Assembly (NCBI GenBank): GCA_963751455.1 | Contig: CAVVUN010000008.1 | Coordinates: 192,001 to 256,000, forward strand | Source of the DNA: Nitrospirota bacterium | Lineage (GTDB): Bacteria > Nitrospirota > UBA9217 | Reading direction: 5' to 3' | Length of the DNA: 64,000 nt | Shown here: piece after piece, positions 1 to 64,000 of the stretch | Position numbering within the stretch: the first letter of the stretch is position 1 | How the letters are laid out: the number at the start of each line of letters is the position of its first letter | Notes under the pieces: generated by a model | The model's database searches: none | Seen by the model: the letters and a program-made list of their open reading frames with translations, nothing else | Told to the model about the DNA's origin: nothing | Position numbers and translations under genes: made by a program

Positions 1-68
1 TCAGCCCCGTGACCTGAGTGCTTTTCCATATTGCGGTTTTTACACGGATTGTGTAAGATTCCGTAATC

Positions 69-1004
69 ATGCTGCTTTACATCTTCAAAAGAATCCTTCT
101 CTTCATCCCCACCCTGCTCGGCATCACCCTCATTACGTTTGTCCTGATGCAGGCTTTGCCCGGCGACCCTGTTGCGGGAATGGCAGGCGAACGTGCGAAC
201 CCCGAAACGCTGGCCCGCATTCGCGCCGAGCTCGGCCAGGACAAGCCATTGGCTATGCAGTACATCGGCTATTTGAAATTGCTTTCAAAGGGCGAGCTTG
301 GCCGCTCCAATTACACGAACAGGCAGATCGCGGATGATCTGCTCCAGAAATTCCCGAACACGGTCAGGCTTGCTCTTGCGGCCATGCTGTTCGCTTCTAT
401 TCTCGGCATCGGGCTGGGTATATTCGCCGCGGTCAAGCGCGACACCGTATGGGACCGCGCGGCTACGCTCATCTCCGTGGGCGGCATTTCGGTCCCCGTT
501 TTCTGGCTGGGGCTCGCGCTCATGCTCCTGTTCGCCTTCTACCTCAGGTGGCTCCCGCCTTCGGGCATGGGCAACGGCAGTCTCTGGTACATTATCCTTC
601 CCACTATGACGCTCGGCACATATTCACTTTCGTACATAGCGCGCGTGACCCGGTCATCCATGCTCGAGTCCCTGTCACAGCCGTATGTCGCGGCTGCCCG
701 CGCAAAAGGGCTGTCTGAAGCCAATGTCGTACTGAAACATGCACTCAAGAATTCTCTCATTCCGATCGTCACGATCATCGGCCTGGACCTCGGTTCCTAT
801 TTAAACGGAGCGGTGTTGACCGAGACAATATTCGGCTGGGACGGTGTGGGCCGTTACGCTCTCGACGGCATCATGAAACGAGACTATCCCGTGATCATGG
901 GCGTCGTACTGTTCGGCGCGGTCGTCTTCGTCTCCATAAACCTGATCGTCGACATTTCGTACCATTTTCTCGATCCGCGGGTGAGAATAAAAGCGGACCA
1001 TTAA
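69..1004 (+). CDS. dppB: Peptide/nickel ABC transporter permease (DppB/OppB family)
   Basis: N-term 'YIFKRILLFIPTLLGITLITF..LPGDP', EAA loop 'ARAKGLSE', C-term 'LDPRVR'. Confidence 0.9.
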   Translation: MLLYIFKRILLFIPTLLGITLITFVLMQALPGDPVAGMAGERANPETLARIRAELGQDKPLAMQYIGYLKLLSKGELGRSNYTNRQIADDLLQKFPNTVRLALAAMLFASILGIGLGIFAAVKRDTVWDRAATLISVGGISVPVFWLGLALMLLFAFYLRWLPPSGMGNGSLWYIILPTMTLGTYSLSYIARVTRSSMLESLSQPYVAAARAKGLSEANVVLKHALKNSLIPIVTIIGLDLGSYLNGAVLTETIFGWDGVGRYALDGIMKRDYPVIMGVVLFGAVVFVSINLIVDISYHFLDPRVRIKADH

Positions 1005-1016
1005 GGTTATATTTCG

Positions 1017-1853
1017 ATGGTTTCTACGATAACATTAAGGGATGTGACCGCGCATACGCCGGCTCTAGTTGCGTCGATCCTGCTCGTCCTGCTCGTCCTG
1101 ACGGCTGTGTTCGGACCCTTTCTTGTTCCGTATGATCCGCTTGCCCTGGACCTCGACAGCCTGAAGCAGCCGCCCTCCGCGGACCATATATTCGGGACCG
1201 ACAGCAAAGGCCGCGACATATTCTCGCGTGTGATTGCCGGTTCACGCATATCGCTTACGGTTGGAATCATTGCCGCGTTCCTTTCCATGTTCATAGGCAT
1301 ATTCTTCGGCCTGATAGCGGGATATTTCGGAGGCAAAACAGACGCGGCCCTTAGCCAGTTCTTCGATATTTTTCTCGCGTTCCCGAGTCTGCTCCTGGCG
1401 ATCGGGATCAGCGCGGTGATGTCGCCCGGCCTGACTTCGGCCATGCTCGCGATCACGCTGGTCGGATGGGCTGGTTTCGCGCGGCTCGTGCGCGGGATCA
1501 CTCTTTCACTCAAGGAGCAGACCTACGTGGAGGCGTCGCGGGCACTCGGGGCAACATCCGGCCGGATTCTTTATAAACACATCCTGCCGAATGCGCTCCC
1601 CCTTCTGCTCGTCGCCGGCAGCCTGCGCGTGGGCGGATTCATCCTGCTCGAGGCCGCGCTGTCCTTTCTGGGTCTCGGCGTCCAGCCGCCCACACCAACG
1701 TGGGGCTCGATGATCAGCCTCAACCGGGCGTACATCAACTCCGCACCCTGGATGGTGATCTTTCCCGGCCTTGCCATCAGCATTACGGTTATAAGCTTCA
1801 ATATCCTTGGCGATTTCCTTCGCGACAAGCTCGACCCCCGCATGCAGGTCTAA
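1017..1853 (+). CDS. dppC: Peptide/nickel ABC transporter permease (DppC/OppC family)
   Basis: 'PPSADHIFGTDSKGRDIFSR', 'EASRALGA', 'HILPN', 'PTPTWG', 'GDFLRDKLDPR'. Confidence 0.9.
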   Translation: MVSTITLRDVTAHTPALVASILLVLLVLTAVFGPFLVPYDPLALDLDSLKQPPSADHIFGTDSKGRDIFSRVIAGSRISLTVGIIAAFLSMFIGIFFGLIAGYFGGKTDAALSQFFDIFLAFPSLLLAIGISAVMSPGLTSAMLAITLVGWAGFARLVRGITLSLKEQTYVEASRALGATSGRILYKHILPNALPLLLVAGSLRVGGFILLEAALSFLGLGVQPPTPTWGSMISLNRAYINSAPWMVIFPGLAISITVISFNILGDFLRDKLDPRMQV

Positions 1854-1928
1854 ACAGCTCCGGACTTTTCGGTGCTGACAGTTTTTATCCGTGGACATCC
1901 GTGTAAATCCATGGCAAGATATCAGTAC

Positions 1929-2720
1929 ATGAACCCCGATATCCGCGCAAAAAAATCTCTCGGTCAGAATTTTCTCAAAGACGAGAGCTATCTCCGAAGA
2001 ATTGCCGACGCCGCGCGCGTGGGACCGGAGGACCAGGTACTGGAGATAGGGCCGGGTCTCGGGCATCTTACGCGCGTTCTGTCGCTTCGGGCAAAAAAAG
2101 TAGTCTGTATCGAAATCGACGACCGGCTGATCCCCGTACTTCTGGACGAGTTCAGCGGCCAGAGGCATGTGGAAATTCTGCATGCCGATGCGCTTGAGTA
2201 TGCATACGACTCGCTCGTCGGAACATGGAAGGTGGTGGCAAACCTTCCCTATTATATTTCCACGCCCATCATTCAGAAGCTTATCCTCAGCCGTCAGAAA
2301 TTCACGAGTTTTACGCTCATGCTCCAGAAGGAGGTCGCGGAGCGGATAGCAGCATCGCCGGGAGGCAAGGAATACGGTTATCTCTCTGTGCTCGTGCAAT
2401 TGTTCACGATACCCAGGATCGAATTCAAAGTGCCTGCGGGCGCCTTCACACCGATACCGGAGGTTGACTCCGTCGTTATTACTCTCACGGTACGAGACCG
2501 TCCCGCAGTCGATCTCCGGGACGAGGGCTTTTTTACGCGTGTTGTGAAAGCTGCTTTTTCCCAGCGAAGAAAGACTCTGCGGAACTCTTTGAGGCAGTTG
2601 GACCTCGCCCCCGGCAGGATGGATCAAGTTCAGGAAATAACCGGGATCGATCCCGGGCGGCGGGCGGAGACTTTATCCATAGATGAATTTGGACGGCTGG
2701 CGGATTTTTTGCTGCAATAG
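1929..2720 (+). CDS. rsmA: 16S rRNA m6,2A1518/1519 dimethyltransferase RsmA/KsgA
   Basis: 'KKSLGQNFL', 'EIGPGLGHLT', 'ANLPYYIS', 'QKEVAER', 'FSQRRKTLRN'; start ATG 1929 or 1911. Confidence 0.95.
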   Translation: MNPDIRAKKSLGQNFLKDESYLRRIADAARVGPEDQVLEIGPGLGHLTRVLSLRAKKVVCIEIDDRLIPVLLDEFSGQRHVEILHADALEYAYDSLVGTWKVVANLPYYISTPIIQKLILSRQKFTSFTLMLQKEVAERIAASPGGKEYGYLSVLVQLFTIPRIEFKVPAGAFTPIPEVDSVVITLTVRDRPAVDLRDEGFFTRVVKAAFSQRRKTLRNSLRQLDLAPGRMDQVQEITGIDPGRRAETLSIDEFGRLADFLLQ

Positions 2721-2771
2721 CGGCAGGATTATGATATCTTTTTTTGTTCATAGAATTTATGCCGGTAAATA

Positions 2772-2908
2772 TTGATGAAATCGTAAGAAGTCAAGATTTG
2801 CCACAGAGCGCACAGAGAGCACAGAGGTAAGTCTTTAAAAGACTAAAATTTTTTCTCTGAGTCCTCGGTGATCTCTGTGGCTAAAAAGACTTTTTACGAA
2901 TCTATCAA
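2772..2908. repeat. MITE/REP-like element with imperfect terminal inverted repeats
   Basis: TTGATGAAATCGTAAGAAGTC ... GACTTTTTACGAATCTATCAA ends, inner inverted CACAGAG periodic arms; related ends at 48739-48800. Confidence 0.65.
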
Positions 2909-2983
2909 CTTTGACACACTTTCCCTTTTTGCCTTGACATTTGAACTTCATGCCATATAATAAACATCGTTCCGGAGCCGGGG

Positions 2984-3562
2984 ATGAAAGACAGCATAAC
3001 AAAAATATTTGAAGAGAGCGCGCAGATCAAGGTCAGATTCGCAAAGGAAAACGCAGACAAGATCGTCGAGGTCGTTCAACTGATCGCGCAGGCGTTCCGG
3101 GACGGCAGGAAAGTAATTCTCTTCGGCAACGGCGGAAGCGCAACAGACGCCTCTCACATCGCGGGAGAATTCGTGAACCGCTTCCTGATGGAGCGCCCGC
3201 CGCTTCCCGCGATCGCGTTGAACACTGATGTTGCGGTGCTGACCAGCATCAGCAACGACTACGACTATTCCCAGATTTTCTCGAAGCAGCTTGCCGCACT
3301 GGGACACGAGGGGGACGTCGTAATCGGCATCAGCACAAGCGGCAATTCGGCGAATGTGGTGAAAGCCGTCGAAGTGGCCAAAAAGAACGGCATGAAAACC
3401 GTGGTCCTGACGGGTGGGACGGGCGGAAAACTTGCCGCTATGGCAGACTACAGTTTCATAGTTCCAACAAAGCATACTCCGCGAATCCAGGAGACCCACA
3501 TTACGCTCGGGCATACCATCTGCCAGATGGTGGACGAGGAACTCTTCGGCAATGCTCACTGA
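2984..3562 (+). CDS. gmhA: Phosphoheptose isomerase (SIS domain)
   Basis: 'FGNGGSATDASHIAGEF', 'SISNDY', 'ISTSGNSANV', 'RIQETH'. Confidence 0.95.
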   Translation: MKDSITKIFEESAQIKVRFAKENADKIVEVVQLIAQAFRDGRKVILFGNGGSATDASHIAGEFVNRFLMERPPLPAIALNTDVAVLTSISNDYDYSQIFSKQLAALGHEGDVVIGISTSGNSANVVKAVEVAKKNGMKTVVLTGGTGGKLAAMADYSFIVPTKHTPRIQETHITLGHTICQMVDEELFGNAH

Positions 3563-3578
3563 CGTTCATTTTTAACCA

Positions 3579-4514
3579 ATGAAAAAGATCGACACCTCGA
3601 AAATAAAGACGTATTCGCTCAAGAGCCGTCAAAGCAAGGTGAGAATAGACGATTTTGCGAAGCCGCACTCCAAGGGCGGAAAATTCAACGACTTCTTCAG
3701 TTCCCTTCCGGACATTCTCGCAGCAAAAAATTTGAAGGAAACAACCGCAGCAATAGTCCAGGCGAGAAAAGACGGATGCCCTGTCATGCTCGGCATGGGC
3801 GCACACTCGATCAAGGTGGGATTAAACCCCGTCGTCGTGGACCTCATGGAGCGCGGCATTCTCACCAGTCTCTCGTTGAACGGCGCAGGTATAATCCACG
3901 ACCTCGAACTGGCTCTCATCGGCAGGACATCGGAAGACGTGGACAAGGAAATCCTCTCTGGCGCTTTCGGAATGGCGGAAGAAACAGCAACTATTCTGAA
4001 TGGCGCCATTAAAGGCGCTGGAGATGCTGAAGGCATCGGAACCGCGGTCGGCCGGGTGATACAATCATCCGACTTTCCGTTCAAGAACATGAGTCTACTC
4101 GCCGCGGGGTTTCGCCTTGGTGTGCCGATCACGGTTCATATTGCGATAGGAACCGACATCATTCATATGCATCCTTCCTTCGACGGAAGGGCTACCGGTG
4201 CGGCCGCGCATCGGGATTTTCTCTCGTTCTGCGCTCTCGTATCCGAACTTGAGGGAGGAGTGTATATCAACCTCGGTTCCGCCGTGCTGTTACCGGAGAT
4301 TTTCCTTAAAGCAGTAACCCTCTGTAGAAACCTCGGCGCGCCATTGCGCCGCTTTACAACCGTCAATATGGATTTTGTCCAGCATTACCGACCGAATACA
4401 AATGTAGTCCGTCGCCCGACTCAGGAAGGCGGCAGAGGCTATGCAATCACGGGGCATCATGAAATCATGTTCCCGCTCCTCGCTGCAGCAATTATCGAAC
4501 AATTCCCGGCATAA
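3579..4514 (+). CDS. Conserved protein, deoxyhypusine-synthase-like fold
   Basis: 'MGAHSIKVG', 'NGAGIIHD', 'TVHIAIGTDIIHMHP', 'NLGSAVLLPEIFLK', 'GHHEIMFP'; follows gmhA. Confidence 0.65.
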   Translation: MKKIDTSKIKTYSLKSRQSKVRIDDFAKPHSKGGKFNDFFSSLPDILAAKNLKETTAAIVQARKDGCPVMLGMGAHSIKVGLNPVVVDLMERGILTSLSLNGAGIIHDLELALIGRTSEDVDKEILSGAFGMAEETATILNGAIKGAGDAEGIGTAVGRVIQSSDFPFKNMSLLAAGFRLGVPITVHIAIGTDIIHMHPSFDGRATGAAAHRDFLSFCALVSELEGGVYINLGSAVLLPEIFLKAVTLCRNLGAPLRRFTTVNMDFVQHYRPNTNVVRRPTQEGGRGYAITGHHEIMFPLLAAAIIEQFPA

Positions 4515-4658
4515 CAGTTTAAGGCCCTCCTTCACAGCCTCCAACTTCAAAATCAGCTGCCAAAAAACTACCGTCGGAAAAGCAACGGAAGGCATGTATT
4601 TTGGTCCCCTTTACTGACTCGTTTCTTTTAAGCCATTCAATTTTATAGAAAAAATATT

Positions 4659-4674
4659 TGGCAAGTAAATTGCT
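4659..4674 (+). promoter_or_regulatory. sigma54 -24/-12 promoter
   Basis: TGGCAAGTAAATTGCT (GG-N10-GC) after an AT-rich tract. Confidence 0.6.
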
Positions 4675-4684
4675 TTTATAATAC

Positions 4685-4782
4685 TAAAGCTTGGCTTTCA
4701 AAAATCCTATTTACACTTTCCCCCGACGCCTGTGCGTCAAGGGCAGCACTATTCCCGAGACGTGCAGGCGTCCCCCTCTTCC
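4685..4782 (+). ncRNA. Candidate sigma54-dependent small RNA
   Basis: No ORF; 14-bp stem 4725-4738/4759-4772 flanked by C-runs, just downstream of the sigma54 site. Confidence 0.35.
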
Positions 4783-4951
4783 TGACACCAATTCTAAATT
4801 GCAATCCTGGTAATCGGTAACGCTCCTGTTCCGGCGCGCCGCTTTATGCTATCATCAAATAAATACATGGACAGTTGAGCCAAACTAGCGTTGTTACTAT
4901 TATCCGGTTTACTTTTCCTGTTTTTTCATGCACGGGCCGGAGGTTGCCGCA

Positions 4952-5401
4952 ATGGAGTCACTTAAGCTTACCAGTCCAGTTTTCAAAGAGAATCAGCCTA
5001 TACCTTCAAGATATACATGTGAGGGACTCGATATAAACCCCGCCCTCGGCATCGAGCAGGTGCCTTCTGAAGCTCAATCTCTTGCGCTAATCATGGATGA
5101 CCCGGATGCGCCGGGCGGGACGTGGGTGCATTGGGTTCTCTGGAACATAAACCCGACAACGAGCGAGCTCCGCGAAGGCTCTGTGCCGCCAGGCGCACGG
5201 CAGGGAATCAATGATTTCAAAAAAAACAAGTACGGAGGGCCATGCCCGCCCTCGGGAATTCATCGCTATTTTTTCAAACTATACGCGCTCGACACCAAAC
5301 TTGACCTACCCGAGAAAAAAGGCAAGGCAGCGCTGGAAGCCGCCATGAAAGGACATGTACTGGCGCACGCCGAGCTGGTGGCATTATACGGTAAGAAGTA
5401 G
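4952..5401 (+). CDS. YbhB/YbcL family PEBP (Raf kinase inhibitor-like) protein
   Basis: 'DDPDAPGGTWVHW', 'YGGPCPPSGIHRYFFKLYALD'; GGAGG RBS before ATG 4952. Confidence 0.9.
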   Translation: MESLKLTSPVFKENQPIPSRYTCEGLDINPALGIEQVPSEAQSLALIMDDPDAPGGTWVHWVLWNINPTTSELREGSVPPGARQGINDFKKNKYGGPCPPSGIHRYFFKLYALDTKLDLPEKKGKAALEAAMKGHVLAHAELVALYGKK

Positions 5402-5519
5402 CCTCCCCGCATTTTCCGCACTAACTCACGAAATTTGGTATAATGACGTCTGTTCCCTGCATTGGTTGTTCGGGATGCCCCTCGCTCATGCGCAATCCGG
5501 GAACAGGAGGATCACGAGC

Positions 5520-6650
5520 TTGCAGGATAAGAGCAGAAAACGGAAAATTGTATTTATCGAGGACCGCACTCATCACGAGGACCTCATCCGGGACGCTTTT
5601 GGCCGGCCGGGAGACGGCGACGTCATTGAATTCTTCAACTCGCCTGCAGCGGCCGCCGATATGCTGGGCCGCGAAGAAGTCGATGCCGTGTTTTTCAGAA
5701 GATCGTTATGCGGACTTGATCAAATCAAGTTTCTCAGGGCGGCCGGTAAGAACGAAATTAATATACCGTTGATTATGATTGACGAGCGCGAAGATCGTGA
5801 AACTGCGGTCGAGGCGTTCCGGGCCGGCGTGAGTGATGTTGTATCGGACGATACCCGGTCGATTGGCGCATATCCTGTTGTTGCCGAGTGCGCTCGTGCT
5901 CGCTCCACATCGAACCTCCCGGACATGCACCGTCTCAAGGACCTCCTTCAAAACGCACATAGGTTGTCCTGTATCGGCCTGCTTGTCTCCGATGTGGCAC
6001 ATGAGATCAACAACCCCCTTACCGGCACCATAGCTTACAGTGAACTGCTGGAGATGAAGGTTTCGGATGACAGCATCAAGCAGGACGTAGCGAAGATAGT
6101 GGGAAGCGCCGAGCGTTGTAAGACAATCATTGACAATCTTCTTACATTCACCGGCCGGCATGCAACCTCAAAGATCGTCGAATCGATCAACGACATTATC
6201 GACAGGGTTATCGATCTCCGAGGCTATTCGCTCAGATCAAAGGGCATCCGGGTCGAGAGGGATTATGATTCTGACTCCACCGTTTTTGCGGATTCTCCCA
6301 GGATGCACCAGTTGATTCTGAATATCCTGATAAACGCGCAGGAAGGCATCGAGGCATCGCCAGGGACGCACGGAGTAATAAGGGTAACAACGCGTCGTAT
6401 TCAGGAACAGGGGCTTGTAAGAATAAGCATTGCGGACAACGGGCAGGGTATTGCCCCGTACCTGATGTCGAGGATATTCGAACCATTTTCCACATCGAAG
6501 CCCGGCGCGATCGGACTAGGGCTTTCCATATGCCGCAGCATTGTTACCGACAATGGCGGCCTGATACGGGCCGAAAACAGGAACGAAGGGGGCGCTGTTT
6601 TTATCGTGGAGCTTCCGTCCGGGGCAGGCAAAACAGGGATTGCGCACTGA
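5520..6650 (+). CDS. Hybrid degenerate receiver + histidine kinase
   Basis: H-box 'VAHEINNPL', N-box 'NILINA', 'DNGQGI', 'GLGLSI'; AGGAGG before TTG 5520. Confidence 0.8.
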   Translation: MQDKSRKRKIVFIEDRTHHEDLIRDAFGRPGDGDVIEFFNSPAAAADMLGREEVDAVFFRRSLCGLDQIKFLRAAGKNEINIPLIMIDEREDRETAVEAFRAGVSDVVSDDTRSIGAYPVVAECARARSTSNLPDMHRLKDLLQNAHRLSCIGLLVSDVAHEINNPLTGTIAYSELLEMKVSDDSIKQDVAKIVGSAERCKTIIDNLLTFTGRHATSKIVESINDIIDRVIDLRGYSLRSKGIRVERDYDSDSTVFADSPRMHQLILNILINAQEGIEASPGTHGVIRVTTRRIQEQGLVRISIADNGQGIAPYLMSRIFEPFSTSKPGAIGLGLSICRSIVTDNGGLIRAENRNEGGAVFIVELPSGAGKTGIAH

Positions 6651-6800
6651 TGTCTGTCGTTGAGTTAAACACAAAAAAAGAATCGAAAAACTTTGTCTCA
6701 CGCGGAGGCGTACCCTGCACTCGCGTAAACGCGGGCATAAACAGAGTTCGCGGAGAAGGAATTAATGTATTTTTTCTGGTAACTACTCAGGTCATTTTTT

Positions 6801-6888
6801 TATCCGCAGATTACGCAGATTTCGCAGATAAAAACAAAACCAGAATTCCGGCTTTAGAATCTGCGTCAATCTGCGAAATCTGCGGATA
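6801..6888. repeat. Inverted repeat of 9-bp periodic units (CGCAGAT-NN)x3 / (ATCTGCG-NN)x3
   Basis: TATCCGCAGATTACGCAGATTTCGCAGAT ... ATCTGCGTCAATCTGCGAAATCTGCGGATA; relatives at ~33813-33840 and ~59101-59179. Confidence 0.75.
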
Positions 6889-7089
6889 GAAGGGCTTTTT
6901 CTCAGATTTGTCTTAATGCCGTTCTGAAAAGAAGCTGAATAGTTACTTTTTCTGTTTTAATCTTTCGAAGGCTTTTATAACAAAACCGACGTGCCGGTAT
7001 AAAAGAGAGGATGCTGTGGAAATTATTTTGGAGAGAGGACTACGGTTAAATGGGAGCGAGGCGAACATGACTACGGATTACTTTTAGGA

Positions 7090-8541
7090 TTACCTTCCGT
7101 TTCCAACCTGCTGCTTGATTCTGGGATTTTGCGTCTCAATTCCCATTTTTTTTATTTTTTCCAGCAGAGTAGTTCGGTTCAGTCCGAGTAGTTGGGCCGC
7201 TTTGCTCCTTACCCCGTTGGTCCGCTCCAGCGCCTTCCGGATAAGGTTCCGCTCGATGCCGGCGACAATGGCATTGAGGTCTACACCCGCGGCGCCGATC
7301 TCGATATTGTGAGATACCGGACCGGAATTCTCCTGTCCCGTCTGGTCCTTCCCCGGCTCCGTCGTGTGCAGCTTTTCAGGCAAGTCCGATACCTGTATTA
7401 CGTTTCCTGATACCAGGATCGAGAGGCGCTCGATAAGGTTCTCAAGCTCTCGAACATTCCCCGGCCATCGGTACTGGTTGAGGCATCTCATCGCGTCCGG
7501 CGAAAAAATAAACGGCTCTCGTTTTCTCTTTCGTGCAAATTCCTCCACAAAGAAGGCCACCAGCAGGGAAATATCGTCAACGCGGCTTCGAAGAGGCGGA
7601 AGGTTCAGAGGAATAACATTCAATCGATAGAACAGATCTTCCCGGAAGGCCCCTTCCTTTGTAGCCTTATCGAGGTCCTTGTTGCTTGCGGCAAGAATAC
7701 GGACATCGACCTTGATCGTTTTCATTCCGCCGACCCGCTCGAATTCGCGTTCCTGAAGCACGCGGAGCAGTTTGACCTGGAGCAGCGGGTCAAGCTCTCC
7801 TACCTCGTCGAGGAAAAGGGTTCCTCCCTGTGCAAGCTCGAAGCGTCCGACACGCATATTGACTGCGCCGGTAAAAGCACCCTTTTCATGCCCGAACAGC
7901 TCCGATTCCAGCAGATCTCTCGGCACCGCGGCGCAGTTCAACGGCACAAACGGTCCGCCTGCCCGTGCGCTGTTATTGTAATGTATCGTTTTCGCGATAA
8001 GTTCCTTGCCTGTTCCACTCTCTCCCGTGATAAGCACTGTGCTGTCGGTGTCCGCTATCTTCTCTATGAATTCATACACTGCCTGCATCTGGGGCGAGTC
8101 GCCGATCAGACCCTTGAAATCGTACTTTTTCTTCAGCTGCATCTTGAGCATCACGTTCTCTTTTTTGAGCATAGAGACCGAAAGGGCTTTGTCGAGAACG
8201 ATCATGAGCTCATCGAGGTTAAAGGGCTTCGTCAGATAATCGAATGCCCCGATTCTCATTGCCTCAACAGCGGTTTGGACGGAACCGAAAGCAGTCATCA
8301 CAATCACGGGTATGTTCGTTTTGGCGTCTATTACCTCTTTCAACACGTCCATACCGGTAATACCCGGCATGACCAGGTCTGTAAGTATTAAGTCGTAGCT
8401 TCCTGCCCGGAGCATCTCCAACCCTTTTTCACCGCTCCGCGCAATCGTGACTTCAAAACGTTTTTGCTTCAGAAACGTACTTAGTACGTCCTGAACCGTT
8501 TCGTCGTCTTCTATGACAAGAACTCTCTTGGCTTCATGCAT
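7090..8541 (-). CDS. sigma54-dependent response regulator (REC-AAA+-HTH), flagellar-activator-like by context
   Basis: 'GESGTGKE', 'GAFTGA', 'FLDEVG', 'WPGNVREL', HTH '[13 protein letters not shown]'. Confidence 0.9.
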
Positions 8542-8569
8542 GCCCTACCTTAACAGATAAATAGTACCC

Positions 8570-8585
8570 TGTCAACTGATTGACG
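8570..8585. promoter_or_regulatory. Palindromic candidate activator site
   Basis: GTCAA-CTGA-TTGAC between the divergent activator and flhG; sigma54-like GGCACAGTATTTGT near 8696. Confidence 0.35.
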
Positions 8586-8777
8586 CACCTATTAAATGCC
8601 GTTCTGCCGACGCTAAACCTTGCAAAATCAGTAATTAGTCATTGGTTTGACACCATGATGTAAAAGATTCTTCGTTTTTTCAAATGGTTCGTACGGGCAC
8701 AGTATTTGTAATACTAACTACATAAGAGAAAGGCGATGTTTTTATAAGATTGGCATGAGAAAGGACCGGTTCGAAGG

Positions 8778-9632
8778 ATGAACAGGAGATATGTACGAAC
8801 GATTGCGGTAGCGAGCGGCAAAGGCGGCGTGGGTAAAACCAATTTTGCTGCCAACCTGGCTGTTGCGATGAGCAATCTGGGGAAAAAAGTGATGCTTATA
8901 GACGCGAATCTCGGATTAAGCAATATGGATATGCTTCTTGGTCTGGAGCCGGAATACACGATTCAGGATCTGGTAACGGGCACCATGAAGCTCCAGGACA
9001 TACTGGTCGAGAGCTCACACGGAATAAAAGTCCTTTCCGCCGGTTCCGGATTGCACGACCTTACCGCTCTTGATGAGTTTCAGCGACTGAAGATCCTGAC
9101 AGCTTTCGACTGCTATGGCGAGGCTATCGACCTTCTTCTGATAGACACCGCCTCCGGCATATCGGGAAATGTTGCGTTCTTCTGCAGTGCCGTTCAGGAA
9201 ATAATCATCGTGACGTCTCCGGAGCCGACATCGGTGAGCGACGCATACGCCCTGATTAATGTGCTCTTCACACGCTATCATGAGAAGGGATTTCTTATTC
9301 TCGTAAATTCTGCTAAAAACTCGGAAGAAGCCTTCAACGTCTTCCGACGGTTATCCGGCCAGGCTGAACGTTTCCTCAGCATTTCTCTGGATTATCTCGG
9401 CTTTCTTCCCTTCGACGAATCAGTCCCGGAAGCGGTCAGGGCGCAGCGGGTTTTCCTCGATCTCTTTCCGGAGCGGGCTGTATCAAAAAAAATGATGGAG
9501 ATCGCCCAGAAGTTCAGGGACCAGTCGGACAGGGTCAAGGGTTCTCTCCAGTTCTTCATAGGTAATCTTCTGTCGACTTCGACAGGCTTGTCTCCGTGGT
9601 GTGCGTCAGGCACAAGCCGGAAAGTCCCTTAA
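8778..9632 (+). CDS. flhG: MinD/FlhG (FleN) family ATPase
   Basis: Deviant Walker A 'SGKGGVGKT', 'SPEPTSVSDAYA'; directly upstream of fliA. Confidence 0.85.
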   Translation: MNRRYVRTIAVASGKGGVGKTNFAANLAVAMSNLGKKVMLIDANLGLSNMDMLLGLEPEYTIQDLVTGTMKLQDILVESSHGIKVLSAGSGLHDLTALDEFQRLKILTAFDCYGEAIDLLLIDTASGISGNVAFFCSAVQEIIIVTSPEPTSVSDAYALINVLFTRYHEKGFLILVNSAKNSEEAFNVFRRLSGQAERFLSISLDYLGFLPFDESVPEAVRAQRVFLDLFPERAVSKKMMEIAQKFRDQSDRVKGSLQFFIGNLLSTSTGLSPWCASGTSRKVP

Positions 9633-9666
9633 TCAACGCTGTATTTCCCTCAGCCTGGTTGCACTT

Positions 9667-10404
9667 ATGCAGATATCGATAGAAAAGACAGATGAGCAGA
9701 AAAAGGAGGCCATCATCAGCGACTCGCTGCCTTTTATCAGGCATACTGCATACCGGCTCGCCTACCGCTTGCCTCGGCAATTATCTGTAAACGATCTCAT
9801 CAGCGTCGGGATCGTGGGCCTTCTTGACGCTCTCCAGCGCTATACCGAGGGTCGCGTAAAACTGAATACGTTTGTCGAATACAGAATCCGGGGAGCCATG
9901 CTGGATGAGCTTCGTTCGCATGACTGGATGCCGCGGTCACTCAAGGACAAGGTCAGCCGGATCCGGAAAGCCGGAATAAAGCTGGAAAGGGACAGCGGTC
10001 GCATACCGGAGGCTGAAGAGGTGGCGAGAAGCGTGGACATGACGCTGGACGAATACTATCGGGCGCTTGAAAGGGCAAGCAGTGCAGTCGTGTTCAGCTT
10101 CGAGGATTTTCGGGATCCGTCCTCGGAAAGTTCGGTCAGTCACTTCGCTGAATCCATCCCGGACACCTCCATGAAAACGCCTTTGGAACTGCTCGAAGAA
10201 AACACTACCCGCGAAGCGCTTACTTTGTTGATCGACGGCCTTTCAGAAAGGGAAAAACTGGTCCTCTCGCTTTACTATTGGGAGGAGTTTACCTTAAAAG
10301 AAATAGGGCGGATATTGAAACTGAGCGAAGGACGCATCTGTCAGATCCATAATGAAGCGCTCTTGAAATTAAAGACCGGCATTGGTGCGTTCGGCCTTGC
10401 ATGA
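9667..10404 (+). CDS. fliA: RNA polymerase sigma28 factor (FliA/WhiG)
   Basis: 'RIRGAMLDELRSHDWMPRS', 'LYYWEEFTLKEIG..LSEGRICQIH'. Confidence 0.9.
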   Translation: MQISIEKTDEQKKEAIISDSLPFIRHTAYRLAYRLPRQLSVNDLISVGIVGLLDALQRYTEGRVKLNTFVEYRIRGAMLDELRSHDWMPRSLKDKVSRIRKAGIKLERDSGRIPEAEEVARSVDMTLDEYYRALERASSAVVFSFEDFRDPSSESSVSHFAESIPDTSMKTPLELLEENTTREALTLLIDGLSEREKLVLSLYYWEEFTLKEIGRILKLSEGRICQIHNEALLKLKTGIGAFGLA

Positions 10405-10495
10405 CCTGTTGAGGTTTTCCGCTGGATCAGACAGATTTTTTGATTCTCTTTGCGCCCTTTGCGATCTTTGCTTGCACCCGGCAATACAGCGTCGC

Positions 10496-11440
10496 TTATA
10501 TATGCTTCGCGCGGTGAAGTTCCACGTAATGGGCGGCTGCGAGAGCTGCAATGCATCCATCAGCCGCCGCGACGATGATCTGGTTTGCGAATTTCTGGCG
10601 CAAATCGCCGGCCGCGAAGATGCCCGGAATCGACGTCTCGCATTTTTCATCCGTAATCACAAACCCCAGTTCATTTATCCGGATACCCGATGGAACCAGT
10701 GCATTTGTCGGATAATACCCGACGCGAATGAAAACCCCGTCGGTCTGCAGCGTTCCCGTTTGCCCGCTGTTCGTATTCTCAAAAGCAACTGAGCTTACCC
10801 TTCCGCTGTCGCCTCGTATCTCGGTAATGATTGTGTTCCAGATGACTTCAACAGTCGACTTAAAGAGCCGATCCCGGAACAGTCTCCCTGCGCGCAAGCT
10901 GTCTCCGCGATGAACGAGATAGACTTTCCCCGCTATTCTTGCCAGGTGGAGCGCCTCTTCAACCGCGCTCTCTCCACCTCCTACCACAACAACCGTCTTG
11001 TTTCGGAAAAAAAAGCCGTCGCAGGTGGCACAGTATGAAACTCCGCTGCCGAAATATTCAGCTTCGCCCGGTATGCCCAGCTTCCTGACGGTCGCGCCGG
11101 CTGCCAGAATCAAGGCGACGGTTCTGAATTGTTCTCCTCCGGCCAGCCTAATCGTGTGCAGATCGGCCCCTGCTTCTATCGCTGAAACTTCTTCCCGGAT
11201 AATATCGAGCCCGAAGGAGCTTACCTGATGGATGATTTTTTCAGCCAAATCGAACCCGGTTATGCTCTCGATACCGGGATAATTGTCCACTTCTTTTGAA
11301 ACGGCAATCTGCCCGCCGACCAACCCTTTCTCAAAGAGGACAGCCTTGAGCGCTGATCTTTTTGCGTAGAGTCCGGCAGTCAGGCCTGCAGGACCCCCTC
11401 CTACGATGATAACGTCGTATATGTCATTTACCGATGTCAT
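10496..11440 (-). CDS. trxB: Thioredoxin-disulfide reductase
   Basis: 'GGGPAGLTA', redox 'CATCDG', 'VVGGGESA', 'FAAGD'; likely start ATG 11440. Confidence 0.92.
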   Translation of the reverse strand: MTSVNDIYDVIIVGGGPAGLTAGLYAKRSALKAVLFEKGLVGGQIAVSKEVDNYPGIESITGFDLAEKIIHQVSSFGLDIIREEVSAIEAGADLHTIRLAGGEQFRTVALILAAGATVRKLGIPGEAEYFGSGVSYCATCDGFFFRNKTVVVVGGGESAVEEALHLARIAGKVYLVHRGDSLRAGRLFRDRLFKSTVEVIWNTIITEIRGDSGRVSSVAFENTNSGQTGTLQTDGVFIRVGYYPTNALVPSGIRINELGFVITDEKCETSIPGIFAAGDLRQKFANQIIVAAADGCIAALAAAHYVELHRAKHI

Positions 11441-11682
11441 GGTATTTCCCTGGGTATTCGGATTGAGCGTGTTCGCGCGCGTGTTCCAGGCTACACTCGT
11501 AAAGTATAGCATCACTCCTTTTTCGACAGATGGATCAGGCAGTGTTGTCTGCTATTGGGCATTTTACCAAATGCGTGGTCATTTAACCCCGTCTCACCCT
11601 TTTATAATGTCTACGCACGCAAACTTTCAGAAGTAACTCTATAATTTTGCTTAGATTTAAGTCATCCTGATTTCTTAAGCCT

Positions 11683-13377
11683 TTGGTATTAGGCTTGCAC
11701 CGTAAATCTGAATACAACGCACTGGCGCACGAGAGTAGTGTGGGGCCCGCCTTGAAAATAAGTATTAAATTCCTGATTATCATCGTCCTGCTTACCGTTG
11801 TCAGCGGAATAATCGCCGTATCGGGCATTATCTCATCCAGTAATTTATTGGAAGCTCAGATAAAAGATAAATTTACCGCGGTATCGGTATATACCATGAA
11901 TAAAATTCACAGGCTTTTTCTCGCCCGGTATCAGGATCTAGCGATGCTCGCTGATGAACCGGTCATTCGGTCACCACGCTCCTCCCCGGAGGAAATCAGA
12001 AATAAGCTAATTGAATATAAAAAGCATTTCAGCCCGTATGTTCGCTATGCAGCGTTATCGTTTTTCAACCTCAAGAGAATTCGGTTGGCCGATACGGAAA
12101 GCGGGCATATCGCGCAAGAGCACTCCTTTTCGGAATACTGGCCCGAGATCGCCAAGGGCAGGGAGTTTGTGCTCAACATATCGAAATCCGAATCGCTCGA
12201 GGATCGCGTGTTTCACTTCGTCCATAGCGTGAAAGATGACAACGGCACGCCATTCGGTGTCGTTGTAGCAAGGATACCGATCGAAAAATTAGAGTCGATT
12301 GTTGAAACGCCTTTGCGTCATTTCGACAGGGGTCACACGTTCAATGTAGATCTGATAGACAAAAACGGTCTTCTGCTGTATTCGACCTATAATAAAAACG
12401 GCATGCTCAGGGAGACTGTGGCGGAATGGAACACGCTGAAAAAATTGTTAGCACAGGGGGCCAAATCCGGCCACGTACAGGTAAAAGACCCGCAAAACAG
12501 TGATGAAAAAATCCTCATTTTTGCAAGAGAGGAAAGTGATTCGAATTTCATAGGGAACGAGTGGACACTGGTCATTTCGATAGCCAAGAGAGCGGCGATG
12601 TCGCCCATCACACAGCTGAGAAACCGGCTGATCCTGATTATCGCAGTAATCGGATTGTTCGCGCTCGGCGCGGCGCTTCTCCTGTCAAGGACCATCACTG
12701 AACCGCTTGTGAGATTGCGCAATGCCGTATCCGAAGTCGGGAAGGGAAGTCTGGACATTCATGTTAAAGCTGAATCCAGAGACGAGATCGGTCAATTAAC
12801 CGACCTGTTTAATACAATGGTGAAGAAACTGAAGGAAATGCATGAGGAACTGAAGAGGTCGGCGTCCATCGACACATTGACGGGCATCTGCAACAGAAAT
12901 ACAATCGAGCAGATTCTCGAAGTCGAGCTTGAACGGGCCAGGCGATATAACAGCCGTGTATCGCTGATTTTATTCGACTTGGACAACTTTAAAGCAATCA
13001 ATGATACTCACGGCCACCAGGCAGGCGATTACGTGCTACAGACAATGATCAACCTCATAAAAACGAAAATCAGGCAGATTGATTCTCTCGGCCGCTGGGG
13101 CGGAGAGGAGTTCATGCTGCTGGCGCCTCAAACCAATCTCGAAAAAGCGATCGATCTTGCGGAGAAGATCAGGCAATGCACGGAAGCGTTCCGCTTCGAG
13201 AAAGTCGGAACAGCCACGATAAGCTGCGGCGTTTCTGAATTCAGGGCCGAGGACAATGCGGATACTCTGATCAAGAGAGCGGACGATGCATTGTATAGGG
13301 CTAAACACAAGGGAAGAAATGTCGTTGAAGCGGGGGACAGTCGCGACGATAAACAGTTCCCGCTGTTCAAGCAGTAA
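11683..13377 (+). CDS. Membrane sensor diguanylate cyclase (Cache-like, HAMP, GGDEF)
   Basis: Two TM segments, HAMP 'DEIGQL', 'RWGGEEF'; true start probably near 11752. Confidence 0.88.
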   Translation: MVLGLHRKSEYNALAHESSVGPALKISIKFLIIIVLLTVVSGIIAVSGIISSSNLLEAQIKDKFTAVSVYTMNKIHRLFLARYQDLAMLADEPVIRSPRSSPEEIRNKLIEYKKHFSPYVRYAALSFFNLKRIRLADTESGHIAQEHSFSEYWPEIAKGREFVLNISKSESLEDRVFHFVHSVKDDNGTPFGVVVARIPIEKLESIVETPLRHFDRGHTFNVDLIDKNGLLLYSTYNKNGMLRETVAEWNTLKKLLAQGAKSGHVQVKDPQNSDEKILIFAREESDSNFIGNEWTLVISIAKRAAMSPITQLRNRLILIIAVIGLFALGAALLLSRTITEPLVRLRNAVSEVGKGSLDIHVKAESRDEIGQLTDLFNTMVKKLKEMHEELKRSASIDTLTGICNRNTIEQILEVELERARRYNSRVSLILFDLDNFKAINDTHGHQAGDYVLQTMINLIKTKIRQIDSLGRWGGEEFMLLAPQTNLEKAIDLAEKIRQCTEAFRFEKVGTATISCGVSEFRAEDNADTLIKRADDALYRAKHKGRNVVEAGDSRDDKQFPLFKQ

Positions 13378-13828
13378 AATCATTTATCCTTGACTGTCCT
13401 CCATTCTGAATTTCATCTTTTTTAAATGACCGGATTAAAGTTTTTTTCTTTTCCGAAAATAATGGAAAATTCAGCTTTTTGCTCACTCCGGTCATGTAGG
13501 GTGACTATTGTGAGTGCTTCTCGAAGAAGTGACGCAAGCGTTGGTTGGACCTGCTATTACTTTCTCACTATTCTCTTACCTAATCCCGACAAGCCCTTTC
13601 GGCCATACTACAAAACTCTTCTTTTGTCGTGTTAACTAACAGCTTGTTTCTTATAAATAACCGTTAGGTTTATAATTTGATTAGAACAATCCGATTGCAC
13701 CGGAGGGTCATCCTCGTACGGGACGGCGTTGAAGCGATCGAACATCTCTTCTACGACCACGGAGAGTTTCTAGTTTAAGGTTTCAAATACAACAGTTTCA
13801 ATGAAAGAATTTCACGCGGAGGCGCGAA

Positions 13829-15367
13829 GTGAGTAGAGATAGAATGCAATGGAGTCGAATAAAGCTTGGATGGACACGATATTTTCTGCCCATAAGCACG
13901 GTTGCGCTGGGAGTGGTATTACGGTCCATATTAATTCCAAGCTTGCGGGAGACGCCCTACGCAGTGTTCTATCCGGCCGTAATAATCTCTGCGCTGTATG
14001 GCGGGTTTTTGCCGGGACTTGCAGCTTTGGTGCTTTCAGGAATAGCCGCTTCCGTCTGGTTCAGCCCTGGGGCATTGGTGCAATTTTTAATACCAGGCAC
14101 CACAGCCGGCATGCTGGTCTTTCTGTCGGGCGGCCTTATTATCGTGGCTATTTGTTCACAGCTTCGGAAGGCAAACGAGCGCATAGGCGCAGAGGCCCGA
14201 CGGCTGCGTGAAAGCGAACGGGCGCTGGCTGCCGAGATCACAGAACGCAAGCGCGCCGAGGAGGAGTTAAGGCGGCTCAGTTACCGGAACAAGTTGATCC
14301 TGGAATCGGCGGGTGAAGGCATCTGGGGAGTTGACACGCAGGGTATTGTCATCTTTATAAATGAGATTGGAGCTTCCAGCCTCGGCTATGACGTAAACGA
14401 CCTGGTCGGAAAACCAAGTCACGCGACGTGGCACCATAGCAGGCCGGACGGCACCCCCTACCCTTCGGACGAATGTCCTATCTATGCGGCATATCGAGAT
14501 GGGGTTAACCATACCGGCGAAGAAACGTTCTGGAGAGCAGACGGGACCGGTTTTCCCGTAGACTTTACGAGCAGACCAATTGTTGAGGAAGGCAGGATAA
14601 CAGGTGCGGTTGTCACGTTCAGGGACATTACCGGACGCAAGAGGGCTGAACAGGAGCGGGAGAGATTGATTGGGGAACTTCAGCGTTCCAACACGGAACT
14701 TGAGCAGTTCGCGTATGTAGCTTCCCATGACCTGCAGGAGCCGCTCCGCATGGTAGGCAGTTATACCACTTTGTTACAAAAGAGATATAAGGAACACCTG
14801 GATGAAAAGGCGCACGAGTATATTAATTTTGCTGTTGACGGCGCTGAGAGAATGCAAAAACTCATTGAGGGTCTTCTCGCCTATTCCCGTATAACCCGGA
14901 AGGGCGCTCATTTCAACCAGGTAGACCTTAATAAGGTTTTTTCGATGGCGGTTTCAAATCTCTCAGTGACGATCCAGGAAAACAATGCCGCGATCACGAA
15001 AGATCCGCTTCCGACAATACCAGGCGACGAGATTCAGCTCGTGCAGCTGTTCCAGAACCTGACCGGCAATGGCGTAAAGCATAGAAAGCCGGAGAGCGCT
15101 CCCCGTGTGCACATATCAACGAGGAGAGACGGACAAAAGTATGTATTTTCCGTAAAAGACAACGGGATTGGAATCGAGCCGGACTATTACGAAAGAATAT
15201 TTCAGATCTTTCAGCGCCTCCATACCCGTCATGAATATTCAGGAACGGGCATCGGGCTTGCGTTATGTAAACGCATTGTGGAACGGCACCACGGACAGAT
15301 CTGGGTCGAATCGGTTCCCGGCGAAGGCTCGACGTTCATGTTTACGGTTCCGATTGAAGGGAGATAA
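13829..15367 (+). CDS. Membrane PAS histidine kinase (phytochrome-type kinase core)
   Basis: N-terminal TM region, PAS, 'EQFAYVASHDLQEPLR', 'GTGIGLA'. Confidence 0.9.
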   Translation: MSRDRMQWSRIKLGWTRYFLPISTVALGVVLRSILIPSLRETPYAVFYPAVIISALYGGFLPGLAALVLSGIAASVWFSPGALVQFLIPGTTAGMLVFLSGGLIIVAICSQLRKANERIGAEARRLRESERALAAEITERKRAEEELRRLSYRNKLILESAGEGIWGVDTQGIVIFINEIGASSLGYDVNDLVGKPSHATWHHSRPDGTPYPSDECPIYAAYRDGVNHTGEETFWRADGTGFPVDFTSRPIVEEGRITGAVVTFRDITGRKRAEQERERLIGELQRSNTELEQFAYVASHDLQEPLRMVGSYTTLLQKRYKEHLDEKAHEYINFAVDGAERMQKLIEGLLAYSRITRKGAHFNQVDLNKVFSMAVSNLSVTIQENNAAITKDPLPTIPGDEIQLVQLFQNLTGNGVKHRKPESAPRVHISTRRDGQKYVFSVKDNGIGIEPDYYERIFQIFQRLHTRHEYSGTGIGLALCKRIVERHHGQIWVESVPGEGSTFMFTVPIEGR

Positions 15368-15368
15368 A

Positions 15369-15831
15369 ATGGAAACTTGCAAAACAAAGCCGATAGAAAT
15401 CCTTCTGGTAGAAGACAATCCCGGACGATGTTGGACTGGTCCAGGAGGCCCTGATAGAAGGAAAAGTCTGTAACAATTTACATGTCGCTTATGATGGAGT
15501 CGAGGCGATGAAATTTCTGAGGGGGCAGGGCGATCATGCGAATGCCCCGTGCCCGGACCTTGTCCTGCTCGACTTGAATCTTCCCCGGAAGAACGGCAGG
15601 GAAGTGCTTCAGGAAGTCAAGTCGGATCCTTATTTGAAGAGCATTCCCGTGGTTGTTCTCACAAGCTCAACGGAAGACGAGGACATTTGCAGGTCTTATG
15701 CAGAGCATGCCAATTGCTATGTCAGCAAGCCGGTCGGCTTCGAATCATTCCTCAAGGTGGTAAGGTCCATTGAGGATTTCTGGTTTTCGGTTGTCAAGCT
15801 GCCCTGCAGGGCGCTTCCAGAGGCGAGGTAA
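15369..15831 (+). pseudogene. Rcp1-type single-domain response regulator with +1 frameshift near 15426
   Basis: '[19 protein letters not shown]' continues in the shifted frame as '[41 protein letters not shown]'; span 463 nt = 3n+1. Confidence 0.8.
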
Positions 15832-15833
15832 CA

Positions 15834-18800
15834 ATGAGTAACTCGATTCGGAATATACTGCTGATCGAGGACAATATTGCAGACGTTGAGCTTATCCGGG
15901 AGATGCTGAACGAAGTTGAGGGCAGCTATGCCCTTACAGAGGCAGGCCGTCTTTCCTCAGGTTTGAAGATTCTGAAAGAGGATGCATTTGATATTATTCT
16001 TCTTGACCTGGAACTGCCTGACAGCAGCGGGATCGATACATTCCTGACGATTCTGGACCAGGCGTCCGACGTGCCTGTAATTATTCTGACCGTGTTCGCT
16101 GATGAGAAGCTTGCAGCGGAAGCGATATCACAGGGTGGTCAGGACTACCTGATCAAAGGCCGGATCGACAGCATCCTGCTGGAAAGATCGATTCGCTATG
16201 CTATCGACCGCAAGAGGTCAGAGGCAAAGCTCAGACGAATGAGCCGCCGAACCGAACTCATCCTGGAGACCGCCGGAGAAGGAATCCTGGGTCTGGACAC
16301 TGAAGGCACGATCATATTCCTCAACAATGCCGCTGCCGCCATGCTCGGGTATACGACTGATGAGGTGATCGGGAAGAACTGTCTGATTATGTTTCATCAC
16401 TCAACTCTTGGCGGCATTCCCTATCCTGCTGAAAAATGTCCGGTCGATGCTGCATTCCGGCACGACTCCGACCAGTACGGTGAAGAGGTGTTTTGGAGAA
16501 AGGACGGATCCAGCTTTCCCGTTTATTTTACCAGCAGACCTCTTTACGAAGAAAATAAAAGAATAGGAGCGGTGGTCACATTTAGAGACATCTCCGAACG
16601 CAAGCGGGCTGAGGAGGCATTGCGCGAAAGTGAGGAGCGATTCCGCCAGATGGCGGATGCAATGCCGCAACTGGTCTGGACCGCCGACCACGACGGAAGA
16701 GTTGACTATTACAACAAGCGTGTAAATGAATTCGAAGGATTTGAGCTGAAGCCGGACGGCTCATGGCATTGGCAACCAGTGCTGCATCCCGATGATCTTG
16801 AACCGACGAACCGCGTTTGGCAGCACGCTCTCGAAACGGGCTCAATCTACGAGATAGAGCATCGCGTCCGCAAGCGTGACGGCGCCTATCACTGGTATCT
16901 GTCACGAGGAGAGCCGGTTCGGGACAATGCCGGCAGGATCATCAAATGGTACGGAACTGCAACCAATATCAACGCCTTCAAACTCGCACAAGAAGCTCTT
17001 CGGGAGAGCGAGGAACGGTTCAGGACGGCATTTGAAAATGCGGCCACCGGCAGGGTCCTGACCGGGACCGACGGACGCTTTATCAGAACCAACAAGTCTT
17101 TCTGCGAAATGCTGGGTTACTCTGAAGAGGAAATTGCTTCTCTGGATTTCGCTTCCCTCACCCATCCGGACGACCTCGAAATCAGCCGTGAAACAGTGCG
17201 CGCCCTGTTGACGGGAGAAAGAGAATTACAGCGGTTCGAAAAGCGGTATCTTCACAAAGACGGCCACACGGTATGGACGCTGGTCAGCACCTTTCTGTTC
17301 CGCGATCAGATGAATCAGCCGCTTTATTTTATTACGGATATTCTTGATATTACCGAGCGCAAGAAGGTTGAAGAGCAGCTGAAAAGAGCAAAAGAGCTGA
17401 GCGACGCACTCAACCGTATTAATACAGTCATCCATTCCACTCTCGATCTGGATGCCATCATGCAAAGAGTCGTTGTTGAAGCAGCTCAGGCGATACATGT
17501 CGAGGCTTCATCTATCGGGCTGTTTGAGGGCCCGGCTTTCGTAATGCGATATATGCACAATATGCCGCAGGACCTCATGGGTCAGCGACTTACCTCAGAT
17601 AGCGTCCGGGGAGTATACTGCGCTGCATTGGCAAAGGACGTGGTTGCCTCCAATGAGGTATCCCAGGATAACCGGGTCAATGTCTGGTTCTGGCGCAAAT
17701 ACGGCATCAAGTCGCTTATGATCGCTCCTCTGATTCTCCGTGAACAGGTCATAGGCGCTTTGACCTTCTATTCTATATCAAAGGCACTGGTATTTACAGA
17801 TATACATATTGACTTCGCCAGAAAGCTCACTACTTCGCTTTCTCTTGCACTCGAAAACAGCCGTCTGTTTAACGACCGAAAAAAAATGGAAGAGGAAATG
17901 AGGCAGATGGCTCACCATGATCCTCTGACGGGCCTGCCGAACAGGCGTCTCTTCATGGACATAATGAAAGTCGAGCTTAATCAAGCCAATCGACACAGAA
18001 AAAAAATGGCAATTCTCTTTCTGGACCTTGACCGTTTCAAGGAGGTTAACGATACCCTCGGTCATGAGGCAGGCGATCTTATCTTGAAGGAAGCTGCTTC
18101 ACGGCTTGGAACAGCTGTGAGAAAATCCGACACCATCGCGCGCATCGGAGGCGATGAATTCAATGTCATCCTGGCCGACATCGTTCGTCCGGAAGACATC
18201 GCGGATATCGCCCGAAAAATCGTTGAAGCTTTCAGAAAGCCTTACCGGATTATGGGACACGATCTGCATAGTACTACCAGCATCGGCATCAGCGTCTATC
18301 CTGATGACAGCGAAGAAACAGATACGCTCCTGAAATATGCCGATATTGCAATGTATAATGCAAAGGAGAATGGAAGAAACAAGTATCAGTTCTATAATGT
18401 TTCAATCAACTTCAGGTCTCTTGAACGAATGCGGCTGGAAAACATGCTGCACCGCAGCCTTGAATTGGGCGAAATGCAGGTTTTCTATCAGCCGCTCGTG
18501 AATATAAGAACGCAGCGTATCGTATGCGCTGAAACGCTTGCTCGCTGGCAACATCCTTACAAGGGGCTTCTTGAGGCGAAAGAATTTATTCCCGCAGCCG
18601 AAGAAACCGGTTTCATAAGCGCAATAGATGAGTGGACGTTAAAAAAGGCCTGCAGACAGGTCAGGGCATGGCGGAATTCGGGACTTTCATCGGTGTGTGT
18701 CACCGTAAATCTTTCAGCGCGGCAATTCCAGAATCCGCATCTGGTCGAGAGGGTCACCTCGATTCTGCATGAAACGGGCACGCCGCCGAGCTGTCTCGAT

Positions 18801-19190
18801 ATTGAAATTACGGAGAGTACGGCAATGAGCAACGTTGAGGACACCGCGGTGCGTCTTAAACAGCTGGCCGAAATGGGTATTCATATCTCCATAGACGATT
18901 TCGGCACAGGTTACTCGTCTCTGAGCCGTCTTAAGCGGCTTCCGATCAAGCGCCTTAAAATCGACCAGTCCTTTATCCGGGATATTTCCGGTGATCCTGA
19001 TGACAAAACGATCGTCCGAGCCGTAACAGCAATGGCGCATAATATGAATATTATTGTAGTCGCAGAAGGCGTGGAAACTGAGGAGCAGCTTGAATTCCTC
19101 CGAAAGACGGGATGCGATGAAATGCAGGGCTTTCTATTTAGCAAGCCGTTACCGGCGGAAAAATTCAGGGAGCTGATGAGTAAAAGATAA
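15834..19190 (+). CDS. REC-PASx3-GAF-GGDEF-EAL c-di-GMP enzyme
   Basis: REC 'ILLDLELPD', three PAS/PAC, GAF, 'RIGGDEF', 'AETLARW', '[10 protein letters not shown]'. Confidence 0.92.
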
Positions 19191-19438
19191 CACCTCGAAT
19201 CAAGAATAACCTACTGAACTTCTGTCCTCTCGACATTTTTACAAATACAGAAATGCTCAGCCCGTTTTATCGCTTGTATTTGAAAAACAAGTTGTCAGGA
19301 TAGGGGGCCATCCATTTCGGCGGAAATCACGGTACCGGCATCGTCTACGGCTGACAAGTCGGGCGGCGTTTTTTTAACAGGTACGTTAACCATGAGTCCC
19401 AACACGTAGGACGAGTCCAGCAGGCTGGACTTCGCAGC

Positions 19439-19573
19439 TCATTCGCCGCTGTTCGACAGTTCGTCCGGCTTGAACGGGGTCGCTTTGCTTTCTTTTGTCC
19501 CGCAACCAGTGCTTCCGCACTTTTTTTTATTTTTGAGTTCCTCGAGAATGGCATCGGTAAAATTCTTAAGCAT
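19439..19573 (-). CDS. Putative 44-aa protein with CxxxC (MLKNFTDAILEELKNKKKCGSTGCGTKESK...)
   Basis: AAGGAGAG upstream; too short for the ORF track. Confidence 0.35.
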   Translation of the reverse strand: MLKNFTDAILEELKNKKKCGSTGCGTKESKATPFKPDELSNSGE

Positions 19574-19775
19574 TATATATTGCACTCTCCTTTAATACTT
19601 ATTTCGTAATTCGTAGTATACCCCACATTTATCGGCAGATGTTTAAGTTTATTAATACATCTAACAAACATAATCTCTTTATTTCAGAAAAGCACTCTAA
19701 GGCGCATATAAAGAGCCTAAAAGAGAAGGGTTAGGATGCTTTTCGGCTTTTACTGGTCTTCTATAGGTGGAAAAA

Positions 19776-20330
19776 GTAGATACCCACGGGCTTACGCCCG
19801 TGGCACTTATTTTTAAAACCCAAACTTCAACTGCCCTTTATCAACCTTTTCTTGAAACTCCACGTACCTCTTGATTACCTCTTCGTTTATTCCTACCGTT
19901 GAAGAAAAGAACCCATGGGACCAAAACTCATTTCTCCAATATACTCTCTTGATCCAATCGAAATGTTTTCTTATTTCCCTACTCGTATTTGCCTTGATCT
20001 TTCCGACGATCGCCGACACTGCATATTTTGGCGGAATGATGATTATCAGATGTACATGATCCTCCTGAATGCTGTACCGCTCAATTTCTACTTCCGGATG
20101 ATACGTATCAATATCGTGCAATCGCTTCTCTACAAACTGCTTTAACTCCCCTTTTAAAATCCGTTTCCGATATTTGGGAATCCATACTATGTGATACTGG
20201 TGATGATAGGCACCATGAGCACTATGTCTAATTTCCATGCCGCCATTGTATCACATTAAAACATTACCAGCCTACGGCTGGTACGCTTTCATCCACGGGC
20301 TTACGCCCGTGGTCTTCAGCGCGTTTTTTG
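19776..20330 (-). mobile_element. IS200-type element (tnpA only)
   Basis: Identical subterminal hairpins CCACGGGCTTACGCCCGTGG at 19784-19803 and 20293-20312; TTAT just 5' of the left end on the minus strand; no TSD; exact ends inferred. Confidence 0.85.
19813..20238 (-). CDS. tnpA: IS200/IS605 family Y1 (HUH) transposase
   Basis: 'YHIVWIPKYRK', HUH 'DHVHL', 'FWSHGFFSSTVG', catalytic Tyr in 'KRYVEFQ'. Confidence 0.95.
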   Translation of the reverse strand: MEIRHSAHGAYHHQYHIVWIPKYRKRILKGELKQFVEKRLHDIDTYHPEVEIERYSIQEDHVHLIIIIPPKYAVSAIVGKIKANTSREIRKHFDWIKRVYWRNEFWSHGFFSSTVGINEEVIKRYVEFQEKVDKGQLKFGF

Positions 20331-20523
20331 ATAAATCGCGCTTAAAATAAAAAATTGCAGAAAAACTATCGCGGGAAGGTATTAAGACTAACGGCGGGGA
20401 CGCCCCCTGTGGAATGAAAAAATTGAGCAGCGGTCCGGCAAAAATAAAAGAGGCACGGGATCCGATGCCCGATGCCTCATTTCCGGTATTTCCCGAATGT
20501 GTATTCAAAAACGCATAAAAAAG

Positions 20524-21069
20524 TCAGGCTGCTTGCTTCAGTCTTTCTTTTCCTTCCGCATATGCTTTCTCGGCAGCTTGTTTCGCACTCGCGGCGGCTT
20601 CCTGGTAGACGCCCTTGCCCTTCTCGATGGCTGACCCGATGCTGTCCGCAGCGCTCCCGGCCATACGCTTCATGTCCCCCCATAGCTCGCTCCCCGCCTT
20701 GGGTGCGAACAACAGTGCAATGCCCGCGCCGATGATGCCGCTCACGAGAAGCGGAACCACAAACGAAGCCTTTGTCGTCCCTTCTGCGCCTGCAAGCTCT
20801 TCAAGGCTTTCCGTTCCTTCAACATACGATTGTTTTGCCGCTTCGGATGCGGAGGCTGCGACAGCTGCGCCTTCTTCATAGAGTTCTTTGCCTGTATCCG
20901 CCGGCTCGTACAGTTTATCCCGGGTACGCGTTGCGAAACTCTTTAAATCGCTCCGCATCTCACTTCCCGATTTGGGCGTAAGCATGAGCGCAATACCCGC
21001 TCCGACTATGCTGCCCAGCAGAACCGGCACTACAATTGAACTTCTCTCGTTGATACCTTCCTCTTTCAT
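20524..21069 (-). CDS. YtxH-domain protein, tandem duplicated
   Basis: Two 'GxxxGAGIALxxxPKxGSE' units. Confidence 0.8.
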   Translation of the reverse strand: MKEEGINERSSIVVPVLLGSIVGAGIALMLTPKSGSEMRSDLKSFATRTRDKLYEPADTGKELYEEGAAVAASASEAAKQSYVEGTESLEELAGAEGTTKASFVVPLLVSGIIGAGIALLFAPKAGSELWGDMKRMAGSAADSIGSAIEKGKGVYQEAAASAKQAAEKAYAEGKERLKQAA

Positions 21070-21193
21070 ACGTTGCTCCTTTCTTGATGTTGAATTCTAG
21101 CAGGTTTGCCTTCTTGTCGGTCTTGTGGTTACAGATTATTTTGTCGGCACAGGCCGAGATTGATAAGTGAATTGATTCAGACCTGGGGAGTCA

Positions 21194-21300
21194 GTGGAAC
21201 CCCCTCCGGCAGGAGCCGGAGGCTCCCGTTAATAACGCGACCTCCCGCGGACTACGGCGCATTACCCCCGGCAGGAGCCGGGGGATTGCAAGTCGCGGGA
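21194..21300. mobile_element. 107-bp two-hairpin non-autonomous element (IS200/IS605-like ends)
   Basis: GTGGAACCCCCTCCGGCAGGAGCCGGAGG ... CCCCCGGCAGGAGCCGGGGGATTGCAAGTCGCGGGA; same termini as 46789-46831 and 49935-49979. Confidence 0.7.
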
Positions 21301-21581
21301 TTCATAATTTGATTATAACACCGCTTGTCCAGATGTCTTTTACGGAATAGGCCTCGAACAACTCACAATAAGTGATCTGAAACAGGTTCCCCGTCAGATG
21401 CCGGCGCTGCATAATCCGTCGACAAATGCACAATTCGTTTCTTTTTGCGCACATATTATTTCCTGTCGTGCATCAAAGTCGGATGGCTTTCGTTGTTTTT
21501 CTGTCCTAAAACCATTTTTTATGATATCGTTAATTCATAGTCCTTTTTTACTAACTACGCCGCATTGCAGGAGGATGAACG

Positions 21582-21899
21582 ATGTTGAGAAAAACAGCTG
21601 CAGTCACGATAGCGGTTCTGGTATTCTGTGGTCTTGCGGGTGCTGCCGTACCGGGCGGCGGGGATATGACCTTCAAGTCCCTGAACGCAAAAACAGTTGT
21701 CTTCAGTCATGAACAGCATGTTAACGTTAAAGAATTGAAATGCAGCGCCTGTCACAATCATTTATTTCATATGGCAAAAAACGAGGACAAGGTAGACATG
21801 AGCAAGATCACCAAGGGGCAGTTCTGCGGGTATTGTCATAACGGAGCGCGGGCCTTCGACGTAAAGGACAAGGCGAACTGCGAACGGTGTCATAAGTAG
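21582..21899 (+). CDS. Periplasmic triheme cytochrome c (c7-like)
   Basis: Signal peptide; 'FSHEQH', CSACH, CGYCH, CERCH. Confidence 0.9.
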   Translation: MLRKTAAVTIAVLVFCGLAGAAVPGGGDMTFKSLNAKTVVFSHEQHVNVKELKCSACHNHLFHMAKNEDKVDMSKITKGQFCGYCHNGARAFDVKDKANCERCHK

Positions 21900-21930
21900 C
21901 GCGTGCCAGGGCCGGCTTTCGGCTCACAAT

Positions 21931-22236
21931 CTATTTTACCTTCTCAATTTGCTTTTTCTGGCCTTTCTCGCGCTCGTCCTGCACACTGCATCCGCACGCG
22001 GAGAAGATCAGGGTATTTAAATCGGAGCCCGAATAGCTTCCGGCCGGCCCGTCGCAGGCAAACCCGGTGCCTTCTTTGAATTGACATGTTATAGGCAGGC
22101 CGTTATTCGAGCACGCGCCGGTCACGGCATTGTTATTCCCGACTAGTGTCTCACGGGCGTTTTGAATGGTACACGCAAGCGCAGTACCTTCAAGCGCCGC
22201 TATCGCTATGCAGAGTCCGAGCACCGCGATTTTCAT
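21931..22236 (-). CDS. Secreted cysteine-rich hypothetical protein
   Basis: Signal peptide, six Cys in the mature part, GAAGGAAG RBS. Confidence 0.6.
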   Translation of the reverse strand: MKIAVLGLCIAIAALEGTALACTIQNARETLVGNNNAVTGACSNNGLPITCQFKEGTGFACDGPAGSYSGSDLNTLIFSACGCSVQDEREKGQKKQIEKVK

Positions 22237-22465
22237 TTCTTCCTTCTTGGGGCGTTACCGGCACAAAGGTTCTGACTCAAGTCTATCACGAAAAAGGTAT
22301 CGGGTGTATTCGAGGGCAGGAATTGCCATGGCGCTCTCAAATGGCTCACCTATGCCGGCGTAAACTGAAACCAGCTTTGCGGAAAAAAGATTGCCGATTA
22401 TAAATGAATTAATTATACTGGCTGAGAGAGTAAGGAAATAACGCTCCGACGGAAAGAGGTCATGC

Positions 22466-23230
22466 GTGACCGAAAACAAAAACAGGGAGCCGGCCGACAG
22501 GAGTCCGGACCGAAGTAAAAATCGTGCCCTCCTGGTTGACGGGTATGTACGGGACCTCTTCACCACCGGGATGATTCTGCAGCGTCTCGATTATGATGTA
22601 TATATCGTCAATACGGGCGAGGACGCAGTGAAAATCATGGAGGCCGCTCTTCCGGTCCTAATCATAACGGAGCTTACGCTTCCGAAGATGTCGGGTCTGG
22701 AACTGCTCATTCGCGTCAAACACGATCCACTGACCAAGGCGCTCCCGGTAATCATTCATACTGCGGAGGATGATGTGCAGCGTAAGGAACTGTGCCGGGC
22801 ATCGGGGTGCGCAGCTTTTCTGAAAAAACCGGTTGAACCCGACGCACTGTACAGCACGATCCAGCAGGCAACCAATGCAACGCCGCGGCAGTTCATTCGG
22901 CTGCGGACGCTGCTACCCGTGATGGTCGCCGGCAATCCCGTATCGGGAAACGTTTTCAGCACAGAGTATGTATCGGAGCTGTCCGAAAACGGCATCTTCG
23001 TTCGCACACTTAATCCCCGGCCGGTCAACGCAGTCGTTTCCGTCACGATTATGGTCCGTTCCATTCCCGTTAAATTGAAAGCGGTTGTCATGCACAGCGT
23101 CGCCTTAAAGCCGGGCCTGTTCAGGGAGCCCGGCATGGGTATGAAGTTCGTCGAAATATCGCCGACAGACCGTGAGCTGCTTAAAAATATAATTAAAGGG
23201 CAGATCCTCAAAGATATTCCGGCACAATAG
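22466..23230 (+). CDS. Atypical receiver + PilZ domain protein
   Basis: REC-like 'IITELTLPKMSG..KKP'; PilZ 'RQFIR', 'ELSENG', 'GMGMKF'. Confidence 0.8.
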   Translation: MTENKNREPADRSPDRSKNRALLVDGYVRDLFTTGMILQRLDYDVYIVNTGEDAVKIMEAALPVLIITELTLPKMSGLELLIRVKHDPLTKALPVIIHTAEDDVQRKELCRASGCAAFLKKPVEPDALYSTIQQATNATPRQFIRLRTLLPVMVAGNPVSGNVFSTEYVSELSENGIFVRTLNPRPVNAVVSVTIMVRSIPVKLKAVVMHSVALKPGLFREPGMGMKFVEISPTDRELLKNIIKGQILKDIPAQ

Positions 23231-23429
23231 GGCTGGTCGTCGCTTTATAAAGTTTTTATTCTGATATGCTGTTGATGCATCTCATAGCCCCCATCCGAAA
23301 TGAAAACTGTTCTTGTTTTTTACGAATAATTCCATTTAAATATACTTTTTTAATACTTATCTCCAACTCTACCTGGCCTTCGTATTATATAATTGAATCT
23401 AGAAAGTTGTTCTCGTAAAAGGAGATTTC

Positions 23430-24932
23430 ATGAGAGTACTTCTGGTTTATCCCAAATACCCCACTACGTTCTGGGGCTTCAGTTATGCGGTCAAGTTCAT
23501 TTCAAAAAAGGCGAGCCTGCCGCCTCTCGGTCTCGTCACTGTTTCTTCGCTGCTTCCCCCGGAATGGCAACAGCGACTGGTTGATATGAACATTCAGACG
23601 CTTGAGGATGAAGACCTGAAATGGGCCGATTATGTTCTGGTCAGCGCCATGACGATCCAGAAACATTCGGTTATGGAGGTAATCGAGCGATGCAGGTCGC
23701 TCGGGGTTAAAATAATAGCGGGTGGTCCGCTGTTTACAGCGGCCCCCCATGAATTCGAGCTGGTGGACCACCTCGTCCTGAATGAGGCTGAAGTAACGAT
23801 GCCTCTGTTCCTGAAGGACCTCGCAAAAGGAACTGCAGTTCATATGTATTCTTCGCCGCAATGGGCCGATCTCACCACTACTCCGACCCCGAACTTCGAT
23901 CTATTGGATCTGAAGGCGTATGCTTCCATGAACATCCAGTATTCGCGCGGGTGTCCCTTTGACTGCGACTTCTGCAACATAACGGTTCTGTACGGACGCA
24001 TGCCCCGCACGAAGACCGCAGAGCAGATACTTTCTGAGCTCAACGCACTGTATTTACGAGGGTGGAGAAACGGCGTTTTCATTGTAGATGATAATTTTAT
24101 CGGGAACAAGGGGAAGCTCAAGAAAGAGATTTTGCCTGCTTTGATCCAGTGGATGGAGAAACGAAATTACCCGTTCACGCTGTATACTGAGGTGAGCATT
24201 AATCTGTCTGACGATGAGGAACTGATGCGGCAAATGTCACAAGCGGGTTTTGATCAGGTTTTTGTGGGAATCGAATCACCAAACGACGAAAGCCTTGCGG
24301 AATGCAGCAAAGTTCAGAACCGGAACCGCGACCTCATCGCGAGCGTCAGAAAAATCCAGAAGGCCGGCCTGGAGGTTCAGGCGGGATTCATCGTAGGATT
24401 TGACAAGGACCCTTCCACCATATTCGAGCGTTTAACCGCCTTTATCCAGGAAAGCGGAATCGCGACTGCAATGGTGGGGCTTTTGAATGCCCCGCACGGC
24501 ACAAAACTCTATCGCAGGCTCAAGGAGGAAGGACGGCTGCTCAAATCACCGACCGGTGATAATACGGATTTCTCGATCAATTTTATTCCAAAAATGAGTA
24601 TGCAGCACCTGATGGACGGATACCGCAAGATTCTGAAGACAATTTACTCGCCCAAGAACTATTATGCCCGGGTAAAGACTTTCTTGAAAGAATATAAACC
24701 GCCGAAAGTCCGCCGGACGCGCCTGCGCTTCATGTATGTTAAAGCGCTCATCAAGTCATCAGTGCGGCTCGGCATCATCGGGCGCGAACGATATCAATAC
24801 TGGAAGTTGCTTTTCTGGTCTTTATTACGCCGGCCCCGGCTTCTTTCTGTCGCGATTACCCTCTCAATTTATGGCTTTCATTTCCGCAAGATCTTTGCGC
24901 ATCATGAAAAGGAATATCAGGCAAAACTCTGA
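23430..24932 (+). CDS. B12-binding radical SAM protein (DUF4070, HpnP-like superfamily)
   Basis: 'PPLGL', 'SRGCPFDCDFC', 'VDDNFIGN', 'GFIVGFD'. Confidence 0.88.
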   Translation: MRVLLVYPKYPTTFWGFSYAVKFISKKASLPPLGLVTVSSLLPPEWQQRLVDMNIQTLEDEDLKWADYVLVSAMTIQKHSVMEVIERCRSLGVKIIAGGPLFTAAPHEFELVDHLVLNEAEVTMPLFLKDLAKGTAVHMYSSPQWADLTTTPTPNFDLLDLKAYASMNIQYSRGCPFDCDFCNITVLYGRMPRTKTAEQILSELNALYLRGWRNGVFIVDDNFIGNKGKLKKEILPALIQWMEKRNYPFTLYTEVSINLSDDEELMRQMSQAGFDQVFVGIESPNDESLAECSKVQNRNRDLIASVRKIQKAGLEVQAGFIVGFDKDPSTIFERLTAFIQESGIATAMVGLLNAPHGTKLYRRLKEEGRLLKSPTGDNTDFSINFIPKMSMQHLMDGYRKILKTIYSPKNYYARVKTFLKEYKPPKVRRTRLRFMYVKALIKSSVRLGIIGRERYQYWKLLFWSLLRRPRLLSVAITLSIYGFHFRKIFAHHEKEYQAKL

Positions 24933-24987
24933 CGGGAGGCGTGGACTGATGCGGAAGCCCGGAACATTTCCGGGCTTCGCGCATGCT

Positions 24988-25257
24988 TCATGCAGCCCTG
25001 CTGTGGAATGACGCGATTTCGTCAGCAGTGAACTTGTCCACCTTGGTGATACAGGCGGAATCGAGCAACGAATCGGGTACCAGCGAAAGGGCTTCCTTTT
25101 CATTATTTGCGTCGACAATCGCGTATGCAGTATGATCTCCGTCCCTGCAGCCGTATACGAATTTATCGAGTGTTTCGGACCCTTTCGCCGCAATCTCGTC
25201 CAGCGCCTGCAGGCACTGTACAGGATCGTGTTTTGATGTAATTACAAAAAGCGCCAT
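24988..25257 (-). CDS. Hypothetical 89-aa protein
   Basis: GAGGA RBS; 'HDPVQC..GCRDGDH' His/Cys pattern. Confidence 0.65.
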   Translation of the reverse strand: MALFVITSKHDPVQCLQALDEIAAKGSETLDKFVYGCRDGDHTAYAIVDANNEKEALSLVPDSLLDSACITKVDKFTADEIASFHSRAA

Positions 25258-25287
25258 CTTCCATTTCCTCCTCTTGCCTTTGCCCGG

Positions 25288-26190
25288 TCACGCAGCTCTC
25301 GGCAGCGCCTCCCGGTATACAGGCACGATTACTTCATCACAGAATTCTACGAACGAAGTGGCAGTCGTGTTTTCCGAAGACCTTTTTTCATGCTGAATGA
25401 TGCCTTCATTGAAGGCCCTGCTCATTTCAATGTATAGCCTGCTTACATTCGGGGAAATCCCCATTTGAACCAGCTGTTTTTCGGCATCCAGGTAGGACGC
25501 CATCCGATACTGAAGCTCGGGTTTATTGATCTTGGTTCCAATTATTCTGGTCGCATCGTTCATGCTGAGCTCCTCTTTGCCGAGCAGATACCTGACCGAT
25601 GAGCCGGAGAAGTCCTTTTTTATAAGCCGTTCAGCGGCAAAAACCGCAACGTCTTTCGTTGAGATCATGGGAAAGCTCATCTCGCCCCGGTATGGGCCGC
25701 TGTTCAGCCCTTTTGCCTTGATCGAACTCATGTTCATAAGCAGGTTTTCCATGAAAAAAGCAGACCTGATATGAAGAACATTCAGCCCTTTAATCCTGTT
25801 GAGGCGTTCTTCCATGGAGTGCAAACCGACAATGGGACCTGTTCCCCGCGCTAAATCAGCTCCTACGCTCGACATATTAACCACATGAGATACACCGGCA
25901 ATCTCGAGAGCGCGCGCTGTGCTCTCGCAAATTTTGTCGGCATATGACACGTAATTATCGACCTTAAAAGCGGGCGGAATAAGGGTAAATACCGCATTCG
26001 ATCCCTTGAACGCCTGCACCAGAAACTCTGTATCGAGGATGTCTCCCGCCATGGCATCTGCGTTTTTCCCCACGAAAGGCCGAAGCTTTTCAGCAGAGCG
26101 GGCCACAAGACGGACTTTTTTCCCCTGTTTGACCAGGTTGTCGACGATCTTGCTTCCTACTTTGCCCGTTCCTCCTAAAACAGTAATCAT
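25288..26190 (-). CDS. NmrA-like NAD(P)-binding protein
   Basis: 'VLGGTGKVG', 'MSSVGA', 'FFMEN'. Confidence 0.85.
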   Translation of the reverse strand: MITVLGGTGKVGSKIVDNLVKQGKKVRLVARSAEKLRPFVGKNADAMAGDILDTEFLVQAFKGSNAVFTLIPPAFKVDNYVSYADKICESTARALEIAGVSHVVNMSSVGADLARGTGPIVGLHSMEERLNRIKGLNVLHIRSAFFMENLLMNMSSIKAKGLNSGPYRGEMSFPMISTKDVAVFAAERLIKKDFSGSSVRYLLGKEELSMNDATRIIGTKINKPELQYRMASYLDAEKQLVQMGISPNVSRLYIEMSRAFNEGIIQHEKRSSENTTATSFVEFCDEVIVPVYREALPRAA

Positions 26191-26381
26191 ACGGATCCTC
26201 CCTTCAAATACAGGACAAACATGGTCCTTGATACCTTAAAAGGTAGCACCCTCATACCGTGATGTCAACCTGGCTCCTTCTCCGCAGTATATAAAACCTG
26301 CGCGAAGCTTCATTGCGGATGTTGGTCTTGACAAAGAATGAGGTTATGCTATATGATTTTTCAGTAGCCAGGAGATTGTAA

Positions 26382-26669
26382 GTGGCCGGGATTCCTTCAC
26401 CCAATACCAGTATTGTCATCGAGCAGCGTGCCAGCCTGATTCCGAGGTTTAAAGTCCTCCTTCACAATGACGATGTCAACTCGATGGACCATGTTACGGA
26501 AGCGCTCATGCGTGTGTTCAGTCTTGCGCGATCCCGGGCCAAAAGTATCATGCTCGAGGCCCATCGAAACGGTGCGGCCGTGTGTGTCGTTGAGCCGCTG
26601 GAGCAGGCCGAACTGCACCGCGACAGGCTGATCTCGTATTCACTCATCGCAACGATTGAACAGGACTGA
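26382..26669 (+). CDS. clpS: ATP-dependent Clp protease adaptor ClpS
   Basis: 'KVLLHNDDVNSMDHV', 'MLEAHRNG'. Confidence 0.9.
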   Translation: MAGIPSPNTSIVIEQRASLIPRFKVLLHNDDVNSMDHVTEALMRVFSLARSRAKSIMLEAHRNGAAVCVVEPLEQAELHRDRLISYSLIATIEQD

Positions 26670-26749
26670 TCGTACAGGTAATGATTCGAGCTGTATTCCG
26701 GCGTTGCCGGTATAGAACGTGGGATTTTGTGTTTTGGAGGTTGTTACCG

Positions 26750-27193
26750 ATGTCAAACAAAAGAATCACCGGTGCCCGGTTTTACAGGGACGGACTATTC
26801 TTTGAGTGCCAGGGTGACGGCAAATGCTGTATATCTCGCGGCCGGTACGGCTATGTTTATCTTTCCTTCGGAGACCGGCGAAGACTTGCCGCCCATTTTG
26901 CGATTTCAACGGCCGAATTCACTGCGCGATATACCGAGAAAGAAGACAGTAACTATCAGTTGAAATACACCGGAAAAGACTGTCCCTTCTTCAGCCAAAA
27001 CCGCTGCTCCGTGTACGACGCCCGGCCATGGCAGTGCCGTACATGGCCTTTCTGGCCCGAGAACATGAATGAGACGGTGTGGCTGCGCGAAGTTGCCGCG
27101 TACTGTCCGGGAGTGGGAAAGGGCAGGCTTTATACGGCAGAAGAGATCAAAGAGATCATTGCGAAGAAGAAAGAGGTATCAAGCTGCCCCTGA
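26750..27193 (+). CDS. YkgJ family Cys-cluster (Zn/Fe-S) protein
   Basis: 'FECQGDGKCC', 'CPFF', 'CSVYDARPWQCRTWPFW', 'CPGVG'. Confidence 0.85.
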   Translation: MSNKRITGARFYRDGLFFECQGDGKCCISRGRYGYVYLSFGDRRRLAAHFAISTAEFTARYTEKEDSNYQLKYTGKDCPFFSQNRCSVYDARPWQCRTWPFWPENMNETVWLREVAAYCPGVGKGRLYTAEEIKEIIAKKKEVSSCP

Positions 27194-27292
27194 AGCGCTC
27201 CCCTGATGTTTTCTTCGGGCTCTGCTTTGATTGATACAATAAGGCATTTCGCAAGAAGCAATTGTTGAATAATTGATAGTTGTAATTAGACT

Positions 27293-27488
27293 TTGACAAA
27301 GGGCCTGCGTGAGCTATAAAATCTTCATAGGCGCAGTTCAATCGCCGCGCGATTTTTCCGGGCTTTTTACGAGTATCGATTCCTGACACCGCGGTTTCTG
27401 ATTCATGGAAAACATAGTCATGACAGTTTGAATCCGGTGCAGGACACAAGGCCTGGACGCCCACAAAAATGGTTGTCCGGCTTTTTTT
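27293..27488 (+). promoter_or_regulatory. sigma70 promoter plus structured leader ending in an intrinsic terminator (candidate attenuator/riboswitch or sRNA)
   Basis: TTGACA 27293, TATAAAAT 27315; stems 27357-66/27448-57 and 27381-91/27435-44; terminator 27451-27481 + T7 before the RBS. Confidence 0.5.
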
Positions 27489-27506
27489 ATTTGAAGGAGG
27501 CACACA

Positions 27507-27950
27507 ATGAATACACCGATCACAGTAAGCCAGGTATTACGGTCAAAGGGACATGAATACTGGTATATAGCACCGTCGGCGACCGCATATGAAGCTCTCG
27601 ATGTAATGGCCGCAAAAAATGTCGGCGCGCTGCTTGTAATGGAAAAAGGGAAACTCGTAGGCATTTTCTCCGAGCGTGATTATGCCCGAAAGGTCATCTT
27701 GAAGGGAAGATCGTCCAAGGTTACAACGGTAGAAGAACTCATGACGAGCCCTCCGATCTGCATCGATGCCGGCAAGTCCCTCCGTGAATGCATGGTGCTC
27801 ATGACCCAGAACCATATTCGCCATGTGCCGGTCATGGACAACGGCATGCTGAGCGGGGTCGTCAGCATCGGCGATATAGTGAACACAATAATCAGCGAGC
27901 AGGAAAGCACTATCCAGGATCTCAGCAGCTATATTTCCGTAGGGTACTAA
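27507..27950 (+). CDS. Stand-alone CBS-domain pair protein
   Basis: 'NVGALLV', 'GIFSERDYARKV', 'IRHVPV', 'SIGDIV'. Confidence 0.9.
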   Translation: MNTPITVSQVLRSKGHEYWYIAPSATAYEALDVMAAKNVGALLVMEKGKLVGIFSERDYARKVILKGRSSKVTTVEELMTSPPICIDAGKSLRECMVLMTQNHIRHVPVMDNGMLSGVVSIGDIVNTIISEQESTIQDLSSYISVGY

Positions 27951-27965
27951 GGCGGCGCCGGCCTT

Positions 27966-28463
27966 GTGGTCTTCTCTTACTACAATCGATTATCTGCCTC
28001 GCAAAAGAGAATTTACCGGAAGAGCGATGAAATACACTCGGTTGCCTTGCCGAACGCGGCTGAGCTTCATCCTCTTATAAGCCGTCTTTCTTCGGCGCTT
28101 ATAAGCGAAGACCGGGCCGAAATTGAAGAGCTGTGCTCCAGACTTGCCTCCGGCATTGCATCCGGACTGGGCACGCCGCCCATCCGTGTGCGCGTCCTTG
28201 CCGTACGGCCCAGCGCATCCTGGGGAGAACTTCACGGTCTCTATGCTCCGGCAGAGGGCGCTGTTTCCGCTGTGATTACGCTCTGGATGCGCACAGCGGT
28301 GCAGCGGCGGGTTGTGGCTTTCCGGTCCTTCCTCCGAACGCTCCTGCACGAGATCTGCCATCATCTTGATTATGAACTTTTCATGCTGCCTGATTCCTAT
28401 CACACCCAAGGGTTCTACAAGCGCGAATCAAGCCTGTTTCATCAATTAGTGCCTGCTGAATGA
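27966..28463 (+). CDS. Hypothetical HExxH (zincin-like) protein
   Basis: 'ELHGLY', 'TLLHEICHHLD', 'HTQGFY'. Confidence 0.7.
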   Translation: MVFSYYNRLSASQKRIYRKSDEIHSVALPNAAELHPLISRLSSALISEDRAEIEELCSRLASGIASGLGTPPIRVRVLAVRPSASWGELHGLYAPAEGAVSAVITLWMRTAVQRRVVAFRSFLRTLLHEICHHLDYELFMLPDSYHTQGFYKRESSLFHQLVPAE

Positions 28464-28479
28464 AACCTTTACGGATGAA

Positions 28480-28654
28480 CCTAAAAAAAGCATTTGGGAC
28501 GCAGAAAAATCGGATAAACGCAGATAAGGTCGGATAAAAAAACGTTCTTGTATCGTAAAAGCAGTCACCCTGCGGGTGAATTTTTTTCTCTAAAAATTCT
28601 TTTGTTTGATCTGCGGTTATCTGCGTTCATCTGCGTCCAACTGCCGTTTTCAGG
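28480..28654. mobile_element. ~175-bp MITE-like element, copy 1
   Basis: Near-identical to 33861-34042; imperfect TIR CCTAAAAAAAGCATTTGGGACGCAGA / TCTGCGTCCAACTGCCGTTTTCAGG. Confidence 0.8.
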
Positions 28655-28676
28655 ATGAAAGATGACCATGGCTGCA

Positions 28677-31376
28677 CTACACAATTCCTCTCCTTCTCAG
28701 CAGCTTTTCTATCTCCACCGCGATAAACACAATTGACGACAAGGCTAGCGTAAGAACGAGTTCGGCCGCTGTCAAGGGCTCGGTCTTGAATATGGGATTC
28801 AGAAATGGAATATAGACCGTCGCCATTTGAAGAATAAACGTCAGGAAGACCGCTGCGAGAAGGTATGTGTTCGAGAACAGCCCTATTGTGAAGAGGGACT
28901 GTTTTTCGGACCGGATGGCAAGCACATGACCAAGCTGGGTAAGGCAGAGCGCCGTAAAGACCATTGTCTGCCAGTGAGCGTGTCCGGTCCTTATCGACCA
29001 TGCCTGCAGAAACAAAACAATGGCGGCCATCAGCAGTCCCACCCATATTGCGTGATACCCCAGGCCCTGCGCGAACACGCTCTCTTTGGGGTGCCGCGGC
29101 GGCCGTTTCATGACGTCGCCTTCCGCCGGCTCGAGCGACAACGCGAGGGCGGGCAGACCGTCCGTCACGAGGTTGATCCATAAGATATGGATCGGCAGAA
29201 GCGGTATCGGCAGGCCTGCGAAGGGCGCAAGAAACAATGTCCAGATTTCGCCTGAGTTCGTTGTTAAAAGATACTTGATGAATTTTCTGATGTTGTCGTA
29301 GATCTTTCTCCCTTCCTTAATGGCCTTCACAATCGTGGCAAAGTTATCGTCCAGCAGGATCATGTGAGCCGCTTCTTTTGAAACATCGGTCCCGGTGACG
29401 CCCATGGCGATTCCTATGTCCGCCCGCTTCAGCGCAGGTGCGTCGTTTACTCCATCACCGGTCATGGCGACATATTGTCCCCTGTCCTGGAGTGCCTTTA
29501 CAATCTTCAGTTTCTGTTCGGGAGCAACCCGTGCGTAAACCCGGATATCCATCACCCGTTTTTCGAATTCTTCGATGGACAGCTTTTCGAGTTCCAGGCC
29601 TGTGATCATGGATGAGGCATCCGCATCGATTATGCCCAGCCTCCTGGCGATTGTAGCGGCAGTCAGCGGGTGGTCTCCTGTTATCATAACCGGAATAATG
29701 CCTGCCGCCTTTGCCTGGCTGACCGCCTCCCTGGCCTCTTCACGCGGCGGATCGAGCATGCCGACCAGACCCAGAACCATGAGCTCCGATTCAAGTTCTT
29801 CCGGTGACATCTCGCGTGGCAATGTATCCCATTTCTTCATGGCAATGCAGAGGACCCTCAGTCCCGAGGCGGCCATCGTATCGCTGATTTTCATGATAGC
29901 AGCCGGATCGACTGCGGCCGGCCCGGCTGAGGTAAGGATGGTCGCCGATTTATTAATCAGCACGTCAACGGCCCCTTTGGTAAAGGAGACAAAGCCATCG
30001 CCCCACTGGTGTATGGTAGTCATCGTTTTTCGAGCCGAGTCAAAAGGGATTTCCCCGATGCGCGGATATCGCAATTCGTAGTCTTGCTTTTCAAAGGAAT
30101 GCCGTCCTGCGAGTTCCAGAAGCGCGGCTTCCGTAGGGTCGCCGATAATTTTCGCCGTATCGTCTTTCCTGGCGTCATTGCAGAGGGCAATCGCGGACAA
30201 AAAAAACGTATGCGGTGTGCGGAGACTCATATCCCCGTTTATGAGTGGAACCGAGATTACCGGATGTCCGGCTTTCGTTTTAAGGTCCTTTTTTTCTTCA
30301 CCGTTCTTATTCCGCATTCCGAAATCCGCAATCCGCAATATCTCCTTGTCAATCCACAGCTCCTCCACGGTCATTCTATTAAGAGTGAGCGTGCCGGTCT
30401 TATCGGAACAGATGAACGTTACCGATCCCAGGGTTTCTACGGCCGGCAGCTTCCTGATGAGCGCATGCTGTTTTATGAGTTTTTTCGCGCCAAGGGCAAG
30501 TGAGATTGTTATGACCGCGGGTAGGGCCTCCGGAATGGCAGCGACGGCAAGCGATATGGCAGTGAGGAGCATCAATACGAGCTGCTCTCCTCTGACAACC
30601 CCCACAACAAACACGATGCCGCAGATCGTAAGAACCGCATACGCGAGTTTTTTGCCGAAGACGGCGAGACGCTTCTGAAGGGGCGTTTTGACTTCTTCCG
30701 CCCCCTGAAGCATGGCCGCAATTCTTCCGAGCTCGGTTTCCATGCCGGTAACCGTAACTACGCCCATACCGCGGCCATAGGTGACGAAGGTCCCCTTGTA
30801 GAGCATGTTTTTCCGGTCTCCAAGAGGAAGCGATTCGTCCGGAAGCGGGTCCGTATGTTTCTCGACCGGTACCGATTCTCCGGTAAGGGCCGCTTCTTCG
30901 GCCTTCAACTGTGCCGATTCGACTACCCGCATATCGGCAGGAACGATTTTGCCTGCTTCAAGCAGCACGACGTCTCCCGGGACCAGTTCCGAAGCGGGGA
31001 CCTCCACGGGCATCCCCTTCCTTATAACGAAAGCCGATGCGCCCGCCATCTTCTTAAGCGCAGCCATGGCTTTCTCGGCCCGATACTCCTGGCTGAAACC
31101 GAGGACCGCATTCAAGACCACGATCACGACGATCGCGATTGTGTCCTCGGGATCTCCCAAAACACCGGAGATGACAGCGGCCGCCACCAGAACGATGATC
31201 ATGAAGTCCCTGAACTGGTCCAGAAACATCATAAGCAGTGTTTTTTTCTTTTTCTCGAGAAGAAGGTTCGGACCGTACAGGCTCAGTCTTTTTTGTGACT
31301 CCTCGGCGTTAAGGCCTTCAAGCGTCGTTTTCAATTCCGACAGAACGTTCTGTATGCTGACTTTACGGTAATCCAT
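28677..31376 (-). CDS. Cation-transporting P-type ATPase (P2A, Ca2+ type)
   Basis: 'TGES', 'AIPEALP', 'DKTGTLT', 'KGA', 'MITGDH', 'GDGVNDAPAL'. Confidence 0.95.
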   Translation of the reverse strand: MDYRKVSIQNVLSELKTTLEGLNAEESQKRLSLYGPNLLLEKKKKTLLMMFLDQFRDFMIIVLVAAAVISGVLGDPEDTIAIVVIVVLNAVLGFSQEYRAEKAMAALKKMAGASAFVIRKGMPVEVPASELVPGDVVLLEAGKIVPADMRVVESAQLKAEEAALTGESVPVEKHTDPLPDESLPLGDRKNMLYKGTFVTYGRGMGVVTVTGMETELGRIAAMLQGAEEVKTPLQKRLAVFGKKLAYAVLTICGIVFVVGVVRGEQLVLMLLTAISLAVAAIPEALPAVITISLALGAKKLIKQHALIRKLPAVETLGSVTFICSDKTGTLTLNRMTVEELWIDKEILRIADFGMRNKNGEEKKDLKTKAGHPVISVPLINGDMSLRTPHTFFLSAIALCNDARKDDTAKIIGDPTEAALLELAGRHSFEKQDYELRYPRIGEIPFDSARKTMTTIHQWGDGFVSFTKGAVDVLINKSATILTSAGPAAVDPAAIMKISDTMAASGLRVLCIAMKKWDTLPREMSPEELESELMVLGLVGMLDPPREEAREAVSQAKAAGIIPVMITGDHPLTAATIARRLGIIDADASSMITGLELEKLSIEEFEKRVMDIRVYARVAPEQKLKIVKALQDRGQYVAMTGDGVNDAPALKRADIGIAMGVTGTDVSKEAAHMILLDDNFATIVKAIKEGRKIYDNIRKFIKYLLTTNSGEIWTLFLAPFAGLPIPLLPIHILWINLVTDGLPALALSLEPAEGDVMKRPPRHPKESVFAQGLGYHAIWVGLLMAAIVLFLQAWSIRTGHAHWQTMVFTALCLTQLGHVLAIRSEKQSLFTIGLFSNTYLLAAVFLTFILQMATVYIPFLNPIFKTEPLTAAELVLTLALSSIVFIAVEIEKLLRRRGIV

Positions 31377-31543
31377 GATCGTTCGGTATCCTTCTAAAGA
31401 GTCGTTAGCGTGCGCTGATTCGGGTCAAACACAACAGGTTTTTATTGCTTAGGGGAAACGTCAATTTTATTAGAATTTAGCACTATTACGGCGGGAAAGA
31501 AACCTGGGGACCGGACCGGAGCGAACAGGTGAATGACATTCAA

Positions 31544-31783
31544 TTACGGTTCCAGATCAGCAGCAGGATGGCATTTCTTATGGAACTTGACTTTTATTTT
31601 CTTAAGCAAACTCTGGGCCCATACGAATTCAGTGGCGAGAATTCCGAGGCCGACAGGTATTACGATAACGGCAGGCCCGGGCAAAACAATCATGGCAATG
31701 CCGACCGCGAGGACGAGAAATCCGGTCACGGCAATTACCGCCTGTTTTGCCCTTTTGGTGCCTTTTGACAGGAATGACGTCAT
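31544..31783 (-). CDS. PGPGW-domain small membrane protein
   Basis: 'MIVLPGPA..GLGILATEFVWA'. Confidence 0.8.
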   Translation of the reverse strand: MTSFLSKGTKRAKQAVIAVTGFLVLAVGIAMIVLPGPAVIVIPVGLGILATEFVWAQSLLKKIKVKFHKKCHPAADLEP

Positions 31784-32112
31784 GCTTATGCTCTTCTCTT
31801 GGAATCAAATAACGAAGTCGGGTTTCGGGATAAAGGCTATTTACTCCAGAACAGCAGCGGTGAGCCAATCTTTGCCGTATCGATTATTCGTACTTTTTCA
31901 CGAAGACCCGGAGCTTGCTGACTGGAGCTATGAGCATGCGTAATCCGCTGTCATAATCGTGCTGGCATATTGCCCAGCATCAAGTATTACTTACCACGTC
32001 CAGGGTTGTCAAGCACAAAATCGCGCACTTTATTGAAATCCGAGGGAAATCCGGGATTTTTGCCCTTGACACCTCTTTCTCTTTTGTATATAGTGCTAGC
32101 TCTGTCAGTTGC

Positions 32113-32186
32113 TGGGGGATCGTCCAGTGGTAGGACGACAGGCTCTGAACCTGTTTACGGGGGTTCGAATCCTCCTCCCCCAACCA
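32113..32186 (+). tRNA. tRNA-Gln(CTG)
   Basis: Acceptor TGGGGGA/TCCCCCA, anticodon arm ACAGG-CT-CTG-AA-CCTGT, GTTCGAATC, CCA; TTGACA near 32066. Confidence 0.97.
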
Positions 32187-32260
32187 GTTAACTACCTATT
32201 GAAAATTGCAGATTTCAAATTGTAAATTTCAATTTGTAATCCGACGCCTCATCAGGCAAC

Positions 32261-32336
32261 GGTCCCATCGTCTAGCGGCCTAGGACGCTGGCCTCTCACG
32301 CCGGAGACACGGGTTCGATTCCCGTTGGGACCACCA
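32261..32336 (+). tRNA. tRNA-Glu(CTC)
   Basis: Acceptor GGTCCCA/TGGGACC, anticodon arm CTGGC-CT-CTC-AC-GCCGG, GTTCGATTC, CCA. Confidence 0.97.
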
Positions 32337-32408
32337 ATCCAGATATCTAAAGTTGAACTCAACTGCGAACGTTAAATGCAAGGTCCTATTTTGCATTTTA
32401 GAGCGCCC

Positions 32409-33770
32409 TCACTCCGCCTCGAGCCCTAACTTTTTCAATTTTCTCCAGAGCGAAACCCTGTCAATACCAAGAATCTGGGCAGCAGCCGTTCTGTTGCCGC
32501 CCACCTCATTCAGCACCCACTTGATATAGGCCGTCTCCTGTTCTTCCAGAGACGGCATCCTCCCTTCTTTCTTCCTGAACGTCCTGATGTTCAGCTCCCG
32601 CAGATCCTCGGGCAAGTGGGCGAGCTCGATGGTGTTACCCGATGCCAGAGCTACGCCCCGCTCAACGATATTTTCCAGTTCCCGCACATTCCCCGGGAAG
32701 TCGTAATTCATGAGAAGGCCGATCACTTCCTGGGATATCTCGTTGACCTCCTTCTTCATCAGTACGCCGTACTTTTTCAGGAAGTAATAACAGAGAAGGG
32801 GAATATCGTCCTTCCGCTCGGAAAGAGGGGGGATCCGCAGTGAAACGACATTCAGCCGGAAGTAGAGGTCCTGCCTGAAGGTCCCTTCCCTGATGGCGTC
32901 CTGTATGTTCCTGTTTGTGGCGGCGACCAGGCGAACGTCCACCTTGAGCGGTTCAGTTCCGCCTACCCGGAGCAGTTCCCTCTCCTGGATTACCCTGAGA
33001 AGCTTTACTTGCATGGATGCGGGCATTTCCGTGATCTCGTCGAGGAACAGCGTGCCGCCTGAAGCCATTTCGATAAGCCCTTTCTTGGCTGCTACGGCTC
33101 CGGTGAAAGAACCTTTTTCGTGCCCGAAAAGCTCGCTGGACAGGAGCTCCTCGTTGAATGCACCGCAGTTAATGCCGAAAAAAGGGCCTTCCGCCCGCTT
33201 GCTGCTTATGTGAAGGTAGCGGGCAAAAAGCTCCTTGCCGGTTCCGCTCTCGCCGTTGATGATCACATTACAGTCTGTCGGCGCAATCTGGCGGGCGGTT
33301 TCGAGCAGCCTTCGTACGCCGGGGTCCTGGGTTATGATCTTTACCTTGCCGCGGTAGTGCTCTATCTGCTCTCTCAGGTTCTTGTTCTCTTTTTTGAGTG
33401 ATACCTTTCCGACCGCTTCCTTGACGACCCTCCGAACCTCGTCGAGTTTGAACGGCTTGGCAATGTAGTAAAACGCTCCGTGCTTCATTGCGTCCACTCC
33501 TGATTCGAGCGTGGCGTAGCCGGTTATCATAATGACTTCAGTATCCGGATGCAGCTCGCGGCAGCGCCGGAGGACCTCCATACCGTCAACCTTTTCCATG
33601 CGGAGGTCGGTCAGCACCACGTCGAAAGCTTGCTCATCAAGCATTTTGAGCGCATTGGGGCCGCTCTGAGTGCCGACAACCTCGTAGCCCTCCTTCTTCA
33701 TGACATGCTCAAGGTTCCTGAGCGCCACGCGCTCGTCGTCGACAATAAGTAATTTTGCGTGATTGTTCAT
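32409..33770 (-). CDS. sigma54-dependent response regulator
   Basis: REC 'VLTDLRM', 'GESGTGKE', 'GSFTGA', 'FPGNVREL', HTH. Confidence 0.92.
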   Translation of the reverse strand: MNNHAKLLIVDDERVALRNLEHVMKKEGYEVVGTQSGPNALKMLDEQAFDVVLTDLRMEKVDGMEVLRRCRELHPDTEVIMITGYATLESGVDAMKHGAFYYIAKPFKLDEVRRVVKEAVGKVSLKKENKNLREQIEHYRGKVKIITQDPGVRRLLETARQIAPTDCNVIINGESGTGKELFARYLHISSKRAEGPFFGINCGAFNEELLSSELFGHEKGSFTGAVAAKKGLIEMASGGTLFLDEITEMPASMQVKLLRVIQERELLRVGGTEPLKVDVRLVAATNRNIQDAIREGTFRQDLYFRLNVVSLRIPPLSERKDDIPLLCYYFLKKYGVLMKKEVNEISQEVIGLLMNYDFPGNVRELENIVERGVALASGNTIELAHLPEDLRELNIRTFRKKEGRMPSLEEQETAYIKWVLNEVGGNRTAAAQILGIDRVSLWRKLKKLGLEAE

Positions 33771-33860
33771 TTCACCGGACTCCTTAAAATTCAACAGAGA
33801 CATGGAAATATTATCCGCAGATTACGCAGATTCCAGAGATTAAACCAAACCCGAATTAAT

Positions 33861-34042
33861 CCTAAAAAAAGCATTTGGGACGCAGAAAAATCGGATAAAC
33901 GCAGATAAGGTCGGATAAAAAAACGTTCTTGTATCGTAAAAGCAGTCACCCTGCGGGTGAATTTTTTTCTCTAAAAATTCTAAAATTCTTTTGTTTGATC
34001 TGCGGTTATCTGCGTTCATCTGCGTCCAACTGCCGTTTTCAG
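33861..34042. mobile_element. MITE-like element, copy 2 (with an internal 8-bp duplication AAAATTCT)
   Basis: Matches 28480-28654; lies between the kinase and response regulator genes. Confidence 0.8.
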
Positions 34043-34106
34043 ATTTATGCTTTCGCAACAGCAGGGTTTGTACTCTGCGGACTGGGTCTCTCCTGACAGT
34101 CAATTA

Positions 34107-35651
34107 TCATTTCAGCGGCAGCCGGATCAAAAAGGTCGTGCCTTTGCCCGGCTCGCTGTCCACGGCTATACAGCCGTCGTGCTCCTCGATTATCTCGTGC
34201 ACGATAAAAAGGCCCAATCCGGATCCCTTGCCGACGTCCTTGGTCGTGAAGAAAGGGTCAAAAATCTTCGGGATCAGGTCCACGGGAATCCCGGCTCCAT
34301 TGTCCCGGAATTCAATATCTACCGTATCCTCTTCGAGGGAGCATTTCCCCCTGTATTTAAGATAATTATAGATGCCCATCTTGCAGTCCTCCACGTCGTC
34401 CATTGCACGCCTTTTCTCGGCCTTGATAGTTATTATCCCGTTCTTCAGGGATACGGCGTCGAGGGCGTTCTTGGTCAGGTTCAGGAACACCTGCTGTATG
34501 CGCTGCTTATCGGCTACGATCGTCAGGTCATCCGCGATTTCCAGCGTAATAGAGGTATTTGCCGGTATCTGGCCCCTTACAAACCGGATCGTTTCCTCAA
34601 ATAATGTTTTCATGTTCAGGCTTTGCTTTTTAAACTCCTTGTCGCGCGAGAATTCGAGGAGTGAGCGGACGATGTTTCTCGCGCGATCGGTTTGTTCGTT
34701 TATCTGCGACAGGAGTTCCGTCGCAAAATCGGGAAAGAGATTGTCCTTGCAGGGCGCATTTTTTTCCTCAGCTTCGTTGATCTCTTCAAGCAGAATCTGG
34801 CTCGAAGACGAGATGTTGGAAAGAGGATTATTCAGTTCATGCGCAACCCCCGAAAGGAGCGTCCCGAGAGAGGCAAGCTTCTCGGACTGCACGAGGTGCC
34901 GCTGCCTGAGTTCAAGCTCACGGAGCATTTTGTTGAACGCGTTGGTCAGCGAGGCAATCTCGCGGTCGCGTGAATCTATGCGGATACTTTCAAACCGGCC
35001 CTCAGCGATCACTTCCATGTTCTTCTCGATCAGTTTCAGCGGCTTCACAACTACCTTTGAAAGGACATGGCCGATTGCTATCACGGCGATTGAAAGGAGA
35101 AAGATGGAAAGAATAAGTATATGTTGAGAGGTGTTCAGGAGAACCTGGATGCTTCTGCGCTCTGTCTTCGATATTTTTTCAGCGATCGTGATAATGTCCT
35201 TGCCGGTGGCACGGATTCTGTTTTCAAGCATCGTACGGCGCGCGGCGTTCTCCGGCTGTTTTTTTTCCCGGTCCTTTGCCGTCAACATCGAGTACGTAAC
35301 AATGAGACTCCGGTACCTGGTGAGGCTTTCCCTGATTGTTTCTATTTGAGGCGAGGAGGAAAGCGTCATAAAACCCGTAATGTTGTTCTCGAGCAGTTCG
35401 ATGGCTTTCGCTACGTACTTTCTGTTCTCCTGGTAGTCGGATTCCTGCTGGTAGAGAAAATAGTTCTTTTCGAAGCGCCTGATCTCGAGCGTCGTATCGA
35501 AAAACTCCGTAATGGCCTCTCCAAAAATGATCTTGCGCTCAATGAACCGCAGTTCCAGAAAGGTAACGACCGAGAGACCTATCATCATGATGACGATAGC
35601 GAAATAGGCCAAAGTGATCTTATGTCTTATGCTTGGTCTGTATTTGAACAT
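34107..35651 (-). CDS. HAMP sensor histidine kinase
   Basis: 'LEIRRFEKNYFLY' sensor, HAMP, 'GVAHELNNPL', 'GSGLGL'. Confidence 0.92.
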   Translation of the reverse strand: MFKYRPSIRHKITLAYFAIVIMMIGLSVVTFLELRFIERKIIFGEAITEFFDTTLEIRRFEKNYFLYQQESDYQENRKYVAKAIELLENNITGFMTLSSSPQIETIRESLTRYRSLIVTYSMLTAKDREKKQPENAARRTMLENRIRATGKDIITIAEKISKTERRSIQVLLNTSQHILILSIFLLSIAVIAIGHVLSKVVVKPLKLIEKNMEVIAEGRFESIRIDSRDREIASLTNAFNKMLRELELRQRHLVQSEKLASLGTLLSGVAHELNNPLSNISSSSQILLEEINEAEEKNAPCKDNLFPDFATELLSQINEQTDRARNIVRSLLEFSRDKEFKKQSLNMKTLFEETIRFVRGQIPANTSITLEIADDLTIVADKQRIQQVFLNLTKNALDAVSLKNGIITIKAEKRRAMDDVEDCKMGIYNYLKYRGKCSLEEDTVDIEFRDNGAGIPVDLIPKIFDPFFTTKDVGKGSGLGLFIVHEIIEEHDGCIAVDSEPGKGTTFLIRLPLK

Positions 35652-35781
35652 GGTTTTGAACGTAAATGACGGTTACGGCAAGAGGCCCGTTTCGTTATTC
35701 GGTGCGTCGTTCGGCTTACAACGTAACCGCAGGACGGCTGACGATACGGGCATCGTTACCCGGTGCGGTCCTTTGACGTAA

Positions 35782-37809
35782 TCATATCAGCACCGCTTCC
35801 ACTACTTCATGCACTGTATCGGCAAGGCATATTTCGACGTCCTTTTTTACGGCGTCGGGCAGCTCCGCAACGTCGTCCCTGTTGCGGCCGGGAACTATTA
35901 CCTTCTTGACCCGTGCTCGCCTGGCAGCCAGAACTTTTTCCTGGATTCCACCAACCGGAATAATCCTGCCGGTCAGCGTGATTTCACCGGTCACCGCAAT
36001 GTCCCTTCTGGCGGCGCGCTTCGTCAGCAGCGATACGAGCGCAACCAGGATCGCGATCCCGGCCGACGGCCCGTCCTTCTGGATTGCTCCTGATGGGACG
36101 TGAATATGAATGTCATGGTGCTCGAAGAAGTCGTCGGCAATGCCAAAATCACGGGCATTGCTTCTGATATAGCTGAGCGCCGCCTGGGCGGACTCGCGCA
36201 TAATATCTCCGAGCGAGCCGGTCAAGATCAGCTCTTTTTTGCCCTTCATCTTCGCGGCCTCTACGAAGATGATCTCTCCGCCGCTTTCGGTTCTCACGAG
36301 ACCCGTGGCAACGCCGACCCGGTCTTTTTCCTCGATAACTTCAAAACGGTATTTGCTCCGGCCAAGGTAGCGCTCGATCGCGTTGCTCGCTATAGTTACC
36401 GTGCCGCCGGGCGCGCCGTCAAGCGACTCCCGGGCTATTTTGCGGCAAATAGTGGCGATCCTCCGCTCCAGGTTTCTGATACCCGCCTCCCTTGTATATT
36501 TCTGAATGATCGACGCGAGCCCGTCCTCGGAAAAGACTACCTGCGCCGGAGACAATCCTTTTTCCCGGACCTGCCTGGGACAGAGAAACTGCGCCGCGAT
36601 TTTGGTCTTCTCTTCCTGGGTGTAGCCCGTAAACTCGATGACCTCCATCCGGTCGCGAAGCGGCGCAGGCACCGAATCAAGCACGTTGGCCGTCAGGATA
36701 AACATGACGCTCGAAAGGTCAAAGGGAACATCGAGATAATGGTCCACGAATGCACGGTTCTGCTCGGGGTCGAGCGCTTCAAGGAGGGCTGCCGCGGGAT
36801 CCCCTTTGAAATCATGGCCTATCTTGTCCAGTTCGTCGAGCATGATCACCGGATTTGCTGATTCAACCCGTCGCATCTCCTCGATGATCCGGCCAGGTTT
36901 GGCCCCGACATACGTTCGGCGATGCCCCCGGAGGTCTGCTTCATCCTTGAGGCCTCCAAGGGCAATGCGGGTAAACTTCCTGTCAAGAGCCCGGGCAATG
37001 GACCTCCCGAGCGAAGTCTTGCCTGTTCCGGGCGGACCGGCAAAGCACAGCACCGAGCCTTTCGTGTTCGCTCGAATCGTTTTCTTCTCGAGCGCCCGCT
37101 TTACCGCGTCCCGCACCTCCTCAAGCTTGAACGGTTTGGCAATATAGTGGAAAGCGCCCTTCTGGACTGCTTCTATTGCGGACGGAACTGTCGCGTAGCC
37201 GGTGACCACAATCACCCGCGTGTCCGGCCAGCGTATCGGTATGTGCTCAATCAGTTCCATCCCATCGATCCCGCCCATTTTCAGATCGGTCAGCACGACG
37301 TCGAATTCCGAGGACTCCAGTTCCCGGAGTGCCGACTCGCCATCGGCGACAGGGACCACTTCATACCCTTCCTTTGCCAGAACATGAGTGAGGTTCTTGC
37401 GCGCAATCTCCTCGTCGTCGACCACGAGCAGCCGCGCCTTCCTGTTCATCATCAAAACCTTGACCGCAAGATGCTCCAGTACTCGCTCTTTAATCGTGTT
37501 CAAACCGAAGTGGTTTTCGTTCAAAATTCGCTCAGCCCGTATGATATCCAGCTTGTCCTGGGTCCTGGTGTTCCATGGCAGAGAGATCAGGTAATCGATA
37601 TAGGTAATGCCAATGGTATATTCCGCAGTCGATTGGCTTATCCGTGCGAGAGTGGCAAGTTCCTGTTGAGCTACCCGTTCCGCGGTTTCCGGCATTTTAG
37701 CGAGAGCGATTTTCTTACGAAGATCATCGACAATGAATTCCTCGTGGTTGTCTTCTGAGCTTTTGAAAAATTTCACCGGAAGAGTTCTCCTCTGCGAATT
37801 GCCTTTCAT
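35782..37809 (-). CDS. lon: Lon protease lacking the N-domain, with an inserted receiver domain
   Basis: 'HFGLNTIKERVLEHLAV'-[REC]-'CFAGPPGTGKTS', 'LDELDK', 'KDGPSAG', 'GGIQEK'; start ATG 37809 or GTG 37776. Confidence 0.9.
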   Translation of the reverse strand: MKGNSQRRTLPVKFFKSSEDNHEEFIVDDLRKKIALAKMPETAERVAQQELATLARISQSTAEYTIGITYIDYLISLPWNTRTQDKLDIIRAERILNENHFGLNTIKERVLEHLAVKVLMMNRKARLLVVDDEEIARKNLTHVLAKEGYEVVPVADGESALRELESSEFDVVLTDLKMGGIDGMELIEHIPIRWPDTRVIVVTGYATVPSAIEAVQKGAFHYIAKPFKLEEVRDAVKRALEKKTIRANTKGSVLCFAGPPGTGKTSLGRSIARALDRKFTRIALGGLKDEADLRGHRRTYVGAKPGRIIEEMRRVESANPVIMLDELDKIGHDFKGDPAAALLEALDPEQNRAFVDHYLDVPFDLSSVMFILTANVLDSVPAPLRDRMEVIEFTGYTQEEKTKIAAQFLCPRQVREKGLSPAQVVFSEDGLASIIQKYTREAGIRNLERRIATICRKIARESLDGAPGGTVTIASNAIERYLGRSKYRFEVIEEKDRVGVATGLVRTESGGEIIFVEAAKMKGKKELILTGSLGDIMRESAQAALSYIRSNARDFGIADDFFEHHDIHIHVPSGAIQKDGPSAGIAILVALVSLLTKRAARRDIAVTGEITLTGRIIPVGGIQEKVLAARRARVKKVIVPGRNRDDVAELPDAVKKDVEICLADTVHEVVEAVLI

Positions 37810-37899
37810 TTCTGAGCGAAGCGAAACCAGTTTATCAATAGGGACTCTAAGAGTCAAGCACCCTGATGATTCATTCTGCAGCGTCATTCTAACGAATGC

Positions 37900-37934
37900 G
37901 TTGCATATTACAACATATACCATTATTTTGCAAC
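37900..37934. promoter_or_regulatory. Tandem palindromic candidate enhancer sites
   Basis: GTTGCATATTACAAC and CATTATTTTGCAAC, about 130-170 bp upstream of the sigma54-type site. Confidence 0.4.
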
Positions 37935-38066
37935 GCTCGTAATTGTTCTTTGTAATCAACGGCTAACAGGCCTTCTTGCCTTTGCTATTGCATTATAAAA
38001 CGGAACCATACCGAACCCCGGTTTAAATAATACCATTATTTCAGCTAGTTATGTGGAATTTCACAT

Positions 38067-38082
38067 TGGCACGCAAGTTGAA
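38067..38082 (+). promoter_or_regulatory. sigma54-type promoter (variant -12)
   Basis: TGGCACGCAAGTTGAA. Confidence 0.6.
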
Positions 38083-38119
38083 GTAGCAACAGTATCAAGC
38101 AGAAAGGAGGAAACAGGCT

Positions 38120-38290
38120 ATGAAGACCTTACTGAGGAAGTTCGAAAAAATGATGGCTGCAGCTGCCTTCGCAGAAGAAGGTTTGTTCGATGCTGCAAGG
38201 CAGATCATGAACGAAGACCGGATCAGGAAGAGCGACAGGCCCTCGGACCATTTAAGGCCGACCGCCAGGAAACAGATGCGTGCCGATTAA
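38120..38290 (+). CDS. 56-aa FAE-motif protein (MKTLLRKFEKMMAAAAFAEEGLFDAARQIMNEDR...)
   Basis: AAGGAGG RBS; motif shared with three other ORFs; absent from the ORF track. Confidence 0.8.
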   Translation: MKTLLRKFEKMMAAAAFAEEGLFDAARQIMNEDRIRKSDRPSDHLRPTARKQMRAD

Positions 38291-38329
38291 CGGCGGCCAT
38301 CTCTCTGATTGGAAATGCGGGTGAATCTC

Positions 38330-38833
38330 ATGGAAACAGGCAAGCTCAGGAAAATGATAAAAAAAGTTGAAGACATGCTCGCTGCCGTTTCATTTGCGGA
38401 AGAAGGAGAGAGCGAAACGGCCCGGTCCCTGATGAAGGACGGGCGGAGAGTACTCCTGGCGCTCAAGCAGGGACGGATCGATCCCGCGACCGTAAAGTAC
38501 GCAGTAAACACATCAAAAAGGATCCGGGCCGAACTCGACATTCTGTACATAGGTTCGCAGGAAAAGAGCGAGGTTGAGGACCCCGGTTTGGTGGAACTCC
38601 GGTCTGCTCTTTCATGCGAGGGCATTAAATACCGGCTCATACGAAAAACGGGCTGCCTGAAAAAGGCGGTCATAGACTACACGAACACTGAAAAAGAAAT
38701 CCTGTTCGCTGTGGTGGAGTCGGTGAACAGCGTGGACGCGGATTGCAGCACGAAGGAAGAAGCCAGGATTTCCGAATTGTGGCAGAAGCTCAAATGCCCG
38801 CTCGTGGTGGTGATGGATGAGGCAGGAGCATAA
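38330..38833 (+). CDS. FAE-motif + degenerate USP-like protein
   Basis: 'VEDMLAAVSFAEEGESETARSLM' then 'RRVLLAL..LKCPLVVV'. Confidence 0.75.
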   Translation: METGKLRKMIKKVEDMLAAVSFAEEGESETARSLMKDGRRVLLALKQGRIDPATVKYAVNTSKRIRAELDILYIGSQEKSEVEDPGLVELRSALSCEGIKYRLIRKTGCLKKAVIDYTNTEKEILFAVVESVNSVDADCSTKEEARISELWQKLKCPLVVVMDEAGA

Positions 38834-38896
38834 CTATAGTGCGAATTTCAAATGGCAAATTGTAAATTAAAAATTGTCTGAAGAGGAGGAAGTATC

Positions 38897-39145
38897 ATGG
38901 CAAGCATTGCAAAGAAAAAGCCGGTCGGCGCGATGATCGTTATGGGCATCATTTCCATAGCGCTTTACGCAGCCCTCCTGCTGAAGCAGGACCAGATAAA
39001 CAGCATTTTCGGAAAGGGCGGATGGTATGCTTTTTTGCCCATTATAACAGCTTTTGTTTTCTCTTATTTTCACGGGGGTTTCACGGGTCATTTTTGGACT
39101 GTACTCGGGGTTGAGGCCGCCAGGAAAAAAAAGGAGGTAAAATAA
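38897..39145 (+). CDS. Small membrane protein associated with TauE
   Basis: Two hydrophobic helices, 'FSYFHGGFTGHFWTVLG'; GAGGAGG RBS. Confidence 0.8.
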   Translation: MASIAKKKPVGAMIVMGIISIALYAALLLKQDQINSIFGKGGWYAFLPIITAFVFSYFHGGFTGHFWTVLGVEAARKKKEVK

Positions 39146-39146
39146 G

Positions 39147-40226
39147 ATGCAGGACATCATGAGCAACTTCATCAATCTTGATGCTATTACCATTCTGTAC
39201 CTGTTCGGCGTCGGATTCGTCGGCGGGCTCGTCAGCGGTTTCATCGGTTCCGGAGGAGCATTCGTTCTTACGCCCGGTATGATGAGCCTCGGTGTTCCCG
39301 GACTGGTTGCCGTTGCAAGCAACATGTGCCACAAGTTCCCGAAGGCGCTGGTCGGCTCGATCAAGCGGGCCAAGTACGGCCAGGTTGACGTGAAAATGGG
39401 CATCGTCCTCGGGATCTCGGCTGAAGCGGGCGTGCTGTACGGCGCGCATATCCAGGAGAAGATCAAAGCCGCTTTCGGCGACGCCGGTTCCAACCTGTAT
39501 GTGAGCGTGGCCTTTGTCGTTATCCTTGCGTTGGTCGGAGGGTTCGTCCTGCGCGATGCCTGGAAAACCTACAAGGCGGGCAACTCCAATGAAGAAGAAA
39601 AAGCAGGCAAGCTGGCCCGCTGGGTCCAGTCCGTCAATATTCCCGGCACCATGGTCTTCTTCAAATGTTTGAATGCCAGGATCTCCGTGCTCTTCACGAT
39701 ACCGCTCGGGTTCGCAACGGGCATGCTGGCAGCCACAATCGCGGTCGGCGGCTTCATCGGAGTTCCGGCCATGATCTATGTCCTCGGCGCGCCCAGTCTC
39801 ATGGCCTCGGCCACGGAGCTGGTAATTGCCTTTGTCATGGGACTCGGCGGTTCCTTCAAATACGCGATGTCCGGCCTGGTCGACATTCGTCTTGCCATGA
39901 TCATCCTTGCCGGTTCGCTTTTCGGTATCCAGCTCGGCGCGATCGGCACCACCTATGTCAAACCTTTCATGATCAAGGTGGTGATGGGCGCGATAATGGT
40001 CATCGTGCTTTTCAGCCGCGGCCTGATGGTCCCGGTCTATCTCTCGCAGCTCGGTCTTATTGAAACACTTGGCGAAGGTACGGTAAAAGCGCTGAAGACC
40101 GTCAGCTTTGCCATCATGATCTTCGCATTGCTTATGGGTGCGTTCATTGTCCTGCGTGCAATGTGGCAGGGCCGCCAGGCGGAGAAATTGCAGCTGGCTA
40201 CGGAAGCCGCGCACGGGAAAGCATAG
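39147..40226 (+). CDS. TauE/SafE (TSUP) family sulfite/sulfoacetate exporter-like transporter
   Basis: 'GLVSGFIGSGGAFVLTPG', second repeat 'ATIAVGGFIGVPAM'. Confidence 0.88.
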   Translation: MQDIMSNFINLDAITILYLFGVGFVGGLVSGFIGSGGAFVLTPGMMSLGVPGLVAVASNMCHKFPKALVGSIKRAKYGQVDVKMGIVLGISAEAGVLYGAHIQEKIKAAFGDAGSNLYVSVAFVVILALVGGFVLRDAWKTYKAGNSNEEEKAGKLARWVQSVNIPGTMVFFKCLNARISVLFTIPLGFATGMLAATIAVGGFIGVPAMIYVLGAPSLMASATELVIAFVMGLGGSFKYAMSGLVDIRLAMIILAGSLFGIQLGAIGTTYVKPFMIKVVMGAIMVIVLFSRGLMVPVYLSQLGLIETLGEGTVKALKTVSFAIMIFALLMGAFIVLRAMWQGRQAEKLQLATEAAHGKA

Positions 40227-40260
40227 AGTATCCTTGTAAAACAACCGACGCTTCGGAATC

Positions 40261-40300
40261 AAGCCGGAACGCGCTCTTACAGAGCGTTCCGGCTTTTTTT
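40261..40300 (+). terminator. Intrinsic terminator
   Basis: AGCCGGAACGC..GCGTTCCGGCT followed by a T-run. Confidence 0.8.
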
Positions 40301-40739
40301 GCTATGGATGAGAAGGCGGTCCAACCGTGACCGTAAATCCAGCAATTCTATCTCGTTTGCATCTTCTGCTGAAACCCGGCCTTCCAACACAGTTGATCCG
40401 CAGATTACAAATTTTAAATGCTGAAGCCGTTGTGTTCACTCAGAAGGCGAAATAGTCAATTCTATCTTCTCCACCCGGCCCATGCGGGCATTCCAGTATT
40501 GTCCCTCAGGACCAGGACGTTCGCACTGACATTGTCACCTGCTTGCCGCATCCCGCCTCTATTCCTCACACTCCGCGGTCTTCGCTCCGGTTGTTAATCG
40601 AACCGCAAGGCGCTTCTGATAGCTGCTTCGGCGCCCGTAAAATCAACGCGGCTGTGGTAACAAATAACGTGAAAGGCTTTCAGCCTTTACTCCATTTCGC
40701 TCACTACGTCCCGGAAATGTTTCCGGTCGGCGGGAATTC

Positions 40740-41162
40740 TTATTCGGGGTAGACCATGAGGCCGAGACTTCTGAAGTCATTGTCAAAGGACAGACAGGGA
40801 AGGTTATCGAGAAGATTTGTAATTATCACGAAAGAGAGGGCATCACAGTAAGAAAGCTTTTTATCTTTCGACAGCTTTATGAAGATTTGTTCCGCGGCTG
40901 ATCGGACTGAATCGTCATACCGTACGATAGCAAGAGACGGTTTTATTATGTCCAGGAACTGAACCGCGGTCTTGTAGCCGGCCCGATAGCGAAGAAGCGT
41001 GACGGTTTCGCTGACAATGTCCCACGTCGTATACATCGTCGCCTTTTCTTCCACGCAACGGGCGAGGACGTCCCCTGCCCTGTCGTAGTTCGAGTCGCCG
41101 GGATAGAGCGAAGCGAAAAAGAATGACGTGTCGCAAAAAGCGGCGTTCCGTGGAAAGATCAC
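40740..41162 (-). CDS. vapC: PIN-domain (VapC-like) toxin
   Basis: 'FCDTSFF', 'VSET', 'SYCDALS', 'LSFDNDF'. Confidence 0.85.
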   Translation of the reverse strand: MIFPRNAAFCDTSFFFASLYPGDSNYDRAGDVLARCVEEKATMYTTWDIVSETVTLLRYRAGYKTAVQFLDIIKPSLAIVRYDDSVRSAAEQIFIKLSKDKKLSYCDALSFVIITNLLDNLPCLSFDNDFRSLGLMVYPE

Positions 41163-41428
41163 GATCGGTCCTCGGCAGCGTACAGGTGGTCCTTGATATT
41201 TTCCGAGATCGGATATTTTTTAACTTTGCCCTTTGGCGCGGTCCGCTTCCGTAATGCAAGAAGTTTCTTCGCGGCTTCTCCCGGTTTCACCCGGGGAGAC
41301 GTTTTGATTTCCGCAACGACTTCATCGTGCACGGTCACCTGATACACTGTATCGGGCGACTCTCTCAGCTTTTTTATGATGCCCGGCAATCGTTTTCGCG
41401 CTTCAGATATCGATATGGTTGTTTTCAC
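41159..41428 (-). CDS. Phd/YefM-like antitoxin
   Basis: 'TISISEARKRLPGII..VT'; overlaps the toxin start; upstream TGTACA-N3-TGTACA at 41454-41468. Confidence 0.8.
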   Translation of the reverse strand: MKTTISISEARKRLPGIIKKLRESPDTVYQVTVHDEVVAEIKTSPRVKPGEAAKKLLALRKRTAPKGKVKKYPISENIKDHLYAAEDRS

Positions 41429-41627
41429 GAGAAAACTCCTTGGTGAATCAAATTGTACAAATTGTACATATTTTACCACCGAGTTGCTCAATTGTCATCA
41501 GGAATTAATCCGGCCTCTTCTTCAACGTCTCCTGAAGTTTTGAGAAATTAAATTGACTTGACGAATTACTTAACGTATACTTTACGAACAGAAAGGACTC
41601 GTAACAGAATGGAGTTGTGTACACGTC

Positions 41628-42638
41628 ATGGGGTACTTGCCGAAATACAGGATTACTCCGCGTTTAGCGGGACTGCTTGAGAAGATCGCCGAGCTGCGGA
41701 CCAGGATAGAAGTTTCTCCCCTGTCGGTCGAGTGGAGGCCTCGTCTCGAGCGGGACGCATTTACGCGGCTTGCTCACACTTCGACGGCAATTGAAGGCAA
41801 TCCCTTAACGCTGAGAGACGTGGAAATCCTTGCGCAGGGAGGCGACCTCCCGATGGTCCAGCGTCGCTTTAAGAACGAGGTTCTGAACTATCTTGCCGCA
41901 CTCCGGTATATTACCGATCATTCCGGGAAGCGACTGCTGACCGTGAAGGACGTTCTTACGCTGCACAAGATAGTGGGCAGAGATGCGCTCGAACGGGAAC
42001 CGATTGGCGCGTTTCGAGACTATCAGGTGGTCATCCGGCAGCACAAACCGCCTAAGCATCAGGACGTCGCCCGCCTGGTCACCGAGCTTATGGATTGGCT
42101 TAATACGAAAGCCCCTGATCTCCCGGCTGTCATATCTTCGGCAATCCTGCATTACCAGTTTGAGTATATTCATCCGTTCGGTGACGGGAACGGAAGGGTC
42201 GGCAGGCTTCTTTCCACGTGGGAACTCTACCGCAGGAAGATCGACACGTATCACATCTTCTCGATAGACGAGGTTTACTGGGAAAATCGTGAGAATTACT
42301 TCACCGCACTCCGGTCAGTTCAGGAGGCCGGTCGCGACCTCACTGCGTGGATCGAATTTGTCGCACATGCCGTTGCAGTTTCACTGGACCAGGCATGGAG
42401 AAGAGTTGAGGTAATCCGGAGTCAAAGAACCGAAAGCCGGGAGCCGCTGATTCTGACGCCGAAACAGGAAAGGCTGCTTATCCTCCTACGACAATCTCCA
42501 CTCGGCATCAATGATATCATGAAGGAACTTCGCGTTACAACGAGAGCAGGCGCACACCATATCATTAAGCCGCTTATCCAGCACAAACTCGTCGTGCGAA
42601 AAGGCGGCCATAAAACAGGAAAATACGTTGTCGCATAG
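41628..42638 (+). CDS. Fic family protein (class II) with C-terminal HTH
   Basis: 'HPFGDGNGRVGR'; N-terminal inhibitory 'STAIEGN'. Confidence 0.9.
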   Translation: MGYLPKYRITPRLAGLLEKIAELRTRIEVSPLSVEWRPRLERDAFTRLAHTSTAIEGNPLTLRDVEILAQGGDLPMVQRRFKNEVLNYLAALRYITDHSGKRLLTVKDVLTLHKIVGRDALEREPIGAFRDYQVVIRQHKPPKHQDVARLVTELMDWLNTKAPDLPAVISSAILHYQFEYIHPFGDGNGRVGRLLSTWELYRRKIDTYHIFSIDEVYWENRENYFTALRSVQEAGRDLTAWIEFVAHAVAVSLDQAWRRVEVIRSQRTESREPLILTPKQERLLILLRQSPLGINDIMKELRVTTRAGAHHIIKPLIQHKLVVRKGGHKTGKYVVA

Positions 42639-42813
42639 GGTTGTCAGGAAGGCAGGGGAGCGATGTGGGGGGCAATTCTTTGATGTTGAACGATGTGAAT
42701 AAATGAAATTTGACTATTTTTAGACATAATGCAAATGATAAGTCCAAGAGTATAGACCTGACCCGAGGACCCCGCAGCGGAATGGGTGCCTGAATTGGCG
42801 CGGGAATACTCAG

Positions 42814-43152
42814 GATGACGTTAGATCGTCCTATTATCTGGAAGATGTCGCAACTGAATTTCATGTTCAAGGACTCGAACTGGATTGGGCGTGTGTAGCA
42901 TGGGATGCCGATTTTCAATTTTCAGGGAATGGATGGGCAAATTGGTCTTTTAAAGGCAATCGCTGGCAGCGAATTAATAAACCTGAAAGGCAAACATATC
43001 AGAAGAACGCTTATCGAGTTCTTTTGACCCGGGCACGGTAAGGAATGATTATTGTCGTGCCTAGGGGTGATGAAGGCGATCCTACTCGCAATCCGATCTT
43101 CTATGAAGAAACGTTTAATTACTTAAAGGGAATCGGAATTTCAATAATATAA
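42814..43152 (+). pseudogene. C-terminal remnant of a DUF2075 (Schlafen-group helicase-like) gene
   Basis: 'DDVRSSYYLEDVATEFHVQGLELDWACVAWDAD..NAYRVLLTRAR*GMII'; stop at 43039-41; no N-terminal part. Confidence 0.75.
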
Positions 43153-43189
43153 CTCAAGCATCTCGGGGCAGGCGATATGAGGTGGTTAG

Positions 43190-43417
43190 ATGAAGACAGA
43201 CGAAAACGTTAGTGACCTCGTCAAAGAATACCGGGATTTTCTACCTAAAAGAGATATTCAATCTTCTGTGGAACTGCTTGTTACTGAACACGAGTGGTCT
43301 CAACCAGCCGCCGAACATTTATTGTGGCTAGCCGAGAAGTGTGGATCATTTATGCTTCGAAACGCTCTGGCTTTATCTCTGGCGCTCGGTATTGATGATG
43401 GAGAATTAATGTTTTGA
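43190..43417 (+). CDS. Hypothetical 75-aa protein
   Basis: GAGGTG RBS; 'GSFMLRNALALSLALGIDDG'. Confidence 0.65.
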   Translation: MKTDENVSDLVKEYRDFLPKRDIQSSVELLVTEHEWSQPAAEHLLWLAEKCGSFMLRNALALSLALGIDDGELMF

Positions 43418-43465
43418 CAAAAAATAAGACGCGGGGCCTTTAAAAACCGACAGGGGGAGACCCGT

Positions 43466-43882
43466 TTAGCCAACCGCAATGTATTTGAAATCGAAAACTT
43501 CGCGGATGAGCTTGAAGTCCTTTTCGTTCCTGGTAACAACGACAGCTCCTGTGCCTCGTGCAGACACTGCGATCAACGTATCTGCAAGAAGCCCCTTTAT
43601 CCGCTCCGGATCGATCTTTTTGTCCCTTCTCAGCTTCATCATGATCTCGCCGCACAGATACCATTGATGTTCGGTCGCGGTAATGATCGTAAAGTTGCGG
43701 GCAATCTGGTCGATCAGCTTTCGCTCCCTTGGATCAAAGGCTCCGGCAAGCAGCTCCATGAGGACCACGGAGCTGAAGGCGATATGGTAATATCGATTCA
43801 GGTTCAGGAACGCTTCCTGAACCGTTTCTTTTCGGAAATGTTCTATAAGGAAGGAAGTGTCGGGAACAGCTCTCGGCTTCAC
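43466..43882 (-). CDS. vapC: PIN-domain (VapC-like) toxin
   Basis: 'PDTSFLI', 'VLMEL', 'ADTLIA', 'TRNEKDF'. Confidence 0.85.
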   Translation of the reverse strand: MKPRAVPDTSFLIEHFRKETVQEAFLNLNRYYHIAFSSVVLMELLAGAFDPRERKLIDQIARNFTIITATEHQWYLCGEIMMKLRRDKKIDPERIKGLLADTLIAVSARGTGAVVVTRNEKDFKLIREVFDFKYIAVG

Positions 43883-44076
43883 GAAAGGCCCTCGAACCTG
43901 AATTTACCCGCCGTCTGCTCGATGAACTTCCGCATCTTTTCCTGATAAATGACTTCTGAAAGCGCTGTTTCAATAGCCTCGGTTTCTGTCTTGGCTCTCA
44001 GGATCTTCTGTGCATTCCGGATCATGGTTTTATCCAGCCGGAAATGCTTGGCGGTCTTTTTTGTTGCTGTCTGCAT
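43879..44076 (-). CDS. vapB: VapB-like ribbon-helix-helix antitoxin
   Basis: 'KHFRLD..AQKILRAKTETEAIETAL'; AAGGAGG RBS; upstream palindrome TGTATATACA. Confidence 0.8.
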   Translation of the reverse strand: MQTATKKTAKHFRLDKTMIRNAQKILRAKTETEAIETALSEVIYQEKMRKFIEQTAGKFRFEGLS

Positions 44077-44430
44077 GGCCCCTCCTTGTTAATTGTATAT
44101 ACATTATATCATTGCGTGGCTACAAGTCAAGGAGTTTGATTCTGAACAACTTTGGGGGACATTGTGTTCCGAGTAGAATTTCTTTTGCCCGTTTCGGCCC
44201 GATAACTTTTGCTGCTTCTTCGAGAATATCCTCTGTCTCGTATGTTGCTGTCCCGCGCCGCTTGGCTTCGGAAAATACATCCTCATCATCGGCCGCGAGC
44301 ACCAGGAGCATCTTAGAGCATCTTAGGGACAGGTCTTGCGGCTTGACAAATATCTTCTTCCGCTCACTTCAACGGCTTAACGACGTGGTGTCTCCAATAT
44401 CATTTAAGCCTCGGACAACTTCATCAATAT

Positions 44431-45461
44431 TTAGCCTGTCGTCATATGCTGCCTGAATTCCTTCCGCGCTTTTGCAGATTCCTTGCACTTTTTCACTTTG
44501 GTCAACTTAACGCCGAGCAGCGAAAGCACGGGCTGCAGGATAACTGAGGCTTCATCGCTTTCAACCATAACTTCTCGAGGGCAGACCTTATTTTTCTCAA
44601 CCGCACTCAATAAATACTCCGGGAGCTGACTCTGGTAAGAATGCGGCGGAGCGATCTGGCTATCAAGTATAAGTCCCGATCCGGTATCGATTATCATCAG
44701 AAATATCGGATAAAAGGGCCTTCCCGATTCTTTCACCGGCATGTTCTCCAGAGAGCATACGAGAATTCCCAGATCCCCGACTTTTTCGCGTTGGATGTCA
44801 ATCGCATCACGCGACTTTCATCGATTGCACAACGCTCAATCGGATTGGGCTGAATCGGGTCGGGTTTGAGCCACTCGTCGGTCCATTGGTTCTTTTCGTC
44901 TCCGGGCTTCTTAACGCGAACAAGATAGTGGCCCGGGGTGCGGGATTTGAGAATATCCATGCTCTCTTTGCATCGCACGCAAACATTCATGGCCTGATCG
45001 AGGACAAGACAGAGAAAATCGACGTCCCCCGCGCTGAGAAACCAAGGGAAGTATCCGGGAGTCAAATTGCGAAAACACGGATATGCTTTCGTCCCGTGAA
45101 ACGTCAGGGCTAACGCGTTTATGACGGACAGATCTTCCTGTTCCAGCACGCTTTTATCATTGAAGGTAACGCTGAGGCATTTCTGCGCCAGGAAGTCGTC
45201 GAATGCATCCGATGAGGAATTTCCTCTCAAAAGGCGCTGATAGCTGGAAAACCCCTCAGTCCCTTGATATACGATTATTCCCAATTGCTGCCCGAGATTT
45301 CCGATGATGCAGCAGTAGCCGATCTCGCCTGTTGCAGGATTTTGTACGCCTAATACCTCTTCGTCTGTCATCCATTGCCAGCACGCGAGTTTTCGGAACT
45401 TGGTTGATAAATTATAGAGTGATTTCCATTGTTCAATCGTCGGTTCTGTTGTTTGAGACAT
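44431..45461 (-). pseudogene. Conserved hypothetical gene split by a frameshift near 44745
   Basis: ORFs 44733-45461 and 44431-44742 overlap; combined span is 3n+2. Confidence 0.6.
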
Positions 45462-45480
45462 CGGCTCACCTCATCACCAT

Positions 45481-46683
45481 TTATGTATGCTTAAGAAAAA
45501 GATTTCGGACCTTATTGGCTCCGATCAATTCCTTCAGCAGCGTATAATTCTTTTTCTCGTACCTGATGCGTCCCGCCGGAATCGCGGGACTGATCCTCAG
45601 CTCCTCGGCAAATGCCCGCACCGCCTGCGCTGAATAGCGGCGGGAAAGCCCGGCCCTAATCCATTGCTTGGACGGTATGAGCGCTTCCGACGCGAGCTTG
45701 TCCGCTTCCTTCTCAACCCTCTCTGTTCCGGCTTGCGAGAAATCGTCAAAAAAAATGTCCAGGGCGTTTTTATCCAGGTGAAGGGCGATGTGGGCCAGTT
45801 CATGGCAGAGCGTGAACCAGAAGTGGTCCAACCGGTCGTAGCGCAGCGTCAGCGCGACCAAGGGGGACCCGTCGGAAAGTTTTATCGCGGCCCCATCCAG
45901 AAACGTCTTCGGCAGATGAAGTTCCACAAGAAAATGAATTCCGTTTTTGTTCAGGAATTCTTTGGCAAGCTTCGGGCCGGCATCAAGGTAACTCAGCCGG
46001 ACCAACTCGCGCAGAAAATCAGGGGTGATCGAGCCCGGCCGATACGGAGGCAAGGATTCCCGCATCGCAAGGGTGGAAACACGGATGCGCCAGGCGGCCA
46101 GCGCGTACGGGTCCATGTTACCGCCGCTCCGGACGTGCTGCCGGTTCAAGGCGGGCTGCAAGGCTTCAACCCCGATCGGTCCGACAAATGACGCGAGAAG
46201 ATCCTCCAGCTGTTCTTTTGCATCGGCCAAGGTCCCGTTAAAGCCGGGGAACCACCCCCGCTTGAGCATCTGCGCAATCGGAAAACGCTGCCCTTGCAAG
46301 GCCGGAGAGTTCGGGTCAAGCTTCGCTCCCGGCTTTCGAAGCATGACTTCCGCCGGAATGCCGAGACCCTCGACGAGACCTCGGATCATGCTCAGGCTGA
46401 GACTTCGCCGGCCGGAAAGAACTTCCGATACCTTGCTCGGACTCCCTATGTACGGCACCAGGTCTTTCGGCTTCAGTCCCTGCTGCTCCATTCGAAAGCG
46501 TATCGCGGTCAAAGGGTCGGGCAACTCGACGGGGAACGCCTTGCTCTCGTAAAGCTCCACCAGGGTTGAGAGCAGCTCCAGTTCATCACCTTCCGGCGTG
46601 CCGGGTGCAGCCTCGAAAATCTCGTCGATGCGCGACATGGCTGCTTTATAGTCTTTTTTGGTCTTGATGATCTTCGGTTTCAT
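45481..46683 (-). CDS. higA: HigA-type HTH antitoxin fused to an ImmA/IrrE (M78) metallopeptidase
   Basis: 'PDPLTAIRFRMEQQGL..SEVLSGRRSLS', 'FWFTLCHELAH', 'EKEAD'. Confidence 0.9.
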   Translation of the reverse strand: MKPKIIKTKKDYKAAMSRIDEIFEAAPGTPEGDELELLSTLVELYESKAFPVELPDPLTAIRFRMEQQGLKPKDLVPYIGSPSKVSEVLSGRRSLSLSMIRGLVEGLGIPAEVMLRKPGAKLDPNSPALQGQRFPIAQMLKRGWFPGFNGTLADAKEQLEDLLASFVGPIGVEALQPALNRQHVRSGGNMDPYALAAWRIRVSTLAMRESLPPYRPGSITPDFLRELVRLSYLDAGPKLAKEFLNKNGIHFLVELHLPKTFLDGAAIKLSDGSPLVALTLRYDRLDHFWFTLCHELAHIALHLDKNALDIFFDDFSQAGTERVEKEADKLASEALIPSKQWIRAGLSRRYSAQAVRAFAEELRISPAIPAGRIRYEKKNYTLLKELIGANKVRNLFLKHT

Positions 46684-47016
46684 CAGATGGTCTCCGCGTC
46701 GATTTTATCGTATTCCTTATGCGTCCCCACGAAGCGGATATAAATTATGGCGTACTGATAGTGGACCCGGACGATTAAACGATACTTAGTGGAGCCCCCC
46801 GGCGGGAGCCGGGGGATGCCAAGGCGCGGGATTGCCGCTGATATTGAATACGACGCGGCCGGCTTTCAGAATACCGGCATCTTTGTATTTGGCTTTGATA
46901 TCGGCCGGTGTCTTCCACGCGGCATTCTTCGCTTCAGCATACCACGCCCGTAATTCTCCCTCAGCCGCAGGCTTCAGCCAGTAGTCCTTCAAACTTTTAA
47001 GAGAGATGACACGCAT
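46683..47016 (-). pseudogene. higB: HigB toxin interrupted by a 43-bp insertion
   Basis: Removing 46789-46831 restores 96 aa: '...VVFNISGN|[34 protein letters not shown]', stop overlapping the higA ATG. Confidence 0.92.
46789..46831. mobile_element. 43-bp single-hairpin mini-element inside higB
   Basis: GTGGAGCCCCCCGGCGGGAGCCGGGGGATGCCAAGGCGCGGGA; no TSD. Confidence 0.85.
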
Positions 47017-47316
47017 ACAATACCCAATACCACTTTCACCAAACGTAAGTCAAGCAAATGTTCCCTTTTTGGGAATAATCAAAAGCAGGATAAAGCGAGG
47101 TCCAACAGGGCACTGACGGGTCGTCATGATGGAAATTGGCCTTATTTCATAAAGCGAGAATACTATCTTTATATGAAGGGGGAAAGGGGAAAGTTTTGAA
47201 AACCTAACCCGGATAAACCGGAAAAGCTGTCTCCCGCAAAGCCGCAAAGCACGCAAAGAAAACTTTTATGAGGTTACGCCTCAGACCAATAAAGCAAAAG
47301 TAAAACCTTAAAACGA

Positions 47317-47394
47317 TCTCACACGAAGCCACTAAGACACGGAGAAAGACAAAAAATTCAGTTTTCTTCTTTGTGGCTTCGTGGCTTTGTGTGA
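47317..47394. repeat. REP-like inverted repeat (CACACGAAGCCACTAAG family)
   Basis: TCACACGAAGCCACTAAGACAC ... GTGGCTTCGTGGCTTTGTGTGA; second copy near 48695-48835. Confidence 0.6.
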
Positions 47395-47809
47395 AAATTG
47401 GGTTTTGGTTTTGACTCGACTAAAAACTCAAGATGTTGGTTGTAAAGTAGCTTTAAGTCTGGTTTTAAACCGGCGATTTGGCCTTCCTTTGCGAGCGCAA
47501 TATAATCCTGTTTTTGCATTAAATTCTTTTTATAGATCGACAATCTTTTGTCGATGTTATAGGCGTAAGCGCCTAATGGCTTACGGAGTGACGACAAGAG
47601 ACGACCGAAATCGACGAGAGGCGACAAGTGAGGAGTCGTTACAGCCATCAATTACGGGACGTAATCTGTGGCGTCGGCTATGGATTCCTCTTTGCAGACT
47701 ACAGGAAGAAGTCATGACGCGCTGGCGTAGCTGTGGCTTATGGGGGAGTGAGATGTTACAAAGGCATCGTTACAAGTCAGCCCGCGCGGCGCCACTATCG
47801 CTGTCAAAA

Positions 47810-48580
47810 TTATATCTCGAACTCCGCCACAACAACTGTATGGTCCGACGGTTTATCCAGAAGCCGTGGCGCAATATCTATCCATGCCCGTGTTGATTTG
47901 CCTGCCAGAGACCCGGTTGCCCATATATGGTCGAGCCTCCATCCCAAATTTTTCCTGACCGCATTTCTGATCTGATAGTCCCAGAAGGAGTATTGCCCAG
48001 GCTCGGGATGATGCAATCTGAAGACATCAACCAAACCCCAGTCCCGTAGCGTTCCCAGGACCGCCTGCTCGTCAGGATGAAAGCAGACGTGGCCGTACAG
48101 GAATTCCGGGTCGTAGACGTCCCTTGGTTCAGGCGCTATGTTGAAATCTCCGGTCCAGATGAGCGGCCTGTCGGGACGGAAATATTGTTTGAAGTAATCA
48201 AGAAGCCTCTGGAGCCAGTCGAGCTTTTCTCTGAACTGGTCGGAAAGAGGGCTGAAGCCCTGGGGCACATAGGTATTCACTATGGGGATATTGTTTATTA
48301 AGGCTGTGATTATGCGCGTTCCCTCTGATTCGTGTTCATCAAAGCCTATCCTGGCATTTTCGATCGGCAACTTGCTCAAAATGGCGACTCCGTTATATGA
48401 CTTTTCTCCCCGGCAAATTGAATAGTAGTTTATTTCTTCAAATGCCTTCTTCGGAAAAATCTCATCCAGCGCCTTTGTCTCCTGGATGCAGAGGACATCG
48501 GGTGATTCCTTCTTCAACCAGTCCAGGACTATGTTAAGCCTCGCTCTTATGGAATTGACGTTAAAGCTCGCAATTTTCAT
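47810..48580 (-). CDS. xth: Exodeoxyribonuclease III
   Basis: 'SFNVNSIRAR', 'CIQETK', 'YNGVA', 'GDFN', 'RLDH', 'SDH'. Confidence 0.95.
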   Translation of the reverse strand: MKIASFNVNSIRARLNIVLDWLKKESPDVLCIQETKALDEIFPKKAFEEINYYSICRGEKSYNGVAILSKLPIENARIGFDEHESEGTRIITALINNIPIVNTYVPQGFSPLSDQFREKLDWLQRLLDYFKQYFRPDRPLIWTGDFNIAPEPRDVYDPEFLYGHVCFHPDEQAVLGTLRDWGLVDVFRLHHPEPGQYSFWDYQIRNAVRKNLGWRLDHIWATGSLAGKSTRAWIDIAPRLLDKPSDHTVVVAEFEI

Positions 48581-48999
48581 CTGGAAATGCCTTTCTCCAA
48601 AACTCCTCCCTCTTGATGGGGAGGAATTCAAAGGTGGGGGAAGCCGGAATCTTTAATTTTTAGTCAACTTGAGACAAAAATCAAAACCCGACTATCACAC
48701 GAAGCCACTAAGCCACAAAGGAAGGCTTGGATCTGATATGATGCATTCGTAAAAAGAAGGGTTCGGGGTGACATATTCGGATTTCTTACGTGATTATCAA
48801 TATTTAAATCACGCATTTCTTCGTGTCTTCGTGCCTCCGCCTGCGCCCAGTGTTTATGAGGCCCTTGATTCCCGTCTCCGATTCTCAGCGAGATGGTACG
48901 ACAATGAGTCTAAGTATTGCAACAGCGCGAATACAGGGTGTGTGAGACTGCTTTTGATTCTGATGTTGCTTGTCGGTCTGAGGCATCGCCTCAAATTGT

Positions 49000-49875
49000 T
49001 TACCCTGCAGGAGCGCACTGCTCTCGCCCCGGAGCCGCCCTCACCACCAGCACGCCGCAGCTTGCATGACCAATGACTTTTTCCGTTGAGCTCCCCATCA
49101 GGAGTTTTTTGAGGCCCGTTTTTCCGTACGTTCCCATAACGATCAGATCAACGCCCCGGCCCCCTGCTGTCTCAACGATAGCATTGTGAGACCTGCCGAT
49201 TGGAGTCAATGCTTCTACAGGTATGCCCTCCTTTTGCGCCATTTCAACAACTTGGTCGACATTTGCTCTTGCTTCCGGCAATTCCTGTTCGGAATGTACT
49301 GAGGAGAGCGCAATAATACTGCTTCCGCACCGTTTTGCGATCCCGATTGCCTCCGATGCCGCAGCAGCGCTGTGGCTTGACCCGTCCGTTGCAACCAGGA
49401 TGTTCCTGCATTCAATTTTTGCGGCCCGTGGAACAACAAGGACCTTGCAAGGCGCATGACTGATGACTCTTGCGGCCACACTCCCCATCAACACCTTCAT
49501 CAATCCGCTTCGGCCGCGTCTGCCGATAATTATCATGTCGGCCTTTCTATCAGCGGCCTCATCGACAATAGCCTGGCAAGGCTCTTCCTTGTAATCAAGG
49601 ATACTTTTACAAGTGGAAATGCCCTGTTGGGATGCCCTTGCTTTCACGGACTCAAGGTATTTTGTTGCTTCTTCCTCCTCTTTCTGATAAGCACTGGCCC
49701 CAATGGTCTCGTATTCGGGGTTTGTTTCAAGGACCGACATCACATAGAGTCTGCTTGAACATTTCTTTGAAAAATTTATTGCCTCCCGTACGGCCCCTTC
49801 GCTGAATCCGGAACGATCTGTTGCTAAAAGCAGGTTATCCAGTTTCGACAAAGGACAATATTGTGCAGAATTCAT
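49000..49875 (-). CDS. Tandem universal stress protein
   Basis: Two USP domains: 'GRRGRSG..MGSVA', 'GTYGKTG..MGSST'. Confidence 0.92.
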   Translation of the reverse strand: MNSAQYCPLSKLDNLLLATDRSGFSEGAVREAINFSKKCSSRLYVMSVLETNPEYETIGASAYQKEEEEATKYLESVKARASQQGISTCKSILDYKEEPCQAIVDEAADRKADMIIIGRRGRSGLMKVLMGSVAARVISHAPCKVLVVPRAAKIECRNILVATDGSSHSAAAASEAIGIAKRCGSSIIALSSVHSEQELPEARANVDQVVEMAQKEGIPVEALTPIGRSHNAIVETAGGRGVDLIVMGTYGKTGLKKLLMGSSTEKVIGHASCGVLVVRAAPGREQCAPAG

Positions 49876-49934
49876 GATGGCACCTCCGTAGAACGTCCTG
49901 GGAAAACTCGACTTTCAGTATTCGCGGCGTTTTA

Positions 49935-49979
49935 GTGGAGCCCCCTCCGGCAGGAGCCGGAGGATTGCAAGTCGCGGGA
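49935..49979. mobile_element. 45-bp single-hairpin mini-element
   Basis: GTGGAGCCCCCTCCGGCAGGAGCCGGAGGATTGCAAGTCGCGGGA. Confidence 0.75.
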
Positions 49980-50156
49980 TTCACTCCTTAATTATAACTT
50001 AGCACTTGCTCGCTAATAACGAGACTCTATAATAATTTAGTACTACCTGAGCATCGGCCTTTGGACAGGCGCTTTTTTGCGGCTTCGGCAGCTCGTCAGA
50101 GGTGCGCAGTATTTTTTCCCGTTGCACAACGTTATTTACTTATGATAGTGTAAAGC

Positions 50157-51731
50157 ATGTCGTTGCAGAAAAAAATAGCCCTCAGTTTTCTGATCAGTTC
50201 TGCCATCATCGCACTCCTGGCTGCTTTTGATTTCCTGAGCTTCAGGGAAATCAAGAAGGAAATCCTCTACCTCGAGATCACGGACACGATCAGCCGGAAA
50301 TCGCTTCAGCTGCGGCGGCACGAAAAGAACTATTTTCTCTATGGTGCCGAAAAGGCCGGGGAAGAAGCCTCCGCCGTACGCTCCTATCTTGTGGAACTAC
50401 AGACGCTCCTTTTGCAGAACCCGAATATTGACCAGACCGACAAACTGCAACTTCGGAGCAGCATCGTTGATTATGAGCGCCGCTTCGGTAACATACAGAT
50501 TGAGGCTATGCGCCTTGCTGCCCTGTTCCAAAAAGTAAAGAAGTCAGATCCGAACAATGCAAAATATTTTGCCGTTGTGGAGTCGACCTTCCTCGAAAGG
50601 CCGTCCCAATCTGCGGATTTCCTGGAGCGCATCTTTTTTCTGCCCCATAATCACGCCCTGGTTGGAGGGCTCCGAAAACTCGATGGAGACATTACCGCTC
50701 TGAGAAAAACCGGCGAGGACATACTGGTCATTTCAAAGGACCTTGACAAGATAGCACGTGAAAAGGCGGAGACGGTGATCCGGGTCTCGCAAACAGCGAT
50801 CCTGATAATATTTCCGCTGTTTTTTGTCATCGGCATCGGATCGCTTTTTTTGATCAGCACCAATATGGCGAAAAGACTCATGCTCCTCATTAAAACGGTC
50901 GAGAAGACAGGGAAGGGGTCGTATCCCCATTTGACTGACACATCCGCCAGGAAAGCGCACGATGAAGTCGGCGTGCTTATCGATAAATTCAACGATATGG
51001 AGGACCAGCTTGCGCTGTGGGAAACGGAGCTCGAGCGCAAGAACAAGGAACTGATGCAGATCAGGAAGCTTGCCGCGATCGGGACCCTCGCATCGGGTGT
51101 GGCCCACGAATTGAATAACCCGCTGAATAATATTTATTTGTCCGCACAGATGCTGTCAAGGGAGGCGGGCGGGGCCTGTTCCAGTGAAGTCAAGGAGGCC
51201 ATAACGGATATCGTCGGCCAGACTGAACGGGTGAAGAGGATCGTGGAAGATCTCCTTGAATTTGCCCGCGGCCGGGAGCCCCAGCTTCGCGAGACGGACC
51301 TTGCGGAGCTGATCAGGAGCGCTTATCGCCGAACGGGCGGCAGCCGAAATACCCAAAAAATCGCGTTCACCCTCAAGTCCCCGCCGGCCCCGCTCATGAT
51401 CCCTCTGGATCAGGGTCAGATGGAGCAGGTATTCAACAACCTGTTTACGAACGCGGTCGATTCGATGGAGGGCCGCGGGGAACTTTCGGTCATTGTAAAA
51501 AAAACAGACGAGGTCGTGGAGATCACCATCTCTGATACGGGTAAGGGCATTCCCGACCAGTCGCTTCACAAGATATTCGAGCCTTTCTTTACCACCAAGG
51601 ACAAGGGCACCGGCCTAGGCCTTGCGATCGTCTATAATATTATCAAAAAACACTATGGCGACATCGGCGTTGAAAGCATCGAAGGAAAGGGCACGACGTT
51701 CAAAATTATGCTTCCTGCAGAGAAGATATGA
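50157..51731 (+). CDS. HAMP sensor histidine kinase
   Basis: 'LQLRRHEKNYFLY', 'GVAHELNNPL', 'GTGLGL'; paralog of 34107-35651. Confidence 0.92.
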   Translation: MSLQKKIALSFLISSAIIALLAAFDFLSFREIKKEILYLEITDTISRKSLQLRRHEKNYFLYGAEKAGEEASAVRSYLVELQTLLLQNPNIDQTDKLQLRSSIVDYERRFGNIQIEAMRLAALFQKVKKSDPNNAKYFAVVESTFLERPSQSADFLERIFFLPHNHALVGGLRKLDGDITALRKTGEDILVISKDLDKIAREKAETVIRVSQTAILIIFPLFFVIGIGSLFLISTNMAKRLMLLIKTVEKTGKGSYPHLTDTSARKAHDEVGVLIDKFNDMEDQLALWETELERKNKELMQIRKLAAIGTLASGVAHELNNPLNNIYLSAQMLSREAGGACSSEVKEAITDIVGQTERVKRIVEDLLEFARGREPQLRETDLAELIRSAYRRTGGSRNTQKIAFTLKSPPAPLMIPLDQGQMEQVFNNLFTNAVDSMEGRGELSVIVKKTDEVVEITISDTGKGIPDQSLHKIFEPFFTTKDKGTGLGLAIVYNIIKKHYGDIGVESIEGKGTTFKIMLPAEKI

Positions 51732-51766
51732 ACAATCGTGTCGCTTAATCCGTCGTGAGGAAATCC

Positions 51767-53098
51767 ATGGCATTCAAAGTTCTTATAGCAGAAGATGAGG
51801 AGATCACGCTGAAGCATCTGGTGAACGCCCTTCAAAAAGAGGGCTATCAGGCAATCGGAACGCGGAACGGCGCTGATGCGCTCGGGGAAATAGATAAGGA
51901 CAACTTCGATCTTTTGATTGCGGACATAAGAATGCCGGGCATGACCGGCATCGAGCTCCTGGAAAAGATTAAGGAGCGGCAGCTCGAGGCTGAAGTAATC
52001 ATCATCACCGGCTACGGCAGCATCGGTTCGGTAGTCACCGCGATGAAAAAAGGGGCCTATGATTATGTGACCAAGCCCTTCAACCTGGACGAACTCCTCA
52101 TCAAGGTCGGGAAGATCCGTGAGCAGAAGGCCCTCAAAAAGGAGAACCTTGCACTCAAGGCGTTTGCCGGCTTGGACAGGAAAGTCCGGATCATTGCCAA
52201 AAGCGAACCCATGAATAATATCCTTTCGGTCATTGAAGGGATGAAGGACGCCGACTGCAACGTGCTCCTGACCGGGGAAACCGGCGTAGGCAAGAGTCTC
52301 CTGGCGAAGATCATTCACTTTACAAGCCGCCGGCAGGAGCGGCCTTTCTTATCGATCAATTGCGCCACCCTTACCGAAGAGCTGCTGGCCAGCGAACTGT
52401 TCGGACATGAAAAGGGCGCCTTCACCGGCGCCGTAAAGACCAAGCAAGGCCTGGTGGAGATAGCGGATACGGGCACACTGTTTCTGGACGAAATCGCGGA
52501 TATGGCGCCCAATCTGCAAGCCAAGCTGCTCAAGGTGATCGAGGAAGGGGAATTTTACCGGGTCGGCGGAACAAGACCGATTAATGTAGACGTGCGTTTT
52601 CTTGCAGCGACGAACCAGAATGTGCGGACCGTCGTTGCAGAAGGGAGGTTCCGGGAGGACCTCTATTACCGCTTGAACATCATGGAGATATTCATCCCGC
52701 CCCTCCGTGACAGGCGCGACGACATCATTCCGCTCTGCAATTATTTTCTCGAGAAGCACCTCCCGAAGTCGCACAAGAAGATCACCGGGTTTACGAAAGA
52801 TGCCGTGCAGGTTTTAATGCATTACAGCTTCCCGGGAAACGTCCGGGAGCTTGAGAACATCATTGAGCGCGCAATCATCATAGAAAAAGGACCGCTCATA
52901 ACGCCCGAAAGCCTGCCCCAGACGATCAAGATGTTCCAGATAGAGACGATCGAGCCGGACAGGGTGAAGACCATCGACGAACTGAACAGGGAGTATGCCG
53001 AGAAGGTCGTCGACCTGTTCGGGGGAAATAAATCCAAGGCAGCCGAGGTTCTCGGCATATCCAGGACCAGCCTCTGGAGGATTCTGAAAGAGGAATAA
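51767..53098 (+). CDS. sigma54-dependent response regulator
   Basis: REC, 'GETGVGKS', 'GAFTGA', HTH. Confidence 0.92.
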   Translation: MAFKVLIAEDEEITLKHLVNALQKEGYQAIGTRNGADALGEIDKDNFDLLIADIRMPGMTGIELLEKIKERQLEAEVIIITGYGSIGSVVTAMKKGAYDYVTKPFNLDELLIKVGKIREQKALKKENLALKAFAGLDRKVRIIAKSEPMNNILSVIEGMKDADCNVLLTGETGVGKSLLAKIIHFTSRRQERPFLSINCATLTEELLASELFGHEKGAFTGAVKTKQGLVEIADTGTLFLDEIADMAPNLQAKLLKVIEEGEFYRVGGTRPINVDVRFLAATNQNVRTVVAEGRFREDLYYRLNIMEIFIPPLRDRRDDIIPLCNYFLEKHLPKSHKKITGFTKDAVQVLMHYSFPGNVRELENIIERAIIIEKGPLITPESLPQTIKMFQIETIEPDRVKTIDELNREYAEKVVDLFGGNKSKAAEVLGISRTSLWRILKEE

Positions 53099-53184
53099 AA
53101 CTCTTTTACCACAGAGTCACCGAGGACATTTTACGAATGTTTTTTTTCGCCGTCACGCAAGCTTCCTAATTTTTGGGTAGTGTC

Positions 53185-54021
53185 TCAGTTTGCTTTTTTA
53201 TCGATTAAGTCAACTATATCTTCCATAGTCCAAAGCCGATCGGTTAATTTTGCTTGCATGGCCGGTGTAATACTCAGCGATTTGTGAATCCGAACGAAAT
53301 TATAAAACATGAAATAGAGCGATAATACGTGATAGTGATTTTCCAGTTTCTTTGAAAAGGCGTTCGTCAACCGGGTAAATCGGCGCATACCCATACGCAT
53401 GTTTAAATTTTGCCTTTCTACATGGCTTGTAGATACAGCATTAATGTCAGGATTCCCGGCGATCCTTGTTTTCTCGGCTCCCACATATTTAGACGGGCTA
53501 TACCTTGTTTCTTTTTCAGCTACACTCTTGTATACCTTGACGAGTTGAGCGAAGTCAACATCAGAACCAAAAGCACTCTCTACGGCCTCCAAGTACATTT
53601 TATGGCCATCTGTAGTTAACTGGACACGGTTTTTAAGCCTTGAAGCTACGTCCTTCATGAACATAGTTGCGTTCTCAAGATCACGACTGCCTACATGCCA
53701 GGACACGATCAATTTTGAATCCGCGTCGATTGCTGTGAACGTCCAAACATCTCCATAGCCAAACACGTCTTTTTTATCTTCAGGAACGTTTTTTTCTTTC
53801 GAGTAACAAAAACTCCAAATCTCATCGGCCTGGACGCGCTTAACCGTCAATTCCTTCACATGCTCATTATGATAGACATTACATGCGGTCCCGGCGTCTA
53901 CCAGAAGTTTCGTTACCGTGTTGATCGAAACATCTGCGATCCGTGAGATAGACCGCATAGACGATCCTTCGCAAAGCATGTTTAGTATTTGGACTCGTTT
54001 ATTGATAGGCAGCTTGTTCAT
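53185..54021 (-). CDS. IS1-like DDE transposase with N-terminal HTH
   Basis: '[10 protein letters not shown]', 'QADEIWSF', 'TTDG', '[20 protein letters not shown]'; stop lies inside the TIR. Confidence 0.9.
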
Positions 54022-54082
54022 GATTATATTATATGAACTTTTTGCTTGAGTGTCAAGCATTATTTTCATATTGAAAAAGATC

Positions 54083-54116
54083 AAAAAAATAGGCTCTTTT
54101 AAACGAAGAGCCTACT
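54083..54116 (-). terminator. Intrinsic terminator of the cargo operon
   Basis: Minus strand TAGGCTCTT..AAGAGCCTA followed by T7. Confidence 0.75.
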
Positions 54117-54125
54117 CCTAACCAC

Positions 54126-54308
54126 CTAAAATAACATTTTGGCAGCTTTGGCTGTTTTTTGACATTGATTTTCGACTGCCTGCCCCCACTGTGAAGGAGT
54201 AGGAAATCCCATATGCGACACTTTTGGGAAAAATCTCTCCACTCCTTTATCGTTGCGATTCACCAATCGTTTTCTTTTCACTTCAATATGTTTTTTTAAT
54301 TTTCTCAT
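54126..54308 (-). CDS. 60-aa basic cargo peptide (MRKLKKHIEVKRKR...)
   Basis: AAGGAG RBS right after the protease stop; terminator follows. Confidence 0.65.
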   Translation of the reverse strand: MRKLKKHIEVKRKRLVNRNDKGVERFFPKVSHMGFPTPSQWGQAVENQCQKTAKAAKMLF

Positions 54309-54327
54309 TATGTGCTCCTTCCCCCTA

Positions 54328-55251
54328 CTACTCAAGATTGGGCGGCGGCGGCGCTCCATAGTTGTCTGTTGCAGACTCTATAATCTTTGAGGCTGTTGTA
54401 CTGACAACATAGTTAAGCCTAACGTAAATTTGCCAAATCAGTTTCCATATTTCAGAATTACTGTCATGCAATTTAATATTCAGGTCGCTTTTCTTTGCCA
54501 AATCATAATAGATTGGGCGTCCATGGGATATCGTTTGTTTAGGATCAAGAAAAGGCCTAATTTTTTGTTTGATCTTCTTTTCACTCCTCTTTTTAAGCAT
54601 ACCACTTTTTAGAGATGTTATTGCAATATTTTCTGAGAGTTTTTGAGCTGATTCAATTCCCCTCAAGTCTCGCGCATCATAACGCGCTAATTGCTGTAAA
54701 TACGGTTCTAGATTCCCCGTGGATTTATTCGCCTTACGAACTAATTCATCGTAACTTTCAAGAATTTCATGTGCAGCCTGATATCTGATCGGTCTTCCCC
54801 GATCATCACGTATTAAAATTTGAGGATCGATAGGACCAAGTTCGGAAGTTTTACTCATCCATATTTCATTCGCTCCCAAGCAAATCATCGTTGCGGCGGA
54901 TTTTGCCATTTTGGGAACAACTACAGTAAATTCATTATTGCTATAACTTCTGCAAATATTAACAACTCGTTCAGCGGCTAAAGCATCTCCTCCAGGACAG
55001 TTTAAAATCAAAACTAATTTTTTACCGTTCAGCGCTGTGTTGCTTAATACTTCTTCAAGCATATCAGCGTCCGTGTCTTCAAGAAGAACGGGAAAAGAAA
55101 AAGACGTGAAAAAAGAAACAATTTTATAATCTTTCAAAAAATTTTCTTCTAACTGTTTGTAAAGATCCTGCCGGGTGTTGTGCCTTTGGTGTACTTCATC
55201 TGCGATATGAGATAACGTATTCAGTCTTGTTTCTTTTGCATGGGTAAGCAT
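54328..55251 (-). CDS. SDH-family (ClpP/crotonase-fold) serine protease, cargo
   Basis: 'LILNCPGGD', 'VPKMAKSAATMICLGA', 'LGPIDPQ', 'SHGRPI'; AT-rich. Confidence 0.85.
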   Translation of the reverse strand: MLTHAKETRLNTLSHIADEVHQRHNTRQDLYKQLEENFLKDYKIVSFFTSFSFPVLLEDTDADMLEEVLSNTALNGKKLVLILNCPGGDALAAERVVNICRSYSNNEFTVVVPKMAKSAATMICLGANEIWMSKTSELGPIDPQILIRDDRGRPIRYQAAHEILESYDELVRKANKSTGNLEPYLQQLARYDARDLRGIESAQKLSENIAITSLKSGMLKKRSEKKIKQKIRPFLDPKQTISHGRPIYYDLAKKSDLNIKLHDSNSEIWKLIWQIYVRLNYVVSTTASKIIESATDNYGAPPPPNLE

Positions 55252-55298
55252 AAAGTATTATATCATGTTTCTTGTTGATAAGTAAACAGGAAAGATCG

Positions 55299-55523
55299 TC
55301 ATTTTCTCCACCGTGCCTTCGCCGCTTTTTTTGCTATCTCTTTCCGCTTTTTTGCAGGTAGTTTTTCTGCTCTAGCTCTTCCGCCTTTAAGCCCTCCCTG
55401 TCGGGAGAGCGTCTTGGTTTCGTCAACCTTCTCTTCAATCTCACCAGTTGCTATCTTGGCGATCTTGATTGCGGCCCCTATGACATCAGCGGGCCTCTTC
55501 TGTCCTTGCGGTCCTTTTGGCAT
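55299..55523 (-). CDS. Small basic element-associated protein (KGG-like)
   Basis: 'KRPADVIGAAIKIAKIATGE..GGLKGGRARAEKL..EIAKKAAKARW'. Confidence 0.8.
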   Translation of the reverse strand: MPKGPQGQKRPADVIGAAIKIAKIATGEIEEKVDETKTLSRQGGLKGGRARAEKLPAKKRKEIAKKAAKARWRK

Positions 55524-55837
55524 GAATCCATAATAGCATGATTCGGGCTTTTGCTCAACGGGGAAAATTTTCAAACTGAGACACTACCAATTTTTGCCCT
55601 TCGCAGCTTCTCACTCGTTCCATATTGAAACATGCTTCCTTGAAATATATATCTTCTCTTTTCCTTCCTATTGTTTTGATCACAGCATTTTCGAGTCGAT
55701 GAATACTGGTTAAAATTGTGTCCCGTCCGCTTGCACTTCTTCTCTTGATTTCCCATGTGTTCAAGGCCGTTCAAACCTGAAACAGCACTGATTTACTCCT
55801 TTTTAAAAATAGACTGTAAAAACGGTAGTTTGCCATT

Positions 55838-55853
55838 TGGCATATGCAATGCA
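55838..55853 (+). promoter_or_regulatory. sigma54 promoter
   Basis: TGGCATATGCAATGCA. Confidence 0.65.
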
Positions 55854-55892
55854 GTATTGATCATTAGATTTAAGTTTTTTGGAGGTCATTTT

Positions 55893-56390
55893 ATGGGAAA
55901 GAGGCAATTGTTGTTCGTCACGTATCGGGATGAAAATCTGGAAGAAGGCGTATCTTACGCAATCGAACTCGCAAAAGCCATGTATGAGGACATAACTTTG
56001 CTCCTCGTCAGAAAGAAAAGCAAGCTCATGGACAAGCTGGAGAACCTTATGACAGCCGTCACCTTTGCGGAGGCAGATGAGCATGACACTGCGCGGCAGA
56101 TCATGGCCGGGTCTCCGGGCGCAGCCGAAGAGTCCCAAAAAAAGATCGAGAAACTGGTACAAAAATGCGCCAACGAAGGCATCGCGGTGAAGGTAGAAGA
56201 CTCTGACCAGGAAGCGGTCTCGGGCATTCGTTCCTATCTGAAGAACCGCACAGGGATCGACAAGGTGGTTCTGAGTCCCGCGATTACCGAGGCCGGCAAT
56301 GTTACGGCTAAAGACCTGAACCGGCTCGTTCGGACCGCGTCGCGGCCGATAGTGACCATGACACGCCAGGCATCTGCGGTCGGAGCATAG
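55893..56390 (+). CDS. USP-like protein with internal FAE motif
   Basis: GGAGG RBS; 'LENLMTAVTFAEADEHDTARQIM'; ends 'SRPIVTM'. Confidence 0.8.
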   Translation: MGKRQLLFVTYRDENLEEGVSYAIELAKAMYEDITLLLVRKKSKLMDKLENLMTAVTFAEADEHDTARQIMAGSPGAAEESQKKIEKLVQKCANEGIAVKVEDSDQEAVSGIRSYLKNRTGIDKVVLSPAITEAGNVTAKDLNRLVRTASRPIVTMTRQASAVGA

Positions 56391-56490
56391 CAAAAGCCTG
56401 AATCGGTGTTGTTCCAGGTTCAGGGTTCCTGTTTCACCGGGTACCTGAGGACCCGGGGCAGCCGAAAAAATCCAATCAAAAGGAGCGAGA

Positions 56491-57420
56491 GTGATGTACT
56501 TGTATTTACCCGTAGCATTGACCAGCATCAACATCCTGATCCCGGTGGGGCTCGGGCTTGCCGTGGGCCTGCTTTCCGGCCTCTTCGGCGTGGGCGGTGG
56601 TTTTCTTTTGACCCCGCTTCTCATCATGTTCGGCATTCCATCCACAGTGGCGGCGGCAACGGATTCGAACCAGATAGTTGCCGCGTCCACCTCGGGCACC
56701 TATGCCCATTGGAAGGTCGGCAACGTGGACTTTAAGATGGGAATATATCTTCTCGTCGGCGGTTTCATCGGCGGCATCGTGGGTGTCCAGGCAATCAAGC
56801 TGCTCCATGCCATGGGCAACGCCGACTTCGTTATTAAAATGACCTATGTGCTCATGCTGGGCATCGTCGGCGTGTATATGTTCATCGAGAGCCTGCAGAG
56901 CATGCGCAAGAAAAAGGACGGTGCGGATCAGGATGTGAAACCGGAAAAGGAGTCGGCAGTAGGAAAATTTCTGAAGTCCCTGCCTCTCCAGACCCGTTTC
57001 GAGAAATCCGGCGTCTCACATTCCATACTGGTGCCAATCGTCCTGGGCGCTTTCGTGGGCGTGCTTGCCGCCATCATGGGAGTGGGCGGAGGGTTCCTGA
57101 TGGTCCCGGTGATGGTCTACATGCTCAGGATGCCGATGCACGTCGTGGTCGGCACCAGCCTGTTCCAGATCCTGTTCACCTGCATCGAGGTTACGTTCCT
57201 GCAGGCCTATACGAACCATAGCGTCGACTTTCTTCTTGCCGTGCTCCTTCTGATCGGATCGACCTTCGGGGCGCAGGTCGGCACGGTGCTGGGAAGAAAA
57301 CTCAAGGGAGAACAGCTTAAGATCCTTCTCGCAGGGATCGTGCTCGTCGTAACGGTCAAGATTGTATTCGAGCTGACGCTTACCCCGCCGCTGCTTCTCT
57401 CGCAAGTAGGAGGACATTAA
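56491..57420 (+). CDS. TauE/SafE family transporter
   Basis: 'YLYLPVA', 'GLLSGLFGVGGGFLLTP', 'IMGVGGGF'. Confidence 0.92.
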   Translation: MMYLYLPVALTSINILIPVGLGLAVGLLSGLFGVGGGFLLTPLLIMFGIPSTVAAATDSNQIVAASTSGTYAHWKVGNVDFKMGIYLLVGGFIGGIVGVQAIKLLHAMGNADFVIKMTYVLMLGIVGVYMFIESLQSMRKKKDGADQDVKPEKESAVGKFLKSLPLQTRFEKSGVSHSILVPIVLGAFVGVLAAIMGVGGGFLMVPVMVYMLRMPMHVVVGTSLFQILFTCIEVTFLQAYTNHSVDFLLAVLLLIGSTFGAQVGTVLGRKLKGEQLKILLAGIVLVVTVKIVFELTLTPPLLLSQVGGH

Positions 57421-58229
57421 TGAAGACGAAATTCAGCATTCAATATTCAATATTTAAAATTGGGTTGTTTCTTTTTCTTGAATTTTTAATTTTGAATTTT
57501 CAATTCGCCGGTACGGCGTCTGCAATGCTTACTGCGAAAGCCAATCATGATCACATCACCATCGATTTCTTCTATCACGGAAGCAGCGTGAGTATCAAGG
57601 GAGAATCTGACGCTAATGTTGATCTGGTCATCAAAATAACTTCTCCTGAAGGGCATCAGGTCCTGAAGCAGAAAGGCAAGGTTGCAGGTGCGCTGTGGAT
57701 GAATGTCGGGCAGCTCAAATTCGAGAACACCCCGAATTTCTACGGCTTGTACAGCACAAAAAAGATTGAAGATATCCTCACGCCGGAAGAAATGACCCGC
57801 TTCGTGATCGGATATCCCGCGCTCGAAAAGCATGTGGAGATATCTCCGGTCGCAAATGAGCAGGAGAGGGCAAAGTGGTTCGAGGAGTTCGTCAAGTTCA
57901 AGGAAGCCCAGAAGGTGTACGCCTACTCCCCGGGAACGATATCTACTACAACAAAGGCCGATGGCGGGCAAGAATATTATATTATGACTGCCTGGCCTTA
58001 CCAGGCCGCTCCCGGTGATTACCTGGTTTCGGTTTATGCGGTAAAGGACGGTAAGGTCGTGGAACAGGCCGAAGCAAAGGTGAATGTAGAGCAGGTAGGG
58101 CTTGTTAAAACACTCTCGACCCTGGCCAGAAACAACGCTGCCTTCTACGGTATCCTGTCTATCGGCATCGCGCTCTTCGCGGGTTTCGGCGTTGGGCTGG
58201 TGTTCGGAAAAGGTGGAGGTTCGCACTAA
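57420..58229 (+). CDS. TIGR02186-like protein (TauE partner)
   Basis: 'KQKGKVAGALWMN', 'PGDYLV', C-terminal TM; coupled to TauE. Confidence 0.8.
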   Translation: MKTKFSIQYSIFKIGLFLFLEFLILNFQFAGTASAMLTAKANHDHITIDFFYHGSSVSIKGESDANVDLVIKITSPEGHQVLKQKGKVAGALWMNVGQLKFENTPNFYGLYSTKKIEDILTPEEMTRFVIGYPALEKHVEISPVANEQERAKWFEEFVKFKEAQKVYAYSPGTISTTTKADGGQEYYIMTAWPYQAAPGDYLVSVYAVKDGKVVEQAEAKVNVEQVGLVKTLSTLARNNAAFYGILSIGIALFAGFGVGLVFGKGGGSH

Positions 58230-59083
58230 TGTATAAATCGATCGTTGTCGGATATGATGAATCGCTCTCGAGCAAGGCAGCCCTCAGAGAGGCCTCGCTC
58301 CGTATCAAGAAGCACGGGGGCGGCATAGTGCTGGTGCACGCCGTATTTTTTGATCAGGAAGAGTTTGCAATTCTGCCTTCGCAAATGGAAAAACGGTTCG
58401 AGTTCGGGACAAAGGTATGCGTCGAGGCAAAGAAGAACGTCGCGCAGGAGTTCGGCAGCGTCGAATCGTATGTCTGTGAAGGCGAGCCGCCCGAAGTGAT
58501 CGTTGAAACGGCAGAGGGGAAGAAGGCGGACCTGATCGCCTTGGGGACCTACGGCAGGAAGGGACTCAAGCGTCTCCTTATGGGCAGTGTCACGTCCCAG
58601 GTGATCCTCAATGCTCCGTGCGACGTTCTTGTCGTGAAAAAGGAGTGTACTACCTGCGGCGGTTCCTATGTATCGCTCCTCGTCCCTTTTGACGGATCGG
58701 ACGCCAGCAAAAAAGCGCTCGTGCGGGCGTGTGAGCTGTCAAAAAGCGACGGATCGGAGATATCGGTCCTGTACGTTATCCCCCGCTATGAAGAAATGAT
58801 GGACTTCTTCAAGACCGAAATGATAAAGAAAAGCCTCTACGAAGAGGCCGGAAAGATTGCCGAGCAGGCCAAGCAGATAGGCGAGGGACAGGGCGTTCGG
58901 ATCAAGGCGATCGTGCAGGAAGGCCACGCAAGCGACAAGATCCTGGAGATCGCCGACAAGTTCAAGAACGACCTCATCGTCATGGGCACCTATGGATGGC
59001 GCGGCATGGACAAGGCGATGATGGGGAGCACTGCAGAGCGGGTAATCGCCCATGGCACGTGCCCGATATTGATTGTGAAATAG
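58229..59083 (+). CDS. Tandem universal stress protein
   Basis: 'GTYGRKG..MGSVT', 'GTYGWRG..MGSTA'. Confidence 0.92.
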   Translation: MYKSIVVGYDESLSSKAALREASLRIKKHGGGIVLVHAVFFDQEEFAILPSQMEKRFEFGTKVCVEAKKNVAQEFGSVESYVCEGEPPEVIVETAEGKKADLIALGTYGRKGLKRLLMGSVTSQVILNAPCDVLVVKKECTTCGGSYVSLLVPFDGSDASKKALVRACELSKSDGSEISVLYVIPRYEEMMDFFKTEMIKKSLYEEAGKIAEQAKQIGEGQGVRIKAIVQEGHASDKILEIADKFKNDLIVMGTYGWRGMDKAMMGSTAERVIAHGTCPILIVK

Positions 59084-59194
59084 TCCTTAATCAGATGTTA
59101 GCCGCAGATTTCGCAGATGACGCAGATTTTTATTTAAAACATAAGCAAAAAGCGGCGAAATCTGCGTAATATGCGGATAGTGAGGGGCAGCGAC

Positions 59195-59617
59195 ATGAAG
59201 GGTTATAGAAAAGTGCTTATTGCATTGAACGGAAACAAAGGGGTCCTCGAACAGGGCATCAAACTTGCGCGGGACGAGAAAACCTGGATCACGGTTGTTA
59301 AAGTCATACGGCCTTTCGACGGAGACCTGAACCTGACGGGCATCAAGAACCTGAGCGACGTGCTTGACGACGGCGGCAATCGGGCTGTTCTGGACATCAA
59401 CAGGACAGCCGAAGCTGAAGGTGCCCTCGTTAAGACCCGCGTTGAGCAGGGTGATGTCCCGCAACGGATTATCGAGGTCGCCGAAGAAGAACAGTGCGAT
59501 CTGATTATTATGGGCTCCAAAAAGAAGAAGGGCATCCTGAGCAGATTGTTCGGAGACCATATTGTGGAAAAGGTCATAGATCAGGCCACATGCCCGGTAT
59601 ATATAGTTGCTCTCTAA
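59195..59617 (+). CDS. Universal stress protein
   Basis: 'YRKVLIALNG', 'DLIIMG', 'CPVYIV'. Confidence 0.88.
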   Translation: MKGYRKVLIALNGNKGVLEQGIKLARDEKTWITVVKVIRPFDGDLNLTGIKNLSDVLDDGGNRAVLDINRTAEAEGALVKTRVEQGDVPQRIIEVAEEEQCDLIIMGSKKKKGILSRLFGDHIVEKVIDQATCPVYIVAL

Positions 59618-59808
59618 CCATCTTAAATCAAACCTCCCTATTAAAGGGAGCCCTCCCGGTCAACCGCACGGCATAAAACTACTAACTTTAATTATCTTCT
59701 TAAAAACCTGAAGTTCTGATTCCAACTGCAGTAATATCTTGCGCCCCGGGTGCAGTAAATAAACCGCACTCCTCCTTCTAGCGTCTTGAAAATTAAGGCT
59801 GCATGCTC

Positions 59809-59824
59809 TGGCATGGCCCGTGCA
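59809..59824 (+). promoter_or_regulatory. sigma54 promoter
   Basis: TGGCATGGCCCGTGCA; NtrC-like TGCAG-N7-TTGCG near 59727. Confidence 0.55.
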
Positions 59825-59876
59825 ATAGAGGCGACTAGAAAGCAAAACAAATTCAATCCAAAAGGGAGGCACTACT

Positions 59877-60305
59877 ATGAAGATCATGGTTGCGTATGAC
59901 GGCACATTGCAGTCGAAGGAAGCTCTGGTGTACGGAATCGAGAAGGCGCATGAAAAAGGCGGCGAGGTCGTTGCGCTGCATGTATTAAACACCAACATGT
60001 TTATAGACTATGATGTTATGGATGCGGAAACCACGGCACGTAGCGAAGCCGGGCGGTTCGTTGAAGAAGCAAAAGCCTTGATCCGCGAGAAGGGAAAAGG
60101 CGTAAAAGCGAGCTTGTTCAGTACTGAGGGAAATCCTGAAGAGGAAATCGTAAGCTTTGCGAAGGACAAAAAAGCGGATATACTGCTTTGCCCGCCTAGA
60201 TTCAAGGGAATCATCAATAAATACCGGAAAGCATTGGGTGCGTCGGAGCTTGCCCGCGAGGCGGCAAAAATGGACCTCGCTGTGCTGTCGACGAAGACGA
60301 TGTAA
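59877..60305 (+). CDS. Universal stress protein
   Basis: 'KIMVAYDGT', 'EGNPEEEI'. Confidence 0.88.
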   Translation: MKIMVAYDGTLQSKEALVYGIEKAHEKGGEVVALHVLNTNMFIDYDVMDAETTARSEAGRFVEEAKALIREKGKGVKASLFSTEGNPEEEIVSFAKDKKADILLCPPRFKGIINKYRKALGASELAREAAKMDLAVLSTKTM

Positions 60306-60443
60306 TAAAGAAGACTGACCACAAACAGCAGCCAGCCATGGATGAACATGCGGAAGATGAACAACTTCAAACCGGTAGAGAAGCAAAAATGTTCTACTGC
60401 GTTTTTGCGGGCTGATCTGTAATACGATAAATGGAGAACAGCT

Positions 60444-60647
60444 ATGGAATTCGAGCATGCATTTCAACAATCAGGTTTTTTTGTCGCGCTTCAGCTGATG
60501 ATCGTCGGGTCGTTGCTTGCGCCCGCCGTGCTTGGAGGGACGGTGTTGTTGCAGCGATTCGTCAGGATCGCAGCTTCCTCTGTCGTAAGCTTCGGTCCGA
60601 TGGCGATCCTTCTCTATATGCTGTACCGGGTCTCACAGCTGAGTTGA
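60444..60647 (+). CDS. Small two-TM hypothetical protein
   Basis: GGAG RBS, two hydrophobic segments. Confidence 0.55.
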   Translation: MEFEHAFQQSGFFVALQLMIVGSLLAPAVLGGTVLLQRFVRIAASSVVSFGPMAILLYMLYRVSQLS

Positions 60648-60975
60648 CACTGTCTCCCTCAGGCTGGGTTGCTGCGGGATGTCGCGCTATTCCAGTCCCG
60701 ACATATTGTGCGCTGGAGGGCTCCGCCGGAGCATAAGACGGGTTGTTTAAGGTTCGAATTTAGTGAAATCGATCTCGAAGAACGCGCTGCGCTTCTTCGG
60801 GATCTCCTTTTTGCGCACAGGGGCATGGATTGATTTCCATATCGTGCGTAATCGCTGATATGCCGGCAAAGCATGGTCAGTAACCATGAACGTTACCAGA
60901 ACCTGGGCGAGCAGCATATTTCTAATTACGATGGATACATCTGCTTCAAGCATCCGGGGCCTCCTGGCTTCGAGT

Positions 60976-61113
60976 TTATACCTGCTGCATTCGAACCGAA
61001 GTCCCGGAATGGAGTCGCCGTACACTGTAAACGGCAAGCGTTCCATATTCACCGGCTTCAGCAAATGCAACGGTAACCCAGACATCTTCGAACATCATCA
61101 TAAGTTTTTGCAT
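60976..61113 (-). CDS. 45-aa FAE-motif peptide (MQKLMMMFEDVWVTVAFAEAGEYGTL...)
   Basis: GGAGG RBS, own sigma54 promoter, shared motif. Confidence 0.75.
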   Translation of the reverse strand: MQKLMMMFEDVWVTVAFAEAGEYGTLAVYSVRRLHSGTSVRMQQV

Positions 61114-61153
61114 ATGGCCTCCATAGAACGATTTAGATTTCATAGACAAATAG

Positions 61154-61169
61154 AGCAACCAGTGTGCCA
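61154..61169 (-). promoter_or_regulatory. sigma54 promoter
   Basis: Minus strand TGGCACACTGGTTGCT. Confidence 0.7.
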
Positions 61170-61348
61170 AACTATAATTAGCTGAAATATAAGAGGATAA
61201 ATTAAATATAAAAATCGTTGGTGCAATTATTTAGCGCACATCAGGCGCTGTGTAAAAAGCGCAGAGCACGGATTAAACAGAAATATTAAACGATAACGGG
61301 TGCAACAAAATAGTGCTGAACCATTGTTGTTGCAGTAGGGAGAAAACT

Positions 61349-62140
61349 ATGAATATCGTTTCAGTTTATGATGGTACTCTTCATTCAAAAACCGCTTTGC
61401 AATACGGCATCCGGAAGATAAAAGAAAAGGGCGGAGAACTGATTGTACTGCACGTATTTGAAACAAGCAGGTTCATTGACTACGATGCCGGACCGAAGGC
61501 CGAGGAGATCGTGCGTGCGGAATCGAAACGGCATCTACTTGACGCGGAGAGCATTATTCGCGAAGAGGGCAAGGGTGTGCCTATTCGGCTTGTTACTGAG
61601 GAGGGCGATCCGGAGCAGGAGATTTTGCGCGCAGCGCAAGCGGCGAAGGCAGATCTTATCCTCGCTACTTCTCGCTACAAAGCCATCTCAAAAAAGACCG
61701 GGTGCCCGGTCTATATAATTCCGGGAACCATTCTTCTGCCGGTTGACAATTCCAGCGCGTTAAGCTCAAGTGTTGAAGCCGTAAGCGCTGAGGCAAAAGC
61801 GACCGGCTCGAAAGTTCTGCTCCTGGGCGTCGTTCCGGTTCATCTGTACAGCGCCGGTGAACAAGAAGAAGTGAATAAGGTCAAAGCCGCCACTGCTGCC
61901 ATCGTCGCCAAAATAAAAAAAGGCCTTAGCGAAAAAGGGCTCGAATGTTCTGAAAAAATCCGTTCGGGATACCCGGACGAGGAAATCCTGAGGGCCGCTG
62001 AGGAACATGCGGTCTCTCTCATCATGCTTCCATCCGGGGGGAAGACGCCTTCTGAACTAAGCAAGGCGGCCGAAATTCTTCGGGATGAGCCGGAGCGCGT
62101 GAAAACGCCTATTTATCTCATACCGGCAAGCGACGGGTGA
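61349..62140 (+). CDS. Tandem universal stress protein
   Basis: 'SVYDGT', 'EGDPEQEI', 'SGYPDEEI'. Confidence 0.88.
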   Translation: MNIVSVYDGTLHSKTALQYGIRKIKEKGGELIVLHVFETSRFIDYDAGPKAEEIVRAESKRHLLDAESIIREEGKGVPIRLVTEEGDPEQEILRAAQAAKADLILATSRYKAISKKTGCPVYIIPGTILLPVDNSSALSSSVEAVSAEAKATGSKVLLLGVVPVHLYSAGEQEEVNKVKAATAAIVAKIKKGLSEKGLECSEKIRSGYPDEEILRAAEEHAVSLIMLPSGGKTPSELSKAAEILRDEPERVKTPIYLIPASDG

Positions 62141-62316
62141 AGTATGACCTCGGCCTATCAAGCACGTGTCGTTCTTACATTTATCAATAGTATAAACCGC
62201 CGCTTATCAGTTGACAGCCGGAGCGAGAGCGATTATGATTGTGCCATAAGTATTGCTTTTTGCAACAGACTGCTTGCACGGGTTTGAACCGCATTCCATT
62301 ATAAGGAGGCACCAGT

Positions 62317-63207
62317 ATGGCCGATATCTGTCCGACAACACGAGTTGAGAAGATCCTTCTCTCAACAGATGGTTCTGACTTCAGCGAAGGGGCAGTGCGC
62401 GAGGCGATCAAGCTCGCGAAAAAATGTTCTACCGGTCTTTCAGTCCTGTCTGTGATAGACTTTAACCCCGAATTCGATGCTGCTGCGCCTCAGATCGTGG
62501 AAAAGAAAGAGAAGGACGCACGGGAGCATCTTGAAGCCGTGAAAGCCAGGGCGAAAAAAGAAGGGGTTGACTGCACAACCCTCGTTCAGAGGGGTGAAGC
62601 TTCCTACAAGCATATCGTCGATGAAGCAAGCAAGAACAAATATACCATGATCGTGATGGGCAGGAGGGGAAGAACCGGCCTCAAGCGGCTCATGATGGGA
62701 AGCGTTACTTCTCGCGTCGTCGGTCTTGCGCCTTGCAATGTGCTCGTGGTGCCCAAAGATGCGCACCTCGAGTTTAAGAACATTCTGATCGCCACAGACG
62801 GTTCTCAATACTCGCTGACTGCAGCATCCGAAGCTATAGGGCTGGCGAAGCGCAACAGCAGCATGCTCACGGTAATCGCGGTTGTCCCCTCCGAACTCGC
62901 CACTCCCGCGGACGTTGATTTCTCCATAGCGCAGCGCGAGCATATCGCCGAAAAGGAGATGCATGAGGCCGAAAAGAATGCCAAGGCCGTCAAGGAGGCA
63001 GCGCTGAAGGAAGATGTATCGGTCAGGGCCTTTATCTTAAGCGGGAAACCTGCAGACGCAATAATCGAAACGGCCACAGAAAGAAAAGCCGACCTGATCG
63101 TGCTTGGAAGTCACGGACGGACCGGCCTGGAAAAGCTCCTCATGGGCAGCGTTGCGGAACGAGTCATCGTGCTCTCCTCTTGTCCGGTGTTGGTCGTGAA
63201 AAAATAG
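62317..63207 (+). CDS. Tandem universal stress protein
   Basis: 'GRRGRTG..MGSVT', 'GSHGRTG..MGSVA'; paralog of 49000-49875. Confidence 0.92.
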   Translation: MADICPTTRVEKILLSTDGSDFSEGAVREAIKLAKKCSTGLSVLSVIDFNPEFDAAAPQIVEKKEKDAREHLEAVKARAKKEGVDCTTLVQRGEASYKHIVDEASKNKYTMIVMGRRGRTGLKRLMMGSVTSRVVGLAPCNVLVVPKDAHLEFKNILIATDGSQYSLTAASEAIGLAKRNSSMLTVIAVVPSELATPADVDFSIAQREHIAEKEMHEAEKNAKAVKEAALKEDVSVRAFILSGKPADAIIETATERKADLIVLGSHGRTGLEKLLMGSVAERVIVLSSCPVLVVKK

Positions 63208-63229
63208 CGCAAGCATCAGGTAATTTTTT

Positions 63230-64000
63230 ATGCTGAACATTCTCATCATCTCAAATGAAGCGAAAAACCTTTATGCGCTCTTCAAGTCTTCGGGTTTCGT
63301 CTCGGAGGTCCAGAATTTAACCGGTGAAGCTTCTTCCGGAGGCGAAGAAGGCAGGGAAAACGAGACGCACGACATTGCATTCCTGGACCTTGATACCGAA
63401 AACTGGCAGGAGCGTCTGCTCGACTTGCGGCATCGGATGCCGGTCGTCGCTTTTTCTCACTCCGATCTCAGGAAGGCAGTTGAGTCAATGCGCCTGGGGG
63501 CCGGTGATTACCTGGAAAAACCCTTGACGGCCGAGGTACTCTCGGACGTGATTACCCGCCACAAGAAAAAAATCCTGAGTCACAAATACGGGTTCGATGA
63601 AATAATCGGCCATAGCACAGCCATGCAGGAGGTGTTCGGTCTCATCAAAAAAGCGGCGGCCAGTGAGAGCAATGTGCTGATTACCGGAGAAAGCGGGACG
63701 GGCAAGGAGCTGATAGCACGGGCGATCCATCGATGGAGTCCTCGTAACGAGCGGTCCTTCATGACGATCAATTGCAGCGCCATCCCCGATACGCTGCTCG
63801 AATCGGAACTGTTCGGTTTCGAAAAGGGCGCTTTTACGGGCGCTCACTACCAGAAAAAGGGTCTTCTGGAGCAATCCGACGGCGGAACAGTGTTTTTCGA
63901 CGAGATCGGTGACGTCTCGCCCCTGTTTCAGACCAAGATACTGAGGGTTCTGCAGGAAGGCGAGATCATGCGCATCGGGGGCATGCGCCAGCTTAAAGTT
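63230..64000 (+). CDS. sigma54-dependent regulator (runs off the window)
   Basis: Open frame to the window end: REC-like N-terminus, 'GESGTGKE', 'GAFTGA', 'FFDEIG'. Confidence 0.88.

Follow-up and report, generated by a model that had tools for sequence, protein, structure and literature searches.

The window, a stretch of 64,000 nucleotides from a Nitrospirota bacterium, contains four open reading frames that share a 33-residue motif, AxxFAExGExxxA (hereafter, the FAE motif). The genes that carry it head sigma54 units. The features of the locus are as follows.

32409..33803, minus strand: sigma54 response regulator RR54a
34107..35651, minus strand: sensor kinase HKa (HAMP-DHp-CA), the likeliest partner of the motif
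35782..37959, minus strand: REC-Lon, a Lon without the N-terminal substrate domain and with a receiver domain inserted ahead of the AAA+ module; its true start is probably downstream of the first TTG
38067..38082, plus strand: sigma54-type -24/-12 site of module A, with a non-canonical GA at -12
38120..38290, plus strand: free FAE peptide A, 56 aa (motif at aa 1-33, then an Arg-rich tail; 70 homologues; pN/pS 0.21)
38120..38218, plus strand: FAE motif (predicted hairpin) of peptide A, placed by motif alignment and profile search
38219..38287, plus strand: Arg-rich C-terminal tail of peptide A, which co-occurs with REC-Lon
38330..38833, plus strand: USP-fold protein, 167 aa from ATG, with an N-terminal FAE motif at 38345-38443
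38897..39145, plus strand: TM82, an 82-aa two-helix membrane protein whose relatives bear the FAE motif, an Arg tail or a fused USP fold
39147..40226, plus strand: TauE/TSUP anion transporter A (PF01925)
49000..49875, minus strand: tandem canonical USP
50157..51731, plus strand: sensor kinase HKb, which alone does not keep the motif intact
51755..53098, plus strand: sigma54 response regulator RR54b
55838..55853, plus strand: sigma54-type site heading module B
55893..56390, plus strand: USP-fold protein, 165 aa from ATG, with an internal FAE motif at 56016-56114
56491..59617, plus strand: TauE B, a TIGR02186-like membrane protein, a tandem USP and a single USP
60976..61113, minus strand: free FAE peptide, 45 aa, with a degenerate second helix and without the Arg tail (pN/pS 0.40, 4 sequences)
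61154..61169, minus strand: sigma54-type site ahead of the 45-aa peptide

The four ORFs and the segments quoted from them in a preliminary description of this DNA lay where it had placed them, and the motif is common to all. From 221 motif segments, all of other genomes, we made a profile that recovered the four copies in a six-frame search of the genome (E 3e-15, 6e-14, 7e-12 and 5e-6). It also matched a fifth copy just beyond the window (G000:C8:257160-257360, E 2e-12) and, at E 9e-5, a degenerate peptide with two copies (C6:257812-258165). As a control, the same profile was run on the reversed genome and gave no match at E ≤ 1. Agreement between the copies is only 24–45% at third codon positions, which places the likeness at the protein level and rules out a DNA or RNA element. 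The three sigma54-type promoters in that description were also located (TGGCA-N7-GC/GA at 38067, 55838 and, on the minus strand, 61169), although at 38067 the -12 box is GA instead of GC; this GA form recurs in many kinase-linked loci. The motif is uncharacterised, as had been supposed: scans of Pfam, NCBIfam and PDB sequences gave no match above cut-off, the ESM Atlas returned hypothetical clusters only, and no description of the motif or of the Arg-rich tail was found in the literature.

A total of 1,495 protein clusters, spread over many phyla, bear the FAE motif, and it was detected in 45 of 151 genomes; a 12-bit match inside a 2,868-aa protein of G126 was taken as chance. The 421 non-redundant carriers in the fetched loci comprise free peptides (n = 179), N-terminal (n = 91) and internal (n = 58) USP-like carriers, receiver tails (n = 64), TM82 (n = 8), PPDK-like enzymes (n = 4) and unassigned proteins (n = 17). 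Among 25 full-length PPDK-like proteins the motif is inserted in one loop in two and at another site in a third. The motif is a portable protein-level tag in six architectures, which bears out the portability first proposed for it. A signal peptide, which AFA-E resembles at the cleavage site, was ruled out by the charged core and by internal and C-terminal copies, and a Spo0E/CheZ-type phosphatase motif by the absence of the conserved amide.

Both larger carriers were predicted to be USPs, with the motif N-terminal in one and internal in the other, as initially described. AlphaFold models of the 167- and 165-aa proteins have the five-stranded alpha/beta USP fold, and USP structures top the Foldseek matches of both (E 3e-5 and 2e-4, probability 1.0). 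Neither protein matches PF00582 above cut-off, and a few relatives reach it. ATP-binding USPs carry a G-x2-G-x9-G(S/T) motif, which is absent from alignments of both carriers and is seen in the neighbouring tandem USPs. The FAE motif is unpacked in the models of both folds and, at low confidence (pLDDT < 50), is modelled as a helix-loop-helix rather than the one helix of the preliminary description; the predicted fold is a TPR/PPR-like helix-turn-helix, a two-helix hairpin.

The short ORFs, at 56 and 45 aa, had been taken for little more than the motif behind a strong ribosome-binding site. GGAGG sites do precede both, but in the 45-aa peptide the second helix is mostly missing. Short ORFs of this type are under purifying selection, with pN/pS of 0.21, 0.23 and 0.40 vs 1.1–2.1 in shifted frames. 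The start Met lies at a fixed distance, 16 residues before the Phe, and the homologues of peptide A are full-length. One run guessed to be RNA held a single 151-nt contig equal to 38169-38319 at depth 2, which was not counted as evidence.

Four partners had been offered for the motif: the TauE complex, a USP, a kinase and the Lon. The proposed linkage to these gene modules recurs in other genomes, where a sigma54 activator was present in 32 and an anion transporter in 34 of 37 long loci. However, REC-Lon occurs in only 21 of the 151 genomes vs 45 with the motif, and in 10 of the 37 loci; canonical USPs are absent from 12 of the 37; and TauE_A, TM82 and USP occur without any motif in 5 genomes. 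The transporter beside the motif also varies among unrelated folds (TauE, SLC13/CitMHS, SulP or ChrA). The distribution of the motif follows that of neither REC-Lon, TauE nor canonical USPs, and these comparative data weaken three of the proposed partners and leave the kinase. A pseudo-receiver activator (EBP) was ruled out as a partner, being found in 27 of 151 genomes only, several of them motif-less.

Within the 151 genomes, all of those with HKa (32/32) and all of those with HKc (16/16) were motif-positive. In the closed genome G106 the kinase gene has been replaced; RR54a, TM82, TauE_A, USP and HKb are still there, and the motif has been erased from a USP-like protein that is otherwise intact. 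G039 has the same pattern (motif erased, RR54a kept). Eroded internal motifs in seven HKa-less genomes scored 5.9–32.2 bits vs 48.4 on average across 20 genomes with HKa, the ranges overlapping at the low end (25.7 bits in HKa-positive G024). Since loss of the kinase goes with erosion of the motif even in genomes that retain the sigma54 regulator and transporter, the kinase stands out as the likeliest partner.

Against this link, we inspected 16 Desulfobacterota HKa loci in which the profile had found nothing; 14 are truly motif-less, six of them holding the full REC-Lon/TauE module, so the kinase does not need the motif. In ten HKa-less genomes, and likewise in G074, receiver-tail motifs lie beside other kinases, which requires either a broader class of kinases or a different partner altogether. 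We sought kinase surface or signature residues separating motif-positive from motif-negative loci and found none. The erosion could also arise if the motif binds a downstream partner and comes under weaker selection once the kinase is lost. Taken together, the motif is very probably a docking tag, and we put the chance that the kinase is its partner at about even.

A relationship between REC-Lon and the tail of the free peptide had been missed in the preliminary description. Scored as at least three Arg within the last 16 residues (a cut-off set after a first look at the tails), the Arg-rich tail was present in 43/43 kinase loci with REC-Lon vs 2/25 without, after removal of 8 duplicates and of 5 loci whose short length would not allow Lon to be called absent. 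Both exceptions have a REC-Lon elsewhere in the genome, and the held-out loci gave 15/15 vs 1/3. The tails of USP-like proteins and GC content showed no difference with REC-Lon status. TM82 gains an Arg-rich tail only in REC-Lon loci, and the tail was also found on motif-less membrane proteins. With 11 changes on the kinase tree and 5 of 7 independent pairs agreeing (0 opposing, p 0.0625), the result represents few independent events. Lon is tied to this separate C-terminal tail, not to the FAE helix, and the tie is in all likelihood functional.

Degradation is the slightly favoured meaning of the tail. A terminal Asp is unfavourable for canonical Lon, which recognises its substrates through the N-domain (PMC11986505); the terminal Asp of peptide A and the missing N-domain of REC-Lon count against this reading. 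The tails, Arg-rich and often ending in Ala, Asp or Arg, also do not have the terminal His after two hydrophobic residues of the Lon C-terminal degron class SulA/x-L/I-L/I/V-H (PMC11986505). Desulfovibrio vulgaris mutants of DVU3303, DVU3304 and DVU3305 have one common phenotype (cofitness >0.9; PMC10102598), as expected if Lon acts positively.

Given the precedents of Sda and FixT, we tentatively propose a model in which the hairpin docks on the cytoplasmic part of the kinase, the free peptide is a feedback brake and REC-Lon removes the brake via the Arg tail. HKa would phosphorylate RR54a and the near-identical receiver of REC-Lon, and phosphorylated RR54a would turn on the peptide/USP-like/TM82/TauE unit. 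The peptide and the USP-like protein would dock via the hairpin and damp the kinase, an effect that we judge somewhat more probably inhibitory than otherwise. During the signal, phosphorylated REC-Lon would recognise the tail and clear the brake, so that the circuit would work as a switch or timer. Where the hairpin is fused to receiver, USP-like, PPDK-like and membrane proteins, it would bring other inputs to the same kinase site, and competition of free with fused copies for a shared docking partner, as suggested earlier, is plausible. A more speculative extension is a general signalling address tag, the hairpin having been gained repeatedly to bring phosphorylation, nucleotide and transporter inputs to one kinase site, with the lifetime of the free copy, a brake, set by a kinase-switched Lon that reads the Arg tag.

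The peptide might instead be an adaptor that replaces the missing N-domain of REC-Lon, its tail binding Lon and its hairpin delivering a substrate. The tracking of REC-Lon by the tail and the poor canonical degron that a terminal Asp makes both fit, but with the kinase or regulator as substrate the Lon mutants should be opposite, and in D. vulgaris they are alike. The motif is also intact in many genomes without REC-Lon, and the tail occurs on proteins without the motif, so we regard an adaptor as improbable.

Equally improbable is that hairpins of different proteins stack into a TPR/PPR-like solenoid, assembling the module without a separate receptor. The TPR register has positions 8, 11, 15, 17, 20 and 24, which the spacing of small and large residues fits. 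The modal tandem period is 34 residues (36/139 spacings, from a list biased to multi-copy proteins; the window copies are single), a three-copy protein matches PPR solenoids in PDB, and in some loci TM82 and the USP-like protein both bear the motif, which is absent where the two are fused. However, spacings range from 26 to 69, peptides occur alone in module C without a fused carrier close by, the second helix is missing from the 45-aa peptide, and erosion follows kinase loss. The FAE motif also differs from TPR/PPR repeats in being usually a single unit with a near-invariant FAE and variable linkers, and in falling below Pfam cut-offs (best, TPR_4 at 26.9 bits vs 27); 2 of 38 single motifs gave weak matches.

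Slightly less probable still is binding to the sigma54 regulator or a receiver domain, a PspA-like control of the activator. The frequency of sigma54 activators in the long loci and the position of the peptides at the head of the activated unit favour it, but G106 and G039 keep RR54a with the motif erased, no activator is nearby in some receiver-tail loci, and apparent regulator signature residues were ruled out as a correlate since they follow clade, not motif. Docking on the transporter or TM82 to regulate transport directly, as TeaD does for TeaABC, is unlikely: the transporter is a frequent neighbour, TeaD is among the top fold matches of both USP-like proteins and a USP-TM82 fusion takes the place of the motif, yet the neighbouring transporters have unrelated folds, TauE_A with TM82 occurs in motif-less genomes, and in G057 the motif has been erased while TauE_B, at 91% identity, is retained. 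The FAE helix itself is very unlikely to be a degron or docking site for REC-Lon, since, although the genes adjoin in the window and in D. vulgaris, REC-Lon is too rare and N-terminal carriers do not score lower without it (mean 45.0 vs 41.5 bits). Just as unlikely, despite broken USP-like copies in G087 and G095, are short ORFs that are untranslated relics of USP-like gene duplications, given their pN/pS, fixed start Met, ribosome sites, full-length homologues and an annotated 59-aa gene at the same place in D. vulgaris.

In sulfate reducers, Nitrospirota and other anaerobes, about 1,500 clusters of hypothetical proteins acquire a testable role under the kinase-docking model. For the receiver-domain Lon the model points to a candidate substrate and a candidate tag; the available parts of PMC3333781 and PMC10102598 name no target of this protease. 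Short linear docking tags shared by several two-component proteins are rare in bacteria, and the motif may be one.

The USP-like carriers share the fold of TeaD and the KdpD USP domain, their top Foldseek matches, which sit with a transporter or a kinase; they differ in lacking the ATP motif and in having the FAE insert. Bacillus Sda, an inhibitor of KinA/KinB, is a 46-aa helical hairpin with its hydrophobic face on the DHp domain (PMC10730256). The FAE motif is likewise a small helical hairpin by prediction, with kinase binding only proposed; Pfam and PDB sequence matches revealed no similarity to Sda, which is not described as a fused module (PMC10730256) and is regulated differently. In Caulobacter, FixT is switched on by the two-component system whose kinase, FixL, it inhibits, and Lon clears it (PMC7078487), but FixT is a receiver domain degraded by the housekeeping Lon, whereas the window encodes a 56-aa peptide and a dedicated Lon that itself carries a receiver.

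The closest layout is D. vulgaris DVU3298-DVU3305, in which, according to the available parts of PMC3333781, PMC4641369 and PMC10102598, a kinase, a sigma54 regulator and a receiver-Lon are divergent from small hypothetical, USP-type and TauE genes, as in the window. DVU3302, DVU3301, DVU3300 and DVU3299 (180, 543, 294 and 1071 nt) match the peptide, the USP-like protein, TM82 and TauE by order and size alone. Those parts describe neither the motif, the tail nor a role for DVU3302-3300 in that system. Because D. vulgaris has such a locus and a transposon library that includes DVU3302 insertions, the model can be put to the test there without delay. The type of locus is already known from DVU3298-3305; the motif and the tail appear to be new.

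Inspection of the window sequence confirmed that the four ORFs sharing the FAE motif (a ~33-residue protein segment, AxxFAExGExxxA) and their segments lie where the preliminary description had placed them, as do the ribosome sites and sigma54-type sites.

Features of the window
38120-38290: free peptide, 56 aa
38330-38833: USP-like carrier, 167 aa
55893-56390: USP-like carrier, 165 aa
60976-61113 (-): free peptide, 45 aa
40300-48700 and 53185-55251: foreign-looking blocks that break up modules (Fic, DUF7309, HigA/IrrE-like, exonuclease III; IS1-like transposase, SDH-type serine protease)

A profile built from the four segments, the check proposed in that description, recovered a fifth, previously unseen copy 1.2 kb past the window (E 9e-10), located ahead of GntR, a third TauE, the sensor kinase HKc and a regulator. 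Immediately upstream of this fifth peptide is a sigma54 activator whose receiver domain is degenerate (L001:1230-2537). A profile from other genomes' segments only recovered all five copies plus, on contig C6, a degenerate peptide with two copies, and had zero matches in the reversed genome. The window spans positions 192001-256000 of contig C8, and homologues of its FAE ORFs carry Nitrospirota labels.

The short FAE ORFs behave as genes, judging from their conservation and promoters. The 56-aa peptide had 70 homologues out of 72 candidates. For three peptide types, pN/pS over the first 33 codons was 0.21 (9 sequences), 0.23 (9) and 0.40 (4), with pN biased downward by the choice of sequences by protein profile; shifted frames of the same sequences gave 1.1-2.1. 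A sigma54 site was found within 200 nt of 38/66 peptide-like ORFs (including a few cut ORFs), versus 1/66 on the opposite strand. Among Nitrospirota peptide promoters linked to HKa (a second sensor kinase), most have GA rather than GC in the -12 box of this site.

GA-form -12 box, module A promoters: window 38067; L053, L057, L073, L082, L120, L121, L186, L197, L199, L213, L214, L221

The motif profile retrieved 1,495 representatives (50% clustering), and a DNA pattern scan at least 125 stretches, the matches listed including Magnetococcales, Actinomycetota, Ignavibacteria, Myxococcota and Latescibacterota records. The motif was detected in 46/151 Nitrospirota genomes (one probably by chance) and 34/201 sampled Desulfobacterota genomes. 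The 421 non-redundant carriers comprise free peptides (n = 179, including some multi-copy or cut ones), USP-like proteins (n = 149), receiver tails (n = 64), the 82-aa two-helix membrane protein TM82 (n = 8), PPDK-like enzymes (n = 4) and unassigned carriers (n = 17). In the PPDK-like carriers the motif is a loop insertion at two different sites and is missing in most homologues, so it was acquired more than once.

Further loci
L033:3073-5685, L052:16001-18550 and 23 others: enzymes of PPDK-like type recurring in FAE modules, with an ATP-grasp domain, a His domain and an unassigned C-terminal domain, which may offer a second phosphotransfer route
L350:9826-10500: receiver-domain protein with N-terminal motif, a further architecture
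L092: peptide with two motif copies; its 2.9-kb contig bears an archaeal-bin label and is probably mis-binned
L002:9812-10072 (-), L267:8508-8792: degenerate two-copy FAE peptide with Cys-containing tail ahead of chrB; in L267 it also precedes chrA, and a kinase and a sigma54 regulator are transcribed divergently from it

The FAE consensus is approximately M-x-x-L-x-x-K-h-E-x-x-M-x-A-h-[TAS]-F-A-E-[AE]-G-E-x-[DE]-T-A-x-x-h-h, with A14, F17, A18, E19 and A26 conserved at 93-96% each. Structure models and fold search bore out the proposed USP fold of both longer proteins, neither of which has the ATP-site motif of ATP-binding USPs. In both models the FAE part is a helix-loop-helix with pLDDT below 50, unpacked against the USP fold. 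Its residue spacing agrees with the TPR register, tandem copies have a spacing peak of 34 residues, and a relative with three copies matches PPR solenoids. Single motifs had no match above threshold in Pfam, NCBIfam or PDB.

Among 37 loci of at least 14 kb, the neighbors were a kinase (35), TauE or SLC13/CitMHS (34, transporters of differing folds), a sigma54 activator (32), canonical USP (25) and REC-Lon (10), a Lon lacking the N-terminal substrate domain and with an inserted receiver domain. Across the 151 Nitrospirota genomes, HKa (in 32, and in 2 more by profile) and HKc (in 16) never occurred without the motif; TauE_A, the module A transporter, was found in 41, 5 of them motif-less, and REC-Lon in 21. 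A survey using USP bodies as queries (59 loci scored) revealed that the motif erodes where HKa is missing, being erased in G106, G039 and G057 and weakened in G079, G087, G095, G107 and G143; these genomes are kin, and represent about four independent erosions by simple count. The closed genome G106 retains RR54a (the HKa-module sigma54 response regulator), TM82, TauE_A, USP and a third kinase, HKb, with unrelated genes at the former kinase position. In HKa-less G021 and G119, intact peptides adjoin HKc. In two HKa-less genomes, internal-motif USP-like genes are duplicated and broken around an inserted 504-aa membrane gene (L182:9561-13374, L184:9114-12473).

HKa was present in 39/201 Desulfobacterota genomes, 23 of them with the motif; the remaining 16 HKa loci had a weak motif (2) or none (14), and in 6 HKa loci outside the motif-positive set a USP-like domain is fused to TM82. 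Eleven motif-positive Desulfobacterota genomes lacked HKa, of which 10 had receiver-tail modules with other kinases and one a divergent HKa. No kinase residues were found that split motif-positive from motif-negative groups, and regulator residue differences track clade. The motif thus seems to require a kinase of this broad class, and the kinase does not require the motif. Just upstream of receiver-tail units are ~230-aa sensor-less degenerate kinase-like proteins (L296:8472-9170, L298:8203-8901, L302:1418-2116), which we take to be ChpT-like. In receiver-tail modules the peptides have a third conserved tail at their C-terminus (GL-x-G-hydrophobic, commonly plus YG), sometimes duplicated.

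Third tail: L056, L061, L126, L130, L296, L302, L306, L307, L320, L328, L330, L334, L352, L354

Free peptides adjoining REC-Lon have an Arg-rich C-terminal tail, whereas kinase-locus peptides without REC-Lon do not. A rule of at least 3 Arg in the last 16 residues, set after the contrast was first seen, was passed at 43/43 REC-Lon loci versus 2/25 without REC-Lon (non-redundant loci), and at 15/15 versus 1/3 loci fetched after it was set. Both tail-bearing exceptions have REC-Lon elsewhere in the same genome. USP-like tails (0-2 vs 0-3 Arg) and GC (0.49 vs 0.48) did not differ between REC-Lon loci and others. On the kinase tree, Lon state changed 11 times, with 5/7 independent pairs agreeing and none opposing (p 0.0625). 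A similar tail occurs in TM82 and motif-less USP-TM82 fusions, in REC-Lon loci only. According to PMC11986505, canonical Lon relies on its N-domain and a terminal Asp is disfavoured, which weakens a simple-degron reading. The source genome has two further Lon genes besides REC-Lon.

We tentatively favor a brake-and-release circuit, in which the kinase would activate both regulator and REC-Lon, the regulator would drive production of the peptide, the peptide would dock on and damp the kinase, and REC-Lon would remove the peptide. In D. vulgaris exposed to chlorate, loss of Lon, kinase or regulator aids growth and loss of the TauE gene hurts (PMC10102598, in part); by our reading, this is consistent with restraint of the kinase by the target unit and with a positive role for Lon. 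Three rival readings, with the peptide as an adaptor, with self-assembly, or with binding of the regulator, are each rather unlikely.

A literature search by motif strings, locus tags and topic, with most subscription papers outside its reach, found neither motif nor tail described. FAE is a genuine, widespread and undescribed motif of putative docking type, and a second, Lon-linked tag accompanies it, in a host system that is known yet unexplained. The locus type was already published (PMC3333781 and PMC4641369, from the portions available), and D. vulgaris DVU3302-3299 correspond by order and size to peptide, USP-like protein, TM82 and TauE (part of the PMC3333781 supplement). Sda (PMC10730256) and FixT (PMC7078487), as far as the accessible text of each describes them, are working analogues of the peptide rather than members of its family.

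What the first reader, a model, noticed from the sequence alone, without database searches (positions are those of the whole stretch)
53168..55596. Intact IS1-like cargo element carrying an SDH protease + peptide operon
Seen: perfect 17-bp TIRs and 8-bp TSD enclose a transposase, a small basic protein and, between them, an AT-rich cassette. The cassette holds a ClpP/crotonase-fold protease with its Ser (AKSAAT), Asp (PIDPQ) and His (SHGRP) motifs, a 60-aa basic peptide with its own RBS, and a terminator. Established: some IS carry passenger genes, and small variable cargo on mobile elements is often anti-phage or conflict-related. Inference: a fixed chassis with an exchangeable slot, here loaded with a protease-substrate (or protease-inhibitor) pair that may be an uncharacterised defence or signalling system.
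Basis: partly seen in the sequence, partly recalled or inferred. Interest (0 to 1): 0.75.

Follow-up and report, generated by a model that had tools for sequence, protein, structure and literature searches.

The report
Jumping gene carrying protease-peptide pair
An intact bacterial jumping gene with a swappable cargo slot here carries a ClpP-like protease and a small basic partner protein that travel together across many bacteria and likely form an undescribed toxin-antidote, anti-phage module, a relative of which sits in E. coli prophages and could be tested there.

Summary
Confirmed. Window 53176-55588 is an intact IS1-family element: 17/17-bp terminal repeats, 8-bp target duplication, a 74-aa basic gene and a transposase. 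The cargo slot is exchangeable. A sister copy in the same genome carries other cargo. In 67 related elements, 24 of 149 cargo proteins match PADLOC defence models, against 6 of 149 flanking proteins. The scan met this element lineage before on other DNA.

The new part is the cargo. The SDH (Ser-Asp-His) ClpP-fold protease is followed by a 60-aa basic peptide of an unnamed family (521 clusters). The peptide is under purifying selection, tracks the protease tree and follows 68 of 71 related proteases. A distant protease clade with a different ~56-aa partner sits behind the repressor of lambdoid prophages (17 of 5,426 E. coli genomes).

In 7 inspected loci the protease is broken or deleted while the peptide stays intact; the reverse was not seen. 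The best reading (0.45) is a protease toxin held in check by a peptide inhibitor, acting in phage defence or element maintenance. No PADLOC model matches, no paper was found, and binding, toxicity and defence are untested.

The parts
53168..53175 (.). target-site duplication copy (AATTTTTG)
53176..53192 (.). terminal inverted repeat at the transposase end; overlaps the transposase stop codon
   Evidence: 17 nt, 100% complementary
53185..54021 (-). single-ORF IS1-family DDE transposase, 278 aa, with an N-terminal HTH
   Evidence: Pfam DDE_Tnp_IS1 28.3 bits against cut-off 24.1; NCBIfam NF033558 66.5 bits, below cut-off 100; 89% identical to the sister copy
54028..54056 (-). perfect sigma-70 consensus promoter of the transposase (TTGACA-17-TATAAT) inside an imperfect palindrome 54031-54071; the -10 box is 6 nt before the ATG (predicted leaderless)
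   Evidence: similar region in many relatives
54085..54119 (-). predicted intrinsic terminator closing the protease-peptide unit
   Evidence: not above chance alone; positional counterpart in L016
54126..54308 (-). 60-aa basic partner peptide (pI 10.8; family motif F26...W41); predicted protease inhibitor / antitoxin
54315..54320 (-). Shine-Dalgarno AAGGAG of the peptide
54328..55251 (-). SDH-type ClpP-fold serine protease, 307 aa; predicted catalytic S118 (54898-54900), D142 (54826-54828), H243 (54523-54525)
   Evidence: Pfam PF01972 46.8 bits against cut-off 31.3; phrog_11747 E 7e-44; S118, D142, H243 invariant in 120 homologues; AlphaFold pLDDT 94, ClpP Z 12.8
55257..55286 (-). promoter-like site of the protease (TTTACT-18-TATAAT); the -10 box is 5 nt before the ATG
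   Evidence: consensus match only
55299..55523 (-). 74-aa basic chassis gene (named 'histone H1' or 'RNA-binding protein' by automatic annotation); function unknown
   Evidence: found in 58 of 67 distinct related elements; C-terminal motif shared with the N-terminus of phrog_2384 / P63C proteins
55530..55558 (-). promoter-like site of the basic gene, just inside the left repeat
   Evidence: consensus match only
55572..55588 (.). terminal inverted repeat at the basic-gene end
55589..55596 (.). target-site duplication copy (AATTTTTG)

Best explanation
The 2.4-kb unit is an intact IS1-family passenger-carrying element whose exchangeable slot holds a conserved two-gene module, an SDH ClpP-fold serine protease and a 60-aa basic peptide, which likely works as a toxin-antitoxin-like defence system with the protease as the harmful part and the peptide as its inhibitor. 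Shown: the element, the cargo exchange, the defence bias of the cargo pool, and the reality and co-inheritance of both genes. Inferred: the peptide binds the protease, its conserved F...W segment probably lying in or across the substrate groove. Also inferred: it is made in excess from its own ribosome-binding site, and when it is lost or displaced (for example during phage infection) the protease cuts a cytoplasmic target and arrests the cell, which would block phage spread and also keep the element from being lost.
For: Chassis. Cargo pool: RosmerTA, IetAS, AbiD, SoFic, type II RM, Panacea, PIN, MazF and HigB matches; 24 of 149 cargo ORFs against 6 of 149 flanking ORFs at PADLOC E<=1e-15, Fisher p 0.0008, kin not independent. 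Pair: a 45-90-aa ORF follows 68 of 71 evaluable proteases; with net charge >=+3 it is 57 of 71, against 239 of 1600 random positions. 521 clusters match the peptide profile, and the best 150 are all 46-95 aa. Pooled dN/dS over 9 pairs is 0.25 for the peptide and 0.10 for the protease. Mantel rho is 0.73, with 0 of 999 permutations as high. In 401 genomes of the phylum all 4 peptide matches lie right behind a protease or its remnant. Direction: the protease is broken or lost and the peptide intact in L132, L181 (TAA before S118), L219, L249, and in the distant clade L287 (deleted), L288 (IS inserted) and L289 (split). A 5-nt Shine-Dalgarno precedes 27 of 62 peptides against 10 of 62 proteases. 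Distant relatives occupy prophage accessory slots: behind the repressor, between Q and holin, beside an integrase and beside HicAB. Precedent for a serine-protease toxin: IetAS (passage in PMC13069673).
Against: Neither gene matches PADLOC. Outside the IS the pair mostly sits alone among housekeeping genes: only 6 of 133 neighbours from 30 loci match PADLOC, and two of those are an ankyrin-type protein and a group II intron RT. The decay asymmetry is not significant once the five-fold larger target of the protease is allowed for (p 0.28 for 7 of 7). The loci were also collected with protease queries, and metagenome stop codons may be errors. Many other SDH proteases show no such downstream peptide (most of the 26 weaker phylum loci; L002, L209, L214), so the enzyme class does not always need an antidote. 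One of the 9 pairs (L138/L157, nearly identical) had pN/pS above 1. Gene order is protease first, and the peptide has no recognised DNA-binding domain.
Confidence: 0.45

Rival explanations
1. The peptide is an activator, adaptor or structural subunit. The complex is harmless to the host and cuts an incoming phage or plasmid protein directly, as a non-suicidal exclusion system.
For: It gives the same strict pairing and the same defence-slot positions. Weak likeness to phage head-maturation proteases fits cleavage of virion proteins. Orphan peptides would be harmless under this reading too.
Against: It does not predict the peptide's stronger ribosome-binding site or the absence of protease-only loci, though both are weak evidence.
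Confidence: 0.25
2. The peptide is the protease's dedicated substrate. Either cleavage releases an active toxin or signal, or the protease continually destroys a toxic peptide (protease as antitoxin, as in RosmerTA).
For: RosmerTA-type modules are common cargo of the same elements. The peptide has an extended conserved segment between two helices that could be a cleavage site.
Against: Intact peptides persist where the protease is deleted or broken, including directly behind a prophage repressor gene (L287). That argues against a constitutively toxic peptide, though not against protease-activated release.
Confidence: 0.15
3. The pair has no anti-phage role. It is a selfish addiction module, or a stress or protein-quality-control accessory that hitch-hikes on the element.
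For: No PADLOC match; stand-alone copies have few defence neighbours; many cargo ORFs have no known family.
Against: The cargo pool is enriched for defence models over flanks, and the distant clade recurs in prophage accessory slots.
Confidence: 0.15

Closest known systems
IS1-family 'transporter IS' with passenger genes (concept seen in a passage of PMC3129680; the Siguier et al. 2009 original is recalled, not read)
   Same: GGTA-type terminal repeats, 8-bp target duplication, IS1-family DDE transposase, and passenger genes inside one pair of ends. Transposase-free versions with the same ends also occur (L156, L148).
   Different: Single-ORF transposase with an HTH and no zinc-finger match, below the NCBIfam IS1 cut-off. 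It has a near-fixed small basic gene, up to three cargo slots, defence-biased cargo, and a preference for sites 7 nt from a -35-like hexamer. Subgroup not assigned (ISfinder not available).
SDH-type ClpP-fold serine proteinases (Pfam PF01972; NCBIfam NF047768; phrog_11747)
   Same: Above the Pfam cut-off; Ser-Asp-His order invariant; ClpP/SppA/1510-N fold (Z 10.8-12.8).
   Different: Far below the NCBIfam equivalog cut-off (59.5 against 250). No close solved structure (best sequence E 0.028). It has a dedicated partner peptide that no library searched names.
IetAS toxin-antitoxin / anti-phage system (passage in PMC13069673)
   Same: Two-gene module with a serine protease as toxin, whose protease activity is needed for defence; also carried by this IS lineage (L054).
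   Different: IetS is a much larger protease (748 aa in L054) with no PF01972 match, and its antitoxin is an AAA ATPase. No PADLOC IetS or IetA match for this pair.
RosmerTA and PD-lambda-2 (HTH-M78 metallopeptidase plus small partner; PADLOC models; mechanism recalled)
   Same: Protease plus small partner in the same cargo slot of sister elements.
   Different: Zinc metallopeptidase with an HTH acting as the antitoxin; unrelated fold, opposite direction to the best reading here.
Lambda RexAB exclusion locus (recalled)
   Same: The distant protease-peptide clade occupies the position directly behind the prophage repressor.
   Different: Positional likeness only; no sequence relationship was tested or suggested by any library.

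Membership tests
IS1 family | terminal inverted repeats and an 8-9-bp target duplication | tested here: met
   17/17 TIR and 8-bp TSD; 53 of 67 distinct relatives have an 8-bp TSD
IS1 family | IS1-type DDE transposase | tested here: met
   Pfam PF03400 above cut-off; NCBIfam NF033558 is the best match but below cut-off; close homologues are annotated 'IS1 family transposase'
IS1 family, ISMhu11 or another named subgroup | subgroup-specific N-terminal zinc-finger/HTH layout (recalled) and clustering with ISfinder references | tested here: inconclusive
   weak HTH matches and no zinc-finger match; no ISfinder references available; the term ISMhu11 had 0 occurrences in the papers listed
transporter IS (tIS) | genes unrelated to transposition inside one pair of IS ends, varying between relatives | tested here: met
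transporter IS (tIS) | moves as one unit | tested here: met
   indirect: TSD around the whole unit; one relative has four copies of the same length and layout at different sites, three with an 8-bp TSD (L078, L080-L082)
SDH ClpP-fold serine proteinase (PF01972) | profile match, ClpP fold, Ser-Asp-His in that order | tested here: met
   the S118 motif aligns with the ASA motif of protease 1510-N
SDH ClpP-fold serine proteinase (PF01972) | triad geometry and proteolytic activity | not testable with these tools
   model coordinates were not readable; no assay
NCBIfam NF047768 equivalog | score above curated cut-off 250 | tested here: not met
   59.5 bits
catalogued anti-phage system (PADLOC-DB 2.0.0, 2023) | match to a system model | tested here: not met
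   0 families for protease and peptide at E<=0.1; the library predates newer catalogues
type II toxin-antitoxin system | two adjacent, co-inherited genes in one predicted transcription unit | tested here: met
type II toxin-antitoxin system | one product toxic, neutralised by the other | not testable with these tools
   only the indirect decay pattern, not significant
type II toxin-antitoxin system | direct binding of antitoxin to toxin | not tested
type II toxin-antitoxin system | antitoxin DNA-binding domain / autoregulation | tested here: inconclusive
   no Pfam, NCBIfam or PHROG match for the peptide; low-confidence fold (pTM 0.30)

The most novel reading that the evidence does not exclude
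SDH ClpP-fold proteases with short dedicated partner peptides are a widespread, undescribed class of protease-toxin / peptide-antitoxin anti-phage systems. Different protease clades have recruited unrelated ~55-70-aa inhibitors, and the modules spread on a defence-ferrying IS1 lineage and in the repressor-adjacent slot of lambdoid prophages, including those of E. coli.
Probability: 0.4. Interest if true: 0.8.

Novelty: new variant of a known kind. Interest (0 to 1): 0.62.

Why it matters
PF01972 proteases are common (3,735 close homologues) and my searches found no paper assigning them a biological role. A conserved, selected partner peptide and an E. coli prophage version make their function directly testable. 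If the best reading holds, it adds a ClpP-fold toxin and a new peptide protease inhibitor to bacterial immunity. Separately, this IS lineage is a compact, end-delimited collection of defence cargo: most of its 120 cargo clusters have no named family, so it is a ready list of candidates for new defence systems.

Tried and rejected
Sequencing runs: none was listed, which is no evidence on expression. Protein atlas: no usable hit for the peptide; for the basic protein only unnamed or 'RNA-binding protein' clusters. Homology between the window-type peptide (A2) and the E. coli-type peptide (A4): none found (probability 0.06-0.12, inside the range of 40 column-shuffled controls), so the two are treated as analogous only. 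Fused protease-peptide forms: none at E<=1e-30 among longer proteins, weak evidence. RNA gene in the element: none by ARAGORN; one Rfam match at E 0.53, far below its threshold. Other repeat-bounded carriers around stand-alone pairs: only this IS type was found, in 4 loci. Empty site in relatives: uninformative. Bub ubiquitin-like operons as a functional precedent: their described serine protease is DUF6527, not SDH. Head-maturation protease: only weak matches below cut-off and no phage genes in the element. The 77-aa reading of the peptide from an upstream ATG was rejected, because relatives start at the 60-aa ATG behind a Shine-Dalgarno. Rows dropped: 3 mis-delimited elements (L038, L067, L075) and loci without both ends; 5 duplicates and L097 before the count of 67; 12 of 161 cargo ORFs; 10 of 81 loci not evaluable (contig end or partial match); the flank control covers only elements up to L070 because of the 150-protein cap. 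The careful tree did not finish, so the quick tree is cited. Two papers were not held.

Full report
Observation. The element spans window 53176-55588 (2,413 bp). It has 17/17-bp terminal inverted repeats and an 8-bp duplication AATTTTTG on both sides. On the minus strand it carries a 74-aa basic ORF, a 307-aa protease, a 60-aa basic ORF with AAGGAG, a hairpin plus T-run, a perfect sigma-70 consensus promoter and a 278-aa transposase whose stop lies in the terminal repeat. The cassette is 38% G+C against 50.5% for the window. It sits between a response-regulator gene and the next ORF and breaks neither. The closest transposases come from Nitrospirota records, so the host is probably of that phylum (inference).

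The chassis. The transposase passes the Pfam IS1 cut-off but not NCBIfam's. The genome holds a second copy at C2:524235-527198 (2,964 bp, own 8-bp duplication). It is 83% identical over the basic gene and over the transposase with its promoter, and unrelated in between, where it carries other ORFs and a tRNA-like gene. From the transposase-positive loci I could delimit 73 elements, 67 after removing 5 duplicates and one unscanned locus. Of these 67, 58 have the basic gene and 53 an 8-bp duplication; lengths are 1.9-5.9 kb. Their 161 cargo ORFs of 90 aa or more fall into 120 clusters. On the transposase tree the window, its sister copy, L015 and L016 form one 100%-supported clade with three cargo states. 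The protease-peptide module appears on 7 transposases and needs 5 changes (2 forced by well-supported branches). The slot is therefore exchangeable. How it is exchanged was not determined; recombination between the conserved flanking genes is my inference.

The cargo pool. Pfam and PADLOC scans of 149 of the 161 ORFs found RosmerTA (L011, L036, L073; RmrA only in L086), PD-lambda-2B-like peptidases (6), Panacea antitoxins (4), IetAS, AbiD, SoFic (2), a BglII-type restriction pair, PIN, MazF, HigB, MqsA with SecB, RhuM, P63C proteins (8) and SDH proteases (5). At E<=1e-15, 24 of 149 cargo ORFs match PADLOC (my count), against 6 of 149 ORFs flanking the same elements; Fisher p 0.0008. Related elements are not independent and PADLOC includes unvalidated candidates. 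Many cargo ORFs match nothing.

The protease. It passes Pfam PF01972 (46.8 against 31.3 bits), matches phrog_11747 strongly, is far below the NCBIfam SDH equivalog cut-off and matches nothing in PADLOC. There are 3,735 homologues at E<=0.001. S118, D142 and H243 are invariant in the best 120. In a broader set of 63, S118 and D142 are invariant and H243 is at least 90% conserved. The AlphaFold model (pLDDT 94) is closest to ClpP (Z 12.8), SppA (11.5) and 1510-N (10.8) at 13-18% identity, and to giant-virus SDH proteins among viral models. There is no hydrophobic segment in either protein, so both are probably cytoplasmic.

The peptide is a real gene. The sister element L016 keeps the start, a Shine-Dalgarno and a 56-aa frame at 45% identity. 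Among 81 loci with related proteases (43-69% identity), 71 were evaluable and 68 had a 45-90-aa ORF directly behind. With net charge of +3 or more the count is 57 of 71, against 239 of 1,600 random positions; some loci are near-duplicates. Of the exceptions, two are loci with a premature stop in the protease that still hold the peptide, and one holds it within a longer frame. One counted ORF (L143) belongs to a small insert, with the true peptide behind it. A profile of 63 peptides finds 521 clusters at 50% identity; the best 150 are all 46-95 aa. W41 is invariant and the (P)F motif about 90% conserved in 213 aligned sequences. Pooled dN/dS is 0.25 against 0.10 for the protease, with synonymous sites near saturation and one near-identical pair above 1. 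Distances of protease and peptide correlate (rho 0.73, 0 of 999), which shows co-inheritance, not binding. In 401 genomes of the phylum, 31 have an SDH match (5 places at E<1e-60), and the peptide matches at 4 places, each directly behind a protease or its C-terminal remnant. No library names the peptide. Its fold model is weak: helix, extended segment, helix, pTM 0.30.

Context of the pair. Of the 80 metagenome loci, 23 show the basic gene or the transposase nearby (my count), mainly in the window's own protease clade. Two are transposase-free versions between the same ends (L156 with an 8-bp duplication, L148). The rest mostly sit alone among housekeeping genes, with few defence neighbours: 6 of 133 ORFs from 30 loci. 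This counts against a defence-island system but fits a self-contained module. A distant clade (29% identical) lies directly behind the repressor of an E. coli lambdoid prophage with its own 56-aa ORF. It is near-complete in 17 of 5,426 E. coli genomes. 27 of 28 related viral loci have a 53-69-aa ORF behind the protease (the 28th ends at the contig edge), often with a repressor-like gene upstream, judged by eye. This second peptide (phrog_28875, unknown function) shows no homology to the window's. Other SDH genes lie between Q and holin, beside an integrase, beside HicAB, and at the end of ubiquitin-like operons; several have no downstream peptide.

Mechanism. In 7 inspected loci the protease is broken or gone and the peptide frame is intact: L132, L181, L219 and L249 in the window's family, and L287, L288 and L289 in E. 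coli. No inspected locus showed the reverse. By target size alone 7 of 7 has probability 0.28, so this does not prove protease toxicity. It does suggest that the peptide is tolerated alone, which argues against a toxic peptide. Peptides more often have a strong Shine-Dalgarno (27 against 10 of 62; start sites were chosen by script), and the window's protease looks leaderless. I therefore favour a protease toxin with a peptide inhibitor (0.45) over a harmless protease-cofactor exclusion complex (0.25), a protease-substrate pair (0.15) and a non-defence role (0.15). Expression is unknown.

Comparison with what is known. The carrier belongs to a known kind: IS with passenger genes, 'transporter IS' (passages of PMC3129680 read; the primary description is recalled, and the review I tried was not held). 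Earlier notes of this scan describe the same lineage on other DNA. The nearest functional precedent is IetAS, a serine-protease toxin whose protease activity is needed for defence (passages of PMC13069673), but its protease and antitoxin differ. The Bub paper (abstract and passages; supplements not seen) does not mention SDH proteases in its main text. The Porphyromonas phage paper (passages) does not discuss them either. Ten full-text searches (listings and abstract starts only) returned no paper on an SDH protease-peptide module or on defence cargo of this IS lineage. Subscription journals and the supplementary tables of large defence screens were not covered and may list these families.

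Verdict. The chassis is a variant of a known kind. The protease-peptide module is real, widespread, apparently undescribed and testable in E. coli, but its function is inferred. Interest 0.62.

Noticed in passing
58 rebuilt target sites of related elements; window 53155-53167: A TTGACA-like hexamer begins exactly 7 nt from the target duplication on 22 of 116 sides, against a mean of 1.35 at other offsets, so the lineage prefers sites just upstream of -35 boxes. The window's own site has TTG at that offset but only 3 of 6 matches.
   Followed up: partly
L007 (G000 C2:524235-527198), element positions 1041-1114: The sister copy carries a tRNA-Ser-like gene with anticodon ACT between two cargo ORFs; ARAGORN called tRNA-like genes in 13 of 74 elements.
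   Followed up: partly
window 54031-54071 and upstream of many related transposases: A conserved TGCTTGA...TCAAGCA palindrome overlaps the transposase promoter, and a related motif recurs at the basic-gene promoter of some relatives. It looks like an operator; its binder is unknown.
   Followed up: partly
window 55299-55400; L022:3982-4953 and 7 other cargo ORFs: The C-terminal motif of the basic chassis protein matches the N-terminus of phrog_2384, the family of the P63C-domain proteins that are the commonest cargo.
   Followed up: partly
window 54021, 55251, 55523: Transposase, protease and basic gene each have a -10-like hexamer 5-6 nt before the ATG and no Shine-Dalgarno, suggesting leaderless transcripts.
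   Followed up: partly
L143, about 890-1130 nt after the protease match start: A ~240-bp MITE-like insert with TIR-like ends sits between protease and peptide; both genes stay intact.
   Followed up: partly
L211:496-3786 and L214:453-3810: Distant SDH proteases close multi-ubiquitin / E2 / ThiF-E1 / DUF6527 (Bub-like) operons; the Bub preprint's main text does not mention them.
   Followed up: partly
L010:3681-3887 and L047 upstream of 4680: In two elements with a reverse-oriented distant SDH protease, a small ORF lies upstream rather than downstream of it.
   Followed up: no
L043:5927-6877, L062:4074-4442, L023: Some elements contain nested or partial other transposases (IS1595-type, DDE_Tnp_1) or extra cargo left of the basic gene.
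   Followed up: no
G000 C1:232656-234888: A weak transposase remnant and a TIR-like sequence with 3 mismatches, possibly a decayed relative.
   Followed up: no
window 49000-49875, 55893-60305: The flanks hold several universal-stress-protein-like ORFs and a sulfite-exporter-like membrane gene around a two-component system (names by eye, not family-tested).
   Followed up: no
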